Shown here: piece by piece, positions 1-64,000 of the stretch
Numbering within the stretch: position 1 is the stretch's first letter
Layout: each line of letters begins with the position of its first letter
IMG/VR virus record: IMGVR_UViG_3300021387_000796
Span: 1-64,000 of that record
Length of the DNA: 64,000 nt
Reading direction: 5' to 3' (one strand)
Source of the DNA: a virus
Lineage: Duplodnaviria; Caudoviricetes
Notes under the pieces: generated by a model
Seen by the model: only the letters and a program-made list of their open reading frames with translations
What the model was told of the DNA's origin: nothing
Database searches by the model: none
Translations under genes and position numbers: made by a program

Positions 1-17
1 AGGAGTGGTAGATTATA

Positions 18-3000
18 ATGGAAGAAAATACATTTTATATTTATGTTATAAAAAATAACAAAGGTAGATTTGTGTCTAATCTTACAAATCCTAGACATAA
101 ATATTTTGATAAATTACAAGAAAGTACGAAATTGAAGGCAAAATCCACTAATTGTAAAATATATAAAGTAAAGTGTGAAATAGTGGAAGAAATTAAGGAG
201 TGAATTATAATGGAAGAATGGCATAATTTGAATGAGAATTATAAAGATTTACCAAACGAAGGTGAATGGGTAGAAGGTTTGTATATTTGGTATTACAAGG
301 GTGAACCTTGTTGGGATGTTTTTAAAGTCAGATGGTACTATGAGATTGGTGAATTAGATGAAAAATTAGTTCGTTGGTACGGTAATGATGAATACAATAC
401 ATATGACCGTGATTACTGGAATAAGATAGATGAACCAGATTATTGGAGAAAAATAAATTTTCCTATGAGGAATGATTATGACAGAAAATACTAGAGAAAA
501 ATTATGTAATGTTATGAGATATTTAATTTTATTGTTTACTTTTATACCGTATTTTCTATATAGGCTTTATTCAAAAATAAAAGTTTATTTTCGTAGGGTA
601 TTCTTTTATGATGATAAATTTTTAAAGATGTTTGAGTTAAATAAAAGAATACGATATAAAAGAATTTTCAGACCACAAATTATTTATGTTATTTTTTCTT
701 TTAATAAAGGAAAGGATAATTTTGGATTCATGCGTTATGAATGGGAGAATACTTGTTATGAATATGAAGAATATGATGCCTTTATGGAAAAAGGTTTAAG
801 AGAATATACAAAAGACGATTTAGAATGTACATACGATTACGATAAGTATCACACTTATGGAAGGGTTGATAAAGATTTTATGAAGAAAGTTTTTGCAATT
901 CCTGTTAGTTTTAGACTTTTTGAAAAGATAAGATAATGAGACAATAATTATGGAAATTACCGAAAAAGAAGAAAAGATAATGTTTCATACACTTGGTTAT
1001 GACTATCAGCCAAGATGGAATGATGATAAAGGTGGCTATAGAAATTGGTTCGGCATATATCCTAATGAAGATAATGGAGATTATATAGCAATCAAATCTC
1101 TTGTCGAAAAAGGCTACATGCAGAAAGACGGAATTACCGATTGGAAAGAAGAAGTTTATTCTGTCACAGACATTGGTAAAGATTATGTTGTTGATTTATG
1201 GTTCAAGAAAAAGAAAGAAAACAAACCAAGCCGAAGTAAAAGACGATATCAAGCGTATTTGCATTGGTGTGATTGGAATGAAGGCTCCTTCAAGGAATTT
1301 CTTGATTGGTTGAAGATTACAGAAAAGAAAGAATTATTCTGCGAAGATGAATGTGAAGTAATTAGAGAATATAAAAAGAGGTGGCAAATATGAGTGATAT
1401 TGTTATCAGACCAATTGAAAGAATTAAAAAGAAATGTCTTTGTTGCGATAAAGAAATGGAAATATTTCCATATGAGGAACGAGATTTCTGTGACAGATGT
1501 TTTCCTATTGTTTGCCGAGAAGTTTTCAATAAAGCAAATAACGGAATGACAGTTGAAGAAGTTAAAGAAAGAATTAGAAGAAATATTGAATAATGAAATT
1601 ATCAAAAGAAAATATTTTATCTGTTTGTAATAAGTATCTCTTCATTTTTTACAAGAATGAAAAATATGGATATTGGGAAAATGATTCTCCTAGACAAATA
1701 TATGCGATAAATAAAAATGGATTTATATGTGATAATCGTGAAACTTATTATTTCAATCATTATTTGGAGGATAATTGTAAAGTTTTCATAAGTAATGATT
1801 GGCATAATAATTATGCTAGTTTGGAAGATATGGATACAGATGAAGAAGTAGATAAAGAAAGTTTGAAACATTTTATTGATTGTATTGACAATGATTATTG
1901 TGTTGTTTATAATCAAGAGTATGTGAATAAATTAAATAAACGTATATATGAATTACAGAAAGAAAATGATGAATTAAAAAATAATATTCAAGAACTTAAT
2001 CAAGAAAATGGTAAATTAGAAGGATTTCTTGAAGATGAAAAGATGGAATATTATGAACTTGAAAACTTTAAAAATAATGAAATTAAAGAATTGAAAAATA
2101 AATGTAAGAAAATCATAAAAGAACTTATTGACTTTATAAAATCAATAGAAAATGGTGATGATAGACATCCTACACCTTTATTTTATAAGAGTTATGAAGA
2201 TTTTTTGAAGGAGTTAGAAAATGACCAAAGAAGAATTTGCTAAAAGATATAAAATAATTGATGTTGAAAAACAAGGAAATATTCTTGTTGTTAGATTATA
2301 CATAAGTGAAAATAGAGATGATAAAACATATTTTGTCCGACTTGTATTTGTGGATAATAAATTGTTTTATAGTGGTGATATGGGAACTTATGCTTTCGGC
2401 AGAGATATTTGTCATATTTTTACATTCTTCAAAGGCGATTATATAAATACTGATTATTGGAGTGGAAAGTGTGAAGCAAGTTCTTATCCGATTTATCCAA
2501 GTGATGTAGATGAAGAAAAAGTTGAAGAATTGGTAAAAGAATATGTGTGTGATTTGTATGGAGTTGAAAACTACGATGAACTTGATGAAGAAATTAAAGA
2601 TGTAATTGAAGATAAATTCCGATTTGGAATAGAATCTAATGAATATCGAGCGTATGATGAAATCTATGAGTTTTTGGAAGAAGAGTTTAATTGTTCAAAT
2701 TTATGTGAAACGGTTAATAATATTATTGAAGGTGCAAAATCAATTTCCCCAAATTATGTATACGCTTGCGAGTTAATTCAATGGGTGGAAAATAATCTTG
2801 AAGATTGGTGCAAGGAAAGAAACATTAATTATGATGAATTGCTTAATTAAGGATTTTTATGGAAAATAAAAACATATAAAAGAGGTATAAAATGAATAAA
2901 TTAGAAATTGCTTGTGTTGTTATCGGATTTATATGTATCGTTTTGAACATTGATTTTAAGGTAGAAGGAAAGACTGCTATAATTTGTGTCTTGATTTCAA

Positions 3001-3424
3001 AAGTAATATCTAATTTAATTTTTGGTACTATGATTCTTTTGCCTTTGTATTTCAATTATTGGAAATAAATATGAATAAAGAATATGAAATTTGGCTAAAA
3101 ACTGTAAAAATCGACAATAAACCGATAACGATTTATACGGCAACTTATGAAAATAAGAAAGTTTGTGTTTATTCTATAGATAGCGAAATTTGTATAAATT
3201 GGTATATTAATGGGAAATTAATTGAAATGCCAAAATTTCCTAAAGAAATTATTACAGAAATGGAATTATTTTGTCAGACAATTATTTATAAATGCATAGA
3301 CAAACATTTAATGTACGAAATATTAAATACAATGGAGAAATATTTGCCTTATTTGGAAGATGAAGAAAATCCAATAAGTTCATTAAAATATATAAACATT
3401 GTGGGAGAAATTAAATTTGAATAG
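18..3424 (+). CDS. Cluster of small co-oriented hypothetical phage proteins (18-203, 210-494, 472-936, 950-1393, 1381-1593, 1593-2243, 2221-2850, 3059-3424)
   Basis: Abutting or overlapping ORFs, several with AGGAG/GGAG-type SD sites. No family motif recognised. Confidence 0.7.
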
Positions 3425-4226
3425 TCCGATTAAATATTATGGTGGTAAATCCTACATGACGGATATTATCATTTCTCATTTTCCAAAAGATTATTCTGTT
3501 TATATAGAAGGATTTGGTGGTGGTGCTTCTGTTCTATTTGCAAAAGAACGAGATAAATTGGAAATCTACAATGATTTAGGTGAAAATGTGTATTCTTTGT
3601 TCAAGGTTCTTTCAGACAAGGAACTTTTTGAACAGATGAAAGAAAAGTTGGATTTAACATATTATTCTTCTAATATAAGAAAAGAGTTTATCGAAGATTT
3701 GAAAAGAGATGATTTATCTTTGTTGGATAGAGCATATAAATATTTTTACGTAAATCGTTCAAGTTTTAATGGGATTGGAGGATTTTCGACAACATTACTT
3801 GTTAGAAGAAATATGAGTAAATCAGTTTCAGATTATCTTTCTGCTATAGATGGATTAGCAGAAGTACATAACAGATTAAGTTCTGTAATCATAGAAAACA
3901 GAAATATTTTTGATTTGATTGAAAAATATGACGATAAAAATGTTTTCTTTTATCTTGACCCACCATATGTTCATGATACTAGAAGTAGCGGAACGGAATA
4001 TGAATGTGAAATGTCAGATGAAGAGCATAAAAAATTAATAGATATTATGCTAAATTCAAAAGGAAAGTTTTTGGTTAGTGGTTATGAGCATCCAATTTAT
4101 CAAAAGTTGGTTGATAATGGTTGGAATTTATATAAATATGATTCAGTAAATGCTTGTAATGACAGAACTGAATGCTTATGGTACAATTACAATATTGAAG
4201 AAGGAAATTTGTTTGATGAAATATGA
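3399..4226 (+). CDS. DNA adenine methyltransferase, Dam/D12 class
   Basis: Motifs YYGGKS, EGFGGGASV and YLDPPY. The true start may be the TTG near 3417. Confidence 0.9.
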   Translation: MWEKLNLNSPIKYYGGKSYMTDIIISHFPKDYSVYIEGFGGGASVLFAKERDKLEIYNDLGENVYSLFKVLSDKELFEQMKEKLDLTYYSSNIRKEFIEDLKRDDLSLLDRAYKYFYVNRSSFNGIGGFSTTLLVRRNMSKSVSDYLSAIDGLAEVHNRLSSVIIENRNIFDLIEKYDDKNVFFYLDPPYVHDTRSSGTEYECEMSDEEHKKLIDIMLNSKGKFLVSGYEHPIYQKLVDNGWNLYKYDSVNACNDRTECLWYNYNIEEGNLFDEI

Positions 4227-4385
4227 AGATAAAACTACAAAAGAAGATGAAGAAAATAGAATCATCAGAATTGAAATGACTGCTGAAAATTGGGAAGAAA
4301 ACAAAATGCTTGCCAAGGGAATTGAAATAGATGAACCGCAATATGTAGAATGTGTGATTGATTTGAAAAAAGGAGGAATAAAAAT

Positions 4386-4817
4386 ATGAATGAAGTAAAT
4401 GATGTAAGAAGTTATAACTGCGGAGCATCAGATTACAGTAAACATAAATTTCAATCATGGGATTTTTGGATTTTATTTAGGTTAAATCCTTGGGATGCCG
4501 ATTTGGTAAAAAGAGAATTACGTATTAAAAAAACTGATGGAAGACTTTTAGACTATAAAAAAATGAAACACATTGCACTTGAGCGTATTAGACAGTTTCA
4601 GAATAACGAGAATGTATTTCCTATCGAAAATCTTGAACCAAAAGATATTACTTTAGGTGAAATGCTTGAAGATTATGATTTGACTTCTGATGATGTTGTT
4701 ATTCTGACAAGAATTCTTTATCCGAATGTAAAAGACCGTGTTTCTGATTATGAAGAAATTATTGAAATTTGCAACAAGAGGATTGGAGAGTTGGAAAAGG
4801 AAGAAAAAATAAATTAA
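4386..4817 (+). CDS. DUF3310-like phage protein
   Basis: SYNCGASDYSKH...W..F.LNPWDADLVKR..R.K...DY.K pattern recalled from DUF3310-like phage proteins. Confidence 0.5.
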   Translation: MNEVNDVRSYNCGASDYSKHKFQSWDFWILFRLNPWDADLVKRELRIKKTDGRLLDYKKMKHIALERIRQFQNNENVFPIENLEPKDITLGEMLEDYDLTSDDVVILTRILYPNVKDRVSDYEEIIEICNKRIGELEKEEKIN

Positions 4818-4879
4818 GTCTTGAAAAATAATTTGTTACATAATATCCTTATCTAAAATAAAATAGATAAGGATTTTTT

Positions 4880-5887
4880 ATGATAAAATTAAATGACCTT
4901 GATTTAGATAAAACACTAATGTGTTCACACATTGACGCTGATGGCACGATTCCAATTATTCTTAATAAATTTTTTCAAATAAATTATGCAAAAGAAGTAA
5001 TGAGCAATTATGGAGAAGATGCTGAAAATTCCGATTTATCTAGCGGATTGTATAATACGGTAATTTATACAGATTTTACACCTAATGACAGAGCAAGAGA
5101 AATCATTAAAGAAAAGAATATGAAGTGCCTTATTATAGACCATCATGAAAGTGTAAAAGAATCTATGGAAGAATTTTGTAAAGATTATCCTAATGCAGAA
5201 TACATTTTTGATGTTACTAAATGTGGAACAAAATTATATTATGAATGGTTGCTTTCTCAAGGATATAAAGGAAATAAAGTTTCTGATTATATTGTTGAAT
5301 TGACGGATACTTATGATTTGTTTAAGAAAGAATCTTCTTTATTTAGTGAAGCCGATAAATTAAACAGATTACTTTACTCGTCTGCAAAGTGGTATATATT
5401 GAGGTCTAATCCTACAGACAGAATTTCTGCATATGAAACATTCATTAATTCTATGGTGTGGAAAATGCAGAATATGAATGAGTTCAAGTTTGTTGCATGG
5501 GAAATGGAAAAGATACAAGGTGATATAAATAAGGAAAATGAAATATTTGAAAGTTTGATAAAGAATGCACCTAAAGAAATATCGACTAGAAAAGATGAAC
5601 GAGGAAAATATTTCTGTGTCTTTTCTTGTAAAAGTAAAATTTCTGCAATCGCTTCTAGAGTTTTGGAAAAGTACAAGAAAGTTGATTATTTGTTGATAAT
5701 CAATGATTATAATCAAGATGAACCAAAAGTAAGTTTGCGTAGCCGAGAAATAAATTTATTAGATTTAAATTTTACAAGTGGTCACGAATTGGCTTGCGGA
5801 ATTGATTCTGAAAAAGTTGGTAATATGAAGGAATTTGTTAGAAAGTTGAAAAATAAGGAAATCTTTGAATTAGGATATAAGGAGTAA
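4880..5887 (+). CDS. DHH-family phosphoesterase
   Basis: Motifs SHIDADG, YTDF, IIDHH and C-terminal SLRS...SGH.LACG. Confidence 0.85.
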   Translation: MIKLNDLDLDKTLMCSHIDADGTIPIILNKFFQINYAKEVMSNYGEDAENSDLSSGLYNTVIYTDFTPNDRAREIIKEKNMKCLIIDHHESVKESMEEFCKDYPNAEYIFDVTKCGTKLYYEWLLSQGYKGNKVSDYIVELTDTYDLFKKESSLFSEADKLNRLLYSSAKWYILRSNPTDRISAYETFINSMVWKMQNMNEFKFVAWEMEKIQGDINKENEIFESLIKNAPKEISTRKDERGKYFCVFSCKSKISAIASRVLEKYKKVDYLLIINDYNQDEPKVSLRSREINLLDLNFTSGHELACGIDSEKVGNMKEFVRKLKNKEIFELGYKE

Positions 5888-5892
5888 ATAAA

Positions 5893-6624
5893 ATGTCAGA
5901 TATTAAATTATATAATGAAGATTGCTTAAAGATAATGGGGAGGGTCGCTGATAATTCTATAGACCTTATTTGTAGTGATGTGCCGTATCTTGTAACGAGT
6001 AGAGGAAATAGCGGTAGTATGGGTGGATATGTTACAAGTAAATTGGCAATGAGTGGAAAAATATTTGAAAATAATTCGATTAAACCATCGGATTATCTTC
6101 CGCATTTTTATCGTATTCTGAAAGACAAAACCCATTGTTATATCATGATAAATAATCTTAATTTACAAGAAATGTTAAATGAAGCAACTAAAGTTGGTTT
6201 TCATTTTGTAAAGTGTCTAATTTGGGATAAACAGAATAAAATTTGTGGTCGTTATTATATGAATCAATTTGAATATATTTGTTTGTTCCGTAAAGGTGGT
6301 GACAGACCAATTAATAATTGTGGTACATCAGACATTCTTTCTATTCCAATCAAGAAACTCAAAGATGAAAACGGAAACAATCTACATGATACAGAAAAAC
6401 CGATTGAATTGATGAAAATACTTATAGAAAACTCAACCAATGAAGGTGAAACAGTTTTAGACCCATTTATGGGGATTGGAAGTTGCGGAATAGCAAGTAA
6501 AATGTTGAATAGGAATTTCGTAGGTTGTGAAATAGACCCTAAATATTTTGAGATTGCGAAAAACAGAATTGAAAATAACGGAAATTATGTAGATGACTCT
6601 AAAGAAGATATTTTTGATTTTTAA
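5893..6624 (+). CDS. N4-C/N6-A DNA methyltransferase, beta class
   Basis: SDVPY catalytic motif first, then HDTEKP, LDPFMGIGS and GCEID. Confidence 0.9.
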   Translation: MSDIKLYNEDCLKIMGRVADNSIDLICSDVPYLVTSRGNSGSMGGYVTSKLAMSGKIFENNSIKPSDYLPHFYRILKDKTHCYIMINNLNLQEMLNEATKVGFHFVKCLIWDKQNKICGRYYMNQFEYICLFRKGGDRPINNCGTSDILSIPIKKLKDENGNNLHDTEKPIELMKILIENSTNEGETVLDPFMGIGSCGIASKMLNRNFVGCEIDPKYFEIAKNRIENNGNYVDDSKEDIFDF

Positions 6625-6843
6625 TTCAGAACAACTATAGCATCGTTGTAATTAAATAATTGTACATTTATAGAAGGTTTTAGTGTATTTACTCTACCCA
6701 CTCGTACATCATCTCCCATAACAGTTCTTATGTCTTCAAGAACTTCAATAAGTTGCTCTATTGTTTTGCAATTAAATTCTAATTGTGCTTTTTCTTCAAA
6801 TCTTTCCATAAAATAAATAGTTATAAAATATTGATAATTTTCC

Positions 6844-6872
6844 TTGACAAATAAATTATTCTCATTTATAAT
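6844..6872 (+). promoter_or_regulatory. Sigma70-type early promoter TTGACA-17-TATAAT with upstream GATAATTTT element
   Basis: Perfect consensus. Similar ATAATTTTnCTTGACA promoters occur near 8803, 20288, 23505, 45213, 58407 and 60253. Confidence 0.85.
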
Positions 6873-7986
6873 ATAACTATCTAATGAGGAGAAAATTTTA
6901 TGAAAGAATTAATGTTTGATATATTTGCTGATGACATAGAGATGGAAGGTGAAGAAATTAATGGAATTTTTAGTAATTATTGTTATGTAAATACTAATCG
7001 CTTTATTACAAATTCTAATTTTATTTTTGAATTGAATAAAGAATCGGAAAAAATAATTGAAAATTTAAGCAAACGTAAAAACATAAATGATGTAATTAAA
7101 AACATAAAAGAAAATGATTATTTTGTATATATTGAAAATGGATATATAATTTTAGAATGGAATTGTCATTTTATTTCTGCATATGGTAAATATAAATGGA
7201 AAATAAATAAAATTAATTTTGGTGCTGAACATATTTAAGAAGTATTTTATGAAATATGTTAGAAATAAGCAGTTAAGAAATAAATTGGATAAACTTGGAA
7301 TTAAAGATGTAGTTTTGAATTTTGATAGCGGTTTTGTTTCTATTTGGTCGGAAGATGATTTGACAGATACAATTCTTCATTATGCTGACAATACAATTGA
7401 AACTAGAATATTTGCTGATTATTCTGTTGATGAATGGGTAGAAATGATTAAAGATATTTTTGATGATGGATTGGAAAGTTATGAATGTAGACATGATTTT
7501 GACGATAAAGTAATTAAAATCGGAAAACAAATAACTATATAATAAAAAGAAATCGAAAACGGATTTTTAATTTAATTATAGGAGATAAAAGTTATGGGAA
7601 TGTATAATACAATTCTTGAAGGAAAACTTACAAATACTCTTGGTGTAAGAATTAAGAAAGAAGGTAAAGATGTGTATATTATTGACGCTCTTGTTCTTGA
7701 AAATAATGGTAAAAATGATTTTTGGCATACATGGGGTGGTTGGGAATTAATTGATATTGCTAATTTAAGTGGAAACAAACTCGCTTTAGATGTTGGATTA
7801 GATTATTATTTGGAAGGGAATGATTTCAAATCATTTGTTGAATTTGCTAGAAATTGTGCAAATGCATTTTATGATGTAGTTCCATTCAAATCAAATGAAG
7901 AAATTTGGTAATAGGAGGATGATGCTAGTTTAGCAGTTAATGAAGTTGCAAAACATTTTTAGTTATTATAGAGGAGATATACTATT

Positions 7987-8781
7987 ATGAATTTGAAAGA
8001 AAATAAAAAATCATTTAAAGAGGAAATAAATAGACCTACTTGGAGTAAATGGGTAGTAAATGACATTCATCATATTGAATATTTTTTCAATGGAAAAATT
8101 GTAGATAAGAAAATGTTGAATTCTTTATTTGAATCAGAGGGGTTCGACACCGATGTTGATACTGTTGAAGATGAAATTAAAAAAGCAGTTCGTTCAGTAA
8201 GATTAGGAAATCTTGACGGCAATGCACTTCATATCGCTCACAATTCTGTAGGAAATAGAATTGACCTTGTTTTTGATATTGGTGGATTATTGGGTGATGT
8301 TGAAAGTTTGTCTAACGATGAGTGTATGATTAGAATTAATGGTGATATTTATGAACAAGATGAAATGTGGAATTTTGGATTTGCCATTTATTTGACTTGT
8401 GATGTTTATCCATTAGATTTTTCATTGGCAGAATCTAAAAAGAAATCATTAAGAAAAAGTCTGAAAGAATCAGCAAAACCAATCAATGAAAAGAATGTAG
8501 CCAAGTTTGTAGATGAACTTAATAAATTCTGTGATGAGAAAATTCATTATGTTGATGCCGATGCTGAAAGATTTACTAAAAAGTATGGTAAAATGTATAA
8601 TTTCAAATATCGTTTTGATGATACAGATGAAATGTTTGTAGTTTATGATTCTGAGGGAACTCTTGATATGTTTGATGATGTAGGTTTTGTAAGAGAAGAA
8701 ATAGACCGTCTTGCTAAGAAGAATGATTGGTATGCTGACCCTTATACATCGAGTGCGAATTTCACATTTGGTGAACTTTAG
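7987..8781 (+). CDS. Putative head-packaged protein with ESKKKSLRKSLKE linker
   Basis: Linker at 8431 is shared with the proteins at 24391 and 25943. Confidence 0.5.
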   Translation: MNLKENKKSFKEEINRPTWSKWVVNDIHHIEYFFNGKIVDKKMLNSLFESEGFDTDVDTVEDEIKKAVRSVRLGNLDGNALHIAHNSVGNRIDLVFDIGGLLGDVESLSNDECMIRINGDIYEQDEMWNFGFAIYLTCDVYPLDFSLAESKKKSLRKSLKESAKPINEKNVAKFVDELNKFCDEKIHYVDADAERFTKKYGKMYNFKYRFDDTDEMFVVYDSEGTLDMFDDVGFVREEIDRLAKKNDWYADPYTSSANFTFGEL

Positions 8782-9691
8782 TTAAATAATTGATAATTTT
8801 ACTTGACAGATAAATCTCCTTATGATATTATAATAATCGTAAGGAGATTTATTTTATGGATTTGAAAGATACTTTATGGGAACTTTTCGGAAAGAACAGA
8901 GATGAAATTGGAATAGTGGAATTATCATCTATAGATAAAGTTCGAGCGATGGGTGACCATGTGGACTTTATTTATAATGGAAAAGCAATCTTTCGTGGAT
9001 TTAATGAAAATAAATTTATTTTTACAAGTGTAGGTTTATCTGACAGAAAACAGAGAGATAGACTTAACGCTTGTCTTTATGCTCAAGGTACACAATATTC
9101 TGTTTATATGAAAGATGGAAAAGTTTACGCTTGTTATGGTGGAAGAAGTATGAGAAATTCTATTGAATTAGATGGAGTTTCTATGTATAAAACGGATTTT
9201 GTAAATAATTGTCATATATTTGAAAAGTTTTAACTATTTAACTATCTTTGATATATAGGAGAAATAGAATTATGGTTGTACATTTAACTGATGAAGATTT
9301 TAAAGATGTTGAATTTATGGATGCTCTTAAAGAAGAACTTACTGAAGCAGAAAAACTCTGTAAAAAGTATGGTTATTATGGAGAGTTTTATATTGATGAA
9401 AATCTCGTAATTGGTGATGTTTATGCACAAAAGGATGAATATCAACCGAAGATTTATATTGAGTCTAGAAAGAAATTTGAAATAAGAATTCAGACAACTT
9501 CTTATGGTTCTTTATCTATTGATAAATATAATAAGTTTTTGAGTGATAATATTGATGCTATGCATTTGGCAGAAGATTTAACTAACACTTTGTTTATTTG
9601 TTCGCAGTTGGTTAAATAATATTGGATTTAATCTTGTTTCAAAATAATTAAATATGGTATAAAAGAGTGAACAAAATGTTCACTCTTTTTA

Positions 9692-10339
9692 TTGGAGAAA
9701 ATTAAAATGTATACAGATGAACAGATAAATGAAATGTTTAAAGATAAATATAATTCATTTGACCCACAATGTAAACAATATTTGGATGCTTACATAAACA
9801 TATATAAACAGAGTTTCATAAATCCTTGCAAATCAGATAAATTTCATCATCATCATTTATTCCCAAGTTTTATTTATAAACAGATAATTGGAGAAAAGAA
9901 TCGTTATCATACGATTGAAAAATTGGACGAAACTTTTAAACCGAATGATAACATATGTAAGTTGAGAATTCTGTATCATGTTTTAGCACATTATTATCTT
10001 GCTATGGCATTGAGAGGAACAATTTATGAATATGATTCTCTTAATGCTTTCTGTACTTTAATTAATGATTATTCAAGACCTTTATCTTCTTATACTCTTG
10101 ATGAAATAAAAGAAATCGGCAGACTGATTGAAGAAAATACTGAACCTAATAAAATCGACCATTATGTAACACAAAGTGAACGAAAAGAGATGTATAAGGA
10201 GCAACAGAAAGCATATAAAGAAAAATGGAATGAAGAACACAAAGACGAAATTGAAGAACATAAGCGTCAGCAGAGAGAATATGTTAAAAAGATGAGGGAA
10301 GAATTTAAGAAAAAATTCAAGGAGAAACAAAATGGTTAA
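9692..10339 (+). CDS. Putative HNH (Mob-like) endonuclease
   Basis: HHHHLFPS...L.ILYHVLAHYYL resembles the HHI.P...L...EH..AH..L motif of phage HNH nucleases. Charged coiled-coil C-terminus. Confidence 0.45.
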   Translation: MEKIKMYTDEQINEMFKDKYNSFDPQCKQYLDAYINIYKQSFINPCKSDKFHHHHLFPSFIYKQIIGEKNRYHTIEKLDETFKPNDNICKLRILYHVLAHYYLAMALRGTIYEYDSLNAFCTLINDYSRPLSSYTLDEIKEIGRLIEENTEPNKIDHYVTQSERKEMYKEQQKAYKEKWNEEHKDEIEEHKRQQREYVKKMREEFKKKFKEKQNG

Positions 10340-11835
10340 AGTTCCGTATTTATATATGAAAACACCAATTCAATTAGAATATATTAAAGATGATGAAGAT
10401 TGTGAGTATGAAGTACAGACTTATATAGAGACATGTGCTTATGAAAATAATAAATTATTTGATGTTGTTATCAGTAAGAATATTTTATTTGATGATGGTT
10501 ATGAAGAAGCGTTTCTGTTAAAATATGCTAAAGGTTTGAAAGATTTAGATGAGGTCGAAGACTTATGTGATGAAATAATTTTGGCGGATAGAGGAGAATA
10601 ACTATTTGAATTATGATAGAGTTTACAAATAAAACCCCAACTATCGCCGATGTGTATACATATACTTATTTGAATCCTCATACATATAATCGATTTGAAT
10701 ATGCGAAACGAGACGTTGTAAAAACTAGAATCCATATCGAAAGACGTATTGTTTATAGGAAAAATAAGGAAGGACGTTATACAGTACCTTATGAGAGATT
10801 ATTGGTAAAATCATATTCATACCCACAATACAGACCTTATCTTTCAATTAAAACTAAAAATGCTAAAAAACAAAGAACTATAAGACACGAATATGATGTT
10901 ATTATATGTATTCAACCATATGGTGATAAAAACGAGTATTCTTACCAATATAGTAAGATAATATGGAGAGTAGGGTCGTTTAAAAAATGGCAAAAGCCTC
11001 CACAATCAAAAATCAAAAGTGTCTATAAAGAAACAAGAGAAAAATTAGAAAAGAAATATAATAAATTACCACCAAAAGAAAAGGAAAAAGCAATAAAAGA
11101 ACAAATTGATAAAATAAAACGTAGAGGGGAATACCTTGATGTTGGAGATTTTTGCAGTAGGTCTCTAGGGATTTGTGGAGATGATTATTGGAGGTCTTTT
11201 CCAAATCAAGTTAAATATGACGCTCTTTATGGAAAAGCCTATAATTTAGAATCTCCTAAAAATATAGGATATTGTTATTTTTCAAAACATGCATTATCAG
11301 TAATAAATTTCCTTCTTCGTAAAGGTATAATTAAATATAAATAATTTTATAAGCCTTTAACTATTTAATTTGAGAAAAAGAGAGTTGATAATTATCTTTA
11401 TCTTTAATAAACTAAATACTAAGAGATAAACGAAATGTCTGAACGAAATTCTATCGGTAAAATCAATCTATTATAAAACAAAAAAATTCGGAGGAAATAT
11501 GACAGAATCATCAAAAGAAATGAAGTTTATTGAAGGTGTAGATTTGGATGAAAAGAATGTGTCGGTCGAGTATGACAATACGATAGAATATGAAATAGAT
11601 GATTATGTCAGTTTGATGTATTCTAAGAATGAGAAAAAGTTTTATATTGAATTTATAGATTATGAAGATACTTATGATGAGATTAGATATGAACTAGATG
11701 ATAATTTTGACGGAATGACTTTTAATGGAGTTTTTGTCAGCAAAGAAGATTATTGTGATTTTAAGGAATTAATTTTAAAGTCGGTATAAATTTTTAACTA
11801 TTTTATTTATATTTCAATTTATTGGAGAAATTTTT

Positions 11836-12636
11836 ATGGCTGACGAAGATACAAGACGATTAATCCCAATCTCAATTAAAAAATTAGAGAATAATTTGTG
11901 GAATATCAAAATCGATGATGGTGAATCTTATAATGTAGAAGGTGATTTTGATTCCATTAAGAAAGCACTTAGACGTATTAAGGCAAAAGATGGTGCTGAA
12001 TACGGAAAATGTCGAAGTTCCAAAAAAGGAACATATGCGTCCATGATTGGCGATATTGATAACAATGACTTACATAAAATAAATGTGTGGAAATCTAAAG
12101 TCCCGCATTCGCCTGAGGATTTTAAGAAATTAATGGAGAATAATAAAATGAAAAGTATAACACTTACAAAAAATTACCTTATTGAAGGAAACATTGTTTC
12201 AAAAGGAACATTGATTACACTGAAAGAGAAGTTGGACTTTTTGCCTTCTGATATTTGGGAAAAAGCAAAAACAATCGAAGATAAGCATGAAAGATTTGAG
12301 TTTGTAAAAGCCGAATTGAATAAACTCGGAGATGATTACACAGATGATGAAATTGAAAATTTCTTGTCAAAATACGAAACAGAACTGACAGAATCCCTTA
12401 CAGAAAAAGAAGTAGATGGACTTGGTGATATGTTGGACATGCTTGAAGAAACATTGGAATCAGAAGATTATGTTGCAAAAGAAAACTTCAAAAAAGTTCT
12501 TGATATCGCAAAGAAAGATGAAGAACTTCTTGATGCATGGGAAGCAATGGCAACTGCTGACGACAAAACATTTGTTAAAAAGGAAAATGACTTTTGGAAC
12601 AGATTTGATAAAATTTGTAAACCATTCAAAAAATAA
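11836..12636 (+). CDS. Putative late/virion protein with a likely internal start at 12148 (MKSITLTKNYLIEG)
   Basis: TAACTAT motif upstream. Internal GGAG SD with an in-frame ATG. The N-terminal motif is shared with 19000 and 51853. Confidence 0.5.
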   Translation: MADEDTRRLIPISIKKLENNLWNIKIDDGESYNVEGDFDSIKKALRRIKAKDGAEYGKCRSSKKGTYASMIGDIDNNDLHKINVWKSKVPHSPEDFKKLMENNKMKSITLTKNYLIEGNIVSKGTLITLKEKLDFLPSDIWEKAKTIEDKHERFEFVKAELNKLGDDYTDDEIENFLSKYETELTESLTEKEVDGLGDMLDMLEETLESEDYVAKENFKKVLDIAKKDEELLDAWEAMATADDKTFVKKENDFWNRFDKICKPFKK

Positions 12637-12993
12637 GGAGATAAATTATGGCAAAGAAAAATTATAAAACAACAAATAACGATAAAAGAGTTTATCCTAT
12701 TAAAGTAAGATTGATTAAGCCAAATCCTGCAAATCAAGATAAGGTGGTTTATAATAATGTTGAACTTTATACATATAAAGATACTGTTATCGAAACTGTA
12801 GATGAATTCGCTAAGATTATTCCTATGCAGAAATACCTTGTAATCAAATCGGATGTTGTAGAATCGAAAACAGAAGTTGTAGAAGATAAAATTGAAAATG
12901 ATGAATAATTTTAATTAAAAAATTTATAAAATTATTGAAAGTTTAATACAAAATGTGTTAAAATCCTTGCAGAATATAAAGCAAGGATTTTTT

Positions 12994-13983
12994 ATGATTC
13001 AAGATGTTGAACAGTTATTATTGACTCATGGTATAAAATATCAAAAGAAAGGAAATAAAATTTTATGTTTATGCCCTAACCCTAATCATAATGATAAACA
13101 CGTAGGTTCGTTTTCTTTTGATACGATTAAAGGTGTAGGACATTGTTTTGCGTGTGGTTGTGCAGTAAATATATTTTCATTTAATAAATTACTCGGTGAA
13201 AAGTTGGAATATAAAGGTGATGTAAATTATGAATTTGCTAAATCTTTGAAACCAAAGAAAGAAGAAGTCGTGTATACTAAACCAATTGTTTATGGAAAAC
13301 TTTACGACCCTTTTTATGATAATAGAGTTATGGATTTCTTGCATGGAATCGGTTGGTCGGATGAGTTTATTGAAGAAAAGAGTGTAAAGTATTGTCGATA
13401 TTGTGAGATGATTGGTGAAAATATTGTAAATGATATTGATGAAAAGCCTACCGTTATGGAGAACAGAATTTGCATACCGATTTATAAAGACGGAAAACTT
13501 GTAAATTATGAGTGTCGAACTTTTGATAATAATCCTATAAAAGTAAAATATGTAAAAGGTTGTTCGAGTAATTTGATATATGGAATCGATGATATTGACT
13601 TGAATAAAGAAGTAATTTTATCTGAAGGAATAAAGAATATCGGAAAATGCTGGACTGTAAACAAAAACGTCATATCTACTTTTGGAAATCAAATCACAGA
13701 TATAAAAATGAGGATGTTAAATAAAATACCTAATCTTCTTGTTTTTTTAGATAATGATGATGGCGGATTACTCATGGCTCAAAAATTAAAAGAAGGTTAT
13801 GTGGGAAATTTAAGAGCAACATTCTGTCCAAAATTTTATAAAAAGGGTTCAGAAATTAAAGGTTTTGATATGAACGATTGCACATTACAAGAAATTCAAG
13901 AATATATAAATCATACAATGTCTATTGATAAGGCGATTCGAAAATTATCAAACAATAAATCTGATGAAATTTTTTGGCTTTGA
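12994..13983 (+). CDS. DNA primase (CHC2 zinc finger plus TOPRIM)
   Basis: CPNPNHND...CFAC zinc finger, SEG and FLDNDDGG. ATG 12994 follows an AAGGA SD. Confidence 0.88.
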   Translation: MIQDVEQLLLTHGIKYQKKGNKILCLCPNPNHNDKHVGSFSFDTIKGVGHCFACGCAVNIFSFNKLLGEKLEYKGDVNYEFAKSLKPKKEEVVYTKPIVYGKLYDPFYDNRVMDFLHGIGWSDEFIEEKSVKYCRYCEMIGENIVNDIDEKPTVMENRICIPIYKDGKLVNYECRTFDNNPIKVKYVKGCSSNLIYGIDDIDLNKEVILSEGIKNIGKCWTVNKNVISTFGNQITDIKMRMLNKIPNLLVFLDNDDGGLLMAQKLKEGYVGNLRATFCPKFYKKGSEIKGFDMNDCTLQEIQEYINHTMSIDKAIRKLSNNKSDEIFWL

Positions 13984-14029
13984 TTTTTGAACTTGAAATG
14001 TTAAAGAAATAAGTATACTATCTTATATT

Positions 14030-14100
14030 AAGAGGTGAGTTTAGGTTTTCGCCCTAAACGTTGATTGAATTTTAATCTCGTTCAATCACGCCTCTTTTTT
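14030..14100 (+). ncRNA. Putative three-way-junction regulatory RNA, copy 1
   Basis: Promoter TTGAAA-17-TACTAT (13993-14021). Closing stem 14030-37/14089-96, loops TTTTCGC and TTTTAATCTCG, then a T-run. Confidence 0.75.
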
Positions 14101-14178
14101 TTATAACTATTTATATGTGTAAACATTAACTATTTAAGTTAATACAAAGTCAGCGAAAATGACTTAAAAATTAAAATT

Positions 14179-15507
14179 ATGAATCTGATGAATCGAATGA
14201 TGTCTTATGATAAGACAAAGAATGTAAATCGAAAGTGTGATTGTGAAAAATGTGCAAATGTTAAATTTGAAAATCAAACTGTAGAACATCTACCTTTATC
14301 CGAAGAAGAAATTAATCAAATTATTAAAGAAAGATATTCTAATAAAGATGAAAAGACAAAGAAATTTATTAGAAAAGCATTACGAAAATATGGTGATAGA
14401 TATGATTATTCAAATGTGGTTTATGTAAAAGCAATAGAAAAAGTAGAAATAATTTGTAGAGTTGAAGGTCATAAACCATTTCCTCAAACACCTAATAATC
14501 ATTTGAATGGTAAAGGTTGTAAAAAATGTGCATTTGAAAAAATATCAAAATTGAAGAAATTAACCACCAAAGAATTTATAGAAAAAGCAAATGAAGTTCA
14601 TGGTGATATGTATGATTATTCTAAAGTGGAATATGTGGGTATGAAAACAGAAGTGATTATAATTTGTCCGAAACATGGACCTTTTTCACAAATACCTAGT
14701 AGTCATTTACAAGGTTGTGGATGTAAACAATGTGGTATTGAAAAACAAATTGAAAGTCAAAAATTAAATACGGAAAAATTTATAAAAAAAGCAAATGAAA
14801 AATACGGAGAAGGAACTTATGATTATTCGAAAGTAGAATATATTGATGCTAAAACTGATGTGATTATAATATGCCCAAAACATGGTGAATTTACACAAAC
14901 TCCATCGAATCATTTAAAAGGGGAAAAATGCCGAAGTTGTTCTAATGAAAAATTAGCAAACGAAAGAAGAAAACCGTTAGAAAATTTTATAAATGAGTCA
15001 AATGAAATTCATGGAGAAGGAACTTATGATTATTCTCAAGTAAATTATGTGAATAGTCATACAGAAGTAATTATAATTTGTTCAAAACATGGTAATTTTT
15101 TTCAAAAACCTAGCAAACATTTAATCGGTCAAGGTTGTCCTAAATGTAAGAATAATTATAAAGGAGAAATCGCAGTTAGAAATTTTTTAATAAAAAATAA
15201 AATAGAATTTGAAGAACAGAAAAAATTTAAAAATTGTAAAGATGTATATTCGTTACCTTTTGATTTTTATTTGCCAAAATATAATTTGTGTATAGAATTT
15301 GACGGAATACAACATTTTAAACCAATAAAACGAAGTTATAAAATGACTGATGATGAAATTGAAAAAAATTTCAAATATATTCAAAAACATGACCAAATTA
15401 AAAACGATTACTGTAAAAACAATGGGATTATTCTCATAAGACTTAATAATCTTAAAATGGTCGAAAAGGAATTAACAAAATACTTTCAAGAATACGGAAT
15501 TTTATAG
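14179..15507 (+). CDS. Free-standing endonuclease: four YDYS/CxxHG/GCxxC (DUF723-like) repeats plus C-terminal PD-(D/E)xK/Vsr-like domain
   Basis: Repeats YDYSKVEY..IICPKHG.F.Q.P..HL.G.GC..C and LPFDFYLP.YNLCIEFDG.QHF. Paralog of 54161. Confidence 0.8.
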   Translation: MNLMNRMMSYDKTKNVNRKCDCEKCANVKFENQTVEHLPLSEEEINQIIKERYSNKDEKTKKFIRKALRKYGDRYDYSNVVYVKAIEKVEIICRVEGHKPFPQTPNNHLNGKGCKKCAFEKISKLKKLTTKEFIEKANEVHGDMYDYSKVEYVGMKTEVIIICPKHGPFSQIPSSHLQGCGCKQCGIEKQIESQKLNTEKFIKKANEKYGEGTYDYSKVEYIDAKTDVIIICPKHGEFTQTPSNHLKGEKCRSCSNEKLANERRKPLENFINESNEIHGEGTYDYSQVNYVNSHTEVIIICSKHGNFFQKPSKHLIGQGCPKCKNNYKGEIAVRNFLIKNKIEFEEQKKFKNCKDVYSLPFDFYLPKYNLCIEFDGIQHFKPIKRSYKMTDDEIEKNFKYIQKHDQIKNDYCKNNGIILIRLNNLKMVEKELTKYFQEYGIL

Positions 15508-15751
15508 AATTCTATTGATTTTTCAATAAATATTAAATTATAATGATAATACAATTTTGAGGTGTAATATGAGCAGTATGACGGATATTTATTGGAATGT
15601 AATTCAAGAACTTTTGAAAAAATTAAATTATTATGAAGAAAACTATGCTTGTCATATAACTCATGTTTTACCGAGCGGTAATATTGAATATGAATTTAAT
15701 CCAAGTTGCACAAATTATTCCCTAACGGTAAAAAATGAAGAGGGTGAATAA

Positions 15752-15808
15752 ATGTCAGATGTTATTTTATATAAAGGTGATTGTCTTGTAGAAAGGAGAA
15801 ATGTATGA
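15752..15808 (+). pseudogene. N-terminal remnant of a deleted DNA methyltransferase
   Basis: MSDVILYKGDCLVE matches the MTase starts MSDIKLYNEDCL (5893) and MTETLYKGDCLIE (31755). Confidence 0.65.
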
Positions 15809-16029
15809 TATATGAATATAACACAGATTCTATCATAGGAAACGATATCTATAGAGATGTGGTAATTGATGATGGTAGTAGAAAAAGAAACTCAAGAACA
15901 TCAAACACTTGGATTCAAAATCCCATGATATGTCCTAGTTGTCATAATTCAAATTGTCTGACAAAACATAATTATTATAAATGGTATTGTGTTTTGTGCG
16001 GATGGGAAGATTGTTGATTTTAATAATTT

Positions 16030-18126
16030 TTATCTTTTCTTAAACTTTAAGCCGAATTTTTCATAAAGTTCGTCTTGAAGTTTCTTTTCATTTTTTTGTG
16101 AACAATCTTCTTTTTCATCAGTATCATCGTATAAGAATGTAGCGTAATTTACATTACTTTTATCAGCATTGGTACAAGCACCTACGAATGAATCTGACAA
16201 ATCTTTTCCAAAATATCCACATTTTGATTTTTCCCAATCAGAGTTTTCCAAATCTATCCAATCACCTTGAACATGGTCTACAATAAGTTTTCCACTCTTA
16301 CTTTCTTTACCATTATGACCTTCGTTTGTCGTGATTAAAGATTTCATGTTATTTTTCATTACCAAGTTTTTACCAATTTTTACTCTACCTTGCATGACCC
16401 AAGAAGCAAACGACAAATAATAATCAGGTGTGTTATCCAACGATAATCTTTCGCATTCAACACCATTTCTTTCCAAAAATTGAATAGAACTTTTTGATTC
16501 AAATCCATCATATGTTGCTTTTTTGATATTGGTATTTCCGTAAATCTTCATACAATAAACTAAATATTTGAAACTATCCAAGTTTATCTTATCATCTTTT
16601 TTACTCATGATGGGTAAAGTAAAATCGGCAACATACATCTTTCTTCCAATTTTATCTGTTTCGAGATGTACCATAGAGATACCAGCCATATCTTTCTTTT
16701 CAGCCATATCAATATGAACAAAACGTTCAGCGGAAGGATAACGTTTTAATCTGAAAGAATTTTGTTTTCCTGTATAGACATAACATAAAGGTCTGACTTT
16801 ATCCCATAATAGTGTTTCAGGTGGCAACAAATAACTTGCATATTCAAACATATAAAAATTCTTCAAATTCGGTACAAAACACTTATTTATTAATTCGTGA
16901 TTAGTAAAAAGTTTTGTATCTGAACCTGCAGTTGGAGTTGCACCGAAGTCACGCATGATTTTAGCAACATTATCTTTTGCTAGTTCATATAAGTCGTTAG
17001 GAGTCCAAATAATATCTTCTTCGTTAAAGTTTTTTACTTCTTCTTTTGTAATAATTTTTGTAGGTTGTGTAGAAGTTCCTTTAAAGATAGGAAATACATT
17101 ATTTTTTTTATCTTTTTCATATATAGGAAACATCCATGAAAATGTAGGAAGTTCCCATTTTTTATCATTAATGAATAATTTATCTTTATCGTTTTTATGT
17201 TTTTCAATCCATTGGTCGGCTAATCCTTCCATAGAGTTAGGAGATGAATCTACAATTAATGAAACATTGGGATTGTTATATCCAAAACGGTTATGAACAC
17301 GAGAAAACATTTCATCAACGAGTTTCATAACTTTTTCTTCAGGCATAACTTCTTTCAAAAACGAAAGTTCGGTGGCGGACACAGAAATTAGGTTTCTACC
17401 TACAAGTTGAATCGGCTCAGAAATACAATCATAAAAAATATCACCAACCCTCAAAATAGAGTTACCTTTAGAAGTATTACAAAAAAGTATTTTTCCACTT
17501 TCTGTATATTCGGGGTTGGTCATATCCCTCTCATAATGCAATTTTTGACATTTAGGGGATGTTTGTAACAAACTGTCAAGTCCTTTAATCACAAGGTCAT
17601 ATGCACTTGATTTTGTAAAAGAAATTGTAGCATCTGTTAAACGTGTACTTTCACCTAGTTTAAGATATTGTTTTGGATTTCTATAAGATATTGTAAGAAC
17701 CGCTCTATAAAATTTAATCATAGCCAAGAGCGTAGATTTACCCCAACCAATCTAAGTACAACAATAAGTAATTAAAGTGTTCTTATTTACAGATGGGTCG
17801 AAATATTTAATAAAAGTTTCTTTGCAATGAGGAAAAACTTCTTTTGCTTGTGGTCCAATCCATTCTTCCGTTAAAAATTCTTCTACTGTTGGTGGTTTGA
17901 ATTTATGATTTATTTTCCAACTGTTTTCAAGAAGATTTCCTTTTTCTCTTTCAGATAATTTTTCATTATGTAAAATTATACTCAATGCTGAATTAATATC
18001 TTCAACTTCTGATTCTGTAAATAAATCAGAATTTAATATATTATCTAAGTAATGCAAATCATCTGCTGGGTGCGAAATTATATCTTTTTCCATGTCGATA
18101 AGATTATTTAATTCTTGTTGTTGCAT
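16030..18126 (-). CDS. terL: Terminase large subunit interrupted by one in-frame TAG (17752-17754)
   Basis: The two track ORFs are in frame and read YCCT*IGWGKST (Walker A). RNase H-like nuclease motifs HIDMAEKKD, TYDGFES and KDLSDS. SD GGAGGT precedes ATG 18126. Confidence 0.8.
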
Positions 18127-18341
18127 ATTGTTCACCTCCCTTACGCTTGGATTTTTCAGTATATACCGCATCCGTATATACCTTTGTTCATATCAATACA
18201 GATAGTTAAAATTTATAAAAAAAAGATTGAATAATTTACACACCAAAAACTATTTTTCCTCAAATCATAACTATTTTAACTATCTTATAAATAAATGAAC
18301 GTTGTTTATTTTAACTATTTTATTTAGATAGGAGAAGATAT

Positions 18342-18905
18342 ATGGCACACATATTGGATACGCTTGCTACAATGGGTCAAGATGCAATTGCGAATCATTA
18401 TTCCATAATTTTACCAACAACTGTATCACAGTTGGCAGGTGTTAATGACCAACTTACATTCCGTATCACGAATGTATCAATTCCTGAAAAAACAATCGGC
18501 ACTTATACAATCACAAAACGTGGTCGTCAGTTTGACAGACCAAATGGTTTAAGTGAGCAGTCTCGTGAAATCTCATTCACATTCAGACCAGACAAGAAAC
18601 TTGTTACTTACAAGGCACTTTCTAATTGGATGAATTATATTCAAAACAATGAAACTATGTTTATGGCTTCTGATAGTGGTGCTAATGGTGAAGGTGGTGC
18701 AAGTTTATTCCGTGCCCCAATTGAAATTTGGGCAATTGATAATCTTGATGATAACAACATTGCTGGTACTCCAAACTCTATTTGGACATGTGAAGGATGT
18801 TTCCCTACTTCATTAGGTGGACTTGAATTTGATGAAGAAAGTGGAGAACCGTTGACTGTGGATGTAACTTTAAACTGTTTCAATATCATTTATCCGTCAG
18901 TTTAA
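18342..18905 (+). CDS. Tail tube protein (T4 gp19-like)
   Basis: Size, LSNWMNYI and W.CEGCFPTSLGGLEFD...LTVDVTL. TAACTAT motifs upstream. Confidence 0.75.
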   Translation: MAHILDTLATMGQDAIANHYSIILPTTVSQLAGVNDQLTFRITNVSIPEKTIGTYTITKRGRQFDRPNGLSEQSREISFTFRPDKKLVTYKALSNWMNYIQNNETMFMASDSGANGEGGASLFRAPIEIWAIDNLDDNNIAGTPNSIWTCEGCFPTSLGGLEFDEESGEPLTVDVTLNCFNIIYPSV

Positions 18906-18999
18906 AATTTGTTACTATTTAATGTGTATTAAAGAGGTAGTTTATCTCTAAAATAATATATTATTTTTTTAACACAAAACCTATATAGGAGAAATTAAA

Positions 19000-19797
19000 A
19001 TGAAATCAATTCGTTTGAGAAAATCAATTATGGTAGAAGGAAAGATTATTTCCAAGGGTGCAAGAATCCTCGTTGAAAACGAAGATGTTGAAGATGTAGG
19101 AACAACTCTCGATACATCTGCTAATATGGAAGATGACGTTGATGTAGCAAAGGCTAGACGTGCAAGATTGGCTAGAATCCGCAAAATCAAGGCTTTGAAA
19201 GCAAAGAAGGCTGAAGGTGAAGTTATAACTGCGGATGAAAATGACGAACCTGTTAAAGAATTCCCTGCTGATGAAATTCAAGCACTCCGTAGAGCAAGAA
19301 AACTTCGCATGATGAAATTGGCTAGAAAGGCTCGTAAAGCAGAAGACGAAACAGAAGATAAGGTAGACGAAGATGAAGATAAAATTGCTGAACGCAAGGC
19401 TCGTTTGGCAAGAATTAAGAGAATTAAGGCTTTGAAGAAGGCTGAAAGTGGCGAAACTGTAACTGCTGATGAAAATGACGAACCTGTTAAAGAATTCCCA
19501 GCAGATGAAATTCAGGCTATAAGACGTGCAAAATTGGCTAAACTTCGTAAAGCAAAAAAGGCTGAAGATGAAGTTGAAGAAAGCGATGAAACTCTTGATG
19601 AAGAAGACGAAGTTACAGAAGAAGAAACTGTAGACGAAAAGAAAAAGGCTCGTTTGGCAAGAATTAAGAGAATTAAGGCTTTGAAACTTGCTAAAAAAGC
19701 AGAGGATGAAGACGAAGTTGAAGAGAGCGATGAAACTCTTGACGAAGAAGATGAAGGTGATGATGACGGAGTTTGTGCTGAAAAGTGCAAGAACTAA
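19000..19797 (+). CDS. Prohead scaffold/core-like protein with alternating acidic and basic repeats
   Basis: ARLARIxxIKALK x3, TADENDEPVKEFPADEIQA x2 and VEESDETLDEEDE x2. Strong SD, terminator follows. Confidence 0.5.
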   Translation: MKSIRLRKSIMVEGKIISKGARILVENEDVEDVGTTLDTSANMEDDVDVAKARRARLARIRKIKALKAKKAEGEVITADENDEPVKEFPADEIQALRRARKLRMMKLARKARKAEDETEDKVDEDEDKIAERKARLARIKRIKALKKAESGETVTADENDEPVKEFPADEIQAIRRAKLAKLRKAKKAEDEVEESDETLDEEDEVTEEETVDEKKKARLARIKRIKALKLAKKAEDEDEVEESDETLDEEDEGDDDGVCAEKCKN

Positions 19798-19821
19798 GTC
19801 AATCTAATCTTTAGTTGATTG

Positions 19822-19853
19822 AAAGACCTAGATGAATTTCTAGGTCTTTTTCT
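19822..19853 (+). terminator. Rho-independent terminator
   Basis: AAAGACCTAGA-tgaatt-TCTAGGTCTTT followed by T-rich sequence. Confidence 0.8.
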
Positions 19854-20337
19854 TTTTATAACTATTCATTCATATGCTTAGAAATATAAACACAAAACTT
19901 TATCATAAAGACATTTACCTACCACAAGATTTAATCAATCAAGCAATTTATCAACAACAAAATACTACAAATTTTGTATTCACCAAACATCTTATAGAAA
20001 GAATTGAATGTAAAGACCGTTCTCATAATTCGGTAACTGCTGAAAAAGTATGGAATGTTTTAAGCAAATTAAAAGAAAAACCTATAATTCCTTTTGAAAT
20101 AGAAACAGAAAATTTTAATGGAAAAGAAAAAGTAACAAAATATGTTGTGCGTGACAGATGTAATATGTTTGAGGATATTTCTGTAGTTATTCGTGGAAAT
20201 AGAGTAATTACTGCTTACATAAATGATTCAACCGATGAACATTTTACATTAGATTCCTCAAAATATTCAAAATTTTAATAATTTTTCTTGACATTCTCAA
20301 TTAAGTGTGATATTGTACTTTACAAGGAGTAAGTATC

Positions 20338-23300
20338 ATGAAAAGAACATATCAGATTGAAATGAACAAAGTTGATTACGAATTTCATCATTATTGGTAT
20401 CTGAAGGCTGACGAAACAATTACAGATGTTCCTTCTGACGCTTTGGAATTTAATTCATATGATGAATGTGAAAATTATCGAAAAGAACATGATTATGCTA
20501 ATAATTTTCATACACAGTCTATGATTAGTGGTGTCAAGGAGTAAATAATGAACATTACAGATTTGGTAAATAAAGAACTTGAAAAATCAGAAGATAAATT
20601 TGGAAAAGAGGATAAACTTGTTTCTTTACTTAGACAATCTTTAACTTTGTTTGGATATAAAGTTCTTAAAGAAATTAGTAGATTAAATATTCCTGCTTTT
20701 ACATATTTAAAGGATGATGATTTAACCAAACAAGGATTTTGTAATATGGTTTTGAATTATCTTGTAGATAAAGATGATTCTACTTTTGGTGATATTCGTT
20801 TTACAGAATATAAAAATTGGTTTGACGGTGTACCATCAGAAACCGATAAATTAATGATTGTTAAACGAGCAAACGGTAAATATGATTTCGCTAGATTCGA
20901 TGAAGTAGAAAATCATTGGTTTAATCAAGATAACGAAATAATTTGTGATGTTTGTAAATGGCGAACATTTCTTCCAAGTTGTATGAATTAAAGGAGAATG
21001 ATATGAAAATTTATTTTGCTATTAATGAATGTGACGAATTAGAATCCCATTTTGATTTAGAAGGTGTATATCTTTCAAAAGAAGATTTGCTTGAAGATTT
21101 AAGTGCAATTAAAGAAGATGGTAGTTCTGTTTATTCTTGTGAAGATTCTATGTTTATTAATCCTAAAATAAATAGAGGTTCATTACATCAAGAAAATATG
21201 TCCGAACTTTTGGACGAATTCGCTGAACAGAATGAATATAAAGAATATTTAAGATTAAAAGAAAAATATGAAAACAAGGAGTAGTTTATGACAATATCAC
21301 TTGAAATTCCAAAAGAGTTTGAAGAACATTTTAGTATGGATAGATTCAAAGACAGTCTTGAAAGAATTCGTGTTGATATTGAATGTGCTAAGGTTTCATA
21401 TCATACAATATCAGGTCTTTATGAACTAGAACTCATACGAATGTTACGAAACACAATGGAAAAAGCAGAAGTTGTAAAGGAGTAGTTTATGAAAAAAAAA
21501 GAAAATGAAGGATATTTTGTAATAAAACATAAAATTAAAGATAAATATATCACTGATAATTATCCTTGTTTAGGATTTATTTTAACACAATATGTCAGTA
21601 GTGCTATGCCTTTTGAAACAAGAACCAAGGCTTACGAATATATGAAAAGATATCGTCTTGATAAAGAATGTATTATCGTGGAAGTAAAATAAAAAGGAGA
21701 ATTTTAATGATTTATTATAATAGAAATCGAATTTGTCCAAAATGCGGATTGAAAATGAAATATCTTGATAGAATAGGCATTTGGGTTTGCATGGATTGTG
21801 GATATGAAGAGGATTAAGAAATGGCTTATTATTTTGATAAAAATTTGAAAAAATATTTCTCTAAAAAGAAACGATTTTATCTCCCAAGAATCTGTTATCG
21901 TGCTTGGATTAAATATCCAAATAGAAAAGATAAAGTTTATATAGATATTGTAGGTTATGAAGATGATATTTGGACAAAAGATGTTGAAAAGAAACATGCT
22001 TGTTTATGGCAAGATTTTTCAGAATTTGCAGAAACACTAGAATGTTTATTTTGGAAAGAAATTGAAGATGGCGATGTAGAATATGTAAAAATCGAACCTT
22101 GTATCAAATGCGTAAAACCTTGGTGGAAAGAGTATGATAAAACTTGGTTTGGATGTATTAAAAGTTGCGTAAATTTTTTATTTAATTTCAGAATGAATGA
22201 ATATAAAAGTATGCGACATCTTTTAATCGGTGAATATGGTAAATGGAAAACTTTTTGGATGAATCCTTTGTGGGATTTGATTTTACCACATAGATGGATT
22301 AAAAATTGGATTAATGGAATTTTATATATAAAGGAAAATAGTATTATTGATGAGGATAATATATGACAAAATCTTTACGACAGATTATTAATGATTATGA
22401 ATTAGGAAAAACTACAATTTATAAGAATGAACATGTTTATATTGAATTATCAAAACAATCGAGAGTTAGCGATAATATAGAACTTTATTTTTCAATTGAT
22501 GATGATGTTCTTACTGCTACTTTTAAGAATAAACGAGAATTATTGGATAAAACAATTCTGAATAAAAAATCAATGATTTATCCTTTTCAAGATGAATTGT
22601 TAAGTAATGATGATGTTGTTAGTTTGGAAGATTATTTTTGTGTTGTAGATGATAATTATACACAAGAAATAAAAGTAATTCATGGTAAATATTTATTATC
22701 AGCACACGAAGTTTTATTTTATGGAACAGAAGAAAAATGTAGAAAATACATAGATAAAATGTAAAGGAGAATATAATATGCTATATACTGTAAGTTATTT
22801 TAATCCATTAGGAAATTGTGATAATATAGTTCATGTTGAAGCCGATTATGAATTAGAAGCATGTTTGATTGCACATGCGGATTTTCATAGACCAATTACA
22901 AAGTTTGATTTATCAGATTATAATTGTTGTAAATATTCTGATGAATATATAATTAGAAAAGAAGATATTAAAGGATGGTCAGAAGAACAATTGGAAAATG
23001 CCAAGAATGATGCAATTAAAGAATTTATAAAAGATAATTATAAATATTATAAAAATAAAATGGATGATTTTTTAATGGAGTGTAAAGAAACACTTGGAAT
23101 TGAACCTAAAGAAGTTTATAATATAATTGAATCGTTGGAGAGAAATAGATGAGTTATAAAATACAAAAGGAGTAATTTATGAATATTTTTGAAAAACTTA
23201 GGGTAATCGGTTTAATAGGAACGGTATTATCATCGATTGTTGTATATATAGTATTTACGAAACGTAGTTCTTTTAGAATAGCAATAATTGCTTTTTGTAG

Positions 23301-23457
23301 TTTTATTATATTTTCATGTATTGCGGTAATGTGTGTAATTAGAGATGCTTTTTTCAAATCTCTTGATGAACAATATTATGAAAAACTAGAAAATATTGAA
23401 AATGCTGAAAAAGACTTGCAAAAATTTTTAATAGAACATCCTCAATTTAAAGAGTAA
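20338..23457 (+). CDS. Early cluster of small hypothetical ORFs, including an unlisted 36-aa Zn-ribbon ORF at 21707-21817
   Basis: TTGACA promoter near 20288 and AAGGAG SDs. 21707 reads MIYYNRNRICPKCG...WVCMDCGYEED. Confidence 0.65.
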
Positions 23458-23559
23458 ATAAATTGACTAGTGAATTAAAGAAATAGATTTTTTGATAATT
23501 TTCCTTGACAAAACAATCTCCTTTATGTTATTATATTAATATAAAGGAGATTTATTTTT

Positions 23560-23904
23560 ATGGCATTTACTTCAAAAGATTCGTTGATTAAGGCTCTCAA
23601 AGAACAACTCGCAACTAGAGAAAATCAAGCAATTAAAGGTTTACTTACAATTTATAGTTTTCAGACTAATGAAGAAAAATGTGAAGGATATACCAAAGAA
23701 TTCAATGGAATGGGATTTTCTTCAATTGATTCAGACATCCTTTCTAGTTTTGCTGAACAATACACTACAAAAGGTTGGCTTTCTCCTAAACAGATGAATG
23801 TAGTGAAGAAACACATGCCAAAATATGCCAAACAGTTAATTGAATTGTCTATTGGAAGTGGAAAGATTGTGAAAGAAAACGGCGAATATGTTTTTGTAAA
23901 GTAA
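23560..23904 (+). CDS. Hypothetical phage protein with its own early promoter
   Basis: TTGACA at 23505 and an AAGGAG SD. Confidence 0.6.
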   Translation: MAFTSKDSLIKALKEQLATRENQAIKGLLTIYSFQTNEEKCEGYTKEFNGMGFSSIDSDILSSFAEQYTTKGWLSPKQMNVVKKHMPKYAKQLIELSIGSGKIVKENGEYVFVK

Positions 23905-24390
23905 CTATATAATATAAATAATAAATATATTTTTAGGAGAAAATTGAATTATGGCTGAAACTAAATATAAATTGGATGGTATGTATGTAATTACTGATAT
24001 TTCAAGTTGTCTTAGAGAACTTGGTGCAAATGGAATTATGTACGAAAGTTCTTCTGTTTACTTTCCAAATATGACTGATGTTGATGGTGTTGATATTGAA
24101 CAAGACAGTAAAAGTTTAACATTTAGAATTTACATTAAAAATTCATGGTTTTGTATTTTTGCTCCATTGAAAGGTAGTGAAGTTTCCATGCACGACCAAT
24201 GGATAGATATTCAATTTCCTAACGGTGATTTCTTGGTACTTCGTCTTGGTGGAAAAATTGAAGATATTGAATGGTTGAAAATCAATAATGTTGGTAATGG
24301 TCATGTTCAAGGATATGGAAAATAATGAGTACATTTGAAATGCAATTTGCGTTTGTATAATATAAATAATAAATTATTTGAGGTGATATT

Positions 24391-25926
24391 ATGTCAGAAC
24401 ATAACTTGATTTTAGAATTTTATAAACCAACGTATAATCTTGATTTTGATTATGATGGTGACGGTGGATTGGATTTACATTTCACAAACATTAAAGGCGA
24501 GTTCTTCATGACGATGAATGACAGTTATAATGATATTTACATTGAAGATGAAGATTGTGAATTCTCAAAAGGTGAAATGTTTGCTACTGTAGATTTGGGT
24601 GACTTGGTTGAAAGAATTATCAGTGGTGAATTCAGACAGACCAATGGAAAGGCAATTAGTGATTGGGGTAAACGATTCATCGGTGATGGCGAAAAAAGAA
24701 TAGAATTTAATGGTAAGAATTATGCAGATGGTTCGTTATTTTGGGATGATTTCTTTAAGGAAATGCCAAAAGATGAAATTAAAGATTTTATGACATTCTG
24801 TGAAGATTATTTGTATTTGCCGAATATTGAAGTTGATACTGTTTCTAATAAATGGGATTTTGAAAACGGTAAAGTTGAATTGAAATCTAATGATAAATGG
24901 GGAATTGGAATTTCTGACGATTATAATATCATTTCAGTCGATGAATTCACTTGTGACTCTACAGATGCATTTGTTGCTTATGATGTTGCAAGTTCTGAAT
25001 TAGATGAAGATGATTTTTATGAATCAAAGAAATCTGCTAAAAGAAGTTTGAAAGAATCTACAAATGATGACATAGAAAATTATATTGATGATTTAAGAAC
25101 CTATTCAAAGAAAGATGTTCCTTCGTATTCGAAATCTTATTATTTTTGGAGTTATTATGAATTTAACATTTCAGATAACGAATGGACTAAAGTTTCTTTA
25201 AGCGGAAGAGATTATGCTAAATCATTGAAGGATGCTAATAATCTTGCAAAATCTGATGATGTTGTGAAAGCATATCTCGTGTTTAAAAATCCAAACAATT
25301 CAAATGAAAATTTTAAGGTTATCGTTAAGGAAAATGACTTGATGGAATCAAAGAAATCTGCTAAAAAGAGTTTAAAAGAAGAAGCAATGACTACAAAATT
25401 ATTTAGATTTATTCAAGATTTATATGATGTACATTATATAACAGAAGAACAGTTAAATAAATTTCAGAAACATGATTTTTCTAAAAAAGAAATTAAAGTT
25501 TTAGAACAGAATTATGAAATCTATAAAAACTCTAACGAATTTGATGAAATCAATAACGCTATCAAATCAACAGTAAATATGATTAATTCTTTTAAGGAGA
25601 GTTTGAAAGAATCAACAGATGAAGATTTTTCACTTTACGACCTTAATAAACACGACTCTTTTGTAAAAGAATGGGTTAAAAATATCAATAAAGAACTTAA
25701 AGATGTTTCTATTGAATCAATTGGTGATGATGAAATTGTATTTAGAGTTTGGTTTGATGAAACTATGGATTTGGATATTTTTGATGATATCGTAACTGAT
25801 TGTATGCCTAAAACATTAATTGAGTTTATGTCTGATATGAATATTGATTTTGGTTATCAGTTTGTGTATGAAGATGATAAATTTACAGAAAATGATTTTG
25901 TATTTATCAGATTTGTAGCATGGTAA
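24391..25926 (+). CDS. Acidic multi-module protein with ESKKSAKxSLKE linkers
   Basis: Linkers at 25021 and 25345, partial copy near 25590. Confidence 0.55.
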   Translation: MSEHNLILEFYKPTYNLDFDYDGDGGLDLHFTNIKGEFFMTMNDSYNDIYIEDEDCEFSKGEMFATVDLGDLVERIISGEFRQTNGKAISDWGKRFIGDGEKRIEFNGKNYADGSLFWDDFFKEMPKDEIKDFMTFCEDYLYLPNIEVDTVSNKWDFENGKVELKSNDKWGIGISDDYNIISVDEFTCDSTDAFVAYDVASSELDEDDFYESKKSAKRSLKESTNDDIENYIDDLRTYSKKDVPSYSKSYYFWSYYEFNISDNEWTKVSLSGRDYAKSLKDANNLAKSDDVVKAYLVFKNPNNSNENFKVIVKENDLMESKKSAKKSLKEEAMTTKLFRFIQDLYDVHYITEEQLNKFQKHDFSKKEIKVLEQNYEIYKNSNEFDEINNAIKSTVNMINSFKESLKESTDEDFSLYDLNKHDSFVKEWVKNINKELKDVSIESIGDDEIVFRVWFDETMDLDIFDDIVTDCMPKTLIEFMSDMNIDFGYQFVYEDDKFTENDFVFIRFVAW

Positions 25927-25942
25927 TATAGGAGAAAATAGT

Positions 25943-26746
25943 ATGATTATTGATTTAATTTTGGATAGAAAAGATGGTGAAGAATATAACGCAAGAGATT
26001 TTTATTACGCTTGCTTGCATTATGGTGAAGTTGGTGATGATATCACTCGTGCTTTAGATAGTGGTACAGAAAAAGATGTGAAGAAAGCATTGTGTGATTA
26101 TGTAATCGATAATGATTATAATAAAAATATTTGCAAATATATCAATTCTGTAAATTGGTTGGAAGGGTTTGAAGAATCAAAGAAGTCTGCAAGAAAATCT
26201 CTTACAGAAGGACTAAGATATGACCCTATAACTTTAGAATTAATTCAAGATGATATAGAATTATATTTTGAAAATAAAGGTTATGATGTAAAAATAATTG
26301 ATAGTGGAAAGGCTAAAGCGTTAAATGTGTCATATATTTATATCTGTAAAGGTAAAGATTTTAATAAAATTAAATCAGATGATTTGTATGATTTTTTATA
26401 TTCTGATGCAATCAACGGTTTACTTTATTATAACCATGATTTTAATGTAGTTGTTAAAAATAAGCAGATTATGATTATTTTGCCTAAAACACGTGATTAT
26501 ACGGAATCAAAGAAATTTATCAGAAAATCTTTGAAAGAAAAAATTACTGTTGCTAAATCATTGAAAATTATAGAAAAAGCATTGTTGGATTTGATTCATG
26601 ATGACACAATTCAAGAAGAGTTTAATATGGCTTTTGATGATGTTGATGGCATTTATGATTCTGTAGATGATATGTTTGAAGTTAGCGTACATAATGTACT
26701 GAATAAACTTCTTAAAGAACATACAATTACTGTGTTGCCGTTTTAA
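25943..26746 (+). CDS. Multi-module protein with ESKKxxRKSLxE linkers
   Basis: Linkers at 26174 and 26504. Confidence 0.55.
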   Translation: MIIDLILDRKDGEEYNARDFYYACLHYGEVGDDITRALDSGTEKDVKKALCDYVIDNDYNKNICKYINSVNWLEGFEESKKSARKSLTEGLRYDPITLELIQDDIELYFENKGYDVKIIDSGKAKALNVSYIYICKGKDFNKIKSDDLYDFLYSDAINGLLYYNHDFNVVVKNKQIMIILPKTRDYTESKKFIRKSLKEKITVAKSLKIIEKALLDLIHDDTIQEEFNMAFDDVDGIYDSVDDMFEVSVHNVLNKLLKEHTITVLPF

Positions 26747-27619
26747 TTAAAAATTTGTAAAAAATCATTGAAATGATGAAACTTTTGTGATATATCTATT
26801 ACAGAAGTTTTTTAATTAAAGGATAAAATATGTATTCAATGTGTGTTTATTATGCAATAAAATTATTTTCCATAAAGAATAACAAATACAGTTATTTGTA
26901 CGAAAGTAATCCTTATAAAACTGTTTATGAAGCAAATAAATTTTCTTCATACGAAGAAGGTCTTACTAGGATGAAAGAATTTTTTCGATTAGATTCAGAG
27001 AGAAAAGATTTCGATGTGAGCAAAAGTAAAGTTTGTAAAATCACTCTCATTGAAGAAGATATGTAGGAGATATAAATGCGGAATATAAAACTAACGGAAG
27101 AATATTTGGATAATCCTATTTGGACTGATGAACCTTTTTGTCAATGTGAAAAGAAAATAATTTGTAAATCAAGTGATTTTACGCATAACATCATTTATTG
27201 TGAATTGTGTGATTGTCCTATATTGGCAAAAGATATGAATAAGGTTATAAGATAATTGGAGGACATATGGAAGAAGATTTAGCGGAAGTCAATGAGATTT
27301 TAAGAAATAAAGGCAAAGATAAAAACATGCAGATTTTGAACAACATTTTGAAAGTAGCAGAAATGTTGAAATTTGACTTGTATGGAATCCGTAATAGAGT
27401 TAGTAACAAAATTATTGTTGTTGGATTGCTTGATGATAGAGTTATATTTGCGGACGCTACAAATTGGTTTCAAGCAAAAGTGTGGAGTGAAAAGGATGTT
27501 GTAGACGAAGTATATAGAATTATGTGCAACTTGGATAATGGATTTCAGATTAATTATTTTGTGGATAAATTATCTGATTTGGAATTGAAAGAATATTGTA
27601 AAATGAATAGGATATAAAT

Positions 27620-28456
27620 ATGATTGATTTTGAAAATATAGATTGTTTTGAGAAAATGAAATCTATGGAAAATAATTCTATAGATTTGATAATGACAGAC
27701 CCTCCTTATGGAATTTCATTTAAAGGTCAAACTTCAAATACAGAATGGGATAATATGACTGATGAAGAATATTCAGATTTTTTATTCCATTTATTTTTTG
27801 AATTTGAAAGGATATTAAAAGATAACGGAACGATTTGGTTATGTTGCGGTAGAACAAAAATTCCAATTGTGTTTGATGTATTAAAAAAGTTTGATAATTT
27901 GAATCTTAATCTTGACAATTGGCTTACTTATGTTAGAGCAAAAGGAAGGGGTTCAAAGAATAAATTGAAAAGTCAATGCGAAGAAGTTTTGCATATTTCA
28001 AAAGGTAAGAATTATAAATGGAATTCTGTTGAATATTTAAGGGAAGTTGTAGTGCCTTATATCAAAGACGGAAAACCTAGAGGGTGGATGATAGACCAAA
28101 ACACAGGTATGCGTGTTCGTTGGAGTGGTGTTGGAAATGCTTTGTTTTTCACCTCACCGTTTTTTAAAAATAAGTTTGAACCGCAAATTCATTCTACACA
28201 AAAACCTTTTCTGTTATGGGTAGAATTGTTGATGATTAGTTCAGATAAAAATGATGTTGTATTTGACCCCTTCAGTGGAAGTTGCTCTAGTGGAATCGCT
28301 TGTTCTGTTTGTGGTAGAAATTATATTGGATGTGAAATTGATAAAGATATGTATGATAAAGCAAATAATTGGTTGAATAATTATGACAAGGAACTTGTTA
28401 AAGAATATGTTGGAAGCAGAATAAGAAGAAATGAAGAAAGTATATTTGATATGTAA
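27620..28456 (+). CDS. N4-C/N6-A DNA methyltransferase, beta class
   Basis: Motifs TDPPY, HSTQKP and FDPFSGSCS. Confidence 0.9.
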   Translation: MIDFENIDCFEKMKSMENNSIDLIMTDPPYGISFKGQTSNTEWDNMTDEEYSDFLFHLFFEFERILKDNGTIWLCCGRTKIPIVFDVLKKFDNLNLNLDNWLTYVRAKGRGSKNKLKSQCEEVLHISKGKNYKWNSVEYLREVVVPYIKDGKPRGWMIDQNTGMRVRWSGVGNALFFTSPFFKNKFEPQIHSTQKPFLLWVELLMISSDKNDVVFDPFSGSCSSGIACSVCGRNYIGCEIDKDMYDKANNWLNNYDKELVKEYVGSRIRRNEESIFDM

Positions 28457-28470
28457 TAGGAAAATAAATT

Positions 28471-29334
28471 ATGAATTTTCAACCAGCGATTAAATGGAGT
28501 GGAAGTAAACGAAGTCAATGTGATGAAATTATTTCATACTTCCCTAGAAAAATAGAAAGTTATTATGAATCTTTTCTTGGTGGTGGTTCTGTGGCATATA
28601 GGCTTATGAATTCCGATATAAAAGTGAATAAGTTTATTTTGTCCGATTTGAATTCGGATTTGATAAATTTATATAAACTCATACAGAATGATTATAAGTC
28701 AATTATTTCTCACTATGAACTTTTATGGAATGAATTAAACAAAGATTCAGATTTTGAAAGAAAGAAATTGTATTTTGCAGAAATAAGAAAAAGATTGAAT
28801 GAAAAACATGACCCTAAAGATTTTATGTTTATAATGCGTACAACCACAAACGGTATGCCAAGATATAATTCTGATGGAGAATTCAACAATTCTTTTCATG
28901 TAACAAGAAATGGAATCGAGCCGTTTAGATTGGAAAAGATATTAAAAGAATGGAATAATACATTGAATAATCATAATGTGGAATTTATAAATGCAAGTTA
29001 TGATACATTCAGTCCGAATGAAAATGATTTTTGTTATTACGACCCACCTTATGCTAACACTAAAGGAATGTATTTTGGTGCAATAAATAATAATAAATTT
29101 TTTAACTTTCTTCAAAATTTAAAATGCTCATATTGTTTTTCATTTGATGGGTATTGTGAAGATGAAGACTCGACTTATGATGTGCCGAAGTCTGTTTATG
29201 ACAAACATGTTTATTTGAAAAACGGAAATTCATCATTTAGAAGGGTTATAGGAAATAAGACTGATGAAATAGTATATGAAAGTTTATATGTAAAAGGTTG
29301 TGAAAAACAAAATGAAAGTTTGTTTGATATGTAA
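28471..29334 (+). CDS. DNA adenine methyltransferase, Dam/D12 class
   Basis: Motifs KWSGSK, ESFLGGGSV and YDPPY. Confidence 0.88.
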   Translation: MNFQPAIKWSGSKRSQCDEIISYFPRKIESYYESFLGGGSVAYRLMNSDIKVNKFILSDLNSDLINLYKLIQNDYKSIISHYELLWNELNKDSDFERKKLYFAEIRKRLNEKHDPKDFMFIMRTTTNGMPRYNSDGEFNNSFHVTRNGIEPFRLEKILKEWNNTLNNHNVEFINASYDTFSPNENDFCYYDPPYANTKGMYFGAINNNKFFNFLQNLKCSYCFSFDGYCEDEDSTYDVPKSVYDKHVYLKNGNSSFRRVIGNKTDEIVYESLYVKGCEKQNESLFDM

Positions 29335-29407
29335 AAATTTTCAGTTTAGAATTGAAATTATTTCAGAAAGAGCATAAAATCATATAAAACAACATAAGGA
29401 TTAAGAT

Positions 29408-31654
29408 ATGAGCGAAACAAATGTAAAGACTGTAAAGAAAATCAAGAAAGTTGTGAGTGAACCGAATTTTATTGGTGTTGATTTCAGTAAATGTAATGAT
29501 GTAGGAACTTGTAATGGGGAAGTTGTAAATATATGTAAAGCCGAATTTGTAGGTATGAGTACAGTAAAAGAAAATTATACCACAAGTCCTAATGCAGTAA
29601 AAAAAGTAAAGAAGATTGTGAAAGATGAATCTACTGTGAAGTCTAATGCTATGAACAATTCTCCTTGCGATTTCAGTGATTTTGAAAGTGGTAAGATTGA
29701 AATACCTAGTTCTGCTAATGTGCCGACTGTGAAAAAGGTGAAGAAGTGCGTGGTAGAAAAAGTAATAGATGATTCGGAAGTTGATTGTAGTAAGCAGATT
29801 GTGTTCACTAGAGTTACGGATTTGAATGCGGATGATTATAAGGATTTTTTTACAAAAGAAAGATTTCCTAGAAATGCCATTTTTTTTGATTTTGAGGTAT
29901 ATAAGTATGATTGGTGTGTTACATTCTACGATGTGATGAATTACAAAAAGACTGTAATTGTAAATCAAAGAAAATCTTTACTTGAATTTTATTATAAAAA
30001 TAAGTCCAATTTGTTTTTTGCATTTAACAATAGAAATTATGATAATTTTATTTTCAAGGGTATTATTTTAGGAATGAATCCTAAAGAAATAAATGATAAA
30101 ATTGTTTATGATGGTCTTAAAGGATTTCAGATTTCAGATAAATTTAAAGATATAGAATTGTATGCTTTCGATTGTTATATTTTGGGGCATAGTCTTAAAC
30201 AATATGAATCATTTTTACAAATGGAAATAAATGAGGACCACACCCCGTTTGATATAAACAGATTGCTTACTAATGATGAATGGACTGAAATTTTAAAATA
30301 TAATGACCATGATGTAAAAAGTTGTATAGAAGTATTTAAGAGAAGTCCATATACTTATGACGCTCATATGGGTTTAATTGAGATGTTTGATTATCTTTCA
30401 TTCAATGAAATTAATAAAACATCAGCGCAAATTGTAGCGGATATTTTGAAATGTAAGAAAGGTACACATGATGATTCTGACCAATGGAATATCGTATGTC
30501 CACCAAATTTGCAAGTAAAAAAATATAAATATGTTATAGATTGGTTTTTGAATCCTCAAAATCATGATTTGAGTAAAAAGGCTGATTTTGAAATTATGGG
30601 ATTAAAACATACAATTGGATGGGGTGGAATTCATGCTTCGGTTGCAAAGGAATATATTGATAATAAAGACGGTGGAATTATAATGCATCTTGATGTCAAT
30701 AGTTACTACCCAAGTCTTGGAATTTTTGCAAAAGTATATCCAGAAGATAAGACTATTTTTGAACTTGCTTTTGGTAAAGAAGGTCATAAAATTTATAAAG
30801 AAATTTATGAAAAACGATTACAATTAAAACGAGAAGGTAAAAAGAAAGAACAAGCACCGTTAAAAATTGTTTTAAACGGAACATATGGTATCCTCCGTGA
30901 TAAAAATTCCAATGCTTATTATCCTAGAGGTGCAACATTAATTTCTGTTTATGGACAGATGTATCTTGTAGACTTAATTGAACATCTCGAAGAAGCAAAG
31001 TGTTGTAGAATTTTGAACTCAAATACAGATGGCTTGCTAGTAAAATGTTTTTCTGAAAAAGATATTGAAACTGTAGAAAGGATTAGACAAGACTGGGAAC
31101 ATAGGAGTTTGATGGGTTTGGCTCGTGACGATATTAACTATGCTTATTTTAAAGATGTCAATAATTATTTGTTTGAATTCGCTAATGGTAAAATCGAAGT
31201 AAAAGGTTCTTATGTAAAAGAGACAAATGATTTGGATAATGATTTACCTATTGTGAATGAATGTATCAGAGAATATATCATGCACAAAATCAATGTTGAA
31301 GAATTTATAAATAATTGTGATGAACTTTGGCGATTTATGAAAACATTCAAGTTGAGTGGTAATTATAAAGAAGTTTATCATAACGGAATAAAATATACCA
31401 ATAAGTGTTATCGTGTATTTGCTAGTAAAGATTTGAAAGATACATATTTAGGTAAAAAGAAAGCGGATAGCGATACTATTGAAAAATTTGCAGGACAATC
31501 AGACCATGTATTTATCGAAAACGGTGATATTCATGATAAAAAATGTTCAGAATATCCAATGCTAGATAAACAATGGTATATAAATTTAATATACGACCGT
31601 CTTGAAGATTTCGGTATAGATGCAAGACCTAGTATGTTTGAGGAATTCTTTTAA
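29408..31654 (+). CDS. DNA polymerase family B with 3'-5' exonuclease
   Basis: Exonuclease motifs FDFE, FNNRNYD and YNDHD. Polymerase motifs DVNSYYPS, KIVLNGTYG and NTDG. Confidence 0.9.
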   Translation: MSETNVKTVKKIKKVVSEPNFIGVDFSKCNDVGTCNGEVVNICKAEFVGMSTVKENYTTSPNAVKKVKKIVKDESTVKSNAMNNSPCDFSDFESGKIEIPSSANVPTVKKVKKCVVEKVIDDSEVDCSKQIVFTRVTDLNADDYKDFFTKERFPRNAIFFDFEVYKYDWCVTFYDVMNYKKTVIVNQRKSLLEFYYKNKSNLFFAFNNRNYDNFIFKGIILGMNPKEINDKIVYDGLKGFQISDKFKDIELYAFDCYILGHSLKQYESFLQMEINEDHTPFDINRLLTNDEWTEILKYNDHDVKSCIEVFKRSPYTYDAHMGLIEMFDYLSFNEINKTSAQIVADILKCKKGTHDDSDQWNIVCPPNLQVKKYKYVIDWFLNPQNHDLSKKADFEIMGLKHTIGWGGIHASVAKEYIDNKDGGIIMHLDVNSYYPSLGIFAKVYPEDKTIFELAFGKEGHKIYKEIYEKRLQLKREGKKKEQAPLKIVLNGTYGILRDKNSNAYYPRGATLISVYGQMYLVDLIEHLEEAKCCRILNSNTDGLLVKCFSEKDIETVERIRQDWEHRSLMGLARDDINYAYFKDVNNYLFEFANGKIEVKGSYVKETNDLDNDLPIVNECIREYIMHKINVEEFINNCDELWRFMKTFKLSGNYKEVYHNGIKYTNKCYRVFASKDLKDTYLGKKKADSDTIEKFAGQSDHVFIENGDIHDKKCSEYPMLDKQWYINLIYDRLEDFGIDARPSMFEEFF

Positions 31655-31754
31655 TTAGAGATTTTATGCAGTTAAGGGGATAAATTTACCAAAAATCGAC
31701 AAATTTACCCCTTTAACTACGGATTTTATGAAATTAAGAATTTTTGAGGAATGT

Positions 31755-32492
31755 ATGACAGAAACATTATATAAAGGCGATTGTCTTATTGAGATGAATA
31801 AAATTGCTGATAAATCGGTGGATATGATTTTGTGTGATTTACCGTATGGAACGACTGCTTGTTCTTGGGATGTTATTATTCCATTTGATAAATTATGGGA
31901 ACAATATAATCGAATTATAAAACCAAATTGTGCGATTGTTTTGTTTGGTTCACAACCTTTTATTACAAAATTGATTAATAGCAACATTGATAATTATAAA
32001 TATTCTTGGTATTGGATAAAAAATCAAGGTACGAATTTTTTTCATGCAAAACATATGCCTATAAGAAAAGTGGAAGAAATAGCAGTATTTAATGATTATT
32101 TAACTTACAACGCCATCAAATCTAAAGGACACGAACCTACTAGGTCTGCTAAAAATTGTTCTAACGGAAAATGTTATTTTGGAAAAAATAAAAGAAATTA
32201 TATAGGTGGTAGCACAGAAAGATTCCCAACCGATGTGTTAGAATTTAAATGTGTGAATAATTATGAAAGAAATCATCCTAATCAAAAACCTACAGACCTT
32301 TTGGAATATTTGATAAAAACTTATACTTTTGAAAATGAAACAGTTTTGGACAATTGTATGGGAAGTGGTTCAACAGGAGTTGCTTGCATAAATACCAACC
32401 GTAATTTCATTGGAATAGAAAAAGATGATACATATTTTGAGATTGCCAAAAATAGAATAGAAAAGGCGAAAGAAAGTTTGTTCGACATGTAG
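31755..32492 (+). CDS. N4-C/N6-A DNA methyltransferase, beta class
   Basis: Motifs CDLPYG, HPNQKP and LDNCMGSGSTG. ATG 31755 follows GAGGA. Confidence 0.9.
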   Translation: MTETLYKGDCLIEMNKIADKSVDMILCDLPYGTTACSWDVIIPFDKLWEQYNRIIKPNCAIVLFGSQPFITKLINSNIDNYKYSWYWIKNQGTNFFHAKHMPIRKVEEIAVFNDYLTYNAIKSKGHEPTRSAKNCSNGKCYFGKNKRNYIGGSTERFPTDVLEFKCVNNYERNHPNQKPTDLLEYLIKTYTFENETVLDNCMGSGSTGVACINTNRNFIGIEKDDTYFEIAKNRIEKAKESLFDM

Positions 32493-32551
32493 GAGAATTT
32501 TTCTTGACATTTTCTATAAAATCTACTATATTATATGTAAGAAGTAATCCG

Positions 32552-32606
32552 TAAGTTCCGCTAAAACCTATGGTGCATTTCTTAGCGGAACTTAGTGCAT
32601 TGTAGG
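32552..32606 (+). promoter_or_regulatory. Putative pseudoknot or switch overlapping the SD of the downstream endonuclease
   Basis: Stem A 32552-64/32582-94 (13 bp, perfect). Stem B 32567-78/32595-606 covers part of AGGAGG. Confidence 0.55.
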
Positions 32607-32614
32607 AGGAATTT

Positions 32615-33823
32615 ATGGATTATATCTCTGTTAAAAAACTTTCAGAAAAATACAAAATTGATTTCTATCAGTTTATTTCTTATCTTGAATTTTTGAACAT
32701 TCCTATTGAAATCGAAAATAATGCTAAATGTGTTCTCATTGAGAATATTCCTATTATTGAAAAATTTGTTTCTACTTATACAACGAATCAGATAAAATAT
32801 ATTAAATCACATAATATTAAAAATTTTTACGAAGGTACTCTTCTTTTAGATTTGCTTAAAAAATATAATCTAAATGAAAAACAATTTAGAATAAAATGCG
32901 AACATGTTAATCTTGAATTCAAATATGTTTATTCTAATGAAGAATGTGAAAGATTTGATGAATTTATGAAAAGTATCTCAACGTTTAATCGTGCGGAATT
33001 AAGAGATTTGAAATATACTAAAGATGGTTGGATTCCATTAAGAAATATTATTGATAAACTTGGTAAAAAATATGATTTTTGTGAAAATACTGCGTTAGCG
33101 ATTCTTGAACATCTAGGAATTAAAGTTTATAAACCATCTCATCAATTTGCTTTCATTAATGAAGAGCAGAAAGAAAAATTTGAAGATTTTCTTAAAGGAT
33201 TTGGTTCGGCAAAAGAAAGAAAATTATTTTTTCAAGAACAAACTTGTATGAAAAAATATGGAGTTGATAATCCTTCTCGTTCTAATGAAGCGAGAAACAA
33301 GATTTCTGAAAAAGTAAAAGAATCTTGTACTGATGAAAGACAAAAGAAAATAGAAGAAACCAAATTAAAGAAATATGGTAAACGTTCAATTACTGATTCA
33401 GAAAAATCAATGAAAAGTAGAATTGAAAATCACGGAACTTTATCAGTAACGCATCAATATATGTTTGAGAAATTAGAATTTCATAGTTCATGGGAAGTTT
33501 ATTTTTATATTTATAATAAATATATTCTTAAAAATAATATAACTAAAGGCAAGATTTTTGAATATAAATATAATGGTAATATTCATCGTTATGAATGTGA
33601 TTTCTTAGTAAATGGTGAAAATATTGAAATTAAAGGTGGACAATTGTTAGATGAAGATGGAAATCTTAAACAAATGAAAAATCGTGAATGGGATATGTGT
33701 AAACAAAAATGTATGGAAGAAAATAATGTGAAACTCATTATAAAGAAAGATATAATTAAAATTATGAAAATTGTAGATGAAAAATATGGTAAAAATTATG
33801 TAGAACAGTTTAAAACAAGATGA
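32615..33823 (+). CDS. Putative homing-type endonuclease (TCMKKYGVDNP repeat plus PD-(D/E)xK-like C-terminus)
   Basis: FHSSWE...Y.CDF.V....IEIKG. The repeat is shared with 40254. Confidence 0.65.
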   Translation: MDYISVKKLSEKYKIDFYQFISYLEFLNIPIEIENNAKCVLIENIPIIEKFVSTYTTNQIKYIKSHNIKNFYEGTLLLDLLKKYNLNEKQFRIKCEHVNLEFKYVYSNEECERFDEFMKSISTFNRAELRDLKYTKDGWIPLRNIIDKLGKKYDFCENTALAILEHLGIKVYKPSHQFAFINEEQKEKFEDFLKGFGSAKERKLFFQEQTCMKKYGVDNPSRSNEARNKISEKVKESCTDERQKKIEETKLKKYGKRSITDSEKSMKSRIENHGTLSVTHQYMFEKLEFHSSWEVYFYIYNKYILKNNITKGKIFEYKYNGNIHRYECDFLVNGENIEIKGGQLLDEDGNLKQMKNREWDMCKQKCMEENNVKLIIKKDIIKIMKIVDEKYGKNYVEQFKTR

Positions 33824-33826
33824 TTT

Positions 33827-35158
33827 ATGGAGAAATACATGAAAATATACAACGAAACCAATGTGTTTGAAGAATCTCAGAAACGGATAGAATTTCTATT
33901 CGACCGTTATCAGAATATAATTGTACCATTCAGTGGTGGTAAGGATTCAACTGTTTGTCTAAATCTTGTTGTTGATTATGCTAGGAAACATAATCTGATT
34001 GACCGAGTTTGTATTGTACATGAAGATTTTGAAGCACAGTATGATATGACTACGGAATTTGTTGATGAAACCTTCAAATCATTGTCTGATATAAAGCATA
34101 AATATTGGTTGTGTCTACCGTTCAAGGCTCAGAATTGTTGCTCGTTGGAATCGAAGGGGTTTTGGAGACCTTGGAATAAAGAACAGAGAGAAATTTGGGT
34201 AAGAGAATTACCGAACTATGATTATGTAGTTACGGAAGAAAATTGTCCGTTTAATTTTGATTATGAATGGTGGGATAAGGATTTGTTATCTGCATTTTCA
34301 AATTGGTTTTCTAGTAAATATGGAAAATCTGTGAATGCTTGTGGCATTCGAGCAGAAGAATCTTATGACCGTTACATGTTGGTTACAAGTGGTTCACATT
34401 CTTTTGACAATCACCGCATTGAAAGTGGCAACAGATGGATTGTGGAAAATGAACTTTCATCGATGTCATATCCGATTTATGATTGGATTGTAGAAGATGT
34501 ATGGGTGTACTTTGCGAAGAGTGGGAAGACATATAACAAGTTGTATGATTTGTATTATAAAGCAAGTCTTTCAGTAGACCAAATGCGTGTAGCAAGTCCA
34601 TTCAATAATCAAGCCAATGCAACATTAAAATTTTATAAGTGTATTAATCCTTCGATGTGGGGAAGAATGATTTCTCGTGTACAAGGTGCAAACTTTGTTT
34701 CCCTTTATGGTGATACAAAACTTATGGGATGGAGAGATTGTAAACTTCCGAAAAACTACACATGGAGAACTTACTGTGAATTTTTGCTGAACACTTGTAG
34801 CGAAGATGTGAAAAATCATTTTATAGAAAAGTTTACTACTAGTATAAGTTATTGGTGTAAGGGAAAAGGTGCATTCATTGACCCACAGAGCATCGATGAG
34901 ATACACGAATTTTATAAAGATATTGAAATTGAAGATTTGGGAGAAAGTTCTAGATATAAAAATAAACATCTTGTGAGGTTTAAGAATTATCCTGACGATT
35001 TAAGTTTGTGTAAGAAATGGATGGATTTACCGTCTTACAAGAGAATGTGTGTAACAATTTTGAAGAATGATTACATTTGTAAAACAATGGGATTTTCACC
35101 TAGCAAGACGGAATCAGAAAAAAGAAAAATAGCATTGGAAAAATTTAAGGAGTTGTAA
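33827..35158 (+). CDS. PAPS-reductase-like protein (IbrA/YbdN, DUF3440)
   Basis: Motifs FSGGKDS, GIRAEES, YPIYDW..EDVW, QMRVASPF and PSYKRMC. Confidence 0.88.
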   Translation: MEKYMKIYNETNVFEESQKRIEFLFDRYQNIIVPFSGGKDSTVCLNLVVDYARKHNLIDRVCIVHEDFEAQYDMTTEFVDETFKSLSDIKHKYWLCLPFKAQNCCSLESKGFWRPWNKEQREIWVRELPNYDYVVTEENCPFNFDYEWWDKDLLSAFSNWFSSKYGKSVNACGIRAEESYDRYMLVTSGSHSFDNHRIESGNRWIVENELSSMSYPIYDWIVEDVWVYFAKSGKTYNKLYDLYYKASLSVDQMRVASPFNNQANATLKFYKCINPSMWGRMISRVQGANFVSLYGDTKLMGWRDCKLPKNYTWRTYCEFLLNTCSEDVKNHFIEKFTTSISYWCKGKGAFIDPQSIDEIHEFYKDIEIEDLGESSRYKNKHLVRFKNYPDDLSLCKKWMDLPSYKRMCVTILKNDYICKTMGFSPSKTESEKRKIALEKFKEL

Positions 35159-35160
35159 TT

Positions 35161-35787
35161 ATGGAAAAGAAAATTACGGTGAATTATGAAAATACTCATA
35201 CTTTTGAAAGATGTTGGGATTTGACAGACGAAGAAATAGAACAGATGAATAACTCTGATTATGTTTCACCGATTTATGAAGTGAAGAAAATTCCGATAGA
35301 ATTGATTAAAGCAAATAATTATAATCCAAATGCTATGGATAAAAATATCTTTGAACTTCTTCATACTTCTATGATTGAAAGTGGTTGGACGCTTCCTTGT
35401 GTTGTAGCACCAAATAACGATGAAGATAAAGACAAGCATCCCTATGTGTTGGTTGATGGTTTTCACAGAGTTTTGATTATGTCACTCTACAAGGATATTT
35501 ATATTCGTGAAAAAGGTGTAGTTCCTTGCGTAGTGTTGAATAAAGACCAAAATCGATATGACCGTATGTTTGCTACAATTTTGCATAATAGATGTAAGGG
35601 AACTCACGATATCGATATTATGTCGAATATTATTACGGAACTTGTTTCAAGTGGTCTGTCTGATTATGAGATTCAGCGAAGATTGGGAATGGATAAAGAA
35701 GAATTATTAAGATTGAAACAGTTGACAGGTCTTGCTAGTTTATTTGCTGATAAAGAATTTTCAAAAAGTTGGAAGTTTGAAGAATAG
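35161..35787 (+). CDS. ParB-like nuclease domain protein (IbrB/YbdM)
   Basis: Motifs ANNYNPN, VDGFHR, TILHNRCKGTH and LGMDKEELLRLKQ. Confidence 0.88.
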   Translation: MEKKITVNYENTHTFERCWDLTDEEIEQMNNSDYVSPIYEVKKIPIELIKANNYNPNAMDKNIFELLHTSMIESGWTLPCVVAPNNDEDKDKHPYVLVDGFHRVLIMSLYKDIYIREKGVVPCVVLNKDQNRYDRMFATILHNRCKGTHDIDIMSNIITELVSSGLSDYEIQRRLGMDKEELLRLKQLTGLASLFADKEFSKSWKFEE

Positions 35788-36346
35788 GAGAAAGTTATGA
35801 ATGAAATTAATTACATTACATTGAAAAGACACGGTTGGACAGATAAATTGATTGAAAAATTTAATCTTCATCCAACATCATATGATATAAAAAGTCATAA
35901 ACCTAAATTCGATAATTCTATTGTTATGAAAATTGAATCTTCGCAAGAATTTAGAAATGAATTGATTAAAATTCAGAAAGAGAAAAATTTGAAGAAAACT
36001 GTTCCACAATTAAAGAAAATATTTCGAGAAATGCTTTTCGATAAGATTGAAAATGATAAATTTTTTGGATTAAAATGTCTTTACCATGACCCAAAAAGTG
36101 AAAATGAAAAGTATGCTAAAAATTATATTAAAGAAATGAACAAACACTTTGAATTGTTCCGTGTCGAATGGTGTACTAAAATAAAACAATGTGGAACTGT
36201 CGAAGAATTATCGTTGTTGGCAAAAGAAATGGATAATTTGTATGGAGAACATTTTTCAGATTATTTGTGATTTGTTGACATTCCATTTAATTCTATCTTA
36301 CTTTGTTTATGATTTGTTTTGTCCTAATTTTGTTAATGATGAAAGT

Positions 36347-36378
36347 AAAAATACCCTAGAAAATCTAGGGTATTTTTT
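36347..36378. terminator. Bidirectional terminator at the end of the capsid gene
   Basis: AAAAATACCCTAGA-aaa-TCTAGGGTATTTTT. Confidence 0.8.
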
Positions 36379-36412
36379 ATCTATTTATATCTTGTTAGAT
36401 TTCAAGTTAGAC

Positions 36413-37966
36413 TTACGAATTTGCAGTGAGGTTTTCAAGAGTAACCACAGTAGCGAAGTGTTTGTTGTTAATTTTGCTATCAGCATAAACACCCAAGCCC
36501 ATCTGTGAATTAAAATTCTTAAGTTCAACTGGGTTTGTAGTGATACCTGTTCCGTAAGTTCCGATTGATACAGGTGCATCAACATTCTTGCTTTCTGTAC
36601 TCTTACCGAAGAGATAGAGTTTGCCTTCATTAGCACCGTTACCGATGATTGATTTAGGAGCCATATAAACTCCACGACCATCGATATCACCTACCTTGAA
36701 GATACCAACTTTGCTTGTAGGTTTAACACCAACAAACTTGTTGTGCTTTGTAAGGTAAGAATAAGATGTTGAATCACAAACGATGTTTGTTTCATCAGCA
36801 AGACGACCAATTGCATCATATGGGAGGTTTTCACCATTGATGATTGCAGAAATTACTGACTGTGCGTGAGCGTAAGAAGAGTCAGCACCAGCAGTTGCGA
36901 AGTCTGTATCAAATGTTACAGGAGCGTGCCATGTAGAAGCCTTGATACCCTTTGCAATACATCTTTCATCGAATGCTTTACGGAATTCGTCACCTGCACC
37001 TGCAATAAGCATATCTTTAGCAGAAAGTCCGAGTTTTGAATTCATCAAATCTTCAGAGAAACGTGTCCATTCTACTTCGAGTGGGTAAAGAATAGCAGAG
37101 AACTGATATTCAACCAAGTTCAAGAGAACAGAACCTGTTCTTGGGAAGAGGGCAGGGTCTTCGAAATCATAAGCGTACTGTACTGTAACTTCAGCACTAG
37201 CACCACCACTTACTGCACTTGCAAATACTACAGAAATAGCACCACTTGTGTAGTTTACAGTTGAAGGAGTTGATGTATCAAGAGTAGCACCAACAAGAAC
37301 ACCACTACCATTATCAGTTGCTACTTGTGTACCATCAAGGAATACAGATACCTTGAAAGGAATAAGTGGAGCATAAGAAAGTGTAGCAGTCCATGTTACA
37401 CCTGCATCAGCAGAAGTAAGTGTTTCTTGCTCGAATGTAGAAGGATAACGACCTTCGCCGTAGTTTTCATAAACTACATTGCCTTCTGTTGCACCACGAG
37501 CAGTTGAACCGTAAGTTGTTTCCAACTTGTAAAGGCTATCTTTCATTGATGACATACCCCAAACATCAAATACATCTTGTGCGATTGAGTTTGTGTAAGC
37601 AATACGAGAAATCTTTACGATATCGGTTGGCAACATGAGAGCCATTGTTCCACCAGTCTGCATTGCTTCTTTCATCTGACCTTCTGTCATTGATTTGATA
37701 GCCTGCTCTTGGAGAACATTCTGTGCGATTGTAGGATTTCTACGAGCCTGAATTTCAGAGTTCTCAAGGAACAAAATAAGATTTTCAGCCTTTTTAGCAT
37801 CCTTCTCGAACATCTCTTCAAGTTTACCCTTTCCGAGTGCGAGACCCTTTGATTTTGAATATTTTTCCTTCAGTTTAAGGATTTTATTCTCTCTTTCTGA
37901 GAGTTTTTCATTGTAAATTGAACGAGCCTTATCTTCGCTCATTCTCATAACTTTTCCGAAACCCAT
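36413..37966 (-). CDS. Major capsid protein (T4 gp23-like) with charged N-terminal propeptide
   Basis: IAQDVFDVWGM resembles the gp23 IA.DI.GVQPM motif. Biased codon usage. SD AAGGTG before ATG 37966 and a TAACTAT motif upstream. Confidence 0.8.
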   Translation of the reverse strand: MGFGKVMRMSEDKARSIYNEKLSERENKILKLKEKYSKSKGLALGKGKLEEMFEKDAKKAENLILFLENSEIQARRNPTIAQNVLQEQAIKSMTEGQMKEAMQTGGTMALMLPTDIVKISRIAYTNSIAQDVFDVWGMSSMKDSLYKLETTYGSTARGATEGNVVYENYGEGRYPSTFEQETLTSADAGVTWTATLSYAPLIPFKVSVFLDGTQVATDNGSGVLVGATLDTSTPSTVNYTSGAISVVFASAVSGGASAEVTVQYAYDFEDPALFPRTGSVLLNLVEYQFSAILYPLEVEWTRFSEDLMNSKLGLSAKDMLIAGAGDEFRKAFDERCIAKGIKASTWHAPVTFDTDFATAGADSSYAHAQSVISAIINGENLPYDAIGRLADETNIVCDSTSYSYLTKHNKFVGVKPTSKVGIFKVGDIDGRGVYMAPKSIIGNGANEGKLYLFGKSTESKNVDAPVSIGTYGTGITTNPVELKNFNSQMGLGVYADSKINNKHFATVVTLENLTANS

Positions 37967-38667
37967 AGTTTTCACCTTTTGTTTCATCGATTGAGGTTTT
38001 TAGTTTGCTTTACACGAAAGAATTACTAAAATACCTATAAGATATATAGTTATCGGCATGAACAAAAGATTTCTAACAAATTCTAAAAAATCTCACTGAT
38101 ACATTTTTAAAAATCAAAGCATATAATTTCGACTTCGTATCAACCGCACCTCATATAAAAATCTTGACGGTTTATTGCCAATTAAACTTTTCTTTATAAT
38201 AAATAGTTAATATTTTTTATTAACATCCAACATAATAAATAGTTAATATTTTTTAACTTTTACATTTAAATTAGAAGCATCTTTAATTAAATTTAAAATA
38301 TATTGATAATCTTCATCAGTTCCATTGTCTATTTTAAATTCTATATAATCTCCGTTTTTATTTGATACTATAATTTCGATATCATCTTCATAGCCATCAA
38401 TAAAACCTATTTTAGAAAATGATAAAAATTTATCAGCAATTTCTAATGTATCAAGAAGAGCATTTTCGCCAAAAATTTCATAATTTTTTAAACCTCGCAT
38501 AAAAGGTTCTAAATCTCCGCCAAAACCCACACTTGTTATTTTAAATCTCATAATGTACCTCTTTTAATAAAAATTAATTGTTTTATAAGATAGTTAAAAT
38601 AAAAAGACCTAGATGATTTTTATAGGTCTTTTTATTTTAATTTGGTTTGTATTTCACTTTAATTGTA

Positions 38668-38847
38668 CCACCTTATTTATATATTGAATAAAAAGAGATT
38701 TCATAAAAACGGATTTAGAAAAGACAAATTAAAAAAATACTTGATAAAGGAAAGATTAAAATATATTCTCATAATATGATTGAATTGGAAATATGCCGAC
38801 AGAACTGCGTTTACGATTGCGGTACTGTGAAAATGGAATATAAATAG
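38668..38847 (+). pseudogene. Frameshifted C-terminal remnant of a 40254-type endonuclease
   Basis: Fragments YILNKKRFHKNGFRKDKLKK and ELEICRQNCVYDCGTVKMEYK* match YIVNGKRIHKSNFRKDKIKK...IYDCGTMKVIYE* of 40254. Confidence 0.75.
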
Positions 38848-38856
38848 GAGAATAAT

Positions 38857-40068
38857 ATGATTGAAATTAAAGGAAAATATAACAATGCTAAAGTTTTCGT
38901 AGATGATTATGACAAGTTGGAAGAAGCATGTTATAAACAGATTTTGAATTTGTTGAATCAGAAATTTTCAGAAGGTTCACAAATCAGAATTATGGAAGAT
39001 TGTCATGCAGGAAGTGGATGTGTAATTGGTTTTACTCAAACAATTGTTAATAAAATTGTTCCAAATTTGGTTGGAGTAGATATTGGTTGTGGAATGCAAG
39101 TTCTTAAAATATCTAAAGATTTTCATTTTGATTTAAAAAACTTGGATAAAGTATGGCGAGCGAACATTCCTATGGGAATGGCACACAGAAGTACAAAACA
39201 TAAATTCTGCGAAAATATAAATCTCGATAATATTATTACACCAATTAACAAAGAAAAAGAATTACTTGCTCTTGGCTCATTAGGTGGAGGAAATCATTTT
39301 GGCGAATTAGATATCGATAAAGAAGGGAATTATTATCTTGTAATTCATAGCGGTTCTCGACATTTAGGAATTGAAGTTTGTAAATATTGGCAGAATAAAG
39401 CAATTGAATATCATAAAAATCACATCAAGGAAAAAACTGAAATCATTGAACGACTTAAGAGAGAAGGTCGTGAAAAAGAAATTCAGTCTGAACTTGATAA
39501 ACTAGAATTTGAAAAAGTTCCAAATGAACTTGCATATCTTGAAGGTGAAGATTTGAAAGGATATTTACATGATATGGAAATTGCACAAAATTTTGCTTAT
39601 TGGTCAAGAAAGGCTATGCAAGATGAAATTTGTAAAGCATTGAATATTAAGAAGAAACATATTCTTGATGAATTCTGTACAGTTCATAATTATGTAGATA
39701 TTAAAAATAAGATTATTCGTAAAGGTTCTATCTCAGCATACAAAGATGAAATTGCAATTATTCCTATGAACATGGCTGACGGTTCTTTAATTGTAAAAGG
39801 TAAAGGAAACGAAGATAGAAATTGTTCTGCTCCTCATGGTGCAGGTCGTCTTATGTCACGTTCTATGGCTAAAGAATCTCTTAAAATGGAAGATTTCAAG
39901 AAGTCAATGAAAGATGTTTACACAACTTCTGTTTGTGTAGGAACTATAGATGAATCACCTATGGCTTACAAACCTATGGAACAGATTCTTGAAACTATTG
40001 GAGATACTTGTGAAGTTTTGAAAATTATAAAGCCGATTTGGAATGTAAAGGCGAACGATGGAGAATAA
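38857..40068 (+). CDS. rtcB: RtcB RNA ligase
   Basis: Motifs DCHAG, VGVDIGCG, GSLGGGNHF, HSGSR, HN, HGAGR and DESP.AYK. Confidence 0.93.
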   Translation: MIEIKGKYNNAKVFVDDYDKLEEACYKQILNLLNQKFSEGSQIRIMEDCHAGSGCVIGFTQTIVNKIVPNLVGVDIGCGMQVLKISKDFHFDLKNLDKVWRANIPMGMAHRSTKHKFCENINLDNIITPINKEKELLALGSLGGGNHFGELDIDKEGNYYLVIHSGSRHLGIEVCKYWQNKAIEYHKNHIKEKTEIIERLKREGREKEIQSELDKLEFEKVPNELAYLEGEDLKGYLHDMEIAQNFAYWSRKAMQDEICKALNIKKKHILDEFCTVHNYVDIKNKIIRKGSISAYKDEIAIIPMNMADGSLIVKGKGNEDRNCSAPHGAGRLMSRSMAKESLKMEDFKKSMKDVYTTSVCVGTIDESPMAYKPMEQILETIGDTCEVLKIIKPIWNVKANDGE

Positions 40069-40141
40069 ATTTTTAATTATTTCTCTTTAAATTTATGATT
40101 TTTTACTTGATTAAATATTTAGAATTTATTATATTTAATTG

Positions 40142-40202
40142 TGAGAGGACAGTATGCTACCAACATATTGATTTCATATTCCTTTATGAAATCTAACTCT
40201 TA
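40142..40202 (+). ncRNA. Putative three-way-junction regulatory RNA, copy 3
   Basis: Promoter TTGATT-17-TATATT (40107-40135). Loops CTACCAA and TTCCTT are complementary to leader loop TTGGTAG and SD AAGGAA. Confidence 0.75.
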
Positions 40203-40253
40203 ACTATTTATGTTGTCATTGGTAGTGACATAAAAGTTAAAACATTTAAGGAA

Positions 40254-42335
40254 ATGAAACAAATGACTGAAATCAAAGATAATTTAAAATCGATATCGTG
40301 GATTCGTAAAAATATTAATGTAAAATTAAAAACGTTAAATAAAATAATAAAAATTCTAAATCTCAATCCCACAATTAGAACAAATAAATTTAACGAACAA
40401 ACGGAATATTATGATTTAGATAAAATAAAAGAATTTATAAATTCTCACGATGTTAATCGTATGTATAGTATTTCGCAAATTTCTAAAATAATAGGTGTTG
40501 GTCGTACATCAATAAATACAGTAATAAAATATTTAAATTTAGATAAATTTGAATTTTTATGCGATGAAGAATTGAATAAAATAAAACAATTTTATAAAGA
40601 GCATGAGAATGATTATAGATATTTTTTTCAAAACAAAACAAATCTTGAAAAATACGGTTCGTTGTGTCCGTTGGCAAATAAAGAAATTCAAAAGAAAGCA
40701 GAAGAAACTTGTTTGGAAAAATATGGTGTAAAAAATTATACCAAAACTGAAGAATTTAAAACAAAATTTAAACAAACTTCTTTAGAAAAATATGGTACAG
40801 AATTTCCTATGCAAAACGAAGATGTTAAAGAAAAAGGAAAGCAAACTTCATTAGAACGTTATGGTGTTGAATATGCATCTCAAAGTGAAGATTTTAGAAA
40901 AAGAGTTGAACGAACTAATTTAGAAAAATACAATACAAGATGTTCGCTTCATTCATATGAAGCAGAACAAAAAACTAAAGAAACTAACTTAAAATGTTAT
41001 GGTGTAGAAAATGTTTCACAATCAAATATCATTAAAGAAAAAGTTAAGAATACTAATTTAAAAAATTTCGGAGTTGAACATCCGATTCAAAATGAAAAAA
41101 TCAAAGAAAAGATTAAACAAACCAATCTCAAAAAGTTAGGAGTTGAATATCCTACACAAAATAAAGATATTATGAATAAAGTAAAACAAAGTAATCTTAA
41201 AAAATTTGGTGTAGAATGTTCTTTACAAAATAAAGAAATTAGAGATAAAGTGACACAAACTTATTTGAAAAAATTAGAACTTGCAAAATCTCAAAATTTA
41301 TATTGTGTTAAAGATTTAGCAATTATTTTTAATAAAAGCGAAAGTGCCATTACTATGGATTTGAAGCGTCTAAACATTGATGTTGTCAAATTTGAAAAAG
41401 ATTTTAGGTTGTATGTAAAACAATCTGATTTGAAAATTCTTGAAAATTATTTTATTGATACAGAATGTAGCGGAATATCTTATTCTGAAAAAGAAATAGT
41501 AGAATTTATAAAATCTATTTATTCAGACGAAATTATTGAAAATAGTAGAACTATTATTTCACCAAAAGAATTGGATATTTATATACCTCAAAAGAATTTA
41601 GCAATTGAATATGATGGATTGTATTGGCATGATGAAAATCATGTGGAAAATAAATATCATTTAAATAAAACAAAAGCATGTAATGAAAAAGGGATAGATT
41701 TGATTCATGTTTTTGAAGATGATTGGTTGTACAAAAAAGAAATTGTGAAATCTATGATTTCTAGCCGACTTGGTGTTTATAAAGAAAAGATTTTTGCTCG
41801 TAAATGTCAGATAAAGGAAATTGAAAAAGACCAAGCGAAAATATTTTTTGATGAGAATCATTTACAAGGGTTTGCGTACGGTGATTTGTATTTAGGACTT
41901 ATGTTTAACAATGAACTTGTTCAATGCATCTGTATGAATAAAAAAGGTTGGCATGATGGAAATGTAGAATTAACTCGCATGGCTACAAAATTGAATATTC
42001 AAGTAATTGGAGGATTCAGTAAATTGATGAAACATATTTCCGATTATATTGAATACAAATCAATCACAAGTTATGTGTATAAAGCATGGTTTAATGGAAA
42101 AGGATATATGGAAAGTGGATTCAAAGTAATCAAAGAAAATAATCCTTCTTATTTTTATATTGTAAATGGTAAACGAATTCATAAATCTAATTTTCGAAAA
42201 GACAAGATTAAGAAAATGTTCGAGAGAGGGGGATTAGAATTTTATGATTCAGATAAAACAGAACATGAAATTATGAAGAAAAACAAGATATATAGAATTT
42301 ATGATTGCGGAACTATGAAAGTAATTTACGAATAA
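40254..42335 (+). CDS. Free-standing (Hef-like) endonuclease with about 8 TNLEKYGVE repeats
   Basis: Repeats KQTNLKKYGVEYP.Q, ELDIYIP...LAIEYDGLYWH and C-terminal RIYDCG. The start may be ATG 40263. Confidence 0.8.
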   Translation: MKQMTEIKDNLKSISWIRKNINVKLKTLNKIIKILNLNPTIRTNKFNEQTEYYDLDKIKEFINSHDVNRMYSISQISKIIGVGRTSINTVIKYLNLDKFEFLCDEELNKIKQFYKEHENDYRYFFQNKTNLEKYGSLCPLANKEIQKKAEETCLEKYGVKNYTKTEEFKTKFKQTSLEKYGTEFPMQNEDVKEKGKQTSLERYGVEYASQSEDFRKRVERTNLEKYNTRCSLHSYEAEQKTKETNLKCYGVENVSQSNIIKEKVKNTNLKNFGVEHPIQNEKIKEKIKQTNLKKLGVEYPTQNKDIMNKVKQSNLKKFGVECSLQNKEIRDKVTQTYLKKLELAKSQNLYCVKDLAIIFNKSESAITMDLKRLNIDVVKFEKDFRLYVKQSDLKILENYFIDTECSGISYSEKEIVEFIKSIYSDEIIENSRTIISPKELDIYIPQKNLAIEYDGLYWHDENHVENKYHLNKTKACNEKGIDLIHVFEDDWLYKKEIVKSMISSRLGVYKEKIFARKCQIKEIEKDQAKIFFDENHLQGFAYGDLYLGLMFNNELVQCICMNKKGWHDGNVELTRMATKLNIQVIGGFSKLMKHISDYIEYKSITSYVYKAWFNGKGYMESGFKVIKENNPSYFYIVNGKRIHKSNFRKDKIKKMFERGGLEFYDSDKTEHEIMKKNKIYRIYDCGTMKVIYE

Positions 42336-42387
42336 TAAATAAAAAACACCAAGAATAAACTTGGTGTTTTTATTTTAATTTATTATT

Positions 42388-44241
42388 TTATTTTGTCATT
42401 TCAACTTTAACATCGACCCCGCTCTTATAAATATTAAAATTGAGTAAAATGGTTCTGGAGAATTTTTTTGGTACAATTCCTACTGCAACAATCAATCTTT
42501 CTTGATTTCTTGTTTCGGCGGTATTGTTATCGGAATCACACCATACATAATAATCTTCAAGACGATTAGAATATGTTCCGAGAATTGAATTACAACCACT
42601 TCTTACAACAGAATAAGATGCTTCATCAATCATTTTACCAATTCGACTAGGGAGTACATTCTTTTCAATCTGTTCGATGAGAGTATCAACCAAAGAAGAA
42701 ATTGGAATATTTGACAAATCTGTTTTCTTTACTTGACGAGTTCTCCATCCACCAATCATAGCACCATAGTTGTAATCGTTGATTACCGCATTGAAGTTAA
42801 TATTATCAAGTGTTTCGAGAACATCTTCAGAGGTTGTGTCTTGCGTGAGTTTTACGATACTTGAACCAAGAATACCACCTACGCCGTTCTCATCAATATA
42901 AGCAGGAGCAGAGGTTGTATTTGCTTCATTATCCAAGTAATCTACGATTCTACCAGCAATTAAACCCATGTTAGAACATTTGAAATCGTTACCTTGATAA
43001 ATGTCTTTGTGGATACCCCAATTCAAACAATACTGATACATACCTCTGTTTGCAGTAATACCAAAGTTATAATCATTTGGATTTTCAACAATTGTGTTTC
43101 CATCAACATCAGCAGTACAATAAATAAATCTACAACGTTTCTGATAACTGTTTCTAAGATTTTCAAACTTAGCAATAACTTCAGCATAATTTGTTCCGTC
43201 AACACAGAATTTCAATTGGAACTTATTTGTATCAATTAATTGTTCATAAAGATTTGCAACATCAGCACCATCAACTTCTGTACCACGAGAACCACCACTA
43301 AGATTTACCATAGAATCATCATTCATGAATCCATCTACAATTGAAGTTACAACATGAGCATCAAATAAAGTCTGATTGTCTCCAAAAATATTATTGATGT
43401 AAATATTGTCGCCGTAACTATCTTTTGATGTTTCGGAAAGACCCACAATGAAAGGACTATTGGTTACTTCTGTGTATTCAAGATTGATAGGGTCATAACG
43501 AGCAACTACAATTTCAAAAGCATTTTCGACATCTTCAGATAAAGTTACTTGAACTTGCAAATCATCTTCTTGCATGTTTTTATCGAAAAGAACGAAATAA
43601 GTGTCAGACATATCCATGTCATAACCAATAGAAATCGTAGTTCCTGTAGAAGGTGCTTGTAAGAATGTCAAGTTTAATACACCTGTCTCGGTGTTTAAAG
43701 TACAACCTTCGTCTAAAAGATTGCCATCGTCAGACAAAGTTTCTATATTATCGTTGACACTAATCGATATATCATGTGCCACACCACCTATACTAAGTGT
43801 CAGTGTTTCAGGTTTATATTTTTCAATGTATTTGATTGTATAAGAATATGATAATGTTGTTCCATTTCCAATTCCTACATTATCTATAAAAGCAACGGAA
43901 TTATAGTCCGAAATTTCTTTATTCGATACTCCTTGATTAAAAGGAATTGTACCCATAGACTTTGTTACAAATACTCCACCGTAAGTACCACCTTTGTATG
44001 GACTAGCGACATACATTGTACATTTCTGTACAACATCAAGAGCATCTTGAATTGTTGGATAATCTTTTGAAGGATAACCAAATGTATTCAAAATACCTTG
44101 TGTATCACCTTTGTTAAATTTAGTAAAAGTTTTTGGTCCTTTAGGTGAAACGATTGCTATAGCACCAACAGTAGGTGTACTCACATTTGCTTTTTCTGTA
44201 TTATCTTGTTCAACTGTTTGTAATCTCCAAGATTGAGCCAT
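42388..44241 (-). CDS. Contractile tail sheath protein
   Basis: N-terminal SPKGP..FGYP, LSGG..G, and C-terminal YYVWCDSDNNT.E.......V...P. Confidence 0.85.
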   Translation of the reverse strand: MAQSWRLQTVEQDNTEKANVSTPTVGAIAIVSPKGPKTFTKFNKGDTQGILNTFGYPSKDYPTIQDALDVVQKCTMYVASPYKGGTYGGVFVTKSMGTIPFNQGVSNKEISDYNSVAFIDNVGIGNGTTLSYSYTIKYIEKYKPETLTLSIGGVAHDISISVNDNIETLSDDGNLLDEGCTLNTETGVLNLTFLQAPSTGTTISIGYDMDMSDTYFVLFDKNMQEDDLQVQVTLSEDVENAFEIVVARYDPINLEYTEVTNSPFIVGLSETSKDSYGDNIYINNIFGDNQTLFDAHVVTSIVDGFMNDDSMVNLSGGSRGTEVDGADVANLYEQLIDTNKFQLKFCVDGTNYAEVIAKFENLRNSYQKRCRFIYCTADVDGNTIVENPNDYNFGITANRGMYQYCLNWGIHKDIYQGNDFKCSNMGLIAGRIVDYLDNEANTTSAPAYIDENGVGGILGSSIVKLTQDTTSEDVLETLDNINFNAVINDYNYGAMIGGWRTRQVKKTDLSNIPISSLVDTLIEQIEKNVLPSRIGKMIDEASYSVVRSGCNSILGTYSNRLEDYYVWCDSDNNTAETRNQERLIVAVGIVPKKFSRTILLNFNIYKSGVDVKVEMTK

Positions 44242-44304
44242 AATTTTATTCTCCTATAATTAAAATTTTATTTACAATTTTATGTTTTAGATAGTTATAA
44301 AAAT

Positions 44305-45096
44305 TTAATTTGTTTCTCCAAAATATTCAGTTAAAAACATTTTCATTTGTTCGCTATCTTTATAATTTTCATAATTAAGTTTTTTAGCGGTAAAAAATTC
44401 AAGAAGTACACTTTTAGCCACATGTAAATTATCAGGATTTGTATCAAAATTTCCAATCATATAAGTTGTAATCGTAAAATCTATTCCGATGGTCCAAATT
44501 CTATTTTGTTCAAGCCAATCTGATTCTTGATAGGTCGGATTGTATTCTATGTCAAAATTCATGAGACCAGCGTTTGTTATAATATCTCCATCATTGGTTT
44601 CGACTTGAGGTTTAACAATGGTTTCATTTGAATTATCAAATAAAAGTTTGTTCATTGCATATTCGCAATCTTTATTTTGTGCAAAGAAAGCAGTTCCTTC
44701 ATAACTTATGGTTATAGGATAAATTCTCATTTTTCCACCCAATATTGATGTAAATTTATTTTCACGGTCAATTAATCCAAAACGATTAGAATAATCATTT
44801 TTCCAAGGTCTTTCGGCATCTTCAAATCCAATTCTATAATAATTCAAGAATGGTAAATTTAATTCACCAGCGTTAGTTCTAGTTCTTTCTCTAAAGCAGT
44901 ATTCATTTGAAGCGTATATTATTCTATCAAGTGGAAATTCAAGAACATCCGAAAAATGATTTTCTATAGCAATATCCGTAGCGTATGACATGGGTGTATT
45001 TGCCCAAGATTTCATTTGCTCACCATAATAAAATGGTTGAGGTTTTGTCATAAAATGAGGATTTGGATTTGTAGTAGACGTTGTATTTATATCCAT
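44305..45096 (-). CDS. Tail completion / sheath-terminator-like protein
   Basis: Adjacent to the sheath gene. LNLPFLNYYR, YPITISY and RIWTIGIDFT patterns. Late motif upstream. Confidence 0.5.
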   Translation of the reverse strand: MDINTTSTTNPNPHFMTKPQPFYYGEQMKSWANTPMSYATDIAIENHFSDVLEFPLDRIIYASNEYCFRERTRTNAGELNLPFLNYYRIGFEDAERPWKNDYSNRFGLIDRENKFTSILGGKMRIYPITISYEGTAFFAQNKDCEYAMNKLLFDNSNETIVKPQVETNDGDIITNAGLMNFDIEYNPTYQESDWLEQNRIWTIGIDFTITTYMIGNFDTNPDNLHVAKSVLLEFFTAKKLNYENYKDSEQMKMFLTEYFGETN

Positions 45097-46422
45097 ATAT
45101 CAAATAGTTAAAATTAAATAACTATATTTACAAGCAACCTCTGTTTGTTTTGAAATTCAATTTAATTTCTTGCAAGAATCAATCAAGTTGCTTAATTTTT
45201 TAATAATTTTACTTGACAGATTACATTTAGTTGTGATATATTATGTGTAGGAGGAACGAATCATGATTACTTTAAATTCTTTAACAATTGATTTACTTCG
45301 TATAATTGGTGAAGCAAATAAAATTTGTTCGAATTTATTGACGGAATCATTTCTCAATGAAGATATGAAAGTCGATGTTAAAACTTTTGTATCTTTATTA
45401 AATTCATATAGCAACACTCTTGAAAAAATTTTGGATAATAGAGAATTTTTATCAAATAACGGAATATTGGATAGGTCTTTACATGATGTTTCTATAACCA
45501 AAGAAAAGGCTTTGAAAGCATTGAACGGATTAAACCACATTTGTAATAATTGTAAAGATACAGTAAAACGAAACATCTTAATAAACGCTACAACACATTT
45601 CAAAGAAGTCGTAAATACTTATCTGTTTGCAATTAAAATATATCTTGAAGAAGTATTTCCTAATACAGATGAAAATACTATCTTAAAGAGATATGATTTA
45701 TATGAAATTGAATAGGAGAAAATAAATTATGGCAAGATTTGGATTGGAAAATATTGATAGAGATTTCTTTTGGGAATTAGTCGATGAAGGATATGTTTCT
45801 TATAGTATTATTGACGCTTATCTTTATATGCTTTCACAGAAGTTGAGCAAAGATACGGATATTCACTTTAGAGTAGAGAATGGTTATTTGTATAATGATG
45901 AAATTGGATTCAAGATTCCAACCTCTACAATTACTACTTATGATAATCTGCTGAAAGATATCGAAAAGTTTTTGTCAGAAAATGCTCAAGAGAATGAGTT
46001 TGGTGTAGATACCAATAAACTTGCTAATCAATGGGCATATACATTTTCTCATACAGAAATGTCTCCATACTATGAAGGTGATGGTCATTGGAAAGCATAT
46101 GATGATTATTCACAAAAACGTGTTTGGGAAGCACTATACTTTATGGTTTTTGGAAAATATCATGATAATATGGATTGGGCATTCGATACGGCTAGTGAAT
46201 ATTTAATAAAAGACGGTAATAACTATAATGAAAAATTCCATTTCAAAGGAACGGTTTCTGAATTAGATAATATATCTGTTACATTTGCTAAAAACGGTAA
46301 TATTTCTGTAAAAAATCCAAGTAAAGAATATCTTGAAAAATTGCAATTTTTCTATGATGTTTGCGACCCAAAGAATAAGAATCATGCTAGATAAAATAAA
46401 TTAAATTTGATATTATTATTTT

Positions 46423-46495
46423 GATTGAAAGGAATGATAGGCGGTCAACCTATTGATAGAATATCCTAGTTCTGTCTAACCTTTCAATCTTTTTT
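46423..46495 (+). ncRNA. Orphan three-way-junction RNA, copy 4
   Basis: Closing stem GATTGAAAGG/CCTTTCAATC, loops CGGTCAA and ATCCTA, then a T-run and the same TAACTAT..AACATTAACTATTT spacer. Confidence 0.7.
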
Positions 46496-46957
46496 AACTA
46501 TCTTATATAAACATTAACTATTTATATCAGTATTGCAGATATGATAATTATGTAAAAATTTTAGGTGAATATATTGTAGACCTAAACTTTGATAAATTAT
46601 ATTAATAGGATGGTGAATTATGAATAATTTAGAAATAGCACAAAGTAAATTAAAATATTCAGACCATGAATTTTTTATTAAAGACAATAATGAAGATTTT
46701 AAATATTGGAATCAGTTATATCTTTCTTTGACTCAACTAGATAATTTGGAAGATATTATTTTTACAGTAAGACGTGCTGATTGTGGAGGAGTTATTCAAA
46801 TTGATAAAAACAAACTCTCTATTAGAGTAGATGCTGATAAAGGTAAGTTGCCTTTGTTTTGGATAGAATATGATATAATTAATGATATTATAATTTTCTT
46901 TTAATGAATGGAAATTTTTCAATTTAGTATTGTTTTATTCTTTCCTTTAATGATATA

Positions 46958-47776
46958 TTGAAGGAAAGAATTTTTTATAAATGTAGGAATAATATGGGAA
47001 TTTTAAAACCGTTTTCAGAAGTAAAATGTGATAAATGCGATTCAAATGGATTCATCGTTGGTGAGAGTTCAGCAGTGAAATGTTCATGTAGAATGAAATA
47101 TGAATATGAACTCAAAGCGAGTAATATTCTTTCCAAAAGCGGATTACTTGATGAAAACTCTACTTATGAAGATTTCAAGAAACTGATTGATTTTGATTGG
47201 TCTGATTATCGTGGAAAAGATGAAAACGGAAATCTGAAAAAGTTACAGAAATATGTAGAAGAATTTGATTCAGATAAAAAACCTTTTAAGCATTTACACT
47301 GTTATGTATGGGGTGGGCAAGGTACACAAAAGTCATACACTACAAAAGGTGTTTTGACAAAGTTGGCAATCAAGGGAAAATCAGTTTATTACATTTTCGC
47401 TAAAGATTTGATTTCTTTACTTCATGATTCTGAACGAGATGAAGAATTGAAAAAGAAGTTAGATTACATTAAAAATGTTGATGTTTTGGTAATTGATGAA
47501 TTCGAGGAACAAAGATGTTGTTTATGGCAGAGCGGATACAAGGAACGTTTGCTTATTGTTTGGTTGAAAGAACGTCTTGAAGTTGTCAGAAAGTCAACAT
47601 GGTTTATTTCAAACGATTCTATGGAGGAACAGAAAGAAAGTAAATTTGGAGAATTATTTGGTGACATGCTTGACAGGGAGACGAAATTCGGAAGATTTGA
47701 ATTTAAAGACAAGTATTCAGATTATATCACCAAGGAAGAAATAGAAGAAACCATGAAAAATATTTGGGATGATTAA
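46958..47776 (+). CDS. DnaC/IstB-like ATPase (helicase loader)
   Basis: CxxC..CxC zinc site, WGGQGTQKS Walker A and LVIDE Walker B. Start is likely ATG 46994. Confidence 0.75.
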   Translation: MKERIFYKCRNNMGILKPFSEVKCDKCDSNGFIVGESSAVKCSCRMKYEYELKASNILSKSGLLDENSTYEDFKKLIDFDWSDYRGKDENGNLKKLQKYVEEFDSDKKPFKHLHCYVWGGQGTQKSYTTKGVLTKLAIKGKSVYYIFAKDLISLLHDSERDEELKKKLDYIKNVDVLVIDEFEEQRCCLWQSGYKERLLIVWLKERLEVVRKSTWFISNDSMEEQKESKFGELFGDMLDRETKFGRFEFKDKYSDYITKEEIEETMKNIWDD

Positions 47777-47788
47777 GAGGTTATAAAA

Positions 47789-48458
47789 ATGTCAGATATT
47801 AAATTATATAACGATGATTGTATTAAATTTATGGGGGGGGGTGAAGGATAAATCTATTGATTTTATTTGCACAGACATTCCTTATGATGAAGTTAATCGA
47901 AAATCGCAAGGGTTGAGAAAATTAGATAAAACAAATGCTGATGTTTGTACATTTGATTTAGATGAGTTTTTGATTCAATGTTATAGAGTGTGTAAAGGTA
48001 GCATTTGTATATTTTGTGGAATGAAACAATTTTCAAAAATATATGATTTCTTTTCACAAAAAGAAGGAACTGTTAGATGTATTGTTTGGAAAAAAACGAA
48101 TCCTTCTCCTATGAACGGTCAACATATTTATTTAAGCGGTGCAGAACTTTGTGTTTGGTTTAAGCCTAAAGGTTGGAAAACATTTAATGCATTTTGTAAA
48201 TCAAATGTTTTTGAATATCCTTGTGGTGGAAGTAAAGTACATCCTACACAAAAAAATTTAAAATTGATAACTGAATTAATTGAAAATAATACAAATAAAG
48301 GAGATTTAATTTTGGATACTTGTATGGGAAGTGGAACTTGTGGAATTGCTTGTGCGAATACAAATAGAAACTTTATTGGAGTTGAATTAGACGAAAATTA
48401 TTACAATATTGCTAAGAAACGAATAGAAGAAAGCAATACTAATTTGTTTGATTTGTAA
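47789..48458 (+). CDS. Beta-class DNA methyltransferase frameshifted at a G9 tract (47833-47841)
   Basis: MSDIKLYNDDCIKFM then G9 and a stop. With G8 the frame joins VKDKSIDFICTDIPY...HPTQK...LDTCMGSG. Confidence 0.85.
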
Positions 48459-48469
48459 AAGGAGAAAAT

Positions 48470-49249
48470 ATGGTATATCAAGGTAGTAAAGCGAAACTAA
48501 GAAAATACATTTTACCGATTTTGCAAAATTGTATAAATGAAAATCATATTGAAAATTATTATGAACCATTCTGCGGAGGTGCAAATATGATAGACCATAT
48601 CCAATGCAAAAATAGAATTGGTTCAGATATAAATTCAGAATTGATTGAACTCTTAAAATATATGAGAGATAATCCTAATCTCGATATCTTTCCTCAAGAT
48701 TGTTCTTTTGAACATTATTCTGATGTAAGAGAAAACAGAAAGAATAAAACAAATAAATATTCTATTCCTTATACAAGCGGAATTGGATATTTTGCTAGTT
48801 TTGGCGGAAGATATTTCGATGGTGGTTATGGAAAAGACCCTAGCGGTAAAAGAAATATTTATCATGAGAGATTAGAATACGCAAAAGAACAAGCATCCTT
48901 ATTGAAAGGAATAGAATTTGGTATACATTCTTTTGAAGATTATGACCCTAATTATTTTAATCAATGTTTGTTTTATTTAGACCCACCGTACAGAGATACA
49001 AAAATTTATAATGGTAAAGATGGATTTCCTTATGATTTATTTTATGATTGGTGTAAAAAATTAGGAAAGAACAACTATGTTTTTATTTCTGAATATTATA
49101 TGCCTTCCGACTTTAAATGTATTTGGAGTAAAGAAAGAAAAATAATGCAAAAATCAGATAGAGAAAAAGGTGAAGTTGCAGTTGAAAAATTATTCACAGT
49201 TGGAAAATCAAGTAACAATAATTTGGAAAAAGGTTTGTTTGACTTGTAA
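48470..49249 (+). CDS. DNA adenine methyltransferase, Dam/D12-like
   Basis: Motifs YQGSK, EPFCGGAN and YLDPPY. Confidence 0.85.
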   Translation: MVYQGSKAKLRKYILPILQNCINENHIENYYEPFCGGANMIDHIQCKNRIGSDINSELIELLKYMRDNPNLDIFPQDCSFEHYSDVRENRKNKTNKYSIPYTSGIGYFASFGGRYFDGGYGKDPSGKRNIYHERLEYAKEQASLLKGIEFGIHSFEDYDPNYFNQCLFYLDPPYRDTKIYNGKDGFPYDLFYDWCKKLGKNNYVFISEYYMPSDFKCIWSKERKIMQKSDREKGEVAVEKLFTVGKSSNNNLEKGLFDL

Positions 49250-49369
49250 GGAAATTGTATGAATCACGATGTTTTGATTATTTTAATTTTATTATTGACT
49301 TCTTTCGGATTGGGTTATATTTTTGGTAAATCTAAAAAGAAATAGATTATATTTATATGGAGGAAATAT

Positions 49370-49813
49370 ATGATTAAATTTCATGAAGTAATTGAACCTA
49401 TGCAGAAAGTTGAAGGAGAAACTTCTCTACCTAGACGTGCTACAAAAGGTAGCGGTGCGTATGACTTTTATGCAAAGACAAATTACACAGTAAAGCCAAA
49501 TGAAATTGTAAAGATTTGGACTGATGTTTGTGCTGAAATGGATGAAGATAAAGTGTTACTTATAAACATTCGTTCTTCCATGGGTTCGACTTGGAATCTT
49601 ATCAATGAGCAAGGTTGGGTGGATAGTGACTATATCAATGCCACAAACGGGGGCAATATAGGCATTTTCTTACAGAATAAAACTAATGAAGTTCAGACGA
49701 TTAATAAGGGTGATAGAATTGGACAAGGTATGTTTGTTTCTTATTTTACTACTGTTGATGATGAACCTATCAGCGAAGAACGTACTGGCGGATATGGAAG
49801 TACAGGAAAATAA
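49370..49813 (+). CDS. dut: Trimeric dUTPase
   Basis: Motifs GSGAYD, RSS, GWVDSDY, GDRIGQ and RTGGYGSTG. Confidence 0.93.
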   Translation: MIKFHEVIEPMQKVEGETSLPRRATKGSGAYDFYAKTNYTVKPNEIVKIWTDVCAEMDEDKVLLINIRSSMGSTWNLINEQGWVDSDYINATNGGNIGIFLQNKTNEVQTINKGDRIGQGMFVSYFTTVDDEPISEERTGGYGSTGK

Positions 49814-49940
49814 TTAAAAATATTTTTAGATTTATGTTGACAAATTACATAAATCTATCTATATTAAGATTATAGGTCGTTGACCAAAGAATAAATTTAC
49901 CGTGAAGTGCTACATATGATTGTAGTCGAGGAGAAAAATT

Positions 49941-51323
49941 ATGGCAGAAATGACTGCGGAAGAAAAAGCAAAGGCTCGCTTGGCAAAGTTCCAAGAAGCA
50001 AAAAAGAAGGCTGAGGAAGCCAAACAACATGGGGATTTTCCAAAGGAAGATGTTCCTGATTTCAAAACATGTGTACTCAAAAAGGACCAAGCCAAAATCA
50101 TTAGATTGTTAGGCAATTCACCACTCATGCGTGAATCGGTTTATGACCCTCTTATTGTAAAACGTGCGTTCGTTAAAACTGATGATGATAAATGGACTAC
50201 AATTATCATGTCTGAGGACCGTGACCATCCTGTAAATAAGTTATGGCGAACAATTATTGGTAAGTATAAGTATGACAAAGAAAATAAGACAAAAAATTTC
50301 GAAAACAAAGGTAAACCTTCTTTTGAAAGATTTATCAGAAATGGTAAGAAAGTAGAAGATTGTTTGGCTTCAGAAAAAGGTATGATGACAGATACATTCT
50401 ATCTGTTTAATTGTTTGGACCGCACAGATTCATGGTGCGAGGAAAATAAGCATACCAAACTTCTCTGTTGGGATTCTACAACTAAAGAAGTTGATGGAAA
50501 GACTGTTGAATATCCAACATATGGAATCAAACCAAGTCTTTATAACAATATTTTCGATGAACAGTGTACTGCTCTTAATCGCATGTATGATGAATTTGAT
50601 GTAGTCGTAAAGCGTTTGAGCAAGAAACTTGGTGAATCTTGGATTCAGATTTTCTCACCTGAAGAAAAGTCAAAGATTTCACAGATTGGATTAGACCCAA
50701 ATAAAGTAACTATGAATTATCTCACAGAAGATGAGGAAAATTATGAGAAATATAAGTTGGAAGATATACCTTTTATTTCTCGTCCAACATCAGCATCTTA
50801 TGTAAACAAGGTGCTTGGTAAACTCATCAAGCAAGCAGATATTGATTTTGGTACTAATCTTCAGAGTGATTTTGCTGAATGGATTGAAAAAGAGAAGAAA
50901 GAATGGGAAGCCAAGAAAGCCGAAACAAAGGAAAGTGAACCAACAGAAGATGCTTCTACAGAAGTAGAATCAGAAGATGAAGAAGTTACAGAAGAAACAC
51001 CAAGTTTTGATTCTATGAAAACTGTTGAAACAGAATCTTCAGAAGACGATGAACTTCCGAGTGAGGTTGAAGAACCTACACCGACAGTAACAAAGAAAGT
51101 TGTAAAAACTGCAAAAACTGTTTTTGACCCACTTTCTCTCAAATCAGAATTTCCTTACATTGATAAATTGAGAGCCGAAGATTTAGCACTCATTACAGGT
51201 TATAATTCTGAAACTAGCGAACTGACATTTAAGGAAGGAACTGACCTCGCCGAATGTCCTTGCGGATGCACGATTGCTGACCCATTCCAGTCTTGCCCTA
51301 AATGTGGTGCGGTTTTTGGTTAA
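49941..51323 (+). CDS. Putative single-stranded DNA-binding protein with acidic linker and C-terminal Zn ribbon
   Basis: Replication context, IIRLLG start reminiscent of gp32-like SSBs, a long acidic tract and CPC..CPKC. Confidence 0.5.
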   Translation: MAEMTAEEKAKARLAKFQEAKKKAEEAKQHGDFPKEDVPDFKTCVLKKDQAKIIRLLGNSPLMRESVYDPLIVKRAFVKTDDDKWTTIIMSEDRDHPVNKLWRTIIGKYKYDKENKTKNFENKGKPSFERFIRNGKKVEDCLASEKGMMTDTFYLFNCLDRTDSWCEENKHTKLLCWDSTTKEVDGKTVEYPTYGIKPSLYNNIFDEQCTALNRMYDEFDVVVKRLSKKLGESWIQIFSPEEKSKISQIGLDPNKVTMNYLTEDEENYEKYKLEDIPFISRPTSASYVNKVLGKLIKQADIDFGTNLQSDFAEWIEKEKKEWEAKKAETKESEPTEDASTEVESEDEEVTEETPSFDSMKTVETESSEDDELPSEVEEPTPTVTKKVVKTAKTVFDPLSLKSEFPYIDKLRAEDLALITGYNSETSELTFKEGTDLAECPCGCTIADPFQSCPKCGAVFG

Positions 51324-51438
51324 TAATAACTAATTATGAATAATTAAAGGAACGAGATTATTTCTCGTTCCTTTTTTATTTCAATATTGATAAACAGAAC
51401 TATTTATTTTATATTTGTGTTGTATGGAGGAATTTTCT

Positions 51439-51780
51439 ATGGAATATCTTTTGCAGAACACTAAGGTGTTTGTGATTTTGTACATTGTTTCAATTGTATG
51501 TACAATTATGTTTTCAGAAATTGTGAAAAAGTTCGACAAAAATGATAAACTTAAAGGCTACAAAGTTTGGTTGCCTTTTATCTTTTCTTGCGGATTCTCA
51601 GTAGCACTTAAATTTGTTTTTAAAGTTGATTGGATGCTTATGATTTTCATCGAAGGAAGTATGTTTGGATTTTCTGTATTTGGATATGAAGTTATTTTGA
51701 AGTCTATTAATAAACTTATTTGTAAAGCATCAGAAAAGATTGAAAATATATTTGAAAACATATTTAAAAAATCTGAATAA
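51439..51780 (+). CDS. Holin-like membrane protein
   Basis: Three hydrophobic segments and a basic C-terminus. Confidence 0.5.
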   Translation: MEYLLQNTKVFVILYIVSIVCTIMFSEIVKKFDKNDKLKGYKVWLPFIFSCGFSVALKFVFKVDWMLMIFIEGSMFGFSVFGYEVILKSINKLICKASEKIENIFENIFKKSE

Positions 51781-51852
51781 AATAGGCGGTTTAAAATAAC
51801 TATTTACATCGTCTGCATAAGTAGACGATTTTAAATTTATGGAGATGGAATT

Positions 51853-52017
51853 ATGACAATAAAACTTACAAAACCTTATATACTAGAGGGTAGGAAATTC
51901 TGCGAGGGAACTGAATTGGTAATTGCTTCTGACGGTGAAACAGAAGAAGTAAATACAACTGCGGATGAACCTGAAAAAGAAACAGATTTCGGAATCGTGC
52001 CAAACGAAGAAAAATAA
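51853..52017 (+). CDS. Unlisted 54-aa putative late protein MTIKLTKPYILEGRKFCEG...
   Basis: GGAG SD and TAACTAT upstream. Motif shared with 19000 and 12148. Confidence 0.6.
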   Translation: MTIKLTKPYILEGRKFCEGTELVIASDGETEEVNTTADEPEKETDFGIVPNEEK

Positions 52018-52522
52018 ATACAATTTGGATTTATATGGAGGAATTATATGAAAGAATTACCAAAGACATTTTATAATGCTAAAAGAGAATTTGAGAAGTC
52101 CTTTAATTTTGCAATATCCAAAGCAAAAGATGAAAATAAAGATAAAGAACTTGAAAACTATGCCGTTTTATTTGCATTGATTCAAGAGTTTAATAATTTC
52201 TTATTCAAATACGAAGAAGAAGTTTCAGTTGCATTGAAAGACCGAATGGATGATTTGAAGAAATATAAAGTTTTTCTTTCAGATTTTGAGAAAAAGGTAC
52301 ATTATGATGATGAAGCGTCTTGGTTGTTTGTATCAGATATGAATTCAAAAGACTATGCAGAACTTACTAAAATACAAAATGATGAATTTTTGAGAAAAAG
52401 AGCAGAAAATAAAGTTTTGAACGGAGATTTTTAATAAAATCACTAGACAATTTTTATTTATTATGATAATGTAAAACTACAGATTTTCAAGGTCTGTAGT
52501 TTTTATTTATAAGGATAAATAT

Positions 52523-53944
52523 ATGAAAACAATCGAAGAACTAAAAGAACATTTTGAAGGTATTGAATTTTCAGACAAGTATATGGAAATTCTGAAATAT
52601 ATAAGGGAAGATGAGAATGCTAAACTCTCAATTCAAGGGAATGCTGGGTCAGGCAAGTCAACACTGCTTAAAATCATCAATTATATGTTTTCTGACGATG
52701 TTGAAAACAAGAGAATGAATGTTGCAATTGCTTCTTCCACAGGTGTCGCAAGTGCTTTGTTGAATAATGGAACAAATCTTGGTGCTACAACTATTCACTC
52801 GTTATTTCGCCTAAAACCAATTGACATTTTTGGTGCATTTACAAACTCTTCTTATTCACAGAAAGATTTGATTGGAAATATTGATTGCTTTATTTTTGAT
52901 GAAGTTTCTATGGTCAGTTGTGATATGTTCGATTATATAATGTCCATTATTCGTGTATGTCGAAGAGGAAAACCAACAAGAGTTATTTTGTTCGGGGACT
53001 GCTTGCAACTTCAATGTGTTGTTAAAATGGACGACCCTCAAGTAAAAGATTATTATATGACAAATTATAATGGAAATGTAGAATTCTTCTCATCGTTTGC
53101 ATTTAAGGATATGGGATTTGCTACGTTCTTGCTTACAAAAATATATCGTCAAAACGATACTGATGAAAAATTTAAAGATGTCTTGAATAGAATTCGTGTA
53201 TGTGAACAAACACAAGCCGACCTTGATTATTTGAATCAAAGGGTTATGAGTGAAGAAGATTATATTATGCAAAATGAATCTTTTTTGAGAATTGTGTCTA
53301 CAAACAAAGATGTGCAAAAATATAATCAGATTGCTTTGGACGCTATTGATGGAAAATTTATTTGTCTTACTGCTAAAATCAGCGGTAATTTCCGTGAAAC
53401 TTCAGAGTTTAAAAATGGTTTCTTTGCTGAAAAGATTTGGGTAAAAATCGGTTGTCCTGTTATGATTTTACGCAACGCATCTCCAAATGAAAATGGAATT
53501 CGTGATTATTATAACGGTAGTATGGGAACATTGATTTCTTGTAACGATGATTATGCTATTGTAGATTTGGGTGATAGAGAAGTAAAAGTTGAACGTTCAG
53601 TAACAAATAATTATGAATATGAACTTGTAGAAGAAAACGGACACACTGCCGTAAAAAGTAAAATAACAGGTTCTTATGATAATATCATGATTAAAGTTTG
53701 CAGTGCTTCAACTATTCATAAGACACAAGGACTTACACTTTCGAGAGCATATATAGACTATGGTAATTGGCTCCCAGATAATGGTTTGTATGTTGCTTTA
53801 AGTAGATTCCGTTCTATCAAGGATTTCGGGTTAGCAAAGCCTATAAAAATGCGAGATATTCACGCTACACAAGAAAGTCTAAATTATGTGAAAAATAATG
53901 AATTTTTTGAAAATGTGTATAATGAGATGTTTGGAAAAGATTAA
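52523..53944 (+). CDS. PIF1/RecD-like SF1B helicase
   Basis: Motifs GNAGSGKS, TIHSLF, DEVSM, GDCLQL, YRQ, TIHKTQG and YVALSR. Confidence 0.92.
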   Translation: MKTIEELKEHFEGIEFSDKYMEILKYIREDENAKLSIQGNAGSGKSTLLKIINYMFSDDVENKRMNVAIASSTGVASALLNNGTNLGATTIHSLFRLKPIDIFGAFTNSSYSQKDLIGNIDCFIFDEVSMVSCDMFDYIMSIIRVCRRGKPTRVILFGDCLQLQCVVKMDDPQVKDYYMTNYNGNVEFFSSFAFKDMGFATFLLTKIYRQNDTDEKFKDVLNRIRVCEQTQADLDYLNQRVMSEEDYIMQNESFLRIVSTNKDVQKYNQIALDAIDGKFICLTAKISGNFRETSEFKNGFFAEKIWVKIGCPVMILRNASPNENGIRDYYNGSMGTLISCNDDYAIVDLGDREVKVERSVTNNYEYELVEENGHTAVKSKITGSYDNIMIKVCSASTIHKTQGLTLSRAYIDYGNWLPDNGLYVALSRFRSIKDFGLAKPIKMRDIHATQESLNYVKNNEFFENVYNEMFGKD

Positions 53945-53992
53945 AATAAAACAATATTGATTTTAACAAAACATAACTATATTATTTAATTG

Positions 53993-54072
53993 ATAAGCGA
54001 GATGTATTTCAAGTTGGTGCTTGAATTGACAGAATTCCTAATCTCATTTTGTCACATCTCGTTTATTTTTTT
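53993..54072 (+). ncRNA. Putative three-way-junction regulatory RNA, copy 2
   Basis: Promoter TTGATT-17-TATTAT (53957-85). 13-bp closing stem, loops TTGGTG and TCCTAATCTC, then a T-run. Confidence 0.8.
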
Positions 54073-54160
54073 AACTATCTATTCTGAACATTAACTATTT
54101 TAATGTGAAAGTCGCACCAACGACTTTAAAGGTAAAATTATTTTATAGGAGATTAGGATT

Positions 54161-55495
54161 ATGAATTCATTAACTCGAATGATGTCTTACGACAAGGCAA
54201 AAAGTAAAAATCAAGAACAGTGTAATTGTGTAGAATGTGTTTCTGTTGAAAATGCAGAATTAAAAAATCAAACGATTGAATACCCAAAATTATCGGAAGA
54301 AGAAATCGAACAAATTATTAATGAAATATATTCTTATAAAGATGAAAAGACAAAAACTTTTATTAGAAAAGCATTAAGAATTCATGGTAATAGATATGAT
54401 TATTCAAATGCTGTTTATGTGAATACTAAAATAAAAATTGAAATAATTTGTAAAATAAATAATCATAAAAATTTTTTGCAACGACCGAATGACCATTTGA
54501 AAGGTTGTGGATGTAAAGAATGTGCTAAAAAATATTTTGGTGCAAGTAAAAGATTAACATTGGAAGAATTTATAAAAAAATCAAACGAAATACAAGGTGA
54601 AGGGAGATATGATTATTCGAAAGTTGAATATAAAAATACGAATACTAAAGTATGTATAATTTGCAATAATCACGATGAACCTTATGAATTTTGGCAAACT
54701 CCTAGCAATCATTTAAACGGACACGGTTGCCCAAAATGTGCAAGAATTGAAAAATTAACCTTGAAAGAATTTATTGAAAAAGCGAACAGAGTTCATGGTG
54801 TAGGAACTTATGATTATTCTGAATCAAAATATATTAACACAATAACTCCTATTAAAATAATTTGTTTAATTCATGGTGGTTTTTGGCAGACACCCAATGT
54901 TCATTTAGGTGGAAGTGGATGTCCTAAATGTGCAAATGAACTTGTACATGAACGACAAAAATTAACCTTGAAAGAATTTATCGAAAAAGCAAATGAGGTA
55001 CAAGGGATTGGAAGATATGATTATTCAAAAGTAAAATATATAAATGCACATACTAAAGTAATTATAATTTGTCCGAAGCATGGTGAATTTTCTCAATTAC
55101 CTTATGCTCATTTAAAAGGACGAGGATGTATGTTATGTTGTGAAAAATCAAAAGGTGAAACAAAAATTAGAATATTTTTAATTAATAACAACATATCATT
55201 TGAACAAGAAAAACGATTTAAAGAATGTAGAGATAAAAATCCACTACCTTTCGATTTTTATTTACCGCAATATAATTTATGTATTGAATTTGACGGTGAA
55301 CAACATTTCAAACCATTCGCTTTTAATTCTAGGAAAGTAAGTGATGATATAAAATTAGAAAATCTCAAAAAGGTTCAAAAACATGACCAAATGAAAAATG
55401 ATTATTGTAAAAAGAACGGAATTACTCTTTTGAGAATTAACGATATTAGAAAAATTAATAAAATATTGAATGATTATTTTAAGATAAAAAATTAG
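54161..55495 (+). CDS. Free-standing endonuclease, paralog of 14179 (DUF723-like repeats plus PD-(D/E)xK/Vsr-like domain)
   Basis: Same N-terminal RMMSYDK, four YDYS repeats and LPFDFYLP..NLCIEFDGEQHF. Confidence 0.8.
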   Translation: MNSLTRMMSYDKAKSKNQEQCNCVECVSVENAELKNQTIEYPKLSEEEIEQIINEIYSYKDEKTKTFIRKALRIHGNRYDYSNAVYVNTKIKIEIICKINNHKNFLQRPNDHLKGCGCKECAKKYFGASKRLTLEEFIKKSNEIQGEGRYDYSKVEYKNTNTKVCIICNNHDEPYEFWQTPSNHLNGHGCPKCARIEKLTLKEFIEKANRVHGVGTYDYSESKYINTITPIKIICLIHGGFWQTPNVHLGGSGCPKCANELVHERQKLTLKEFIEKANEVQGIGRYDYSKVKYINAHTKVIIICPKHGEFSQLPYAHLKGRGCMLCCEKSKGETKIRIFLINNNISFEQEKRFKECRDKNPLPFDFYLPQYNLCIEFDGEQHFKPFAFNSRKVSDDIKLENLKKVQKHDQMKNDYCKKNGITLLRINDIRKINKILNDYFKIKN

Positions 55496-55511
55496 AGAAA
55501 TTAAAAAAAAC

Positions 55512-55540
55512 AAACCCTAGACTCAACATCTAGGGTTTTT
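55512..55540. terminator. Bidirectional terminator
   Basis: AAACCCTAGA-ctcaaca-TCTAGGGTTT between convergent genes. Confidence 0.75.
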
Positions 55541-55544
55541 CTAA

Positions 55545-56448
55545 TTATTCTACACTTCTTGTATAAATTGCTTTTATACTAACTGAACTTATTTCTTCAT
55601 TCAATGGAATTGTAAAAATCTGCGGATTATTAGTGTATTCAATTTCACCATAAACCCACTTCTCAAAAGTATAATTTACGGTAACTTCCTCATCCTCAAT
55701 TTCTTCTTTGAGTGAATAATTAGGTGTCTGCATATAAAGTGTGCTTCCTCTTGTACAACTCGGAACAGAAGTAGGATATGCTATGCAGTTTGGAACTTCG
55801 ATTTCTTCACCACTTTCTTCATCAATATGATATGATTTTATTTCAAACGCTACGGTTGTTTCTTCCGTAGGTTCTGTAAGAACATTATCGTGAATTTTTG
55901 AAATCATCATGGGTTCACTACCTTTTTCAGTAGTAATCATATTTACCGCTTTTTCCATAGAAGTAGCGTTTATATAAACATCTTCATTTTCAAATCTTGA
56001 ATTTGTGATTGGATAAATTGCTTTGTATTGATTGATTATTGCCATAATTTAACATCTCCTCATTAAAATTTTGCTGATATAATTTACTGTCTTTTCCAAA
56101 AAATCTTTCATAATTTGATTTTTGTTGTGGAATTGCGTTTATTGTTAATTCTTCGTGTATCATTTTTTTAATTGTAGCAGAATCTAATTCCCCAATATCT
56201 TCAAATTCTTCAATTCTCTTTTCTTTAGCATTAAAAAATATAGGTAAGTTTCTGTCTAATAGATAATTGGTTCGTATAAAATCATAACATTTCAATTGAA
56301 CCAATAATTGTCTTAAAGAATCTTTATCAATTACTGACATAGACTCCAAATTATCCAAAGCATACATATAATGACCTTGATAACAAGGTTTTGCAAAGAG
56401 AAATTCTACAGAATTAAAAAGTTCATTTGGTTGTTTTTCTGTTTCCAT
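55545..56448 (-). CDS. Two putative late hypothetical proteins (55990-56448, 55545-56045), possibly virion components
   Basis: Preceded by minus-strand TAACTAT at 56460-56466. Confidence 0.5.
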
Positions 56449-56983
56449 AACTATTTAGAATAGTTATGATTGATATGGAGGAAATATATGTCAGATGAAT
56501 TTGAAGAAAACGAAGTTGAATCTATGAACTTATCTATCGCTGATACAAACACTTTAGTCGAAGAGAGTAAGGAACTTTTAAAAAGTCTTTACAATTTAGA
56601 TGAAAATAAAGTAACAAGAATTACAAGTCAAGATGATTTAAGAAATGATGTTTCATCTTTTATTTCTTCACAATTGAAAAACCTTGAAAATCAAAATACA
56701 CTAAAGAGTATTATTGAAGCAGAAATGGTGAAACGTGTTTTAACACATGATTTAAGTAATGATGAATTGAGAAGTTGGTATGCTACAATTTCTTCTGAAA
56801 AGTCAAAGAATGTTGATTCGTTGTTTAAGGTCTTTGTCCCGACCCAGACCACACCGAATACTATTCTTACTCCTGCGACAAAAGATGAAGAAAAAGAAAC
56901 AATTGATTTAAGTCCTTCACAAAGACAAGCAATTGAAAAACTTTCTCGTATTATTTCTGCAAGTAATCAAGGTGTAAATAATA

Positions 56984-57886
56984 ATGAAGAAAAATAAATC
57001 TATGTATTGGTGGCAAAGACTTGATGTTGAGCCATCTGAAAAAGATAATGTACATGATTTTATGGAAGAGAAAAACTTTTTGTGGAAAGTTTTAACCCTT
57101 CCGTGCTTTACTTGTGTAAATGGTGAATACATTGAAATTGACCGTAATAGAGTTGTCGCTAGAAGTGACGACATGAAGCCTATGTATGTTGTAAAGAAAC
57201 AATACAAATTGATGAACAATGAAGAATGTTTTCAAGTGATGAATTTGTTTAAACAAAAATATGAAAATAGTAAATTTGTATCGTGTGGTGATATATTAAA
57301 TCAAAAGAAATCTTATCTTACAATGCTTTTGAAAAAAGTAAAAATTTGTAATGATGATTTCTTGGTTTACATGACCACCGCTAACGGTTTTGATGGAAGA
57401 AATGCTATAAACTGTGCATTAAGTTTATTAAGAGAATCTGACCATGCGGTTTTTCAAATGGCTGATGAAACCCACAAACGTATTTGGACTATGGGAAGAT
57501 TGGATACAACTTCAAACTTTGACCAACTTTATAAAGAAATTGAAGAATATATAAAGTTTGCTCAAGATTTGGGTGAACAGTTAAATAAAAAAGAAATTGT
57601 GTTGAATGATATTTTAAAACCTTTATTTGAACTTGATTGGAAAAAGTCAAAATGTATAAATCTTCATATGGCTGAACAGAAAGAATATATTAGAGAAATA
57701 TATATAAAAAATGGCGGAAAATCTTTATACAATTTGTATATGGCTATAAGTTCTTATTACTGCAATTATCGTAATATTAGAAATGGAAAATTAGGAGATG
57801 ATTTAAGATTTGATTTTGCGATGATTGGATATTTTTACGAACTGTGTAATTACACTAACTATATAATTAAAAATCTTACTATATAA
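56984..57886 (+). CDS. DUF932-like phage protein
   Basis: VVARSDD...VV..QY....NEECF and NGFDG pattern. Confidence 0.45.
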   Translation: MKKNKSMYWWQRLDVEPSEKDNVHDFMEEKNFLWKVLTLPCFTCVNGEYIEIDRNRVVARSDDMKPMYVVKKQYKLMNNEECFQVMNLFKQKYENSKFVSCGDILNQKKSYLTMLLKKVKICNDDFLVYMTTANGFDGRNAINCALSLLRESDHAVFQMADETHKRIWTMGRLDTTSNFDQLYKEIEEYIKFAQDLGEQLNKKEIVLNDILKPLFELDWKKSKCINLHMAEQKEYIREIYIKNGGKSLYNLYMAISSYYCNYRNIRNGKLGDDLRFDFAMIGYFYELCNYTNYIIKNLTI

Positions 57887-57915
57887 TATTATATTTGACA
57901 ATTAGAGGTGATTTT

Positions 57916-58332
57916 ATGAATACATTGTCTGAACTTTCAAGTTATGTTTATCTTTTAGGAAATGATGCTCGCATTTTGCATTTATATACAGAAGGTGAGA
58001 ACTTTATGAGTATTCATGAACTTTTGCAAGATTTGTATGAAGTTTGTTTTGAATATTATGACACTTTTGCTGAAATGGCTATTGCTCATAATGAATCTAT
58101 TCCTAATCCTAGTGATATTGTTTTAAGCGAAGGAATTGATTGGAATCCTACACTTGGTGATGCTTTTGATACAAACTTCATTGTAAGTGAAGTAAAAGAA
58201 AAAGGAAATAAAGTTATTACTATAGGTGATACTCTTGAAGGATACGAAGGATTCGTAAAAAGTGAAATTGACGCTTTCAATGCTGAATTAGATTCAATTG
58301 TGAATTATAAATTTGGTCGGATTGGAAAATAA
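57916..58332 (+). CDS. Ferritin/Dps-like protein
   Basis: ILHLYTEGENFMSIHELLQDLYE...YDTFAE resembles the Dps H..W...G..F...H...YE...D..AE pattern. Confidence 0.65.
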   Translation: MNTLSELSSYVYLLGNDARILHLYTEGENFMSIHELLQDLYEVCFEYYDTFAEMAIAHNESIPNPSDIVLSEGIDWNPTLGDAFDTNFIVSEVKEKGNKVITIGDTLEGYEGFVKSEIDAFNAELDSIVNYKFGRIGK

Positions 58333-59604
58333 GTTTGTTGTTTTTCAAATCCGAAAATATAGATTAGACCTACCAAAAGTAGGTCTTTTTTTTTGTATAA
58401 ATTACTTGACAAGCGCACTTGCTTATGTTATTATTCATGTGTACGGAGATAATATATATATGAATAAATTTATTATTAAAACAAGATTTTATAATTTTCT
58501 TTTTGCTAAAAGAATAATTAAATCTCCAAATTGGATTTTTGGAGGTGACTAATTTGTATAAGAATGATGTGTATTATTTAGGAATAAAAGATAAAAACGG
58601 AAAAGAACTATCTTCACAATCTTTAATAAATTTTGAGGAGCATATAGGTTCTATATTTTATTCCACAGACGATTGTCGTTTTAAAATAAAATGGGAAGAT
58701 GGATTCATACGAGATATCGATAAATCTTTTATAAAACAAGTAGAGGTTGTTTAATTATGGAACAGAAATATGATGTTAATTATTCACTCACAATAGAAGA
58801 AACTGATAAAATGTATGAGTGGCAGAAGAAGCATAATAAGAAGTTTCATAAGAAAGGATTTGGATATCAAGGAGTTAGTCCCGTTTCAAATTTTGAAGTA
58901 AGATTCGGTTCATGTTCTATTGGAACTTGGGCAGAATGTGTTTGTTTGAACTGTTTGAATAAAACAAATGTTAGTAATAAAAGCGTTGAAAAACTAAGAA
59001 AGTTAGCAACCTTTGAAATTCGAGAACTTAGATAAGGAGATATTTGCATGGTAAAGAATTATGTAAAAAGACCAATCCCAATTGAAGCAATTCAGTGGAA
59101 TGGTAAAAACTTTGATGAAATTAAAGCATTTTGTAAAGATGCTATGATTGCTTATGGCGGAGAATTGATTATTCCTACTTTGGAAGATGGAAAATTTATC
59201 AAGGCTAAACATGTCGCTACGGAAGGTGATTATGTAATTAAAGGTGTTCGTGGAGAATTTTATTTTTGTAAAGAAGATATTTTCAACGAAACTTATGAGG
59301 AGGTAGAATTTTGCAATTAGGTGGAATTAAATGTTTGAAATGTGGAGATATAATTTATTCTCGTTCAAGACATGATTTTCGTTGGTGTAGTTGTGAATCT
59401 TGTGCGGTTGATGGTGGATTTGATTATCTTAAAATCGTGGGAAATAAAGAGAATTGGGAATTTAAGAGAATTAATGTACTTGAAAACAAGACAGATGACG
59501 AAGTAAAGAAAATATTATTTGAAGATTGGAATAAAGGAAAAAATAAATACGGTGTATTAAAAGAAGGAAATAAATAAGATATAATTTGAATATGGAGGAA
59601 TAAT

Positions 59605-59862
59605 ATGGATGTAAATGTGTTTATTGAAGAAAACAAGAATAATATTAATGTTAAGGAAATTGCAGAAAAGTTTAATCTGTCTGTTCCCACAGTTTATCGG
59701 CATTTAAGAATGGTTGGTGTAAAGCCAAAGAAGAATCATTCTGATAAAAGACTTAATGATATTAATAAGTTGAGAAGTGAAGGAAAGACTTATCAAGAGA
59801 TTGGTAATATTTATGGAATTTCACGTCAGCGAGTGGAGCAGATTATTAATCAGCATAACTAA
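59605..59862 (+). CDS. Double-HTH DNA-binding protein
   Basis: EIAEKFNLSVPTVYRHL and TYQEIGNIYGISRQRVEQI (sigma region 4-like). Confidence 0.75.
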   Translation: MDVNVFIEENKNNINVKEIAEKFNLSVPTVYRHLRMVGVKPKKNHSDKRLNDINKLRSEGKTYQEIGNIYGISRQRVEQIINQHN

Positions 59863-61344
59863 TTTTAATTTTGTATTTTCAGACCATACAGATAAGAAAA
59901 CGATGGTCTAGGAGGATATATGAACAAATTTATTTATGATGGGTTTGCTTGTACAGAAGCAAATGAAGATGAGATTGTCTTCTCAAATGGTAGAGGAGAA
60001 GTTCGATTGGAATTAATGGAATTGGATTGTGTTCCTATGAAGAAGTACAAATTCACATTTGAAGAATGTGAAAACGGTGAATGGAAAGTTACTGCTTTTG
60101 AAAAAGACAAGTTTGACAAATTTTCGGTTTTCATGGTGAAAAGTCCAAAAGGTAAAGTTTGTGTTACAATGCATTTGGATTCTTATAAAAAAGAAGACAT
60201 GGAATATTTCAAACGTGGAACAAGATTCAATCTGAAAATTGAATAATTTCACTTGACAAAATTAAAAGAGTGTTGTAAAGTGTGAGTATGAATGAAATTA
60301 ATTTATCTACATTTTATCGACACTCTTCTTTTATGAAAGAAGTTCATGATGGTGAAAAGAAAATTATTGAATCTGAAAAAGAATTGGCTAGATTTCCAAA
60401 AGAAGAATCTTCTATTCAGATTGGTGATTTAATTTTCTCTAGTGGAAAAGGAACAAAGATTGAGAATATTCAAGGTAAAGTCTTGGATAAGTGGTACAAT
60501 GGAAAGTTTCTTGCTTTTAAGATTGATTGGGATTTTGCTACAAAAAAGAAAAATCATGAAATTACAATCGAAAGATTAAAAGATATAAAGGGGATGTAAA
60601 CAATGGCTGAGAATTGTAAAGTTTATAATCTCGAATCATTTACTGATGAAGAACGAGAGCGTGTTGAAGCGTTGATTAATCAGATTGAAGAAGAAAAGAA
60701 AAATAAAAAGAAATGGTGGATTATGCCCAATTTTGATATATTTGAGGAATATAATCCGTCTGTTGGATTAAATTATTTCATTGAAGAACAGAAAGATTCT
60801 TATTCAAGAAGTAGACCACCGTTGAAATCTGATTTTAATTCTAAGGAAGAAGCAGAAGAATGGTTGAAGAATTATTTGGAAGAAGAAAGTCTTTTTAAGT
60901 CGGCGAAGGATGAGATTGATAATCTTAATTGTAATCTCAGTTTGATTTATGATAAACTTCAAAAACATGAATTTGTTACGAGAGATGATTGGTGTAATTG
61001 TTTCAGATTATTTGATAACTCTCTAGGGAACGGTGCTTTATCTAAAGTGACGAAGGATAAATAATTTATGAATATGAATGTTGATAATTGGGAATTAAAA
61101 GATTCTTGTGATGATACACAATTTTATTATGAATCGAAATTAAATAACGATGAGGTTGCTTGTATAGTGATTCCACATAAAGGAAATCACTATCGATGGT
61201 TGTTGCGAATAGGGTTCAAATCTACATTTAATAAATGGGGTGATGTGGAATATGAAAACACTTTTGATACTTTTCAGTTACTTGCCGAATTTATGAGTGA
61301 TGAAAAACATTTAAAAGAAATTGAATTGATAAAAGGAGAATGAT

Positions 61345-61803
61345 ATGAATTATGACAGTTTAAAAGATACACGAAAACATATAGCAAAAGTAAACGATTA
61401 TATTGGAAAATGTATAATCGAATTGGACGAGCGTGGCATAAATCACGATTCTGATAAAATCAATGATGAAGTTGAGAAAACTCTTTTTGATGAATATACT
61501 CCGAAATTGGCAAAATGTACATATGGAAGTGAAGAATACAAGTCATATCTGAATGGTTTGAAACCTGCGTTGGATAGACATTATTTAAATAACAGACACC
61601 ATCCAGAACATTTTGATAATGGAATTCAAGGAATGAACTTGATTGATGTATTGGAAATGATTTGTGATTGGAAAGCAAGTTCTGAACGTCACGAAAATGG
61701 TGATATTTATAAATCAATTGAAATTAATCAAAAACGATTTGGATATTCTGATGATTTAAAATCTATTCTTAAAAATACAGTTGATTTTTTAATGGAGGAT
61801 TAA
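61345..61803 (+). CDS. HD-like phage protein (DUF5662-like)
   Basis: Motifs HDSDK, HY.NNRHHPEH and EMICDW.A. Confidence 0.65.
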   Translation: MNYDSLKDTRKHIAKVNDYIGKCIIELDERGINHDSDKINDEVEKTLFDEYTPKLAKCTYGSEEYKSYLNGLKPALDRHYLNNRHHPEHFDNGIQGMNLIDVLEMICDWKASSERHENGDIYKSIEINQKRFGYSDDLKSILKNTVDFLMED

Positions 61804-61805
61804 AT

Positions 61806-62828
61806 ATGAGTGAAAATGTGAATCATGATTTAATTGTTGTAGGTGATATGCATCTTCAAAATAAAGAGCCGAAGAAAAGTCAGTGCTTGGATGTGTTAGA
61901 TTGGATATTTAATTCCGATTTTAATAATCCTAATAATACACTTTTGATGTTGGGGGATTTGTGTGAAATTAATTCACCATATGAGTTGTATGAGATATTC
62001 ATTGATTGTTTTGAAAACAGAAGTCGTTTTGCGAAAATTCTCATAATTGAAGGAAATCATGAATGTGCTAATCAGTCTACTGTTCTTTCATTGTTTAGAC
62101 CTTTGAAAAATGTAGAAGTAATTACAGAATGGAAAGCGTGGAAATATTATAATTGTACTCTCCTTTTCTTGCCGTTCTATAATCATGAAGGTACTGATAA
62201 AAAACCGATGGTAGAAGAATATAGCAATCTTGGTGGTAAAATTGCAACTTTTAATGGAGAAGGATTTTCTGATGAATTTGATTATGGCTTTGGACATATC
62301 GAAGATGATACAGAACATTTTTCTAAAAAGTTTTGTGATACATCAAAGTTAAAAGTAAAAACTTGGATGAACGGACATATTCATACTGCAAATATTCAGA
62401 ATGGTGGACATTACCTTGGTGCTTGTACACTTAACTCATCAACTGAAAGTGGTAGAACACCATATATTGCAAAAATTAATGGTGAAACAAAAGAATATGA
62501 ATTGATTGAAGTTCCAAAGTATCTCGAATATTACATAGTGGAATATCCGAACAAACTTGAAAAACCTAAAACAAAATATGCAATATTCACAGTAAAAAAC
62601 GCTCTTGATAAAAATGTGGCTCTTGAGGAATATTCCAAGCAAGCAAAAGAAATGGGATTTGAATTCTACACCAACAAGGTTCTCAAGCAGAGAGTTACAG
62701 AAGTTGAAATGAATGATGTAGAAAAATCGGAAAAACCGACTTTTGAAAAATTTTCAAAATCAGTAGGATTGTCAAATGAAGTGTTTGATATTTGCAATGA
62801 AGTTATTCGACTGAAAAGTGAGGAATAA
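61806..62828 (+). CDS. Mre11/SbcD-like metallophosphoesterase (T4 gp47-like)
   Basis: Motifs GDMH, LGDL, GNHE, GH and GHIH. Confidence 0.85.
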   Translation: MSENVNHDLIVVGDMHLQNKEPKKSQCLDVLDWIFNSDFNNPNNTLLMLGDLCEINSPYELYEIFIDCFENRSRFAKILIIEGNHECANQSTVLSLFRPLKNVEVITEWKAWKYYNCTLLFLPFYNHEGTDKKPMVEEYSNLGGKIATFNGEGFSDEFDYGFGHIEDDTEHFSKKFCDTSKLKVKTWMNGHIHTANIQNGGHYLGACTLNSSTESGRTPYIAKINGETKEYELIEVPKYLEYYIVEYPNKLEKPKTKYAIFTVKNALDKNVALEEYSKQAKEMGFEFYTNKVLKQRVTEVEMNDVEKSEKPTFEKFSKSVGLSNEVFDICNEVIRLKSEE

Positions 62829-63167
62829 ATGATATTATATGTTGGTGTTCAATCTTATATAGACAAACGAGAATTTTCAGCATCTTGGCGTCCAGTCATT
62901 GTGTTCAAAGATGAAAAATCGGCAATCTCATGGATGTATGCTGACGAAAATAATAGAAATTATTATCCATGTAATTATAAGGAGTAATTTATGAGTGAAA
63001 AATTTGATTATCTTCAGTTTATGCTTTCTGCCGAAAAGAATAAAAGAGAAAGTGATAAAATGAATAAACTAATTAAAGATTTATCTGATGAACAATTGGA
63101 AACATTGATTCAAATGACGGAATCTAAATCAGAGTCGAATATTATCTACGGAAGATAGGAGTAATTT

Positions 63168-63536
63168 ATGTCTTTATCAGAAGAACAAATAGAACAGATT
63201 TGCAAAATTGCAAACATTGATGATATTGGAGAATTATCGGACGGATTTCACACATTTAATTCTCTTTATTACCAACGAGCAATTTTATTTGCAACAATTG
63301 TAAACACATATAAAGAACTTGCTTGGAAATCAAAGAAACATGAAGACGGACAATTTTGTTTTGGTGGTGGTTGGTTTATAGTTGGAATCGATACACCAAA
63401 TGGTTCTTATACTTATCACTATGAAATGGAATATTGGGATTTGTTTGATTGCAAAGAACTTCCTAGAGCAAAACATTGGGATGGTCATACTGATGAAGAT
63501 GTTACAAGATTATTGAGTTTATGTTTTGAGGAATAA
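63168..63536 (+). CDS. Conserved phage hypothetical protein (SDGFHTFNSLY...WDGH)
   Basis: Motif recalled from phage proteins of unknown function. Confidence 0.55.
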   Translation: MSLSEEQIEQICKIANIDDIGELSDGFHTFNSLYYQRAILFATIVNTYKELAWKSKKHEDGQFCFGGGWFIVGIDTPNGSYTYHYEMEYWDLFDCKELPRAKHWDGHTDEDVTRLLSLCFEE

Positions 63537-63539
63537 TAT

Positions 63540-64000
63540 ATGAACAGAAAAGCCAAACGAAATAAATACAGAAATATACTTGCTTATAAAAATGTAGAAA
63601 TCAACACTCTTAAAAATGAAGTTCGTGGTTATACAAATGCATATTATGAAACATTATCTGATTTTCGAAAATGTTCTAGGAAACTAGAAGAACAAGAAGA
63701 AAAGACAGAAGAATATAAAAAGAAGTATTTCGACCAACTCAAAAAGGAATTTCTTGAAGGTAATAAAGAGTTAGTTACTTTATCTTTGGCAGTTCCAAAA
63801 GACCTTACATTATTAAATTCTCCTATTCCAACAGAAGAATTAGAAAAAGAACGAAAGAACGTTATTTGCTATGAACTTGCTAAAAGTTTGTATGATAATT
63901 TTGATGCTCTAAGACGAACGGAATATAAAACTAGCACAAGATTTGATTTGGTGTTGGTGAAATGGAATCAAAGTAACAGAAATATTGATGATTGGGATGA
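63540..64000 (+). CDS. Hypothetical protein truncated by the window end
   Basis: GAGGA SD, then an open frame from MNRKAKRNK to the window edge. Confidence 0.6.
   Translation, partial: MNRKAKRNKYRNILAYKNVEINTLKNEVRGYTNAYYETLSDFRKCSRKLEEQEEKTEEYKKKYFDQLKKEFLEGNKELVTLSLAVPKDLTLLNSPIPTEELEKERKNVICYELAKSLYDNFDALRRTEYKTSTRFDLVLVKWNQSNRNIDDWD

Follow-up and report, generated by a model that had tools for sequence, protein, structure and literature searches.

Phages T4 and RB69 provide a close described precedent for the peptides reported here: proteins of different functions (T4/RB69 gp43, T4 gp33 and gp55) share one phage-encoded clamp, gp45, through extreme C-terminal peptides that combine hydrophobic-aromatic and acidic residues. 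RB69 gp43 ends in KKASLFDMFDF, and its clamp binding is documented (PMC3012046, PDB 1b8h). In bacteria, the beta-clamp motif is Q-aliphatic-x-[L/M]-[F/L], in some cases one residue longer: its core is L/M-F and then an acidic residue or a free carboxylate, with the L-F pair occupying subsite I of the clamp, and positions 1-2 (Gln, aliphatic) supply much of the affinity (PMC11139829). Clients using this motif (QL[S/D]LF) include Pol II, III, IV and V, MutS/L, Hda, ligase and the C protein of phage Mu (PMC12867686); methyltransferases are absent among the beta-clamp partners reviewed in PMC11139829. A methyltransferase on a sliding clamp is, however, known from animals, where DNMT1 is tethered to PCNA by a short clamp-binding motif and methylates newly replicated DNA (PMC9690074). 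A phage or bacterial methyltransferase binding a clamp was not found in the publications searched.

The phage considered here (IMG/VR record IMGVR_UViG_3300021387_000796, 218 kb, from gut or rumen) has an AT-rich genome with 341 predicted proteins; the window, that is, the whole stretch of DNA analysed, covers its first 64,000 nucleotides. Nearly all of its methyltransferases share the C-terminal consensus [E/K]-[S/N/D/T/G]-[L/I]-F-D-[L/M/I/F]-COOH, and tails such as ESLFDM and ESIFDM have the S-L-[FD]-[DF]-[ML]-F character of gp45-binding endings (RB69 ASLFDMFDF, T4 ASLDFLFG). The T4/RB69 clamp is of the two-domain, trimeric gp45 type, whereas the clamp described below is predicted to be of the three-domain DnaN type, and the proposed clients here are DNA-modifying enzymes, a kind of client that PMC3012046 does not name for T4. 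Like bacterial motifs, the tails are short, linear and C-terminal, contain an L-F-type pair and have a proposed DnaN-fold target, but one or two residues (Asp-Met/Leu) follow the Phe. They also depart from the bacterial consensus: [L/I]-F fits positions 4-5, whereas positions 1-2 hold K/E/N and E/S/N, never Gln-aliphatic, and the first two residues of the canonical QLxLF cited in the original prediction are missing. With DNMT1 the parallel would be a methyltransferase held on a sliding clamp by a short motif; DNMT1, a C5 enzyme of eukaryotes, has its PIP box inside the protein and acts with PCNA in epigenetic inheritance, whereas here many small N6/N4-type phage enzymes carry a C-terminal tag, with a bacterial-type clamp and a presumed role in restriction protection.

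A shared C-terminal tail on methyltransferases of two classes

Methyltransferases were assigned by matches exceeding the curated gathering cut-off of Pfam PF02086 or PF01555, which was passed by seven of seven candidates in the window and by two more outside it. The methyltransferase genes and other tail-bearing or related genes are as follows.

Within the window:
3399..4226, + strand, D12/alpha-class DNA adenine methyltransferase, 275 aa (PF02086, E 7e-24), C-terminus GNLFDEI (NLFDEI encoded at 4206-4223)
5893..6624, + strand, N6_N4/beta-class DNA methyltransferase, 243 aa (PF01555, E 1.2e-29), tail EDIFDF
27620..28456, + strand, N6_N4/beta-class DNA methyltransferase, 278 aa (PF01555, E 2.2e-35), tail ESIFDM
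28471..29334, + strand, D12/alpha-class DNA methyltransferase, 287 aa (PF02086, E 7.5e-32), tail ESLFDM
31728..32492, + strand, N6_N4/beta-class DNA methyltransferase, 254 aa (PF01555, E 8.3e-26), tail ESLFDM
47814..48458, + strand, N6_N4/beta-class DNA methyltransferase (PF01555, E 4.9e-29), tail TNLFDL
48470..49249, + strand, D12/alpha-class DNA methyltransferase, 259 aa (PF02086, E 1.5e-12), tail KGLFDL

Outside the window:
96029-96502, + strand, 157-aa orphan, C-terminus PSMFDDNF
109231-110148, + strand, D12 methyltransferase, C-terminus PSLFDMI
110176-110961, + strand, N6_N4 methyltransferase, C-terminus ETIFDI
155436-155936, - strand, methyltransferase fragment, C-terminus EDIFNL
196838-197758, - strand, methyltransferase-like protein, 306 aa, C-terminus ESLFDL
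212752-213342, small NPPF-motif methyltransferase-like protein, tail absent
214347-215297, - strand, GNAT acetyltransferase frame of an ATPase-acetyltransferase, C-terminus KDLFDL

The seven window C-termini are exactly those read in the original prediction, and its statement that both classes are tagged holds, with three D12/alpha and four N6_N4/beta enzymes by Pfam. The true start of the gene at 47814-48458 lies at 47789, and a G9 run at 47834-47842 throws its 5' end out of frame; poly-G runs apparently switch several methyltransferases of this phage on and off.

In the complete 218-kb genome, the strict tail [LI]-F-D-x(1-2) ends 10 of 12 methyltransferase-like proteins and only one of the 329 others, the acetyltransferase (Fisher p 1.4e-16), so the tails are far from equally common on unrelated phage proteins, whereas equal frequency there would have counted against the earlier reading; an eleventh methyltransferase-like protein has the looser ending EDIFNL. 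The 11 such endings among 341 proteins compare with 0.6 expected if [LI]FD were as frequent at protein ends as it is inside the predicted proteins (p 5e-11), which rules out a chance origin, and 12 of the 59 [LI]FD tripeptides in the proteome begin within the last five residues. Tail codons vary between genes and the DNA 3' of the stop codons is unrelated; the conserved unit is thus the peptide, and a DNA-level repeat as the source of the tails is excluded.

Structurally, the tail lies outside the folded domain, as do the short linear motifs of bacterial clamp clients, which sit in flexible termini or loops. Homologs of one beta-class and one alpha-class enzyme at 60-70% identity stop directly after the catalytic core, the tail being present only in close relatives, which indicates that it was appended and is not a component of the fold. 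For the beta-class enzyme, it is absent from 94 of the 120 closest homologs and from 76 of 80 homologs in bacterial genomes, the comparison with bacterial tails that had been called for. In alignment A2 the core terminates at ...IAxxRI and tail-bearers run ~8-10 residues longer; the methyltransferase at 31728-32492 places ESLFDM directly after the last core helix (...IAKNRIEKAK; alignments A2 and A4), and homologs of the D12 enzyme at 28471-29334 with 62% identity are 274 aa, 13 aa shorter and without the tail. On these alignments the tail is a lineage-specific appendage, and its independent gain by unrelated methyltransferases of two circularly permuted classes is supported, as originally proposed. 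Among 21 tail-bearing homologs (60-91% identity), F252 never varies and K248 and E249 hardly do, a conservation equal to that of the catalytic motifs.

In the related phage G001, whose clamp is 85% identical, methyltransferases end in SDIFDL, ADLFDL, KDIFSL, EDIFGL and GGLFND. Other phage copies of the same methyltransferase family end after the core in QPDLFG, TQLELF, QSELF or KRRLF, all canonical-looking clamp motifs, and [LIM]F occurs 19 times in these tails against 5.2 expected (p 2e-6). Among 49 IMG/VR records, many of them fragments or proviruses, three encode their own clamp, one with a tagged and two with an untagged methyltransferase; with tail-less copies of this enzyme in two clamp-encoding phages, clamp ownership alone does not predict tags.

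A divergent sliding clamp, its loader and the tails of polymerase and primase

A search for a clamp gene elsewhere in the genome, as suggested by the original prediction, yielded a candidate clamp and a loader, and the window encodes two replication proteins with related endings.

169590-170687, + strand, sliding clamp of divergent DnaN type, 365 aa, proposed docking target (outside the window)
200078-201283, - strand, DnaX-like clamp loader (outside the window)
29408..31654, + strand, DNA polymerase, 748 aa (phrog_1252), C-terminus PSMFEEFF
12955..13983, + strand, DnaG-type primase, 342 aa (PF01807, Toprim, phrog_47), C-terminus DEIFWL

The clamp was located by screening for acidic proteins of ~365 aa and folding the candidate. 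Its AF2 model reached a pLDDT of 93.4 with the deeper alignment (67 with a shallow one), and all top Foldseek matches were DnaN, with TM 0.70-0.77 to solved beta clamps; the model has three similar clamp-fold domains in its ~365-residue chain, as in DnaN. By sequence, a profile search of the 218-kb record with PF00712, PF02768, PF02916, PF00705, TIGR00663, phrog_947 and phrog_223 found no clamp, the protein alone gave nothing useful in Pfam, PHROGs or a PDB sequence search, and it matched none of the DnaN families PF00712, PF02767, PF02768 and TIGR00663, nor the gp45-type or PCNA profiles PF02916, phrog_223 and PF00705. Sequence links are transitive and weak: four of 42 clamp relatives match PF02768, the family profile matches PDB beta clamps (E 2.5e-4), and an hhalign comparison between the family and just the E. 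coli DnaN is weak (probability 5%). From its predicted fold, this gene encodes a very divergent three-domain DnaN-type beta clamp, so that a beta-clamp family invisible to current profiles appears to be identified. The clamp-tag reading originally offered is partly supported, by tag acquisition, the clamp gene and the rarity of the tail elsewhere, but not in its T4/RB69 form, as the clamp is DnaN-type and not gp45-type. The annotated genes around the clamp loader of a Nodularia phage include no clamp.

The polymerase ending SMFEEFF and the primase ending DEIFWL were also read correctly at the outset. The final ~nine polymerase residues extend past the family profile, and RPSMFEEFF is retained in homologs at 78-100% identity. 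In five more distant homologs, a hydrophobic-Phe tail is present in both whose records contain a clamp and in none of the three whose records do not; these two polymerases end in AMGLF and QLKFF, the clamp in each record is DnaN-like (phrog_947, E 2e-26 and 5e-53), and in one of them the clamp gene lies directly upstream of the polymerase gene. By these comparisons the polymerase tail, like those of the methyltransferases, is lineage-specific; the polymerase was not found in relative G001, whose genome is 64% complete. The primase, judged by its looser tail, is possibly a further clamp client.

Proposed clamp docking and its alternatives

We consider it probable that the tails dock on the phage clamp and in this way tie DNA modification to replication, much as with DNMT1 and PCNA. 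Mechanistically, this lineage would have appended a docking peptide to nearly every one of its DNA methyltransferases and to an acetyltransferase; the DnaX-like loader would set the clamp on DNA, the Leu/Ile-Phe pair would enter the hydrophobic cleft of the DnaN-type clamp, located in DnaN clamps between domains II and III, and the polymerase, and probably the primase too, would use related tails to bind it as well. At the fork and in its wake, clamps could then ferry modifying enzymes along new DNA, and we infer from such binding a fork-coupled timing in which the numerous target sites would receive their methyl groups while the DNA is being made or shortly afterwards, ahead of host restriction and packaging, with an anti-restriction benefit. 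In favour of docking, ESLFDM is very close to ASLFDM, part of the tail by which RB69 gp43 binds its clamp. Modelling of the peptide with the phage clamp, a check proposed at the outset, gave weak support by the tool's calibration: the clamp paired with the C-terminal 32 residues of the methyltransferase at 31728 scored 0.36 (runs 0.36, 0.42 and 0.29) against 0.01 for the best of three controls, with the mark reached by 58 of 80 solved complexes and two of 110 mismatched pairs, scores of at most 0.60 comprising only seven of the 80 solved complexes plus both passing mismatches, and similarity to solved clamp-peptide complexes possibly adding to the score. The runs share at least 41% of contacts, with partner pLDDT of at least 45. 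Counting against docking, the methyltransferase tails have neither the Gln nor the aliphatic residue found in canonical bacterial motifs, the polymerase SMFEEFF and methyltransferase SLFDM tails are similar but not identical, the small methyltransferase-like protein at 212752-213342 is untagged, and small-phage homologs of this polymerase family work without a clamp.

The weakness of the complex model leaves some room for docking on another replisome or nucleoid hub (polymerase, helicase or single-strand-binding protein) with no clamp involved, for which the acidic, aromatic-ended C-terminal tails of phage T7 gp2.5 and gp4, which bind polymerase, offer a precedent. We regard this as rather unlikely: the polymerase itself bears a related tail, which makes it a client and not a hub, in its relatives a polymerase tail and a clamp gene go together, and the likeness to the RB69 clamp-binding tail is close. 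The target could instead be the host beta clamp, with the enzymes using leftover host clamps on DNA or competing with host clients. The L-F pair, the next acidic residue and the free carboxylate do resemble bacterial clamp-binding motifs, and same-family methyltransferases in proviruses and temperate phages that lack a clamp end in near-canonical QPDLFG and TQLELF, which can serve the host clamp only. This phage, however, encodes its own clamp and loader, its tails miss the Gln-1 and position-2 aliphatic residue important for bacterial clamps, and these non-canonical tails accompany a clamp undetectable by any DnaN profile, which fits co-evolution with the phage clamp; host-clamp docking is therefore unlikely in our judgement.

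Readings that dispense with docking fare worse. Short conserved C-terminal peptides can act as protease degrons, and the apparent poly-G control suggests that methyltransferase dosage matters, both of which would suit a degradation tag limiting enzyme lifetime, or otherwise a sorting or packaging signal; yet polymerase and primase, unlikely targets for destruction or packaging, share such tails, and the motif is unlike known ssrA-type degrons, which end in ...LAA, making such a signal quite improbable. That the shared ending merely reflects chance or common gene descent, or belongs to the methyltransferase fold itself, is hardly credible. Some of the beta-class enzymes are paralogs, and an AT-rich genome makes Leu, Ile, Phe and Asp codons common, but enzymes of two circularly permuted classes and a GNAT all bear the tail; tail-less close homologs rule out a role in the fold and, together with differing codons and the two classes, rule out common descent.

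If docking on the phage clamp is correct, self-methylation against restriction would be wired into the replisome and would not depend on free enzyme diffusion, which would explain how a dozen methyltransferases fully protect 218 kb of fast-replicating DNA. DNA methyltransferases, and perhaps the acetyltransferase, would then join the client list of bacterial-type clamps, on which recent reviews place no methyltransferase, as a prokaryotic parallel to DNMT1-PCNA. More tentatively, and with the balance slightly against it, we posit that clamp-owning phages treat the clamp as a general platform into which DNA-modifying enzymes can be plugged. An enzyme of any fold that has to reach all new DNA (alpha- and beta-class methyltransferases and here also the ATPase-acetyltransferase) would be coupled to the replisome by gaining a tail of some six residues, making a bacterial-world counterpart of DNMT1 on PCNA with many separate origins. 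The dialect of the tail would evolve together with its clamp: x-S-L-F-D-M for this divergent beta clamp, [K/R][K/R]-L-F or Q-x-x-L-F for more ordinary ones. Such a platform would supply a sequence rule for spotting unrecognised DNA-modifying enzymes, such as the 306-aa methyltransferase-like protein and the 157-aa orphan, for which the searches gave no match; if the tails do bind the clamp, an orphan with a polymerase or methyltransferase tail, such as PSMFDDNF, would probably act on DNA at the fork.

A C-terminal peptide shared by the methyltransferases

The seven window proteins that the original prediction read as DNA methyltransferases (MTases) all matched Pfam profiles above curated cut-offs (7/7), three belonging to the D12, or alpha, class (PF02086) and four to the N6_N4, or beta, class (PF01555). 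Their endings (GNLFDEI, EDIFDF, ESIFDM, ESLFDM twice, TNLFDL and KGLFDL), together with those of the polymerase (SMFEEFF) and the primase (DEIFWL), were on re-reading as it had quoted them. Since motif order is circularly permuted between the two classes, these C-termini represent different portions of the fold. Across the 341 genes called in the whole genome (record G000:C1, linear, 218,066 bp, estimated 92% complete, with the window as its first 64 kb), 11 proteins end in the strict pattern [LI]-F-D-x(1-2), where the frequency of internal [LI]FD predicts 0.6 (p 5e-11), and 12 of the 59 [LI]FD tripeptides in the proteome begin in the last five residues. Aligned on the Phe, the tails have the consensus [E/K]-[S/N/D/T/G]-[L/I]-F-D-[L/M/I/F]-end.

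Tail-bearing proteins elsewhere in the record
109231-110148, MTase, strict tail PSLFDMI, outside the window
110176-110961, MTase, strict tail ETIFDI, outside the window
196838-197758, MTase-like protein (phrog_799), strict tail ESLFDL, outside the window
214347-215297, GNAT acetyltransferase frame, strict tail KDLFDL, outside the window
155436-155936, MTase fragment (phrog_799, E 1e-30), variant ending EDIFNL

Genome-wide, 10 of 12 MTase-like proteins carry the strict tail, and only 1 of the remaining 329 proteins does (Fisher p 1.4e-16), which speaks against the possibility raised in the original prediction that such tails are equally common on unrelated phage proteins. The two MTase-like proteins lacking it are the EDIFNL fragment and a small tail-less protein at 212752-213342 (196 aa; motifs YYPTP and NPPF; weak match to an EcoRI methylase), which may not act on replicating DNA. 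Tail codons vary from gene to gene and the sequence 3' of the stop codons is unrelated, so that the conserved unit is the peptide. The pattern is real and highly non-random; chance and fold membership were excluded as sources of the shared tail.

Comparison of homologs identifies the tail as a lineage-specific peptide appended to unrelated DNA-modifying enzymes. For the beta-class MTase at 31728-32492, 26 of the 120 closest homologs (56-92% identity) fit the tail pattern (roughly 20 end ...RI[EN]KAKES[LI]FD[ML]), and the remainder stop a few residues past the last core helix (...IAKxRIE) or bear unrelated extensions. Among its 80 homologs from bacterial genomes and MAGs, the comparison that had been called for, only two short contigs are tailed (ENLFDL and ESLFAIS). 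For the alpha-class MTase at 28471-29334, K-E-[S/T/N]-[L/I]-F-D-M is kept in homologs at 86-95% identity, and in the next group the proteins (62% identity) have 13 fewer residues, with SIVYESLYLK as their ending. The earlier suggestion that a tail was added to unrelated MTases is supported. The tail-bearing homologs all have the Phe, and the two residues preceding the Ser hardly vary, a conservation equal to that of the catalytic motifs. MTases of the 135-kb G001, a relative phage in IMG/VR, end SDIFDL, ADLFDL, KDIFSL, EDIFGL and GGLFND.

The GNAT frame is the sole non-methyltransferase with the strict tail and, if clamp-tethered, could be a DNA- or nucleic-acid-modifying enzyme of unknown chemistry. 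Separately, a G9 run (47834-47842) shifts one window methyltransferase out of frame: from its true start, ATG 47789, the frame reads MSDIKLYNDDCIKFMGGG and then a stop, and with one G fewer it would be continuous with a 214-aa frame. This run looks like a poly-G on/off switch.

A divergent phage clamp as the probable docking partner

The clamp gene that the original prediction expected elsewhere in the genome has a candidate. Profile searches of the whole record for clamp families returned no match, and a screen for acidic, clamp-sized proteins gave one result.

Clamp and clamp loader, both outside the window
169590-170687, candidate clamp, 365 aa, pI 4.6
200078-201283, DnaX-like clamp loader (phrog_5846, E 7e-40)

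Pfam, PHROG and PDB sequence searches with the 365-aa protein itself were negative; its language-model look-alikes belong to viral clusters with PF00712 in 14-58% of their members, and 4 of its 42 relatives match PF02768. An AlphaFold2 model built on the alignment of these 42 relatives (pLDDT 93.4, pTM 0.86) found only bacterial DnaN clamps as its top Foldseek matches (TM 0.70-0.77, E down to 7e-18), and the family profile matched beta clamps in the PDB (E 2.5e-4). The protein represents a very divergent, phage-specific branch of DnaN beta clamps, with only 40 clusters in the representative library. The loader and a 198-aa protein (172732-173328) have near-identical basic endings (...TVKKVKKIVN and ...VVKKVKKIVN), apparently a further C-terminal tag, distinct from the LFD tail, that proteins of this replisome have in common.

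From the peptides and the structure predictions we infer that the tails bind this clamp. In one prediction job, with an alignment given for each partner, the clamp and the C-terminal 32 residues of MTase 31728-32492 scored 0.36 (runs 0.36, 0.42 and 0.29) versus 0.01 for the best of three controls, with at least 41% of contacts agreeing between runs and a partner pLDDT of at least 45. This lends weak support: among the 80 solved complexes and 110 mismatched pairs of the tool's calibration, 58 and 2, respectively, passed its mark, only 7 of the 80 did so with scores of 0.60 or less, a range that also holds both passing mismatches, and resemblance to solved clamp-peptide complexes may contribute to a score for which contacts are not reported. 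As the role of the tails, a signal unrelated to docking (a degron, for instance) is quite improbable.

The parallel drawn with T4 and RB69 held for the peptide but not for its target. The tail resembles the C-terminus of RB69 gp43 (KKASLFDMFDF; T4 gp43 ends ASLDFLFG), which has been crystallised on its clamp, held in a hydrophobic pocket with basic residues facing acidic groups (PMC3012046), whereas the clamp of this phage is not of the T4 type. The core of bacterial clamp-binding motifs is an [L/M]-[F/L] pair, after which acidic residues or the free carboxylate of the C-terminus often stand (PMC11139829). Such a core is also present in the tails, but their positions 1-2 carry neither Gln nor an aliphatic residue, so that they fall outside the strict bacterial motif. 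Docking on the host clamp is unlikely, and docking on another replisome hub hardly less so. We consider it rather likely that the tails dock on the phage's own divergent beta clamp and that methylation would thereby be coupled to replication; in a phage carrying a dozen MTases, a putative anti-restriction purpose is plausible. DNMT1 on PCNA is a precedent for a clamp-linked DNA methyltransferase (PMC9690074), and the tails are proposed to work alike as clamp-client short motifs, a known class of which we regard them as a variant on phage MTases. The literature searched gave no report of a clamp-binding tail on a DNA methyltransferase from a phage or a bacterium, and a 2024 beta-clamp review does not mention methyltransferases (PMC11139829).

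Polymerase and other possible clamp clients

The window has a G+C content of ~28% and contains early and replication genes.

Replication and associated genes in the window
12955-13983, DnaG-type primase
29408-31654, DNA polymerase (phrog_1252, E 8e-128)
33827-35787, PAPS-reductase-like gene (phrog_2302, E 3e-85), then ParB-like gene (phrog_2159)
46958-47776, DnaC-like helicase loader
52523-53944, Pif1-like helicase
Within the window, RtcB ligase and several HNH homing endonucleases

The polymerase ending PSMFEEFF extends past the family profile, and RPSMFEEFF is retained in homologs at 78-100% identity. Among five distant homologs, the two with hydrophobic-Phe endings (...AMGLF and ...QLKFF) come from records in which a DnaN-like clamp is also encoded (phrog_947, E 2e-26 and 5e-53), and no clamp is encoded in the records, one of them 98% complete, of the three that lack such an ending; this co-occurrence has the expected direction in small numbers (2 vs 3 homologs). 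In L181 (IMGVR_UViG_3300033068_001713, 350-3393) the clamp gene (347 aa) lies directly 5' of the polymerase ending AMGLF, which suggests that a polymerase of this family is paired with a beta-type clamp in some phages, but not where the family occurs in small phages.

A 157-aa orphan (96029-96502), immediately 3' of the topoisomerase IB gene, ends PSMFDDNF, in the polymerase's dialect, and had no match in Pfam, PHROGs, PDB sequences or the ESM Atlas. The helicase loader ends KNIWDD (KNIWED in G001) and the Pif1-like helicase NEMFGKD (EEMFGQ in G001); these conserved hydrophobic-aromatic endings may be looser versions of the docking tail. A 143-aa protein (205847-206278) ending KTELFED gave no family match; by analogy with the Mu C protein (Mor/C family), recently shown to require the host beta clamp (PMC12867686), it could conceivably be a clamp-dependent late activator. 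The PAPS-reductase-like and ParB-like pair, both without the LFD tail, lies immediately 3' of the MTase-polymerase-MTase cluster and may be a further DNA-modification module.

Endings in the wider methyltransferase family

Other phage and prophage copies of the same beta-class MTase family have post-core endings (QPDLFG(G)AA, TQLELF, TQLDLFE, QSELF, QIKLF and NQLF) that look like ordinary clamp motifs. [LIM]F occurs 19 times in the post-core tails of IMG/VR copies versus 5.2 expected (p 2e-6), and 12 times versus 4.4 in bacterial-genome copies (p 0.002). Both N6_N4 MTases are tailed (KRRLF and NKKLF) in one complete phage of 155 kb that itself encodes a DnaN-like clamp, and in two further clamp-encoding records the MTase copies are untagged, so that tagging is recurrent, not universal. 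Near-canonical endings (QPDLFGGAA, TQLELF and TQLDFFE) occur on family copies in temperate phages, and orphan prophage methyltransferases may, judging by these motifs, ride the host beta clamp.

Copies with near-canonical endings
L115-L117, L128, L136, L141, L152 and L159, IMG/VR copies, several classed as proviruses
L061, L070 and L076, copies in Enterococcus and Streptococcaceae genomes

Follow-up and report, generated by a model that had tools for sequence, protein, structure and literature searches.

The window analysed here (the whole stretch of 64,000 nucleotides, positions 1 to 64,000 of virus record IMGVR_UViG_3300021387_000796) belongs to a 218-kb gut/rumen phage and contains, between a DNA primase gene (12955-13983) and a small ORF (15569-15751), an intact nuclease gene preceded by a predicted small structured RNA. 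We refer to RNA and nuclease gene together as a cassette and to the one at this site as copy 1; copy 2 lies after the helicase gene, where it had been placed by an earlier reading of the sequence alone (hereafter the sequence-only reading), whose coordinates for the loops, the leader, the ATG and the CTC triplet discussed below likewise all held. No tRNA or tmRNA was found in the window. The features of the locus are:

12955-13983, plus strand: DNA primase gene, left neighbour of the cassette (Pfam Zn_ribbon_DnaG and Toprim_2; PHROG 47, E = 6e-32)
13993-14021, plus strand: promoter-like region ahead of the small RNA, TTGAAA-17-TACTAT overlapping TATACTAT at 14014-14021
14004-15665, plus strand: whole insertion, 1,662 bp, missing from the empty-site relative G002
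14030-14102, plus strand: small RNA (from its fold, which is conserved in the cassettes)
14030-14037/14089-14096, plus strand: closing stem of the small RNA (fold)
14039-14059, plus strand: hairpin 1 of the small RNA, with the 7-nt loop 1 TTTTCGC at 14046-14052
14062-14088, plus strand: hairpin 2 of the small RNA, with its loop at 14071-14079
14095-14102, plus strand: T-run of the small RNA, after the closing stem
14103-14133, plus strand: two promoter-like motifs for the nuclease mRNA, ATAACTAT at 14103-14110 and TTAACTAT at 14126-14133
14147-14165, plus strand: 5' leader hairpin AAGTCA-GCGAAAA-TGACTT (read directly, and seen in the centroid fold)
14166-14178, plus strand: remaining leader AAAAATTAAAATT, without Shine-Dalgarno (SD) sequence (alignment A3 against the alleles L006 and L007)
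14179-15507, plus strand: nuclease ORF, 442 amino acids, intact (Pfam and PHROGs matches)
15508-15665, plus strand: 3' end of the insertion (junction alignment)

The nuclease carries four or five Zn-ribbon (DUF4379/DUF723) repeats, taken to be DNA-binding, in its N-terminal part and a Vsr-like catalytic domain at about residues 325-442; the PHROGs matches are labelled 'homing endonuclease' and 'intron encoded nuclease'. Searching the PDB with the protein sequence gave nothing at E <= 0.1, and the fold search alone was informative: an AlphaFold2 model of the C-terminal domain (pLDDT 95.4) has its best structural matches in Vsr (1vsr; Foldseek probability 1.00, TM 0.59) and I-Bth0305I (3r3p; probability 0.99), with E-values that are only modest (3e-3 to 2e-2). 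The catalytic D/E/D/G/H/D/K residues of copy 1 are those conserved in distant homologues, and it should be noted that the invariant residues of the 8-protein alignment (A1) are present in copy 1 by construction. We regard the nuclease fold as shown. The catalytic fold and the conserved D...E-x-D-G..H...D..K are shared with I-Bth0305I and other Vsr-like (EDxHD) enzymes, and at the DNA level the gene resembles the 'VSR homing endonuclease' genes of Staphylococcus phages; blastn against GenBank phages returned distant nuclease-domain matches only and no related leader. Unlike I-Bth0305I, the enzyme is free-standing in intergenic DNA, not located in an intron (an Rfam search gave no group I or group II intron family), and it possesses the N-terminal Zn-ribbon repeats.

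Close relatives differ in the presence of the cassette. In G002 (contig L085), the equivalent of window positions 12388-14003 (98% identity) directly adjoins that of 15666-17000 (94% identity) and the cassette is absent, an insertion/deletion difference that is shown by the alignment; the primase gene itself is 98% identical in G002 and G003. The differences from G002 gather at the junctions: after 450 identical nt on the left, the 26 nt bordering the insertion contain nine, and the 45 nt bordering it on the right another nine. This clustering is consistent with a protected target site, which, like cleavage and homing as such, is inferred from sequence. G002 in turn has a cassette at the equivalent of about 11.8 kb of the window, where the window has none, and G001 carries a cassette of different pairing specificity at the same post-primase site. 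The 3' end of the insertion contributes the beginning of the small ORF at 15569-15751, an SD and 32 codons, so that only the last 28 residues of the 60-amino-acid product match the G002 homologue (82% identity). The sequence-only reading had proposed a free-standing homing endonuclease, and this is supported by the empty site in a close relative and by the clustering of differences at the junctions.

The RNA of copy 1, about 70 nt long, is predicted to fold into a three-way junction (segment 14028-14100) at -23.5 kcal/mol, compared to -9.9 +/- 2.1 kcal/mol for shuffled sequences (z = -6.5; none of 200 shuffles as good). The same junction can be found in 28/28 cassettes, with compensatory changes at 11 of the 22 stem pairs. 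A covariance model (R1) made from the main RNA subtype gives copy 1 88 bits (E = 3e-19), but it was built partly on this very sequence and is no census tool: across the genome it recovered only the three full cassettes and missed both a diverged orphan RNA (46.4 kb) and a cassette at 40.1 kb. Rfam holds no family for the small RNA, either at the gathering threshold (window) or at E <= 10 (three cassette loci). The nuclease loci L013-L043, which are distant homologues, are without this RNA, which is therefore specific to one phage clade.

Whether the RNA is a discrete transcript, where it ends and what it does are predictions only, as there are no expression data of any kind. At least five T residues follow the closing stem within 9 nt in all 28 cassettes; a simple terminator scan passed over the junction, as it accepts loops of up to 8 nt only and does not score multi-branched stems. 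Ahead of the RNA, TATACTAT (14014-14021) is a variant of the phage motif TTAACTAT; the genome contains 37 copies of that motif, most of them intergenic and followed by an SD and an ATG. The sigma-70 scan (9/12 at this position) is weak evidence, with 21 hits found against 13.7 expected in AT-rich DNA. In 18 of the 28 cassettes, the 30 nt before the RNA include a motif of the [AT]A[AT][CT]TAT type; the regular expression used for this count missed the TATACTAT variant of copy 1. Between RNA and nuclease gene, a promoter-like motif ends 13-19 nt before the complementary leader loop in 27/28 cassettes (13-16 nt in 23 of those).

Two contacts connect the RNA with the nuclease mRNA. The leader loop GCGAAAA (14153-14159) is the exact complement of loop 1, and AATTTTAAT (14068-14076) in the loop 2 region is complementary to ATTAAAATT (14170-14178), adjoining the ATG at 14179. 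Our comparison covered 28 distinct cassettes, taken from viral and metagenome contigs and falling into 17 classes of loop-1 specificity, hereafter barcodes. In all 17 classes, a perfect loop-1 complement of 6-9 nt is present in the leader of the own class only; the match averages 7.2 nt for cognate and 4.2 nt over all non-cognate pairs, and the summed cognate duplex energy was not reached by any of 100,000 permutations. In the other cassettes, the SD region is the partner of loop 2, whose matches of 5-12 nt cover the SD-to-AUG stretch and in most of them end at about -1 to -3. Covariation of both RNA-mRNA contacts across the cassettes is thus shown; transcription of the RNA and repression of the nuclease by it are inferred and have not been measured.

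Given that the first contact is made about 25-50 nt before the AUG, the junction might be mainly a terminator and insulator, with loop complementarity directing duplex-dependent cleavage or decay of the nuclease mRNA (for example, by RNase III). Kissing complexes of other antisense systems often lead to cleavage. We consider this reading very unlikely, since loop 2 consistently covers the SD-to-AUG stretch, as predicted by occlusion of the ribosome-binding site, although occlusion and mRNA cleavage could coexist.

Copy 1 departs from the other cassettes in its second contact, which is down to nine A/U pairs next to the AUG: the loop-2 duplex amounts to -4.3 kcal/mol in copy 1 and -12.4 kcal/mol in L006, and for the window RNA combined with the L006 leader it would reach -12.6 kcal/mol. 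Loop 2 nevertheless runs on into CTC (14077-14079), so that the claim of an RNA retaining the ancestral anti-SD held.

The reason lies in the leader. Compared with its nearest alleles, L006 and L007, copy 1 shows one clean gap of 16 nt, bounded by 11-nt direct repeats ATTAAAATTAT; the sole surviving repeat, at 14170-14180, marks the deletion junction, across which the window reads AAAAATTAAAATTATG. Neither GGAG, GAGG nor AGGA is present at -20 to -5. The duplex with the anti-SD is worth +0.7 kcal/mol, against a genome median of -6.4 kcal/mol and -5.8 to -10.6 kcal/mol in 26 of the 27 other cassettes. These 26 contain a GGAG/GAGG/AGGA core, and the remaining one, L074, a weakened AAGAG (-2.9 kcal/mol), which leaves copy 1 as the only one of the 28 without any SD-like sequence. 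Five independent alleles of the same barcode, from different samples, read ATAGGAGATTAA(A/T)TT-ATG: AGGAGATTAAAATTATG is found in L006, L007 and L098, the same SD and spacer in L093-96, and the leader of L097 is AGGAGATTAATTT-ATG. In this phage, an SD core precedes 68-83% of the long ORFs and is found in 5.8% of background 16-mers, although about 12% of the genome's crude first-ATG ORFs pair with the anti-SD no better than copy 1 does. The 16-nt deletion is shown and so is its polarity: because every other cassette keeps an SD, its loss in copy 1 is the derived state.

Most of this had been anticipated. The sequence-only reading had described the copy 1 leader as lacking an SD and as about 20 nt shorter than that of copy 2, which is correct (the spacer from hairpin to ATG measures 13 and 34 nt, respectively, a difference of 21 nt; the deletion is 16 nt against the own allele L006/L007), and it had suggested a deletion between AAAATTA repeats, which are indeed contained in the 11-nt ATTAAAATTAT repeats. 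The SD-bearing allele that it expected an alignment of relatives to reveal was found exactly as predicted, which had been its main test. Its statement that the nuclease is attenuated remains an inference, the ORF being intact and expression data lacking.

Could the gap be an artefact of assembly or sequencing, or a minor variant within a population that truly has the SD? The record is metagenome-assembled, direct repeats can mislead assembly, and no reads were examined. On the other hand, the SD-less allele is present in a separate ENA assembly (contig L092, 100% identical over 4,311 bp) and a second contig carrying it is on record; L092 possibly comes from the same sample as the window record, and is therefore a second assembly but not necessarily a second sample. 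Furthermore, the k-mers normally used in assembly exceed the 11-nt length of the repeat, and the window allele, being different from the SD-bearing ones at many further positions, is a distinct lineage. An artefact is thereby all but excluded.

We therefore return to a genuine deletion. In the intact cassettes, the RNA would be transcribed from a phage promoter lying shortly before the one that serves the nuclease, and would end in the terminator-like stem and U-run. Its 7-nt loop 1 would kiss the 5' hairpin loop of the nuclease mRNA, serving as a private barcode; loop 2 would next pair with the SD-to-AUG stretch, block binding of the 30S subunit and keep nuclease synthesis down. In the window's phage, slippage or recombination between the 11-nt ATTAAAATTAT repeats most likely removed the 16 nt including AGGAG, and since the SD is deleted, the copy 1 mRNA would most likely be translated very poorly. 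The RNA still bears the ancestral anti-SD, but its predicted pairing is now limited to nine A/U base pairs next to the AUG. Copy 1 is thus likely to be a free-standing homing-endonuclease cassette whose ribosome-binding site has been lost and which is probably switched off; the drop in translation is inferred in the absence of expression data.

At the protein level, copy 1 has acquired Y37H, P38L, E46N and H71Y (ORF numbering; alignment columns 41, 42, 50 and 75) at positions conserved in all other homologues compared. Its branch carries 11 non-synonymous and 5 synonymous changes, compared to 12 and 18 elsewhere (Fisher p = 0.12), with an omega of about 0.5 against about 0.15-0.2. Relaxed selection or decay of the protein is not claimed, as this rise in dN/dS is not significant.

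The A/U-rich, unstructured leader of the SD-less copy might still support a low but useful level of translation, the deletion being a neutral or even favoured down-tuning of a working homing endonuclease and no step towards its loss. The lack of an SD need not mean silence, because half of the T4 free-standing endonuclease genes (6/12) are functional without a discernible initiation region (PMC2988022). The ORF is intact with all its conserved residues, both promoter-like motifs and the RNA are intact, and the dN/dS argument does not reach significance. Against this, the SD-less T4 genes overlap upstream ORFs and allow coupling or re-initiation, whereas copy 1 starts 195 nt past the primase stop codon, behind a terminator-like structure; all other cassettes keep the SD (26/27 strongly) in a phage that uses SDs heavily, and the four copy-1-specific changes affect otherwise conserved positions. 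We consider low but useful translation unlikely and continue to favour a copy that is probably switched off.

A different mode of action is conceivable for the intact cassettes, though we consider it unlikely as well. Instead of being a separate trans-acting RNA, the element might control read-through transcripts of the primase operon in cis, or be processed out of them as C4 is in phage P1; its loops would then silence long transcripts only, and those starting at the internal promoter would escape. The T4 structures that sequester ribosome-binding sites have the same layout with an internal promoter (PMC2988022), the C4 sequence likewise precedes its target gene on the same strand, and the terminator scan remained silent at the junction. 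However, the T-run follows the closing stem in every cassette and an upstream motif is present in 18/28; transcripts from the internal promoter hold both target sites, which means that a trans-acting RNA would reach those too; and the orphan RNA is retained without any target. Cis and trans modes are not mutually exclusive.

By analogy, C4 (P1/P7 immI, Rfam RF01695) appears to be the nearest working counterpart of the cassette RNA. It likewise is a small structured RNA upstream of its target on the same strand, whose loops are complementary to sites at or near the downstream ribosome-binding site: C4 blocks translation from the ant ribosome-binding site through such complementarity, while repression is inferred for the cassettes, and specificity differs between relatives by matched changes, seen as heteroimmunity in P1/P7 and as barcodes here (PMC12197685). 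In the cassettes, two loops match two downstream same-strand mRNA sites, one of them at the ribosome-binding site (17 classes), the second contact being reduced in copy 1. The RF01695 covariance model found no match in the window at the gathering threshold, nor at E <= 10 in three cassette loci. C4 is processed from a transcript common with its target. Unlike C4, the RNA described here has a three-way junction, a terminator-like U-run and an internal promoter behind it, its first contact would be a loop-loop kiss with a 5' hairpin, its target is a homing endonuclease instead of the icd/ant antirepressor operon, and there are at least 17 specificities instead of two.

Other known systems share single traits with the cassette. 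Translation of phage homing endonucleases commonly is limited by RNA structure at the ribosome-binding site, and in the T-even phages, hairpins pairing over the SD (I-TevI, I-TevII, I-TevIII, segB, Aeh1 mobE) are combined with a promoter between the inhibitory sequence and the gene (PMC2988022). In contrast to these local cis hairpins, the cassette RNA is a separately folded module with a predicted terminator and a barcode contact, which should be able to act in trans. In type I toxin-antitoxin pairs (SymR/SymE; RNA I/RNA II of pAD1 par), an RNA blocks translation of a potentially harmful protein, with loop-initiated pairing at the ribosome-binding site. Unlike in those pairs, the protein here is a site-specific homing nuclease and the two transcripts do not overlap, so that complementarity must be kept by co-evolution at two DNA sites. 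CfrI of cyanophage S-PM2 (psbA/F-CphI) also ties an RNA to a phage homing endonuclease gene (PMC12197685), but it is a cis-antisense RNA on the opposite strand, whereas ours is tandem, same-strand and two-looped. The literature searches turned up no paper in which a homing endonuclease is tied to a small RNA acting in trans or lying in tandem.

Copy 1 has the look of a homing gene that has begun to decay. Besides intact copies and the SD-less one, its genome contains a nuclease fragment and the orphan RNA (46418-46496), whose nuclease is gone. It is conceivable, though we find it very unlikely, that copy 1 and the orphan are kept as a barcode-specific 'anti-homing immunity', the RNA being selected in its own right. 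If this were true, such guard RNAs would act against a co-infecting relative by silencing its nuclease of the same barcode, and an arms race between nucleases and decoy RNAs would account for the 17 or more barcodes.

That homing endonuclease genes of phages are restrained by local RNA hairpins, promoters and autorepression is already known; a two-loop, barcoded RNA moving with its nuclease as one unit would add a new layer of control. The cassettes offer a natural set of 17 or more RNA/leader pairs, which are expected not to cross-react, and copy 1 is a natural mutant among them, its barcode, RNA and promoters being those of the five SD-bearing alleles with only the SD gone. Comparing it with these alleles could separate the contribution of the SD from that of the RNA, and the states of the cassette found side by side in this genome may be seen as successive stages in a cycle of homing-gene gain and decay.

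In copy 1 of the RNA-nuclease cassette, which follows the primase gene (insertion 14004-15665), two hairpins closed by a common stem are predicted in the segment 14030-14102, with a run of eight T after them; the fold has -23.5 kcal/mol against -9.9 +/- 2.1 for shuffled sequences (z = -6.5). Two elements would form its first contact:

14046-14052, + strand: hairpin 1 loop TTTTCGC, 7 nt, in the copy 1 RNA
14147-14165, + strand: leader hairpin AAGTCA-GCGAAAA-TGACTT, upstream of the nuclease ORF 14179-15507

The loop of the leader hairpin is the exact complement of the RNA loop, and a second complementary pair is made up of AATTTTAAT at the top of hairpin 2 (14068-14076) and ATTAAAATT immediately before the ATG (14170-14178). 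Loop 2 continues with CTC after AATTTTAAT, and a Shine-Dalgarno sequence (SD) is absent upstream of this ATG, likewise upstream of the next in-frame ATGs. When the sequence was re-read, the region matched the description given in the sequence-only reading.

The same reading had proposed that the SD was deleted and that relatives should be searched for an allele carrying it. The leaders of the nearest relatives at the same post-primase site (L006 and L007, nucleases 95% and 94% identical) read GACTTAAAA-ATTAAAATTAT-AGGAG-ATTAAAATTAT-G, whereas that of the window is GACTTAAAA-ATTAAAATTAT-G. Exactly 16 nt, AGGAG included, are missing in one clean gap between direct repeats of 11 nt. The predicted allele was found as well, as three more alleles of the barcode class of copy 1 (the class sharing its pair of complementary loops) from other samples (L098, L097, L093-96) all keep ATAGGAGATTAA(A/T)TT upstream of the ATG. 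Since AAAAATTAAAATTAT, directly 3' of the leader hairpin, is common to many cassettes and a GGAG/GAGG/AGGA core occurs in 26/27 cassettes other than copy 1, the SD-less state is the derived one. The SD-less allele occurs in more than one assembly: the 27.8-kb ENA contig L092 matches the window at 100% identity along 4,311 bp, gap included, and a second contig carrying it is on record, the independence of these samples not being established. The deletion is real and the loss derived, as had been proposed; its functional consequence is inferred only.

Anti-SD pairing amounts to +0.7 kcal/mol in copy 1 versus -5.8 to -10.6 kcal/mol in 26 other cassettes (-2.9 kcal/mol in L074, a cassette with AAGAG). 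The long ORFs of the phage have a median of -6.4 kcal/mol, and 68-83% of them are preceded by an SD core, compared with 5.8% of random 16-mers. The RNA of the window retains its anti-SD, with a loop-2 duplex of -4.3 kcal/mol on its own leader versus -12.6 kcal/mol on that of L006. Having lost its SD in this genome, the homing nuclease would probably be nearly silent, translation not having been measured. Alternatively, copy 1 might still be weakly expressed; we consider this unlikely, and it stays open because half of the free-standing endonuclease genes of T4 lack a clear initiation region (PMC2988022). In T-even phages, local hairpins at the ribosome-binding site (RBS) limit translation of homing endonucleases (PMC2988022).

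The nuclease ORF itself is intact. It contains DUF4379/DUF723 Zn-ribbon repeats, and its PHROGs matches are annotated as homing or intron-encoded nucleases. Its C-terminal 118 residues, modelled with 16 homologues (pLDDT 95.4), resemble Vsr (1vsr, probability 1.00, TM 0.59) and the catalytic domain of I-Bth0305I (3r3p, probability 0.99), and the conserved D, E, D, G, H, D, K residues are all retained. Outgroup-polarised changes on the copy 1 branch (11 non-synonymous/5 synonymous) versus SD-bearing branches (12/18) hint at relaxed constraint, a trend which is not significant (p = 0.12). Distant homologues (L013-L015) carry a different long stem, GGTAGAAAG...CTTTCTACT, ~130-20 nt upstream of the ATG and just before the SD, possibly an unrelated RNA structure at the RBS. 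Elsewhere in the genome, a 163-aa open frame (L005, 69964-70332, - strand) resembles only the C-terminal catalytic domain (36% identity, residues 321-435), with no RNA module evident upstream; possible readings are a remnant and a stand-alone Vsr-like gene.

The window covers positions 1-64,000 of an IMG/VR virus record of 218,066 bp (G+C 29%), and this record holds two further copies:

RNA about 53995-54070, ORF 54161-55495: copy 2, laid out as copy 1, with different loop letters and a normal AGGAG
197727-199298, - strand: copy 3, full, again with its own loop letters

Cassettes from viral and metagenome contigs, defined by presence of the nuclease and alignment of its N-terminal part, yielded 28 distinct upstream regions, and an unguided fold search recovered the three-way junction ahead of a T-rich run in all 28. 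By the sequence at the apex of hairpin 1, these regions divide into 17 classes, each (17/17) with a perfect 6-9-nt complement within its own leader, about 26-50 nt upstream of the ATG; non-cognate leaders match over a mean of 4.2 nt, all between-class pairs remaining <7. Duplexes average -11.4 kcal/mol for cognate versus -6.2 kcal/mol for non-cognate pairs, and in 100,000 permutations the summed energy of the 17 representative cognate pairs was never reached. The stretch from SD to ATG is the pairing partner of hairpin 2 (for example GAGATTAGGA in copy 2, GGATTGTG in copy 3), compensatory changes occur in 11 of the 22 predicted stem pairs of the RNA, and the complementarity requires the RNA to be read from the plus strand, that of the mRNA.

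Related layouts occur in the window. An orphan three-way-junction RNA (46418-46496, loop 1 CGGTCAA) is followed by tandem TTAACTAT motifs, with neither a nuclease nor a matching leader loop downstream; at its site, the relatives L062 and L064 have a near-identical RNA with a full cassette (leader loop TTGACCG). At 40125-40260 the two-loop layout recurs in front of another gene, whose ATG is near 40254. Here CTACCAA in the RNA and TTGGTAG in the leader hairpin are the matching loops, and a second RNA loop, TTCCTT, has its counterpart in AAGGAA ahead of the ATG; this RNA is without a T-run and directly adjoined by a TTAACTAT motif.

Across the 218-kb genome there are 37 occurrences of the motif TTAACTAT, mostly intergenic and 15-40 nt upstream of SD and ATG, and 22 of the longer TTAACTATTT versus about 5.5 expected by chance (estimated from base composition). 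The form TTAACTAT(Y)T(T)A recurs, often in tandem, in intergenic positions just upstream of many SD-ATG starts, and is likely a phage-specific promoter element, an assignment inferred from sequence alone. Examples in the window are:

9230, 11794, 18311, 46494, 46514: TTAACTAT(Y)T(T)A
38210, 38246, - strand: TTAACTAT(Y)T(T)A

Because a motif copy ends 13-19 nt upstream of the leader barcode in 27/28 cassettes (13-16 nt in 23), the mRNA probably has the leader hairpin right at its 5' end. Upstream of the RNA, a related motif is present in 18/28. These transcription signals rest on pattern matches only.

Regarding mobility, the related genome G002, with a 98% identical primase, wholly lacks window 14004-15665, the equivalent of 14003 running straight into that of 15666; the gap covers RNA and nuclease, and the RNA is therefore part of the mobile unit. 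Differences between filled and empty alleles pile up at the junctions, as expected around a homing site: on the left, 9 fall within the 26 nt nearest the junction, preceded by 450 identical bases, and on the right, 9 fall within the nearest 45 nt. Another relative (G001) has a cassette of another barcode at the post-primase site. In G002, the homologues of ORFs 11499-11789 and 11836-12636 flank a full cassette, L008, with barcode TCGTCAC/GTGACGA; the window has the empty site there, a 46-nt intergenic spacer (11790-11835) with one TTAACTAT motif. The small ORF 15569-15751 (60 aa) owes its SD and first 32 codons to the insertion, whose 3' end supplies them; the final 28 residues of its product are conserved in G002 (82%), where the homologous frame overlaps the primase 3' end instead. 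In some relatives of the barcode class of copy 1 (L094, L096, positions 1-177), the gene preceding the primase has an IS605 OrfB/Cas12f-like TnpB gene immediately before it.

In the literature searched, no homing endonuclease was found described with a tandem small RNA paired to it. Among known systems the C4 RNA of P1/P7 comes nearest as a working analogue; its loops pair with the RBS region of ant, heteroimmunity arising from matched differences (PMC12197685). Membership of the C4 family was rejected: the cassette RNA had no match in an Rfam search, its target differs, and the cassette has a U-run and a putative internal promoter where C4 relies on being processed out of a shared transcript. 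The reading we favour as likely, with RNA action and weak translation both inferred, is an RNA brake, in which loop 1 would kiss the leader rapidly and specifically and loop 2 would occlude the RBS, next to a homing nuclease whose SD has been lost in this genome and which is probably near-silent.

Follow-up and report, generated by a model that had tools for sequence, protein, structure and literature searches.

The RNA element encoded ahead of the homing endonuclease gene at 40,254 in an uncultured 218-kb gut phage (copy 3) is, with a probability that we put at about 0.7, a member of an uncatalogued phage RNA family which serves as the 5' translational-repression cassette of free-standing homing endonuclease genes. 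The element folds into a three-way junction whose two hairpin loops are complementary to two sites in the leader of the gene, and related modules precede endonuclease genes of at least four kinds in many phages. The window, i.e. the whole stretch of phage DNA analysed, comprises 64,000 nt.

Location and predicted structure of the module

The features of the cassette are listed in Table 1. Minimum-free-energy folding gives the three-way junction for every copy, and for copy 3 the leader hairpin as well. The junction strands of copy 3 are GA and CUAA, and the covariance model R1 scores it with 68.7 bits. Loop 1 is the perfect complement (7/7) of the leader loop TTGGTAG at 40219-40225, and loop 2 is the perfect complement (6/6) of the SD, a contact only 6 nt long. 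An earlier note on this DNA had described the stems, the loops, TAACTAT, the leader hairpin and the SD; every one lies where it had been placed, and the perfect pairing claimed for both loops was borne out. Of 200,000 dinucleotide shuffles, 50 had both complements within the 68-nt leader, and the expectation from genome word frequencies is ~1e-4.

Table 1. Features of the copy 3 cassette, further modules of the same genome and endonuclease genes preceded by the copy 3 scaffold. Positions are those of the window.
Feature	Position or locus	Strand	Sequence, basis or remark
sigma-70-like promoter	40107..40135	+	TTGATT-17 nt-TATATT; consensus match only
Module RNA copy 3, three-way junction (closing stem and two hairpins)	40142..40202	+	minimum-free-energy fold
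Closing stem	40142-40147 x 40197-40202	+	TGAGAG x CTCTTA; 6 pairs, one G.U
Hairpin 1	40150-40170	+	CAGTATG-CTACCAA-CATATTG; loop 1 = CTACCAA
Hairpin 2	40170-40193	+	(G)ATTTCATA-TTCCTT-TATGAAAT(C); loop 2 = TTCCTT
Phage promoter-like element between module and leader hairpin	40201..40207	+	TAACTAT; genome-wide placement
Leader hairpin	40214..40230	+	TGTCA-TTGGTAG-TGACA; loop = 7-nt tag complementary to loop 1
SD	40248..40253	+	AAGGAA; complementary to loop 2 (TTCCTT)
Free-standing homing endonuclease gene, 693 aa	40254..42335	+	Pfam DUF7487, PHROG 3339
Two-way intrinsic terminator closing the cassette	42342..42371		12-bp stem, T-runs on both strands
Copy 1 (type A), upstream of YDYS endonuclease gene 14179-15507	14030..14096	+	loop TTTTCGC x leader loop GCGAAAA
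Copy 2 (type A), upstream of YDYS endonuclease gene 54161-55495	53996..54063	+	loop complements
Orphan module (type B), no endonuclease gene behind it	46423..46489	+	R1 17.5 bits, E 0.013
Copy 3 scaffold ahead of DUF7487 enzymes	window, L136/L173, L294
Copy 3 scaffold ahead of YDYS zinc-finger/DUF723 enzymes	L167, L343, L369, L379
Copy 3 scaffold ahead of GIY-YIG enzymes	L213, L216, L219, L291
Copy 3 scaffold ahead of NUMOD3/HNH-motif enzymes	L222, L232, L214, L299 and others

Conservation and covariation in 28 modules

A set of 28 modules was assembled by a pattern scan and a covariation model. Their common core is AGAGGACAG...UUG...CUAACUCUU; the collecting pattern fixes the junction core, so the conservation of those 18 bases is partly by construction. 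The UUG and one G.U pair, invariant in 28/28 modules, lie outside what the pattern fixes, as do the helices. Because MAFFT aligned types A and C poorly, the covariation counts used segments parsed by hand and an alignment fitted to the model; both counts lean toward structure. In the model-based alignment of the 28 modules, pairing cells amounted to 95.1% compared with 73.8% in shuffles, double-change cells to 92 compared with 25.3, and the covariation score was 0.529 versus 0.135 when shuffled. None of 500 shuffles reached 0.529, and sliding the partners gave at most 0.10.

A full 6-7-nt complement of loop 1 lies within a hairpin loop 16-58 nt downstream in 25 of the 28 type-C/B modules. Within ten hand-parsed copies from the phage and its relatives, the pairs between loop 1 and leader loop are all Watson-Crick, with two to three pair types per position. 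When all loops were compared with all leaders, cognate pairs on the diagonal matched over 6-7 nt and non-cognate pairs over ≤ 5 nt, mostly ≤ 3. Loop 2 is directed at either the SD (AAGGAA, AAGGAG, TAGGAG, GGAGAA, GAGATTAGGA) or the start codon (CTATGACAAA, TCGATGAA, ACCAATGAA, CATAATGAA, TATGAGA) in all parsed copies. For L220 and L223 the scaffold is present and a recognisable target was not found. What the sequences show directly is the fold with its covariation, loop complements that covary at both sites, loop targets lying at the translation start, and the association with endonuclease genes.

It had been proposed that structure rather than sequence is conserved. This holds for the helices, which covary, but not for the junction core, which is kept, nor for the leaders, which can be aligned. 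The shared core, together with the alignment of the copy 3 leader with those of copies 1, 2 and 4, points to common ancestry and not to convergence.

Most pattern matches in the genome and the metagenome contigs were due to chance and were removed by the hairpin and complement test. A scan with a loose descriptor of a three-way junction plus complements gave 5-8 matches per shuffled genome and missed copy 4; such a scan is uninformative unless tag G+C content and hairpin context are added.

Putative promoters and leader

The transcript predicted from the sigma-70-like promoter has its 5' end at the closing stem or just before it. Matches to this consensus are not enriched in this AT-rich DNA. 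In the sister phage L136 the -35 element, the 17-nt spacer and a TAnnnT -10 element are retained despite changed sequence, and the relative L390 has TTGACT-17-TATAAT at the equivalent position. In contigs from three other gut metagenomes the match to the window begins at 40105. TAACTAT lies 21-70 nt upstream of a gene start in 45/95 genome copies in sense orientation, compared with 11/95 for its reverse complement; its placement and orientation throughout the genome thus appear promoter-like. It is found ahead of NrdD, tail-sheath and baseplate genes, i.e. metabolic as well as structural ones, and therefore gives no clue to timing. An element like TAACTAT or TACTAAT follows 24/28 modules. Scanning viral contigs for the tandem TAACTAT...TTAACTATTT gave chance matches only, without modules.

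The first ATG (40254) directly abuts the SD and a second in-frame ATG follows at 40266, 13 nt from the SD; the true start codon is therefore uncertain.

The endonuclease and portability of the module

The copy 3 enzyme exceeds the curated cut-off of DUF7487 (PF24308; 175.5 bits vs. 27; 2e-51) and matches PHROG 3339 'homing endonuclease' with 1e-135. It has KYGV-type repeats and the C-terminal end ...IYDCGTMKVIYE. The domain order is an N-terminal HTH-like part, the DUF7487 repeats, the nuclease domain (~aa 400-510) and a C-terminal domain (~aa 515-693); the HTH-like segments are putative, being read by eye and from an HTH_11 match below cut-off in the L173 homologue. With a Foldseek search of the modelled nuclease domain, 3r3p was the top hit (TM 0.64/0.74, rmsd 2.7 Å, 23% identity) at a modest E of 1.3e-3 (range 1e-3 to 1e-2) and a mean model pLDDT of 75, followed by Vsr (1cw0, TM 0.62). 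According to this model, the catalytic domain folds like I-Bth0305I/Vsr (EDxHD/Vsr-like). For the C-terminal domain, Mu Mom (8bv8) came first and GNAT enzymes next, which gives a GNAT/Mom-like fold. Sequence searches of the PDB and of NCBIfam with both endonucleases found nothing.

The YDYS-repeat enzymes behind copies 1 and 2 belong to DUF723/DUF4379. The earlier note had assigned the copy 3 enzyme to a structurally different nuclease family; its DNA-binding repeats and Pfam family do differ from those of the YDYS enzymes, but the catalytic domains of the two are homologous (hhalign probability 92.5%, E 4.8e-7). The claim that the RNA module is portable has gained support beyond what that note could see, since the copy 3 scaffold precedes four kinds of endonuclease (Table 1). 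On these sequence comparisons, portability between endonuclease kinds is strongly supported. At several other DUF7487-type genes (205127 and 74076 in G000, the phage itself; L174, L175, L177 and L180 in G003) modules were not found.

Natural variants and insertion of the cassette

The sister phage L136 is ~99% identical to the window through rtcB up to the -35 element of the module, and from there the stems of hairpin 1, hairpin 2 and the leader hairpin are all new, with pairing kept. A module in which every helix is rewritten and yet paired implies that the copy 3 match is not due to chance. In L390, loop 2 changes from TTCCTT to CTCCTT alongside a change of the SD from AAGGAA to AAGGAG, which is compensatory, and the variant G40143A, present in other metagenomes, converts the G.U pair of the closing stem to A-U. 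The tag pair is swapped between RNA and leader in two pairs of close relatives (copy 3 and L136; L219 and L291).

Phages with 88-93% identical RtcB lack both the module and the endonuclease gene. Judged from this comparison, module and gene are an inserted cassette. A megablast search against deposited phages gave no match, and distant blastn retrieved only pieces of rtcB and the endonuclease.

Other modules in the genome

The tag of copy 2 is (G)TTGGTG(C) x (G)CACCAA(C), and its second contact, TCCTAATCTC x GAGATTAGGA, extends across the SD. Model R1, which represents type C, did not detect copies 1, 2 and 4; their kinship with copy 3 is suggested by the shared architecture, the leader alignment and the 5' half of the closing stem. 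The G003 orthologue of the orphan module stands ahead of an open frame of 451 aa (434 aa if counted from the aligned start codon), whose product is a YDYS enzyme. The leader tag expected for the orphan, TTGACCG, is absent from the 3.6 Mb of sequence searched. Upstream of a 402-aa ORF at 32615 a hairpin is present and a convincing loop complement was not found.

Proposed function and alternatives

Translational repression of the endonuclease is the most likely function. The module RNA would be transcribed from its own sigma-70-like promoter, and its ~60-nt three-way junction would present two hairpin loops. Loop 1, a private 6-7-nt tag, would kiss the loop of the hairpin with which the endonuclease leader begins and provide speed and specificity; loop 2 would next bind the SD or start codon and block ribosome binding, keeping endonuclease synthesis low. 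The second promoter-like element, TAACTAT, lies between module and leader, and endonuclease mRNA free of the module is therefore possible. Since no U-run follows the closing stem of copy 3, read-through from the first promoter is expected. In read-through transcripts the loops would pair intramolecularly; on mRNAs started at TAACTAT the module would need to act in trans. That the effect is repressive and that both promoters are active are our inferences, as is any choice between cis and trans.

A purely cis-acting element similar to that of T4 is possible, though unlikely. In that case no free RNA would exist and the module would work solely as a 5' UTR segment of transcripts that start at the upstream promoter or arise by read-through, where the loops fold back and mask the start site, and transcripts from TAACTAT, which lack the module, would be translated freely. 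This agrees with a promoter-like element between mask and start site, as described for T4 I-TevI, segB and Aeh1 mobE (PMC2988022), and with the module ends: a U-run is missing after the closing stem of copy 3, L136 and G003_114946, and at least 7 T within the next 10 nt occur in only 10/28 modules. Given its short closing stem (4-6 bp) and the missing U-run, a free small RNA may never exist for copy 3. However, modules of types A and B, and many of type C, end in a terminal stem followed by a U-run and resemble independent small RNAs, and a hairpin loop at the predicted mRNA 5' end presents the target tag, like known antisense targets. Moreover, the tags within one genome are mutually orthogonal, and among close relatives they change much more quickly than the stems around them, neither of which an intramolecular element would need.

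Modules could be trans-acting, tag-addressed silencers in conflicts between co-infecting phages, a reading that we regard as quite improbable. If it were true, a genome keeping a module with the right tag would silence the endonuclease of a rival and escape cutting and conversion; the orphan module indicates that a module can persist without its own gene. Flipping the loops of both partner hairpins would create a new orthogonal tag in a single step, which would explain the swapped tag pairs, and some chaperone or RNase would dock at the invariant junction core with its G.U pair.

It is very improbable that the RNA activates or stabilises its target, i.e. that leader pairing protects the mRNA or opens an inhibitory structure and thereby raises endonuclease levels. 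A kiss with a 5'-terminal hairpin might in principle influence mRNA decay, but every loop 2 is directly complementary to the SD or start codon, and such pairing blocks initiation and cannot expose a site, and the leaders as folded have no strong self-structure covering the SD. Strongly disfavoured is a mere terminator or insulator at the cassette edge with complementarities as by-product or chance: the stem and U-run finishing types A and B would suit it, and homing endonuclease cassettes often bring their own transcription signals (PMC2988022), but two internal hairpins with loops covarying with two downstream sites in 25/28 loci would be unnecessary, copy 3 has no U-run, and chance for copy 3 alone is ~1e-4.

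Significance

Homing endonucleases are the commonest selfish genes in large phages. To our knowledge, their control has so far been known mainly through the T4 hairpins. Here a dedicated RNA module travels with endonuclease genes and is reused across at least four kinds of them, and its re-addressing in nature amounts to rewriting a 6-7-nt tag and the loop directed against the start site. If translational repression is the function, the principle of C4 RNA, familiar from a single immunity operon in phages of Proteobacteria, would apply to a broad class of mobile genes found in metagenomes of the gut, the rumen and other sources. The family would be an addition absent from Rfam, and its modules form a ready set of naturally orthogonal candidate riboregulators.

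Comparison with known systems

Rfam, including RF01695, gave 0 matches at the gathering threshold for the whole window and for five further loci; when the E limit was relaxed to 10 for copy 3, copy 2 and the variant in L136, noise alone appeared, with no match to C4 or a related RNA. In literature searches no description of a two-loop RNA associated with endonucleases was found.

The enzyme of copy 3 has its best structural match in I-Bth0305I (PDB 3r3p; EDxHD/Vsr-like), a comparison confined to the catalytic domain, which is the solved chain of I-Bth0305I; copy 3 additionally has DUF7487 repeats, HTH-like and GNAT/Mom-like parts.

The hairpins of T-even phages (I-TevI, I-TevII, I-TevIII, segB, Aeh1 mobE; PMC2988022) hide the start site of an endonuclease gene by RNA pairing, as the module would, and a promoter is placed there such that some transcripts lack the mask, a position that the candidate promoter TAACTAT would hold here. 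The T4 mask is a single local hairpin containing the RBS, whereas the SD of copy 3 lies outside any strong local hairpin as folded, with the masking loop ~65 nt upstream. The module mask is a separate conserved three-way junction which would reach the start site via two short loop contacts and, unlike the T4 hairpin, has a variable specificity tag and often its own terminator.

The C4 RNA of phages P1 and P7 (Rfam RF01695; Citron & Schuster 1990, summarised in PMC5320573 and PMC8198154) covers the RBS with loop b', and its loop a' gives specificity (PMC5320573). C4 is matured from a longer precursor by RNase P. It targets the icd/ant immunity (antirepressor) operon and is known from Proteobacteria and their temperate phages, whereas the module targets homing endonuclease genes and its host is a large, apparently lytic phage of the animal gut. 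Further differences from C4 are that the specificity site of the module sits in a hairpin loop, that RNA and target are separated by a promoter-like element, and that one genome has several orthogonal copies. Shared by both are a length of ~60-77 nt, a closing stem with two hairpins, a location upstream of the target on the same strand, and one loop directed at the ribosome-binding site with the other at a site further upstream that sets specificity; a few changes in the specificity loop yield variants that do not cross-react, as predicted for the module from its loop complements. Here, too, the two loops have their complements at two sites of a downstream target in the same orientation, and one of the loops covers the start-site region, i.e. 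the SD or start codon, in all parsed copies. By analogy, the design of the module is most likely built like that of the C4 antisense RNA of P1 and P7.

Structure and setting of copy 3

The IMG/VR virus record comprises 218,066 bp with a G+C content of 29%, and the window covers its first 64 kb. Copy 3, the module RNA at 40142-40202, precedes the DUF7487 endonuclease gene 40254-42335, and all of its elements listed in the earlier note were found at their coordinates. Its minimum-free-energy fold is a three-way junction, and the leader hairpin (40214-30) is likewise the minimum-free-energy structure. The leader loop TTGGTAG is exactly complementary to loop 1 (CTACCAA; the tag) and the SD AAGGAA to loop 2 (TTCCTT); for copy 3 alone, the probability of finding both complements together in a 68-nt leader is ~1e-4. 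Positions are listed in the table.

Modules of the phage and neighbouring features of copy 3
Feature	Position	Strand	Remarks
Copy 1	14030-14096		in window; tag pair TTTTCGC with GCGAAAA
Endonuclease remnant	38668-38846		in window, just 5' of rtcB
rtcB	38857-40068		Pfam RtcB 1.5e-56; upstream neighbour of the copy 3 cassette
Copy 3, closing stem	40142-47/40197-202		part of three-way junction
Copy 3, hairpins	40150-70 and 40171-92		part of three-way junction
Tail-sheath gene	42388-44241	opposite	PHROG 23; other neighbour of the copy 3 cassette
Orphan module	46423-46489		in window
Copy 2	53996-54063		in window; tag pair TTGGTG with CACCAA
Copy 4, full	near 199460	minus	tag pair TTGGACG with CGTCCAA

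RNA family and covariation

The pattern AGAGGACAG-N38-62-CTAACTCTT was run over viral, genome and metagenome collections, and only hits with a hairpin and a loop complement were kept. From the ~25 distinct modules obtained, the type-C covariance model R1 was built, which scores copy 3 with 68.7 bits, a type-B module outside the training set with 47.8 bits and the orphan module with 17.5 bits.

Covariation was counted on a model-fitted alignment of 28 modules and compared with shuffles. Paired cells amounted to 95.1% (shuffled: 73.8%), double-change cells to 92 (25.3) and the covariation score to 0.529 (0.135); no shuffle out of 500 came up to the score of the real alignment, and slid partners gave at most 0.10. 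The module is a real and strongly covarying feature. Within a hairpin loop 16-58 nt downstream, 25 of the 28 modules find a full 6-7-nt Watson-Crick complement of loop 1, and loop 2 complements the SD or the start codon (e.g., CTATGACAAA, TCGATGAA, ACCAATGAA).

The triplet UUG is invariant among the 28 modules without being demanded by the pattern, and every one of them has G.U as the third pair of hairpin 1 (columns 9/40 of alignment A7; window 40152/40168). The junction strands GA and CUAA do not vary in any of the 28 modules, the conservation of the 18 junction-core bases fixed by the pattern being partly by construction. The invariant pair and strands suggest a tertiary contact, or a binding site for a protein or RNase.

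Endonuclease genes behind the modules

Downstream genes were sorted into four kinds using Pfam and sequence motifs: DUF7487 (window, loci L173 and L294), DUF723/DUF4379 YDYS (L167, L343, L369, L379), GIY-YIG (L213, L216, L219, L291) and NUMOD3 with the HNH-like motif HH-I-x-P-K/R-S (L222, L232; by eye also L214, L299, L300, L302, L340, L394). The proposed portability of the module between nuclease families is, hence, real and wider than first thought. The HNH-motif endonuclease behind the type-C module of L299 (3442-4377) has a C-terminal Pfam Flagellin_C match (8e-14), an odd combination.

The copy-3 enzyme had been taken for a structurally different nuclease family. This holds for the DNA-binding parts, which differ from those of the YDYS enzymes, but the catalytic domains are homologous (hhalign probability 92.5%, E 4.8e-7) and both enzymes match PHROG 559. 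When the copy-3 catalytic domain was modelled (pLDDT 75), its best superposition was with I-Bth0305I (3r3p, TM 0.64/0.74) and the next with Vsr. The C-terminal ~180 residues (aa 515-693; window ~41800-42332) adopt a GNAT fold with the DNA-modifying Mom of phage Mu as top PDB match (8bv8, E 1.8e-7).

Comparison with close relatives

The 71.6-kb contig of the sister phage, L136, aligns to window 34857-40152 at 99.4% in BLAST; visible divergence nevertheless starts at ~40118, right after the -35 element. From 40965 on, 87% of the positions are identical. In between, copy 3 is rewritten: both module hairpins and the leader hairpin have new stems, every one still paired, and loop 2 is TACTTCATCC, the complement of GGATGA. 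The 7-nt tag pair CTACCAA/TTGGTAG is the same as in copy 3 (40157-63, 40219-25), its two sequences having traded places between the loops of module and leader; TTGACG/CGTCAA is swapped in the same way between L219 and L291. A flip of each hairpin's loop would yield exactly this, giving an orthogonal pair in two steps. L390, belonging to copy 3's own lineage, carries a compensatory change (loop CTCCTT, SD AAGGAG).

In phages with an RtcB 88-93% identical, neither module nor endonuclease gene follows rtcB; therefore, the region from ~40069 or 40105 to 42371 is an inserted cassette. Contig matches from three other gut metagenomes start at 40105, immediately 5' of the -35 element, and carry G40143A, which turns the closing-stem G.U into A-U. 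The remnant 5' of rtcB contains stop codons and is similar to the C-terminal 63 residues of the copy-3 enzyme (ending VYDCGTVKMEYK plus stop), which places rtcB between one dead and one live endonuclease gene. L178 in the related phage G001 is the same remnant.

Five further modules, each with a new tag, precede YDYS enzymes in the relatives G001, G003 and G005. Among these, G003_114946 is built on the copy-3 scaffold (AAGAGGACAG...CUAACUCUU) with a 6-nt loop 2, TTCTCC, complementing GGAGAA; thus, in this phage group alone, the copy-3 type is used by two enzyme families.

Other modules of the phage

Copies 1, 2 and 4 are followed by paralogous YDYS zinc-finger endonucleases (51-58% identical in best-matching segments), and their loop 2 pairs 7-10 nt spanning SD and start codon. 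At copy 1 (window 14150-14181), 16 nt including the SD (AGGAG) were lost between two ATTAAAATTAT repeats compared to L004:1455-1503 and L005, and translation of this endonuclease may be weak. The orthologues retain ...ATAGGAGATTAAAATTATG, where loop 2 (TTTTAATCTC) pairs 10 nt (GAGATTAAAA).

The orphan (window 46423-46904 versus L159) is orthologous to a G003 module before a YDYS-enzyme frame of 451 aa (434 aa if counted from the start codon that aligns). In the window, the place of this gene is taken by a 94-aa ORF without family match, whose SD region (TAGGAT) is still complemented by the orphan's loop 2 (ATCCTA). Outside the window, the phage genome encodes a 400-aa DUF7487-type protein with a different leader arrangement (minus strand, ~193530-193430), a simple leader pseudoknot: downstream of TAACTAT follows a single 12-bp hairpin, whose loop CATCAATATAT complements 11 nt abutting the SD.

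Putative promoters and predicted transcript starts

TTGATT-17-TATATT (40107-35) is a consensus match only; the promoter-like arrangement is kept at the same site in L136 and L390. TAACTAT occurs 21-70 nt 5' of gene starts in 45/95 cases in sense orientation and in 11/95 as reverse complement. Since NrdD, tail-sheath and baseplate genes are among those behind it, the element gives no timing information. Genome-wide, TAACTAT(T/C)T stands upstream of ~45 genes from every functional class with a strong preference in position and orientation, and it probably forms the -10-like portion of the main promoter type in this phage group. Behind 24 of 28 modules stands a TAACTAT/TACTAAT-like element, and in this phage group's parsed copies the leader hairpin begins 6-16 nt past it, where a transcript from this element would start. 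A U-rich tail follows the closing stem in only 10/28 modules and is absent from copy 3.

Proposed action and known systems

Contacts of the module with SD or start codon would block translation initiation. Because the covarying contacts end there, this is the most economical reading, the direction of the effect being one that we infer. The tag cross matrix is diagonal and tags diverge faster than the adjoining stems, both of which speak for recognition between molecules. In copy 3, where no terminator is present, it is no less plausible that the module folds back within the same read-through transcript.

Literature searches returned no description of this RNA. The C4 antisense RNA of P1/P7 is of equal design (PMC5320573, PMC8198154); the module fails the Rfam model test for it and has another target class and host range. 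With T4-type hairpins, the module shares the proposed purpose and a putative internal promoter, but not the anatomy (PMC2988022). The module is a new RNA family on a known principle.

Follow-up and report, generated by a model that had tools for sequence, protein, structure and literature searches.

The new finding, based on sequence comparison, is that a near-identical copy of a structured RNA carried alone by this phage is present at the same locus in related phages, there together with its exact predicted target and a nuclease gene. In the window, i.e., the whole stretch of 64,000 nucleotides that was analysed, this RNA lies between a conserved 221-aa ORF and a 94-aa ORF (Table 1). We lean towards the view that this orphan is a young relic, the front end of a mobile nuclease cassette, and that it was not selected as a trans-acting regulator.

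Table 1. Features at and around the orphan RNA, in positions of the window.
Feature	Position	Strand	Basis or details
Conserved 221-aa ORF, left flank of a hypervariable slot	45729..46394	+	65 homologs
Putative RNA promoter	46388..46416	+	TAGATA, 17 nt, TATTAT, TG preceding the -10 (consensus scan)
Orphan three-way-junction RNA	46423..46489	+	fold, z-score, covariance-model match, RNA of relatives
Outer stem of the RNA	46423-32 / 46480-89
Hairpin 1 of the RNA	46436-41 / 46449-54		loop 1, CGGTCAA, 46442-48
Hairpin 2 of the RNA	46455-62 / 46469-76		loop 2, ATCCTA, 46463-68
Unpaired TAA in the junction	46477-79
T-run abutting the outer stem	46490..46495	+	sequence
Two promoter-like TTAACTAT boxes	46492..46524	+	AACTAT 46496-501; TTAACTATTT 46514-23
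Deletion junction	46525..46530	+	comparison with cognate leader and gene X
3' remnant of gene X, 24 codons and stop	46531..46605	+	translation comparison
TAGGAT in the ribosome-binding region of the 94-aa ORF	46606..46611	+	complement of loop 2
94-aa ORF	46620..46904	+	five homolog clusters, 79-99% identity
Right border of the slot	46905..46971	+	homology restart, border alignment, terminator scan
Terminator-like hairpin at the right border	46937-71		terminator scan
DnaC/IstB-like gene	46958-47776		PHROG DnaC-like helicase loader

Structure and surroundings of the orphan RNA

The minimum-free-energy fold of the orphan RNA is a three-way junction of -24.2 kcal/mol, which was also recovered when the RNA was folded in a 231-nt context. 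Compared with shuffled sequences it has a z-score of -4.2, and one of 200 shuffles was equally stable. A covariance model (R1), trained on eight copies that all come from outside the orphan's clade, detected it with 25.8 bits and E = 1.4e-3 for the whole 218-kb genome, as the top match outside the training set. The helices of the model are paired at 96% and include compensatory changes at 10 pairs. By its fold and its match to R1 the orphan is a ~70-nt junction with a closing stem around two hairpins, and with its T-run and TTAACTAT box it has the further marks of the nuclease-cassette RNA family. Copies of this two-loop RNA are located at 14.0, 40.1 and 54.0 kb of the window, at 199.4 kb of the genome, and in relatives from IMG/VR and metagenomes. 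The orphan has its fold, T-run and TTAACTAT boxes in common with these uncatalogued junction RNAs of the phage group; however, they have a leader hairpin and a nuclease on their 3' side, whereas the orphan lacks both. An earlier note on this DNA had described the stem, both hairpins, the TAA, the T-run and the spacer, and we found all of them in place. Rfam yielded no match at gathering score in the whole window and nothing meaningful at E ≤ 10 on 46350-46650, the tRNA/tmRNA scan found neither type of RNA, and megablast of the region from 45 to 49 kb against GenBank phages gave no match.

The putative promoter ends 7 nt before the outer stem begins. All 28 positions of the 28-nt spacer from the stop codon to the RNA are identical in L018, L019, L020 and L028, and L008 has TATAAT at the -10 position corresponding to the orphan's putative promoter. 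The orphan RNA gene looks transcribable, given its perfect fold, its T-run and a putative promoter of the extended -10 type. Located 28 nt past the stop codon of the 221-aa gene, its 10-bp closing stem and six T resemble an intrinsic terminator that could serve both the RNA and the upstream gene; the same layout of stem and T-run also exists in the cassettes at 14, 54 and 199 kb and in relatives. The terminator scan missed the orphan stem because it encloses a junction instead of a loop of 3-8 nt. Positions 46490-46524 agree with L018 and L020 at 33 of 35 bases, and the spacer is 88% identical to that of the 54-kb cassette over 34 nt and shares 17 identical nt with that of the 14-kb cassette. 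In the entire 218-kb genome, AACATTAACTATTT is restricted to three places (the orphan and the 14-kb and 54-kb cassettes), and TTAACTAT was counted 37 times, mostly 6-160 nt upstream of ORF starts.

On the 3' side of the 221-aa gene, for which no Pfam or PHROG match was found, relatives have an empty site, small ORFs, or an RNA-nuclease cassette. The empty-site relatives L047-L053 consist at this point of the 221-aa gene, an 11-bp palindrome (AAATTAAATTT GATA AAATTTAATTT in L047) and the DnaC-like gene, and they contain no RNA. Therefore, the RNA is best regarded as part of a mobile cassette. Relatives reached via the 221-aa clusters P0007, P0010, P0011, P0012, P0016 and P0019 had other small ORFs and no RNA either. 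By comparison among these phages, the 94-aa ORF is a conserved small phage gene, a usual occupant of the slot that is unrelated to the nuclease; it gave no Pfam, PHROG, or usable Atlas lead, and in L021 it comes after the cognate nuclease in gene order.

Cognate cassettes in relatives and the deletion

There is no nuclease 3' of the orphan RNA, and the downstream gene, the 94-aa ORF, is without nuclease similarity. The leader loop TTGACCG, reported missing downstream in the earlier note, is indeed absent there, and a genome-wide search extended this to every leader of the 218-kb genome. Elsewhere in the genome the heptamer occurs eight times, close to the ~8.6 occurrences that we estimate for chance from the genome base composition; all eight lie in coding-like stretches, and none forms a leader-type hairpin loop before a gene start. 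Loop 1 is complementary to the leaders of the genome's own four nucleases at no more than 4 of 7 positions. In the new downstream transcript its best duplex reaches -6.9 kcal/mol, which 67% of random windows equal. A target elsewhere in this genome, as the earlier note had considered, was not found. The genome also has no toxin or nuclease partner for the orphan RNA, whereas the RNA antitoxin of a type I toxin-antitoxin system is encoded along with the toxin whose mRNA it pairs with and keeps from being translated.

Five contigs (L018, L019, L020, L021 and L023) carry the orphan's RNA at the same locus, with both loops identical and 66 of 67 bases shared where the RNA is whole. In these intact cassettes the RNA is followed by the hairpin AGTTA-TTGACCG-TAACT, an AGGAG ribosome site, and an intact nuclease of 310 or 577 aa, and loop 1 is the exact complement of the leader-hairpin loop. 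A nuclease occupies the position equivalent to the orphan's in L008, L018 and L021. Ten cognate pairs of RNA loop and leader loop are complementary at 7/7 positions, non-cognate combinations at 5/7 or fewer. These contigs support the earlier proposal that the nuclease was lost and the RNA kept, and the TTGACCG-loop hairpin with its nuclease, on whose existence in relatives that proposal had been made to depend, is present there. The cognate cassettes came from related rumen/gut phages in ruminant-gut assemblies.

Exact scans of IMG/VR with a guessed target (AGTCA-TTGACCG-TGACT) returned only chance matches, L014 and L015, both inside GC-rich, coding-like stretches of unrelated contigs. Scanned in the same way, the RNA word with loop 1 returned the identical contig plus one chance match (L017), and the true leader word and a degenerate clade pattern returned nothing new. 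A PDB sequence search with the C-terminal domain of the nuclease gave nothing significant.

BLAST homology of the orphan locus to L008, L018 and L020 stops at 46524 and restarts at 46913 (L018) and 46971 (L008). From 46531 onwards the sequence is the tail of another gene, here called gene X, which is whole in L045 (109 aa); the remnant is 78-79% identical to the C-termini in L045, L028 and L030 (tblastn E = 1e-10 to 1e-12). Together, these two borders indicate that the leader, the nuclease, and most of gene X were deleted. Of the lost leader hairpin, the 5' arm and the initial bases of the loop may survive in CAGTATTG (46527-34). A hairpin at about 46525-46546, which the earlier note had read as a degenerate leader, does exist; however, its 3' half belongs to the gene X remnant, so it is not simply a decayed leader loop and appears to be mostly an artefact of the deletion junction. 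The longer stretch 46525-46619 was also tried as a decayed nuclease leader and rejected, as most of it is gene X tail, and 46525-46640 aligns locally with the cognate leader at a marginal score that 53 of 1000 shuffles also reach. The same junction is found in a contig from a sheep-gut run, and the orphan allele is recorded in at least two studies plus an IMG/VR contig.

The orphan RNA and its promoter boxes are 94-100% identical to those of intact cassettes, whereas the flanking gene is only 63-79% identical. Against L020, the spacer matches at 28/28 positions, the RNA at 66/67 and the boxes at 33/35, with 79% identity in the flanking ORF; against L019, the flanking ORF is 63-69% identical, yet the RNA again matches at 66/67. 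This contrast fits a recent transfer that was followed by the deletion. As the orphan copy would thus be young, its intactness is not evidence of selection.

Two more independent orphans, L028-30 and L068, were identified in relatives. In both, the junction coincides with a TTAACTATTT box, and one of the two junctions falls within a truncated leader hairpin. Orphans form readily. In L028, loop 1 (TCGCAAG) mismatches its own leader remnant at 2 of 7 positions, which suggests drift once the nuclease was lost. An exact IMG/VR scan with the L028-type RNA word found nothing.

Relic, immunity, or new regulator

The order of an intact cassette would be RNA gene, terminator, promoter boxes, leader hairpin, and homing-endonuclease-like gene. 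Loop 1 of the ~70-nt RNA is expected to kiss the 7-nt loop of the nuclease-leader hairpin and loop 2 to pair with the Shine-Dalgarno region of the nuclease message; judging from covariation, both contacts together most likely lower nuclease translation. A deletion beginning just past the second TTAACTAT box would have taken away the leader and nuclease together with the 5' part of gene X, leaving the cassette promoter fused to the gene X tail and the 94-aa ORF. In our preferred reading, this relic is still present for two reasons: its small size and recent origin, and the transcriptional boundary that its stem, T-run and boxes now set between the 221-aa gene and the 94-aa operon. Several observations are awkward for a pure relic. 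Three independent orphans, all perfectly folded, would also fit a selected function in trans; both loops have been kept exactly while cognate nucleases circulate in the same type of habitat; and the complementarity of loop 2 to TAGGAT over 6 nt, with a prior of ~2%, is left unexplained.

Judging by its loop sequences, the orphan RNA should still be fully able to pair with the message of the cognate nuclease in related phages. Since this cognate target circulates, orphan immunity is conceivable: the RNA would be selected to block translation of the cognate nuclease during co-infection and thereby spare the genome from cutting and conversion. We regard this as possible but on the whole unlikely. 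Ruminant-gut relatives have the exact target at the same locus, with intact nucleases of 310 and 577 aa, and loop 1 pairs with the cognate leader at 7/7 positions vs at most 4/7 for the genome's own four leaders. The predicted loop duplexes with the cognate leader amount to -12.0 and -5.6 kcal/mol, the RNA retains its own putative promoter and terminator, the orphan allele was seen in at least two studies and an IMG/VR contig, and orphans recur (L028-30, L068). A precedent is the c4 RNA of phage P1, which represses Ant protein synthesis in trans (PMC8546580). However, intactness says nothing about selection in so young a copy, and loop 1 of L028 is off at 2 of the 7 positions that its own leader remnant would need, which suggests drift. 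A remnant filling the insertion site may by itself prevent cleavage without any RNA, and retention is explained neutrally by small size and recombination at TTAACTATTT boxes. With still more reserve we consider the RNA a selected anti-homing device, in which a phage sheds the nuclease, keeps the barcoded RNA brake, and silences the nuclease of its relatives in mixed infections. If true, a homing endonuclease would here be countered by RNA-based immunity, and the diversification of the loop barcodes would record an arms race in which nucleases face such suppressors.

An improbable explanation is that the RNA was re-purposed after the deletion and now regulates the 94-aa ORF, with loop 2 pairing to TAGGAT. 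The earlier note had pointed to this match before an unrelated ORF, and the sequence agrees: the 6-nt complement of ATCCTA at 46606-11 is rightly placed, 9 nt from the ATG, with a duplex of -7.5 kcal/mol, and it is at least as long as the loop 2 match in the cognate cassette (TAGGA). By chance, TAGGAT stands within 25 nt upstream of the start in 6 of 296 ORFs (2%), and relatives of the 94-aa ORF carry AAGAGGTG instead, differing exactly there. Still, this is a single observation, in which loop 1 has no partner in the new transcript. Loop 2 is moreover a generic anti-Shine-Dalgarno sequence that fits the TAGGA upstream of 16% of ORFs, and in the orphan L028-30, which has the same downstream gene, it mismatches the ribosome site. 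We find it most improbable that there is no cassette relic here at all and that the element is a complex but ordinary terminator belonging to the 221-aa gene, or hairpins formed by chance in AT-rich DNA. A stem with a T-run right after a gene is typical of terminators and AT-rich spacers fold readily, but the RNA is 66/67 identical to that of intact cassettes, was found by the family model, and differs from shuffles at z = -4.2. Its role as native terminator of the 221-aa gene is refuted by its absence from empty-site and other relatives that have this gene.

Even as a relic, the orphan shows that RNA and nuclease travel as one mobile unit, that this cassette moves among backbones whose 221-aa genes are only 63-79% identical, and that a lost nuclease leaves its RNA behind as a recognisable fossil, a help in annotating such phages.

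Relation to known systems

Homing endonuclease genes are classic natural gene drives. To our knowledge, little has been documented on the ways in which genomes resist or shed them. The close relatives described here provide a matched natural series of empty site, full cassette, and two independent RNA-only alleles. With the cognate pair CGGTCAA/TTGACCG identified, action of the RNA in trans and a blunting of the nuclease by the RNA alone become directly testable.

The c4 antisense RNA of phages P1 and P7 (immI operon; Rfam C4, RF01695) has two complementary segments, and a few bases determine the P1/P7 specificity; in P1, c4 confers superinfection immunity. It represses synthesis of the protein encoded downstream by base-pairing and is active in trans (PMC8546580), and the processed RNA is given there as 77 bases, with reference to an older study (PMC312442, as cited in PMC8546580). 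Both c4 and the two-loop RNA are small, structured, phage-encoded RNAs that lie in tandem with their targets, on the upstream side. The target of c4 is the ant/icd region, whereas that of the two-loop RNA would be the nuclease leader loop plus the ribosome site; and c4 is processed from an operon transcript, whereas the two-loop RNA folds into a three-way junction with a T-run of its own at the end. RF01695 was not among the matches at E ≤ 10 on 46350-46650.

In T4-type homing endonuclease genes (I-TevI, I-TevII, I-TevIII, segB, mobE; PMC2988022), the ribosome site is sequestered by RNA hairpins acting in cis. There, as presumably in the intact cassettes, RNA structure at the ribosome-binding site restrains translation of a homing endonuclease. 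The T4-type hairpins, however, are within the same message and promoter-dependent, whereas the two-loop RNA is a separate upstream module with a second sequence-specific contact. At this locus, the module stands alone. It can also be compared to orphan antitoxins and anti-addiction modules of toxin-antitoxin systems, a concept reviewed in PMC7354431, and to the orphan antitoxin-like enzymes carried by phages (PMC11825919): an antidote retained in the absence of its toxin and potentially able to neutralise the cognate toxin on arrival. Orphan antitoxins, however, are proteins or antisense RNAs directed against small toxins, whereas the candidate here is an RNA directed against the message of a homing-type nuclease.

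An orphan RNA and its nuclease-linked family

The genome is a single virus contig of 218,066 bp with 29% G+C, the window is its first 64 kb, and the runs and assemblies containing the contig are ruminant-gut metagenomes. The fold, both loops, the unpaired TAA and the T-run that the earlier note had described for an orphan junction RNA are all present, at 46423-46489 and directly after. At -24.2 kcal/mol, the three-way junction is the minimum-free-energy structure of this RNA (dinucleotide-shuffle z = -4.2), and it is retained in a 231-nt context. Six T follow and then two TTAACTAT boxes, and a consensus scan gave TAGATA, 17 nt, TATTAT with TG as putative promoter. The spacer resembles those of the nuclease cassettes, as had been claimed (88% over 34 nt for the 54-kb cassette, 17 nt for the 14-kb cassette), and AACATTAACTATTT occurs in the whole genome only at these two cassettes and the orphan. 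Rfam, including its C4 family, and a tRNA scan returned no match to the orphan RNA.

Coordinates of the orphan RNA, its surroundings and the nuclease genes
Feature	Position	Description
Three-way-junction RNA	46423-46489	10-bp closing stem, two hairpins, unpaired TAA
Hairpin 1 loop	46442-48	CGGTCAA
Hairpin 2 loop	46463-68	ATCCTA
221-aa ORF	45729-46394 (+)	left flank of slot
94-aa ORF	46620-46904 (+)	downstream, non-nuclease
DnaC/IstB-like gene	46958-47776	right flank of slot
Three paralogous nuclease genes	14179, 54161, 199298 (minus)	442-525 aa
Fourth nuclease	start 40254	different family

The three paralogous nucleases combine treble-clef zinc-finger repeats with a C-terminal nuclease region and carry PHROGs labels of HNH, homing or intron-encoded endonucleases. 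All four nuclease genes share a common layout on their 5′ side: first a three-way-junction RNA, then TTAACTAT box(es), and last a leader hairpin ahead of the ribosome site. All copies but the one at 40 kb have a T-run after the RNA. Ten distinct versions, found in this genome and in relatives from IMG/VR or metagenomes, show perfect complementarity between the 7-nt loops of hairpin 1 and of the leader hairpin, whereas non-cognate combinations reach at most 5/7; loop 2 is complementary to 5-10 nt at the Shine-Dalgarno region. In an 8-copy alignment, the three helices were 96% paired with 10 pairs altered on both sides; 0 shuffles matched these values, and slid controls were 26-52% paired. A covariance model (R1) trained on these 8 copies, all from outside the clade of the orphan, found the orphan as its top non-training match genome-wide (25.8 bits, E = 1.4e-3).

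R1 did not report the 40-kb copy at E <= 10 with default filters. This copy (40107-40253), upstream of the 693-aa nuclease, has two perfect loop pairs (CTACCAA/TTGGTAG, TTCCTT/AAGGAA), and its closing stem directly abuts a TTAACTATTT box. The leader of the 14-kb nuclease (14140-14182) has AAAATTATG alone, compared with AAAATTAT-AGGAGATTAAAATTATG in relatives 94-95% identical (L005 1440-1503, L006), as if 16 nt had been deleted between AAAATTAT repeats. It has no Shine-Dalgarno sequence, and the pairing site of loop 2 is gone as well; translation of this nuclease may therefore be poor. Outside the window, the C-terminal nuclease region of the cassette nucleases has two further, shorter matches at 28-37% identity, located at 70021-70332 and 73210-73443 (minus; L002).

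By analogy, the family may act like the tandem-encoded, trans-acting c4 RNA of P1/P7 (PMC8546580), but it differs in target, junction fold and kissing contact. For T4-type homing endonucleases, control comes from cis hairpins that lie at the ribosome site (PMC2988022) and not from a separate RNA module. A literature search found no paper on an RNA of this kind 5′ of nuclease genes.

Nuclease loss and cognate cassettes in relatives

Homology to the nuclease cassette stops at 46524, and 46531-46605 encodes 24 residues and a stop, 78-79% identical to the C terminus of a gene X that is whole (109 aa) in L045 and frameshifted in L028. Together with the intact cassettes of relatives, this bears out the claim that the nuclease was lost and the RNA kept intact. 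The orphan very probably originated by deletion; in the simplest history, a single event would have removed everything from just past the second box to within gene X. The order in L021 (RNA, nuclease, 94-aa ORF, 114-aa ORF, DnaC-like gene) identifies the 94-aa ORF as a normal resident of the slot. The hairpin at about 46525-46, which the earlier note took for a degenerate leader hairpin, does exist; given the gene X remnant and the deletion history, it straddles the junction and its 3′ half is gene X. Its 5′ bases CAGTATTG could derive from the 5′ arm and first loop bases of the old leader.

TTGACCG is indeed absent downstream of the orphan. Its eight occurrences elsewhere in the genome, all in stretches reading as coding, agree with a chance expectation of ~8.6 estimated from genome base composition, and no leader in this genome pairs with both orphan loops. 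The suggestion of a cognate target elsewhere thus fails for this genome and holds for relatives, in which a TTGACCG leader precedes an intact nuclease. When 45-48.5 kb was compared with contigs of four ruminant-gut runs, one sheep-gut contig tracked the window to 46524 and then read AGTTA-TTGACCG-TAACT. A metagenome scan for this word yielded three contigs (L018, L019, L020), and two more cognate contigs (L021, L023) were reached via homologs of the 94-aa ORF. All five are at the orphan's locus, 3′ of the 221-aa gene where the contig extends that far. Where covered, the 28-nt spacer is identical, and the RNA is 66/67 identical with both loops the same; after it come the boxes, the hairpin with TTGACCG as its loop, and TATAGGAG as ribosome site. 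The single-base differences preserve pairing (A-U to G-U; U-G to U-A), and intact nuclease ORFs measure 310 aa (L018) and 577 aa (L021). At the same locus, L008 and L009 combine a more diverged RNA (78% identical) with a nuclease; the loop pair there is TTGCTAG/CTAGCAA.

Two complete cassettes are present on the 5.4-kb contig L021 (3506-4785), one of the TTGACCG type and one with the loop pair TTGCACT/AGTGCAA; the 94-aa, 114-aa and DnaC-like genes are flanked by these cassettes. At 46526, the loose end of another contig (run X6) departs from the shared promoter box; the hairpin that it enters, GGAAGAAT-CGCCAAA-TTCTTCC, may be another leader variant at or near the locus.

In L047-L053 the site is empty: a perfect 11-bp palindrome separates the 221-aa gene from a hairpin and the DnaC-like gene start. 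The left junction of the cassette falls at the palindrome centre, between 46412 and 46413, and the palindrome is a candidate for the site that the cassette nuclease recognises. Its position is the exact insertion point in other genomes; the site, recorded as AT-only, reads AAATTAAATTT GATA AAATTTAATTT (L047 3272-3373, also L048-L053). In other relatives, the slot holds unrelated small ORFs and no RNA. As the RNA is missing from both groups, a native terminator of the 221-aa gene is ruled out; the RNA belongs to a mobile cassette. For the RNA segment of the orphan, identity is 94-100% with L020 and 66/67 with L019, against 79% and 63-69% for the flanking gene, which indicates a young orphan and would fit a cassette moving among diverged backbones.

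Present role of the orphan RNA

Two further orphans were found. L028-L030 have an independent one, again at this locus, with an intact RNA (loop 1 TCGCAAG); the leader hairpin is cut past its loop CTAGCAA and fused to the 94-aa ORF's TTAACTATTT box. Loop 1 is off at 2/7 positions from what the leader remnant requires. The other, at a different locus in the IMG/VR relative L068 (IMGVR_UViG_3300028886_001681, 51443-51515, minus; 85.8 bits; loop 1 TCGTTAC), is fused at a TTAACTATTT box to a non-nuclease gene of 198 aa, whose homolog in this genome (127501-127911, minus) has no RNA upstream.

On balance, we lean towards the orphan RNA being a young relic: the copy is young and small, a neutral path via the promoter boxes accounts for its retention, and loop 1 of the L028 orphan appears to have drifted. 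That it was kept as immunity against the cognate nuclease of related phages seems rather unlikely, even with an exact target and intact nucleases circulating in ruminant-gut assemblies, an intact putative promoter and terminator, an orphan allele present in more than one study, and recurrent orphans. Orphan antitoxins, together with anti-addiction modules, offer a parallel to the orphan state (PMC7354431, PMC11825919). It is quite improbable that the RNA now acts on the 94-aa ORF, as the 6-nt TAGGAT match (46606-11) is the sole point in favour (prior ~2%), this match is missing in relatives and in the L028 orphan, and loop 1 has no partner. The main value of the locus lies in offering a test case for trans action that nature has already set up.

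Promoter-like boxes and a neighbouring gene

The genome contains 37 TTAACTAT boxes, mostly 6-160 nt 5′ of ORF starts, and these are a plausible substrate for the recombination creating orphans. The form TTAACTAT(T/C)T (37 in the genome, not above base-composition expectation; e.g., window 9230, 11357, 11794, 18311, 40200) is plausibly a phage promoter element. In most cassettes an AACTAT box lies 10-20 nt upstream of the RNA gene.

A 214-aa DNA methyltransferase-like ORF (PHROG 67; window 47814-48458) is missing in the collinear L008, where 47776 is joined directly to 48468; a methyltransferase gene occupies this position in L043, L045 and L047.

Follow-up and report, generated by a model that had tools for sequence, protein, structure and literature searches.

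A poly-G tract as a probable ON/OFF switch of a DNA methyltransferase gene in an uncultured jumbo phage, with two further tracts in methyltransferase genes of the same genome

A run of G's near the start of a predicted DNA methyltransferase gene (MTase 1) of an uncultured phage is very likely a contingency locus, at which slippage switches the methyltransferase ON and OFF, and the genome would have three switches of this kind in all. The window analyzed here, a stretch of 64,000 nucleotides, is the initial 64 kb of a 218,066-bp IMG/VR virus genome with a CheckV completeness of 92%. Slipped-strand phase variation at the tract of MTase 1 is well supported by the comparison of independent contigs, from which we infer the slippage mechanism, the loss of activity in the OFF forms and the selective reason for switching.

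Results

MTase 1 opens at ATG 47789 on the plus strand, 8 nt downstream of a Shine-Dalgarno sequence (AAGAGG, 47774-47779), and its frame runs through 14 codons into ATG GGG GGG GGT GAA GGA TAA, leaving at the G9 tract of the window (47833-47841) a 20-codon ORF (47789-47851) that ends at TAA 47849-47851. With one G fewer (G8, the in-frame length), the frame reaches 48458 and encodes a 222-aa protein, which is present letter for letter in public assemblies (P0121). The body of the gene (47841-48458) is open from the GTG made by the last G of the tract. The sequence-only reading had stated that G9 puts the methyltransferase out of frame and G8 restores it, in a very AT-rich genome, and both statements were confirmed, the former by this direct reading of the frame and the latter by a GC content of ~29%.

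The ON protein matched PF01555 (N6_N4_Mtase) at 4.9e-29 and 102.3 bits, against a curated cut-off of 26.7, and phrog_67 at 1.5e-52. The closest solved structure was that of M1.HpyAVI "DpnA" (PDB 5HEK/5HFJ; E 2.9e-27, residues 6-212), which has the same fold family and motif order but comes from a bacterial restriction-modification system. Motif IV (TDIPY, residues 28-32) precedes motif I (CMGSGT, residues 178-183), and D29, P31, Y32, G180 and G182 are invariant among 30 homologs. MTase 1 is thus predicted to be a beta-class (DpnA/M1.HpyAVI-like) DNA adenine/cytosine-N methyltransferase. It adjoins a D12-class (Dam/DpnM-like) methyltransferase gene (48470-49249, plus strand; PF02086, 1.5e-12), in which the motif I glycines are encoded by GGA GGT (48575-48580) and are tract-free. 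The neighboring genes encode a DnaC/IstB-like ATPase, this D12 methyltransferase and a dUTPase, and no restriction or specificity subunit was found among them. A promoter and terminator scan of 46700-49500 gave no signal beyond that of shuffled sequence, and none that could be linked to the tract. MTase 1 (48440-48458), the neighboring D12 methyltransferase (49232-49249) and a paralog of MTase 1 described below (6607-6624) end in L/I-F-D-L/F tails, and many homologs in the alignment (A1) have C-terminal tails of the Q-x-x-L-F type, such as QPSLF; these tails resemble sliding-clamp-binding peptides in their sequence.

To place the tract in the protein, an AlphaFold2 model was built from 30 homologs (mean pLDDT of 80.9, and 90-94 for residues 1-30). 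In this model, a strand (residues 4-7) and a helix (residues 11-16) precede the tract, and Gly16-Gly17 lie in the loop to the strand of residues 23-29 and motif IV. In the 30-homolog alignment, Cys11 is invariant and positions 16-17 are variable. The tract thus encodes a variable, tolerant loop, in which in-frame length changes should be tolerated. A frameshift there removes the ribosome-binding site, the start codon, the first 15-17 residues and a conserved structural element. The downstream frame stays long in the OFF states and can be restarted at a GTG that overlaps the stop codon as GTGA (G7/G10) or at ATG 47814 (G9), and OFF may therefore be leaky or yield a truncated enzyme. Because these restarts, ATG 47814 and GTG 47841, are without a Shine-Dalgarno sequence comparable to that of ATG 47789, a truncated active enzyme is a minor possibility.

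The genome carries genes for its own DNA polymerase, a tail sheath and a Dda-like helicase, indicating a contractile-tailed jumbo phage. Related contigs came from pig-gut and other gut metagenomes. A megablast of 47000-49500 against GenBank phages gave no match, indicating no cultured relative there, and the sole hint of a host is one homolog with 62% identity that carries the label of a Clostridia MAG. At least 12 methyltransferase genes (five N6_N4, four D12 and three phrog_799-like) occupy 4.2% of the sequence, and a search of the whole genome for C5 methyltransferases (PF00145) found none. Those in the window without a tract include, all on the plus strand, a D12-class gene at 3399-4226, a pair at 27620-29334 (N6_N4 at 27620-28456, then D12 at 28471-29334) directly 5' of the DNA polymerase gene, and an N6_N4 gene at 31728-32492, a relative of which in contig L036 has G9 at the equivalent M-G-G-V position. 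The DNA polymerase gene (29408-31654) is accordingly flanked by the N6_N4 and D12 pair upstream and by N6_N4 downstream. A beta-class gene also stands next to a D12-class gene at 47789/48470 and at genome positions 109231/110176. This arrangement echoes the DpnA/DpnM pairing, here without a nuclease.

A census of G/C runs in the whole genome gave 14 of length 5, two of length 6, none of length 7 or 8, and three of length 9, compared with 0.023 runs of at least 9 expected under a first-order Markov model. The G9 at 47833 is the sole G/C run of at least 7 in the window, where 0.33 are expected, and GGG makes up 5.2% of glycine codons. Each of the three G9 runs lies inside the first 40 codons of a different DNA methyltransferase gene: MTase 1 (47789-48458, N6_N4), for which G9 is OFF and G8 is ON; a second, D12-class gene at genome positions 109231-110148, in which the tract at 109332 encodes glycines of the SAM-binding motif I and G9 is ON; and a third gene on the minus strand at genome positions ~155436-155975 (phrog_799 DNA methyltransferase, 1.1e-30) with its tract at 155906, for which G9 is OFF and G8 is ON. 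The location of all three tracts in genes that cover 4.2% of the genome has a probability of ~8e-5. The poly-G switch that had been read from the sequence was therefore borne out as far as it went; one switch had been recognized, whereas two more occur in the genome, likewise in methyltransferase genes.

A/T runs in the genome reach 9-10 nt, with 12 of length 9 and two of length 10. AT precedes five of the six long G runs of this genome and of a 160-kb relative (G003), at genome positions 47831, 109330 and 155916 (minus strand) and at G003 loci that include L041 and L048, and GT precedes the sixth. For the tracts of this genome, as well as for the paralog and two orthologs, the preceding AT lies within a Met codon that is followed by Gly-Gly. 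Either common descent of a switch module or a sequence bias in where tracts arise might account for this context.

Tract length was then compared among 13 independent contigs, including the window, that were gathered by a pattern scan of metagenome DNA and from a 90%-identity protein cluster, so that the lengths are states in assembled contigs. Their source samples include SRR873595, SRR873602, SRR33674992, SRR25030130, SRR30476286, the runs behind ERZ1756110, ERZ12302813 and ERZ12302820, and JGI Ga0247609. The 50 nt on the 5' side of the tract and the 12 nt on its 3' side were the same in all 13, apart from single synonymous changes. The tract was G6 in L056 (OFF), G7 in L007, L036 and L037 (OFF), G8 in L053, L054 and L055 from three samples (ON), G9 in the window and L034 (OFF), and G10 in L035 (OFF); it was interrupted as G-A-G6 in L051 and L052 (ON), and as G-A-G7 in L057 (OFF). 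OFF alleles were thus carried by 8 of the 13 contigs, and the 90% protein cluster of MTase 1 contained, besides ON forms of 222 aa, truncated OFF forms of two kinds. The conservation of the tract in homologs, which had been set as a check on the switch, turned out to be conservation with variation, the tract ranging from G6 to G10 in near-identical contigs, both ON and OFF. Because the lengths differ among 13 contigs, an invariant G8 combined with assembly error is excluded as an account of the tract. An early interpretation, drawn from the first six contigs with 7, 9 or 10 G's, that G8 is never used and the gene is recoded instead, was dropped when the G8 alleles were found in the three samples.

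In a MAFFT alignment of 1700 flanking bases, four substitutions and no indels separated the window from L053, and the tract was G9 in the former and G8 in the latter. L034 (G9) and L035 (G10) came from one metagenome, share a stretch of 136 identical bases that spans the tract, and each terminate next to it, as is expected of an assembler at a length-polymorphic site; this pair hints at switching within a population, but the two could be co-existing strains. Two A7 runs within MTase 1 served as a control, and both stay at 7 in all 10 close contigs. Contig pairs with identical flanks (L007/L037 and L051/L052) had equal tract states, indicating that the consensus state is stable over short divergence, and the state changes between genomes differing at 0.2-0.4% of flanking sites. 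Taken together, these two observations give a rough rate of change about a thousand-fold the per-site substitution rate.

The gene body of MTase 1 is under purifying selection despite the frequent OFF alleles. Between lineages, dN/dS was 0.07-0.10 for ON and OFF alleles alike (Nei-Gojobori method, 205 codons 3' of the tract), and close OFF alleles had no second lesion. Past purifying selection of this kind indicates that OFF states are short-lived in evolutionary terms. That OFF alleles predominate is also compatible with a relaxed need for the enzymes, or with enzymes that are costly or often unnecessary.

A paralogous beta-class methyltransferase of 243 aa is encoded intact at 5893-6624 on the plus strand (PF01555, 1.2e-29), and has, at the same two codons as the tract of MTase 1, an interrupted tract of 8 nt, GGGG-A-GGG, that is in frame (5937-5944). 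The first 23 nt of the two genes are identical, and their proteins share 34% identity overall and near-identical first 32 residues. That this paralog has a near-identical N-terminus and an A-interrupted tract at the same codons had been read from the sequence, and it was upheld by reading and alignment. In the 244-member cluster of this gene, the two tract codons encode GG, GR (as in the window), RG, EG, GE, ER or SK, with readings at the site that include MEGV, MGEV, MRGV and MERV, and all of these variant residues, SK excepted, are each one G-to-A step away from GGG. Furthermore, orthologs carry a pure G8 (ON) in L058-L060 and G7 (OFF) in L061, a 233-aa member, indicating that the window copy is an interrupted, stabilized ON allele of a poly-G switch. 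The description of this paralog as locked ON was therefore justified by the G8 and G7 alleles of the orthologs and by the other single G-to-A interruptions. Locking is also seen elsewhere, in the G-A-G6 allele of MTase 1 in a 225-kb relative and as GG-A-G5 in the third gene. For the third gene, the 10 listed pure-tract forms (G6, G7 and G9) are all OFF, seven of them confirmed in DNA, and one allele, P0157, is interrupted and out of frame, i.e., locked OFF.

Tracts were also found in four further methyltransferase genes among relatives. The relative G003 has exactly three runs of at least 7, all of them in methyltransferase genes: a G9 (OFF) in the ortholog of the third gene, a G10 (OFF, whereas G9 would be ON) in motif I of the ortholog (L044) of the D12 gene at 48470, and a G9 (ON) in an SPPY-type N6_N4 gene. 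The third methyltransferase thus has G9, one G too many, in two diverged phages. In L036, the G9 at the M-G-G-V position belongs to a fourth beta-class methyltransferase, the counterparts of which in this genome are tract-free, and in an ortholog of the second gene (L062) M-G-G-G-S is kept with non-repetitive codons.

The methyltransferase at L071:4001-4666 is a chimera, in which the first ~75 nt, including a G8, are of the L036 type (LCDLPYGTT) and the remainder shares at least 90% identity with MTase 1; its gene neighborhood differs. This indicates that the tract-bearing 5' module moves between non-orthologous genes. The divergent contig L036 carries the same 5' module with G7 at 3845-4700, in a methyltransferase with a different central region, and this copy has a second frame change beside a C5 run (~L036:4131); it may be a true pseudogene or bear a second, shorter switch. 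In two unrelated phages with homologous methyltransferases, no such runs were found. An unrelated 137-kb phage that shares a methyltransferase homolog (G002) has a G7 run at L031:1501-1507 in minus-strand coding sequence that is not obviously a methyltransferase, and it was rejected as the same kind of switch because the ATG-poly-G context is absent. Searches of IMG/VR with the DNA pattern of the second tract and with that of the shared 5' module gave no matches, and a search of 185,579 species genomes with the 5' module pattern gave five chance matches in genomes of 55-63% GC, none of them in a methyltransferase, and no lead to a host or prophage.

Discussion

Orphan phage methyltransferases shield phage DNA from classical restriction, yet they make targets for methyl-directed nucleases. 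In the mechanism that we propose, slipped-strand mispairing while the DNA is copied, probably by the polymerase of the phage itself, would gain or lose single G's, and each change of length would move MTase 1 among the ON frame (G8) and two OFF frames (G7/G10 and G6/G9), with the gene of the window in the OFF state. Three such switches in different methyltransferase genes could give burst progeny with differing active methylases and methylation patterns. Since every long G run lies in a methyltransferase gene, the phage probably varies the protective DNA marks among its progeny. Switching is likely selected because methylation guards against classical restriction while exposing the DNA to methyl-directed (type IV or DpnI-like) nucleases, or because methylation is costly; by analogy with agt of T2, discussed below, the phage may in this way hedge between classical and methyl-directed restriction.

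Homopolymers are classic error sites and the window is a metagenome-assembled record, so that a gene that is always G8, with its ninth G miscalled, had to be considered. An error would hardly produce what was found across different assemblers and samples, namely five pure lengths (6-10) and two interrupted forms rather than mostly G8 with a few exceptions, a second assembly with G9 (L034), constant A7 runs in the same gene and no other indel between the window and L053 in 1700 nt, and the tract-length classes agree with distinct gene calls in public protein sets; we thus consider this explanation scarcely credible. If the variation is genuine, full-length enzyme might still be made from a fixed slippery site by programmed ribosomal frameshifting or RNA-polymerase slippage. 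Transcriptional slippage can arise at long homopolymers, a stop codon lies directly 3' of the run at G7/G10, and the G9 of the third methyltransferase in two diverged phages would suit such a site. Sites of this kind keep their length, however, whereas lengths of 6 to 10 occur here and alleles that are in frame (G8, G-A-G6 and GG-A-G5) are common, which makes a fixed recoding site unlikely. The OFF alleles also differ, so that shifts in opposite directions would be needed. We therefore regard recoding as very improbable.

Neutral decay would also produce a majority of OFF alleles, if the methyltransferases are dispensable and the tract is a mutational hotspot of gene loss without adaptive switching. 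The locked-OFF P0157 allele of the third gene and the second frameshift of the L036 copy fit decay, and redundancy is plausible in a phage with so many methyltransferases. The low dN/dS across ON and OFF alleles and the lack of extra lesions in close OFF alleles speak against it, as does the confinement of long G runs to methyltransferase genes in two genomes (this one and G003). Moreover, a rare-codon G9 should erode at 29% GC, yet it persists at ~13% (L054) and ~26% (L036) divergence of the 1.7-kb flanks, and decay is thus an unlikely explanation. A switch between isoforms, in which the out-of-frame lengths still give an N-terminally truncated or altered active enzyme from the GTG at G7/G10 or from ATG 47814 at G9, as forms of 205 and 214 aa, appears to be distinctly improbable. 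Beyond the tract the reading frame remains open in every case, both candidate restarts exist (the GTG within GTGA and the in-frame ATG 5' of the tract), and gene callers annotate truncated forms. The segment that such forms would lack is nevertheless a confidently folded strand and helix that includes Cys11, the one N-terminal residue without variation among the homologs, and has an ordered counterpart at the N-terminus of 5HEK; the alternative starts have no Shine-Dalgarno sequence. Compared with these four explanations, ON/OFF switching of MTase 1 by slippage at the G run is the reading that we prefer.

Phase-variable methyltransferases are a textbook matter in bacterial pathogens. The bacterial genes controlled by simple sequence repeats, such as the Type III mod genes of Haemophilus, Neisseria, Helicobacter and Moraxella and the poly-G-controlled, phase-variable Type IIG enzyme cj0031 of Campylobacter jejuni (PMC4889913), resemble MTase 1 in having a homopolymer in the 5' coding region, frame switching by 1 nt, and ON and OFF alleles among close relatives. 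In contrast, the genes described here are orphans of a lytic-type jumbo phage with no adjoining restriction partner, and several unrelated methyltransferase families carry tracts in one genome. Bacterial phasevarions control a cellular regulon from a Type I or III restriction-modification locus; MTase 1 lies in no such locus, and its role is likely the protection of phage DNA.

Among phages, the closest parallel is the A-tract of agt in T2, where reversible frameshifts hedge between TgvAB, which attacks modified DNA, and McrA/BC, which attack unmodified DNA (Gomez, Barrick and Waters, bioRxiv 10.1101/2025.10.21.683753). As here, the homopolymer lies in a phage DNA-modification gene, and the same hedging logic is proposed. 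The T2 case concerns A runs in a glucosyltransferase gene of a cultured phage with measured reversion rates, whereas ours is an uncultured phage known from sequence, in which runs of G9 are strongly over-represented and restricted to methyltransferase genes. In Campylobacter Fletchervirus phages, hypermutable poly-G tracts are reported to lie in receptor-binding protein genes (Sorensen et al. 2021, Cell Rep 35:109214); these G7-G11 tracts, in an AT-rich phage genome and with subpopulations, are like those described here, but they alter host recognition, whereas ours affect genes for DNA methylation. For Bordetella phage BPP-1, a temperate podovirus, a poly-G tract was reported in its methylase gene (Liu et al. 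2004, J Bacteriol 186:1503) and, according to a preprint that cites this work, was not followed further; as here, the tract lies in a phage methylase gene, but only a single gene is concerned. Our literature search found no paper on several poly-G-switched methyltransferases per phage, on locked alleles or on a mobile switch module.

More broadly, a clade of uncultured gut jumbo phages may possess at least seven tract-switched methyltransferase genes, a portable, recombining 5' module that extends from the start codon to M-G-G-V, repeated locking by G-to-A changes, and combinatorial methylomes that hedge against restriction. We put this wider picture forward tentatively, as a possibility that is rather less probable than the switch at MTase 1 itself.

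Annotators should note that an apparent frameshift at a G run in a phage methylase gene often marks a switch and not an error or a pseudogene. An experimental case of a phage contingency locus has been provided only recently, by agt of T2 in a 2025 preprint (bioRxiv 10.1101/2025.10.21.683753). The tracts described here are confined to methyltransferase genes, vary in length, and have been locked, unlocked and swapped, a pattern to be expected where selection acts on mutability itself. These phages would offer a natural system in which it can be tested whether phages hedge their bets with epigenetic armor against the methylation-sensitive and methylation-dependent defenses of the gut.
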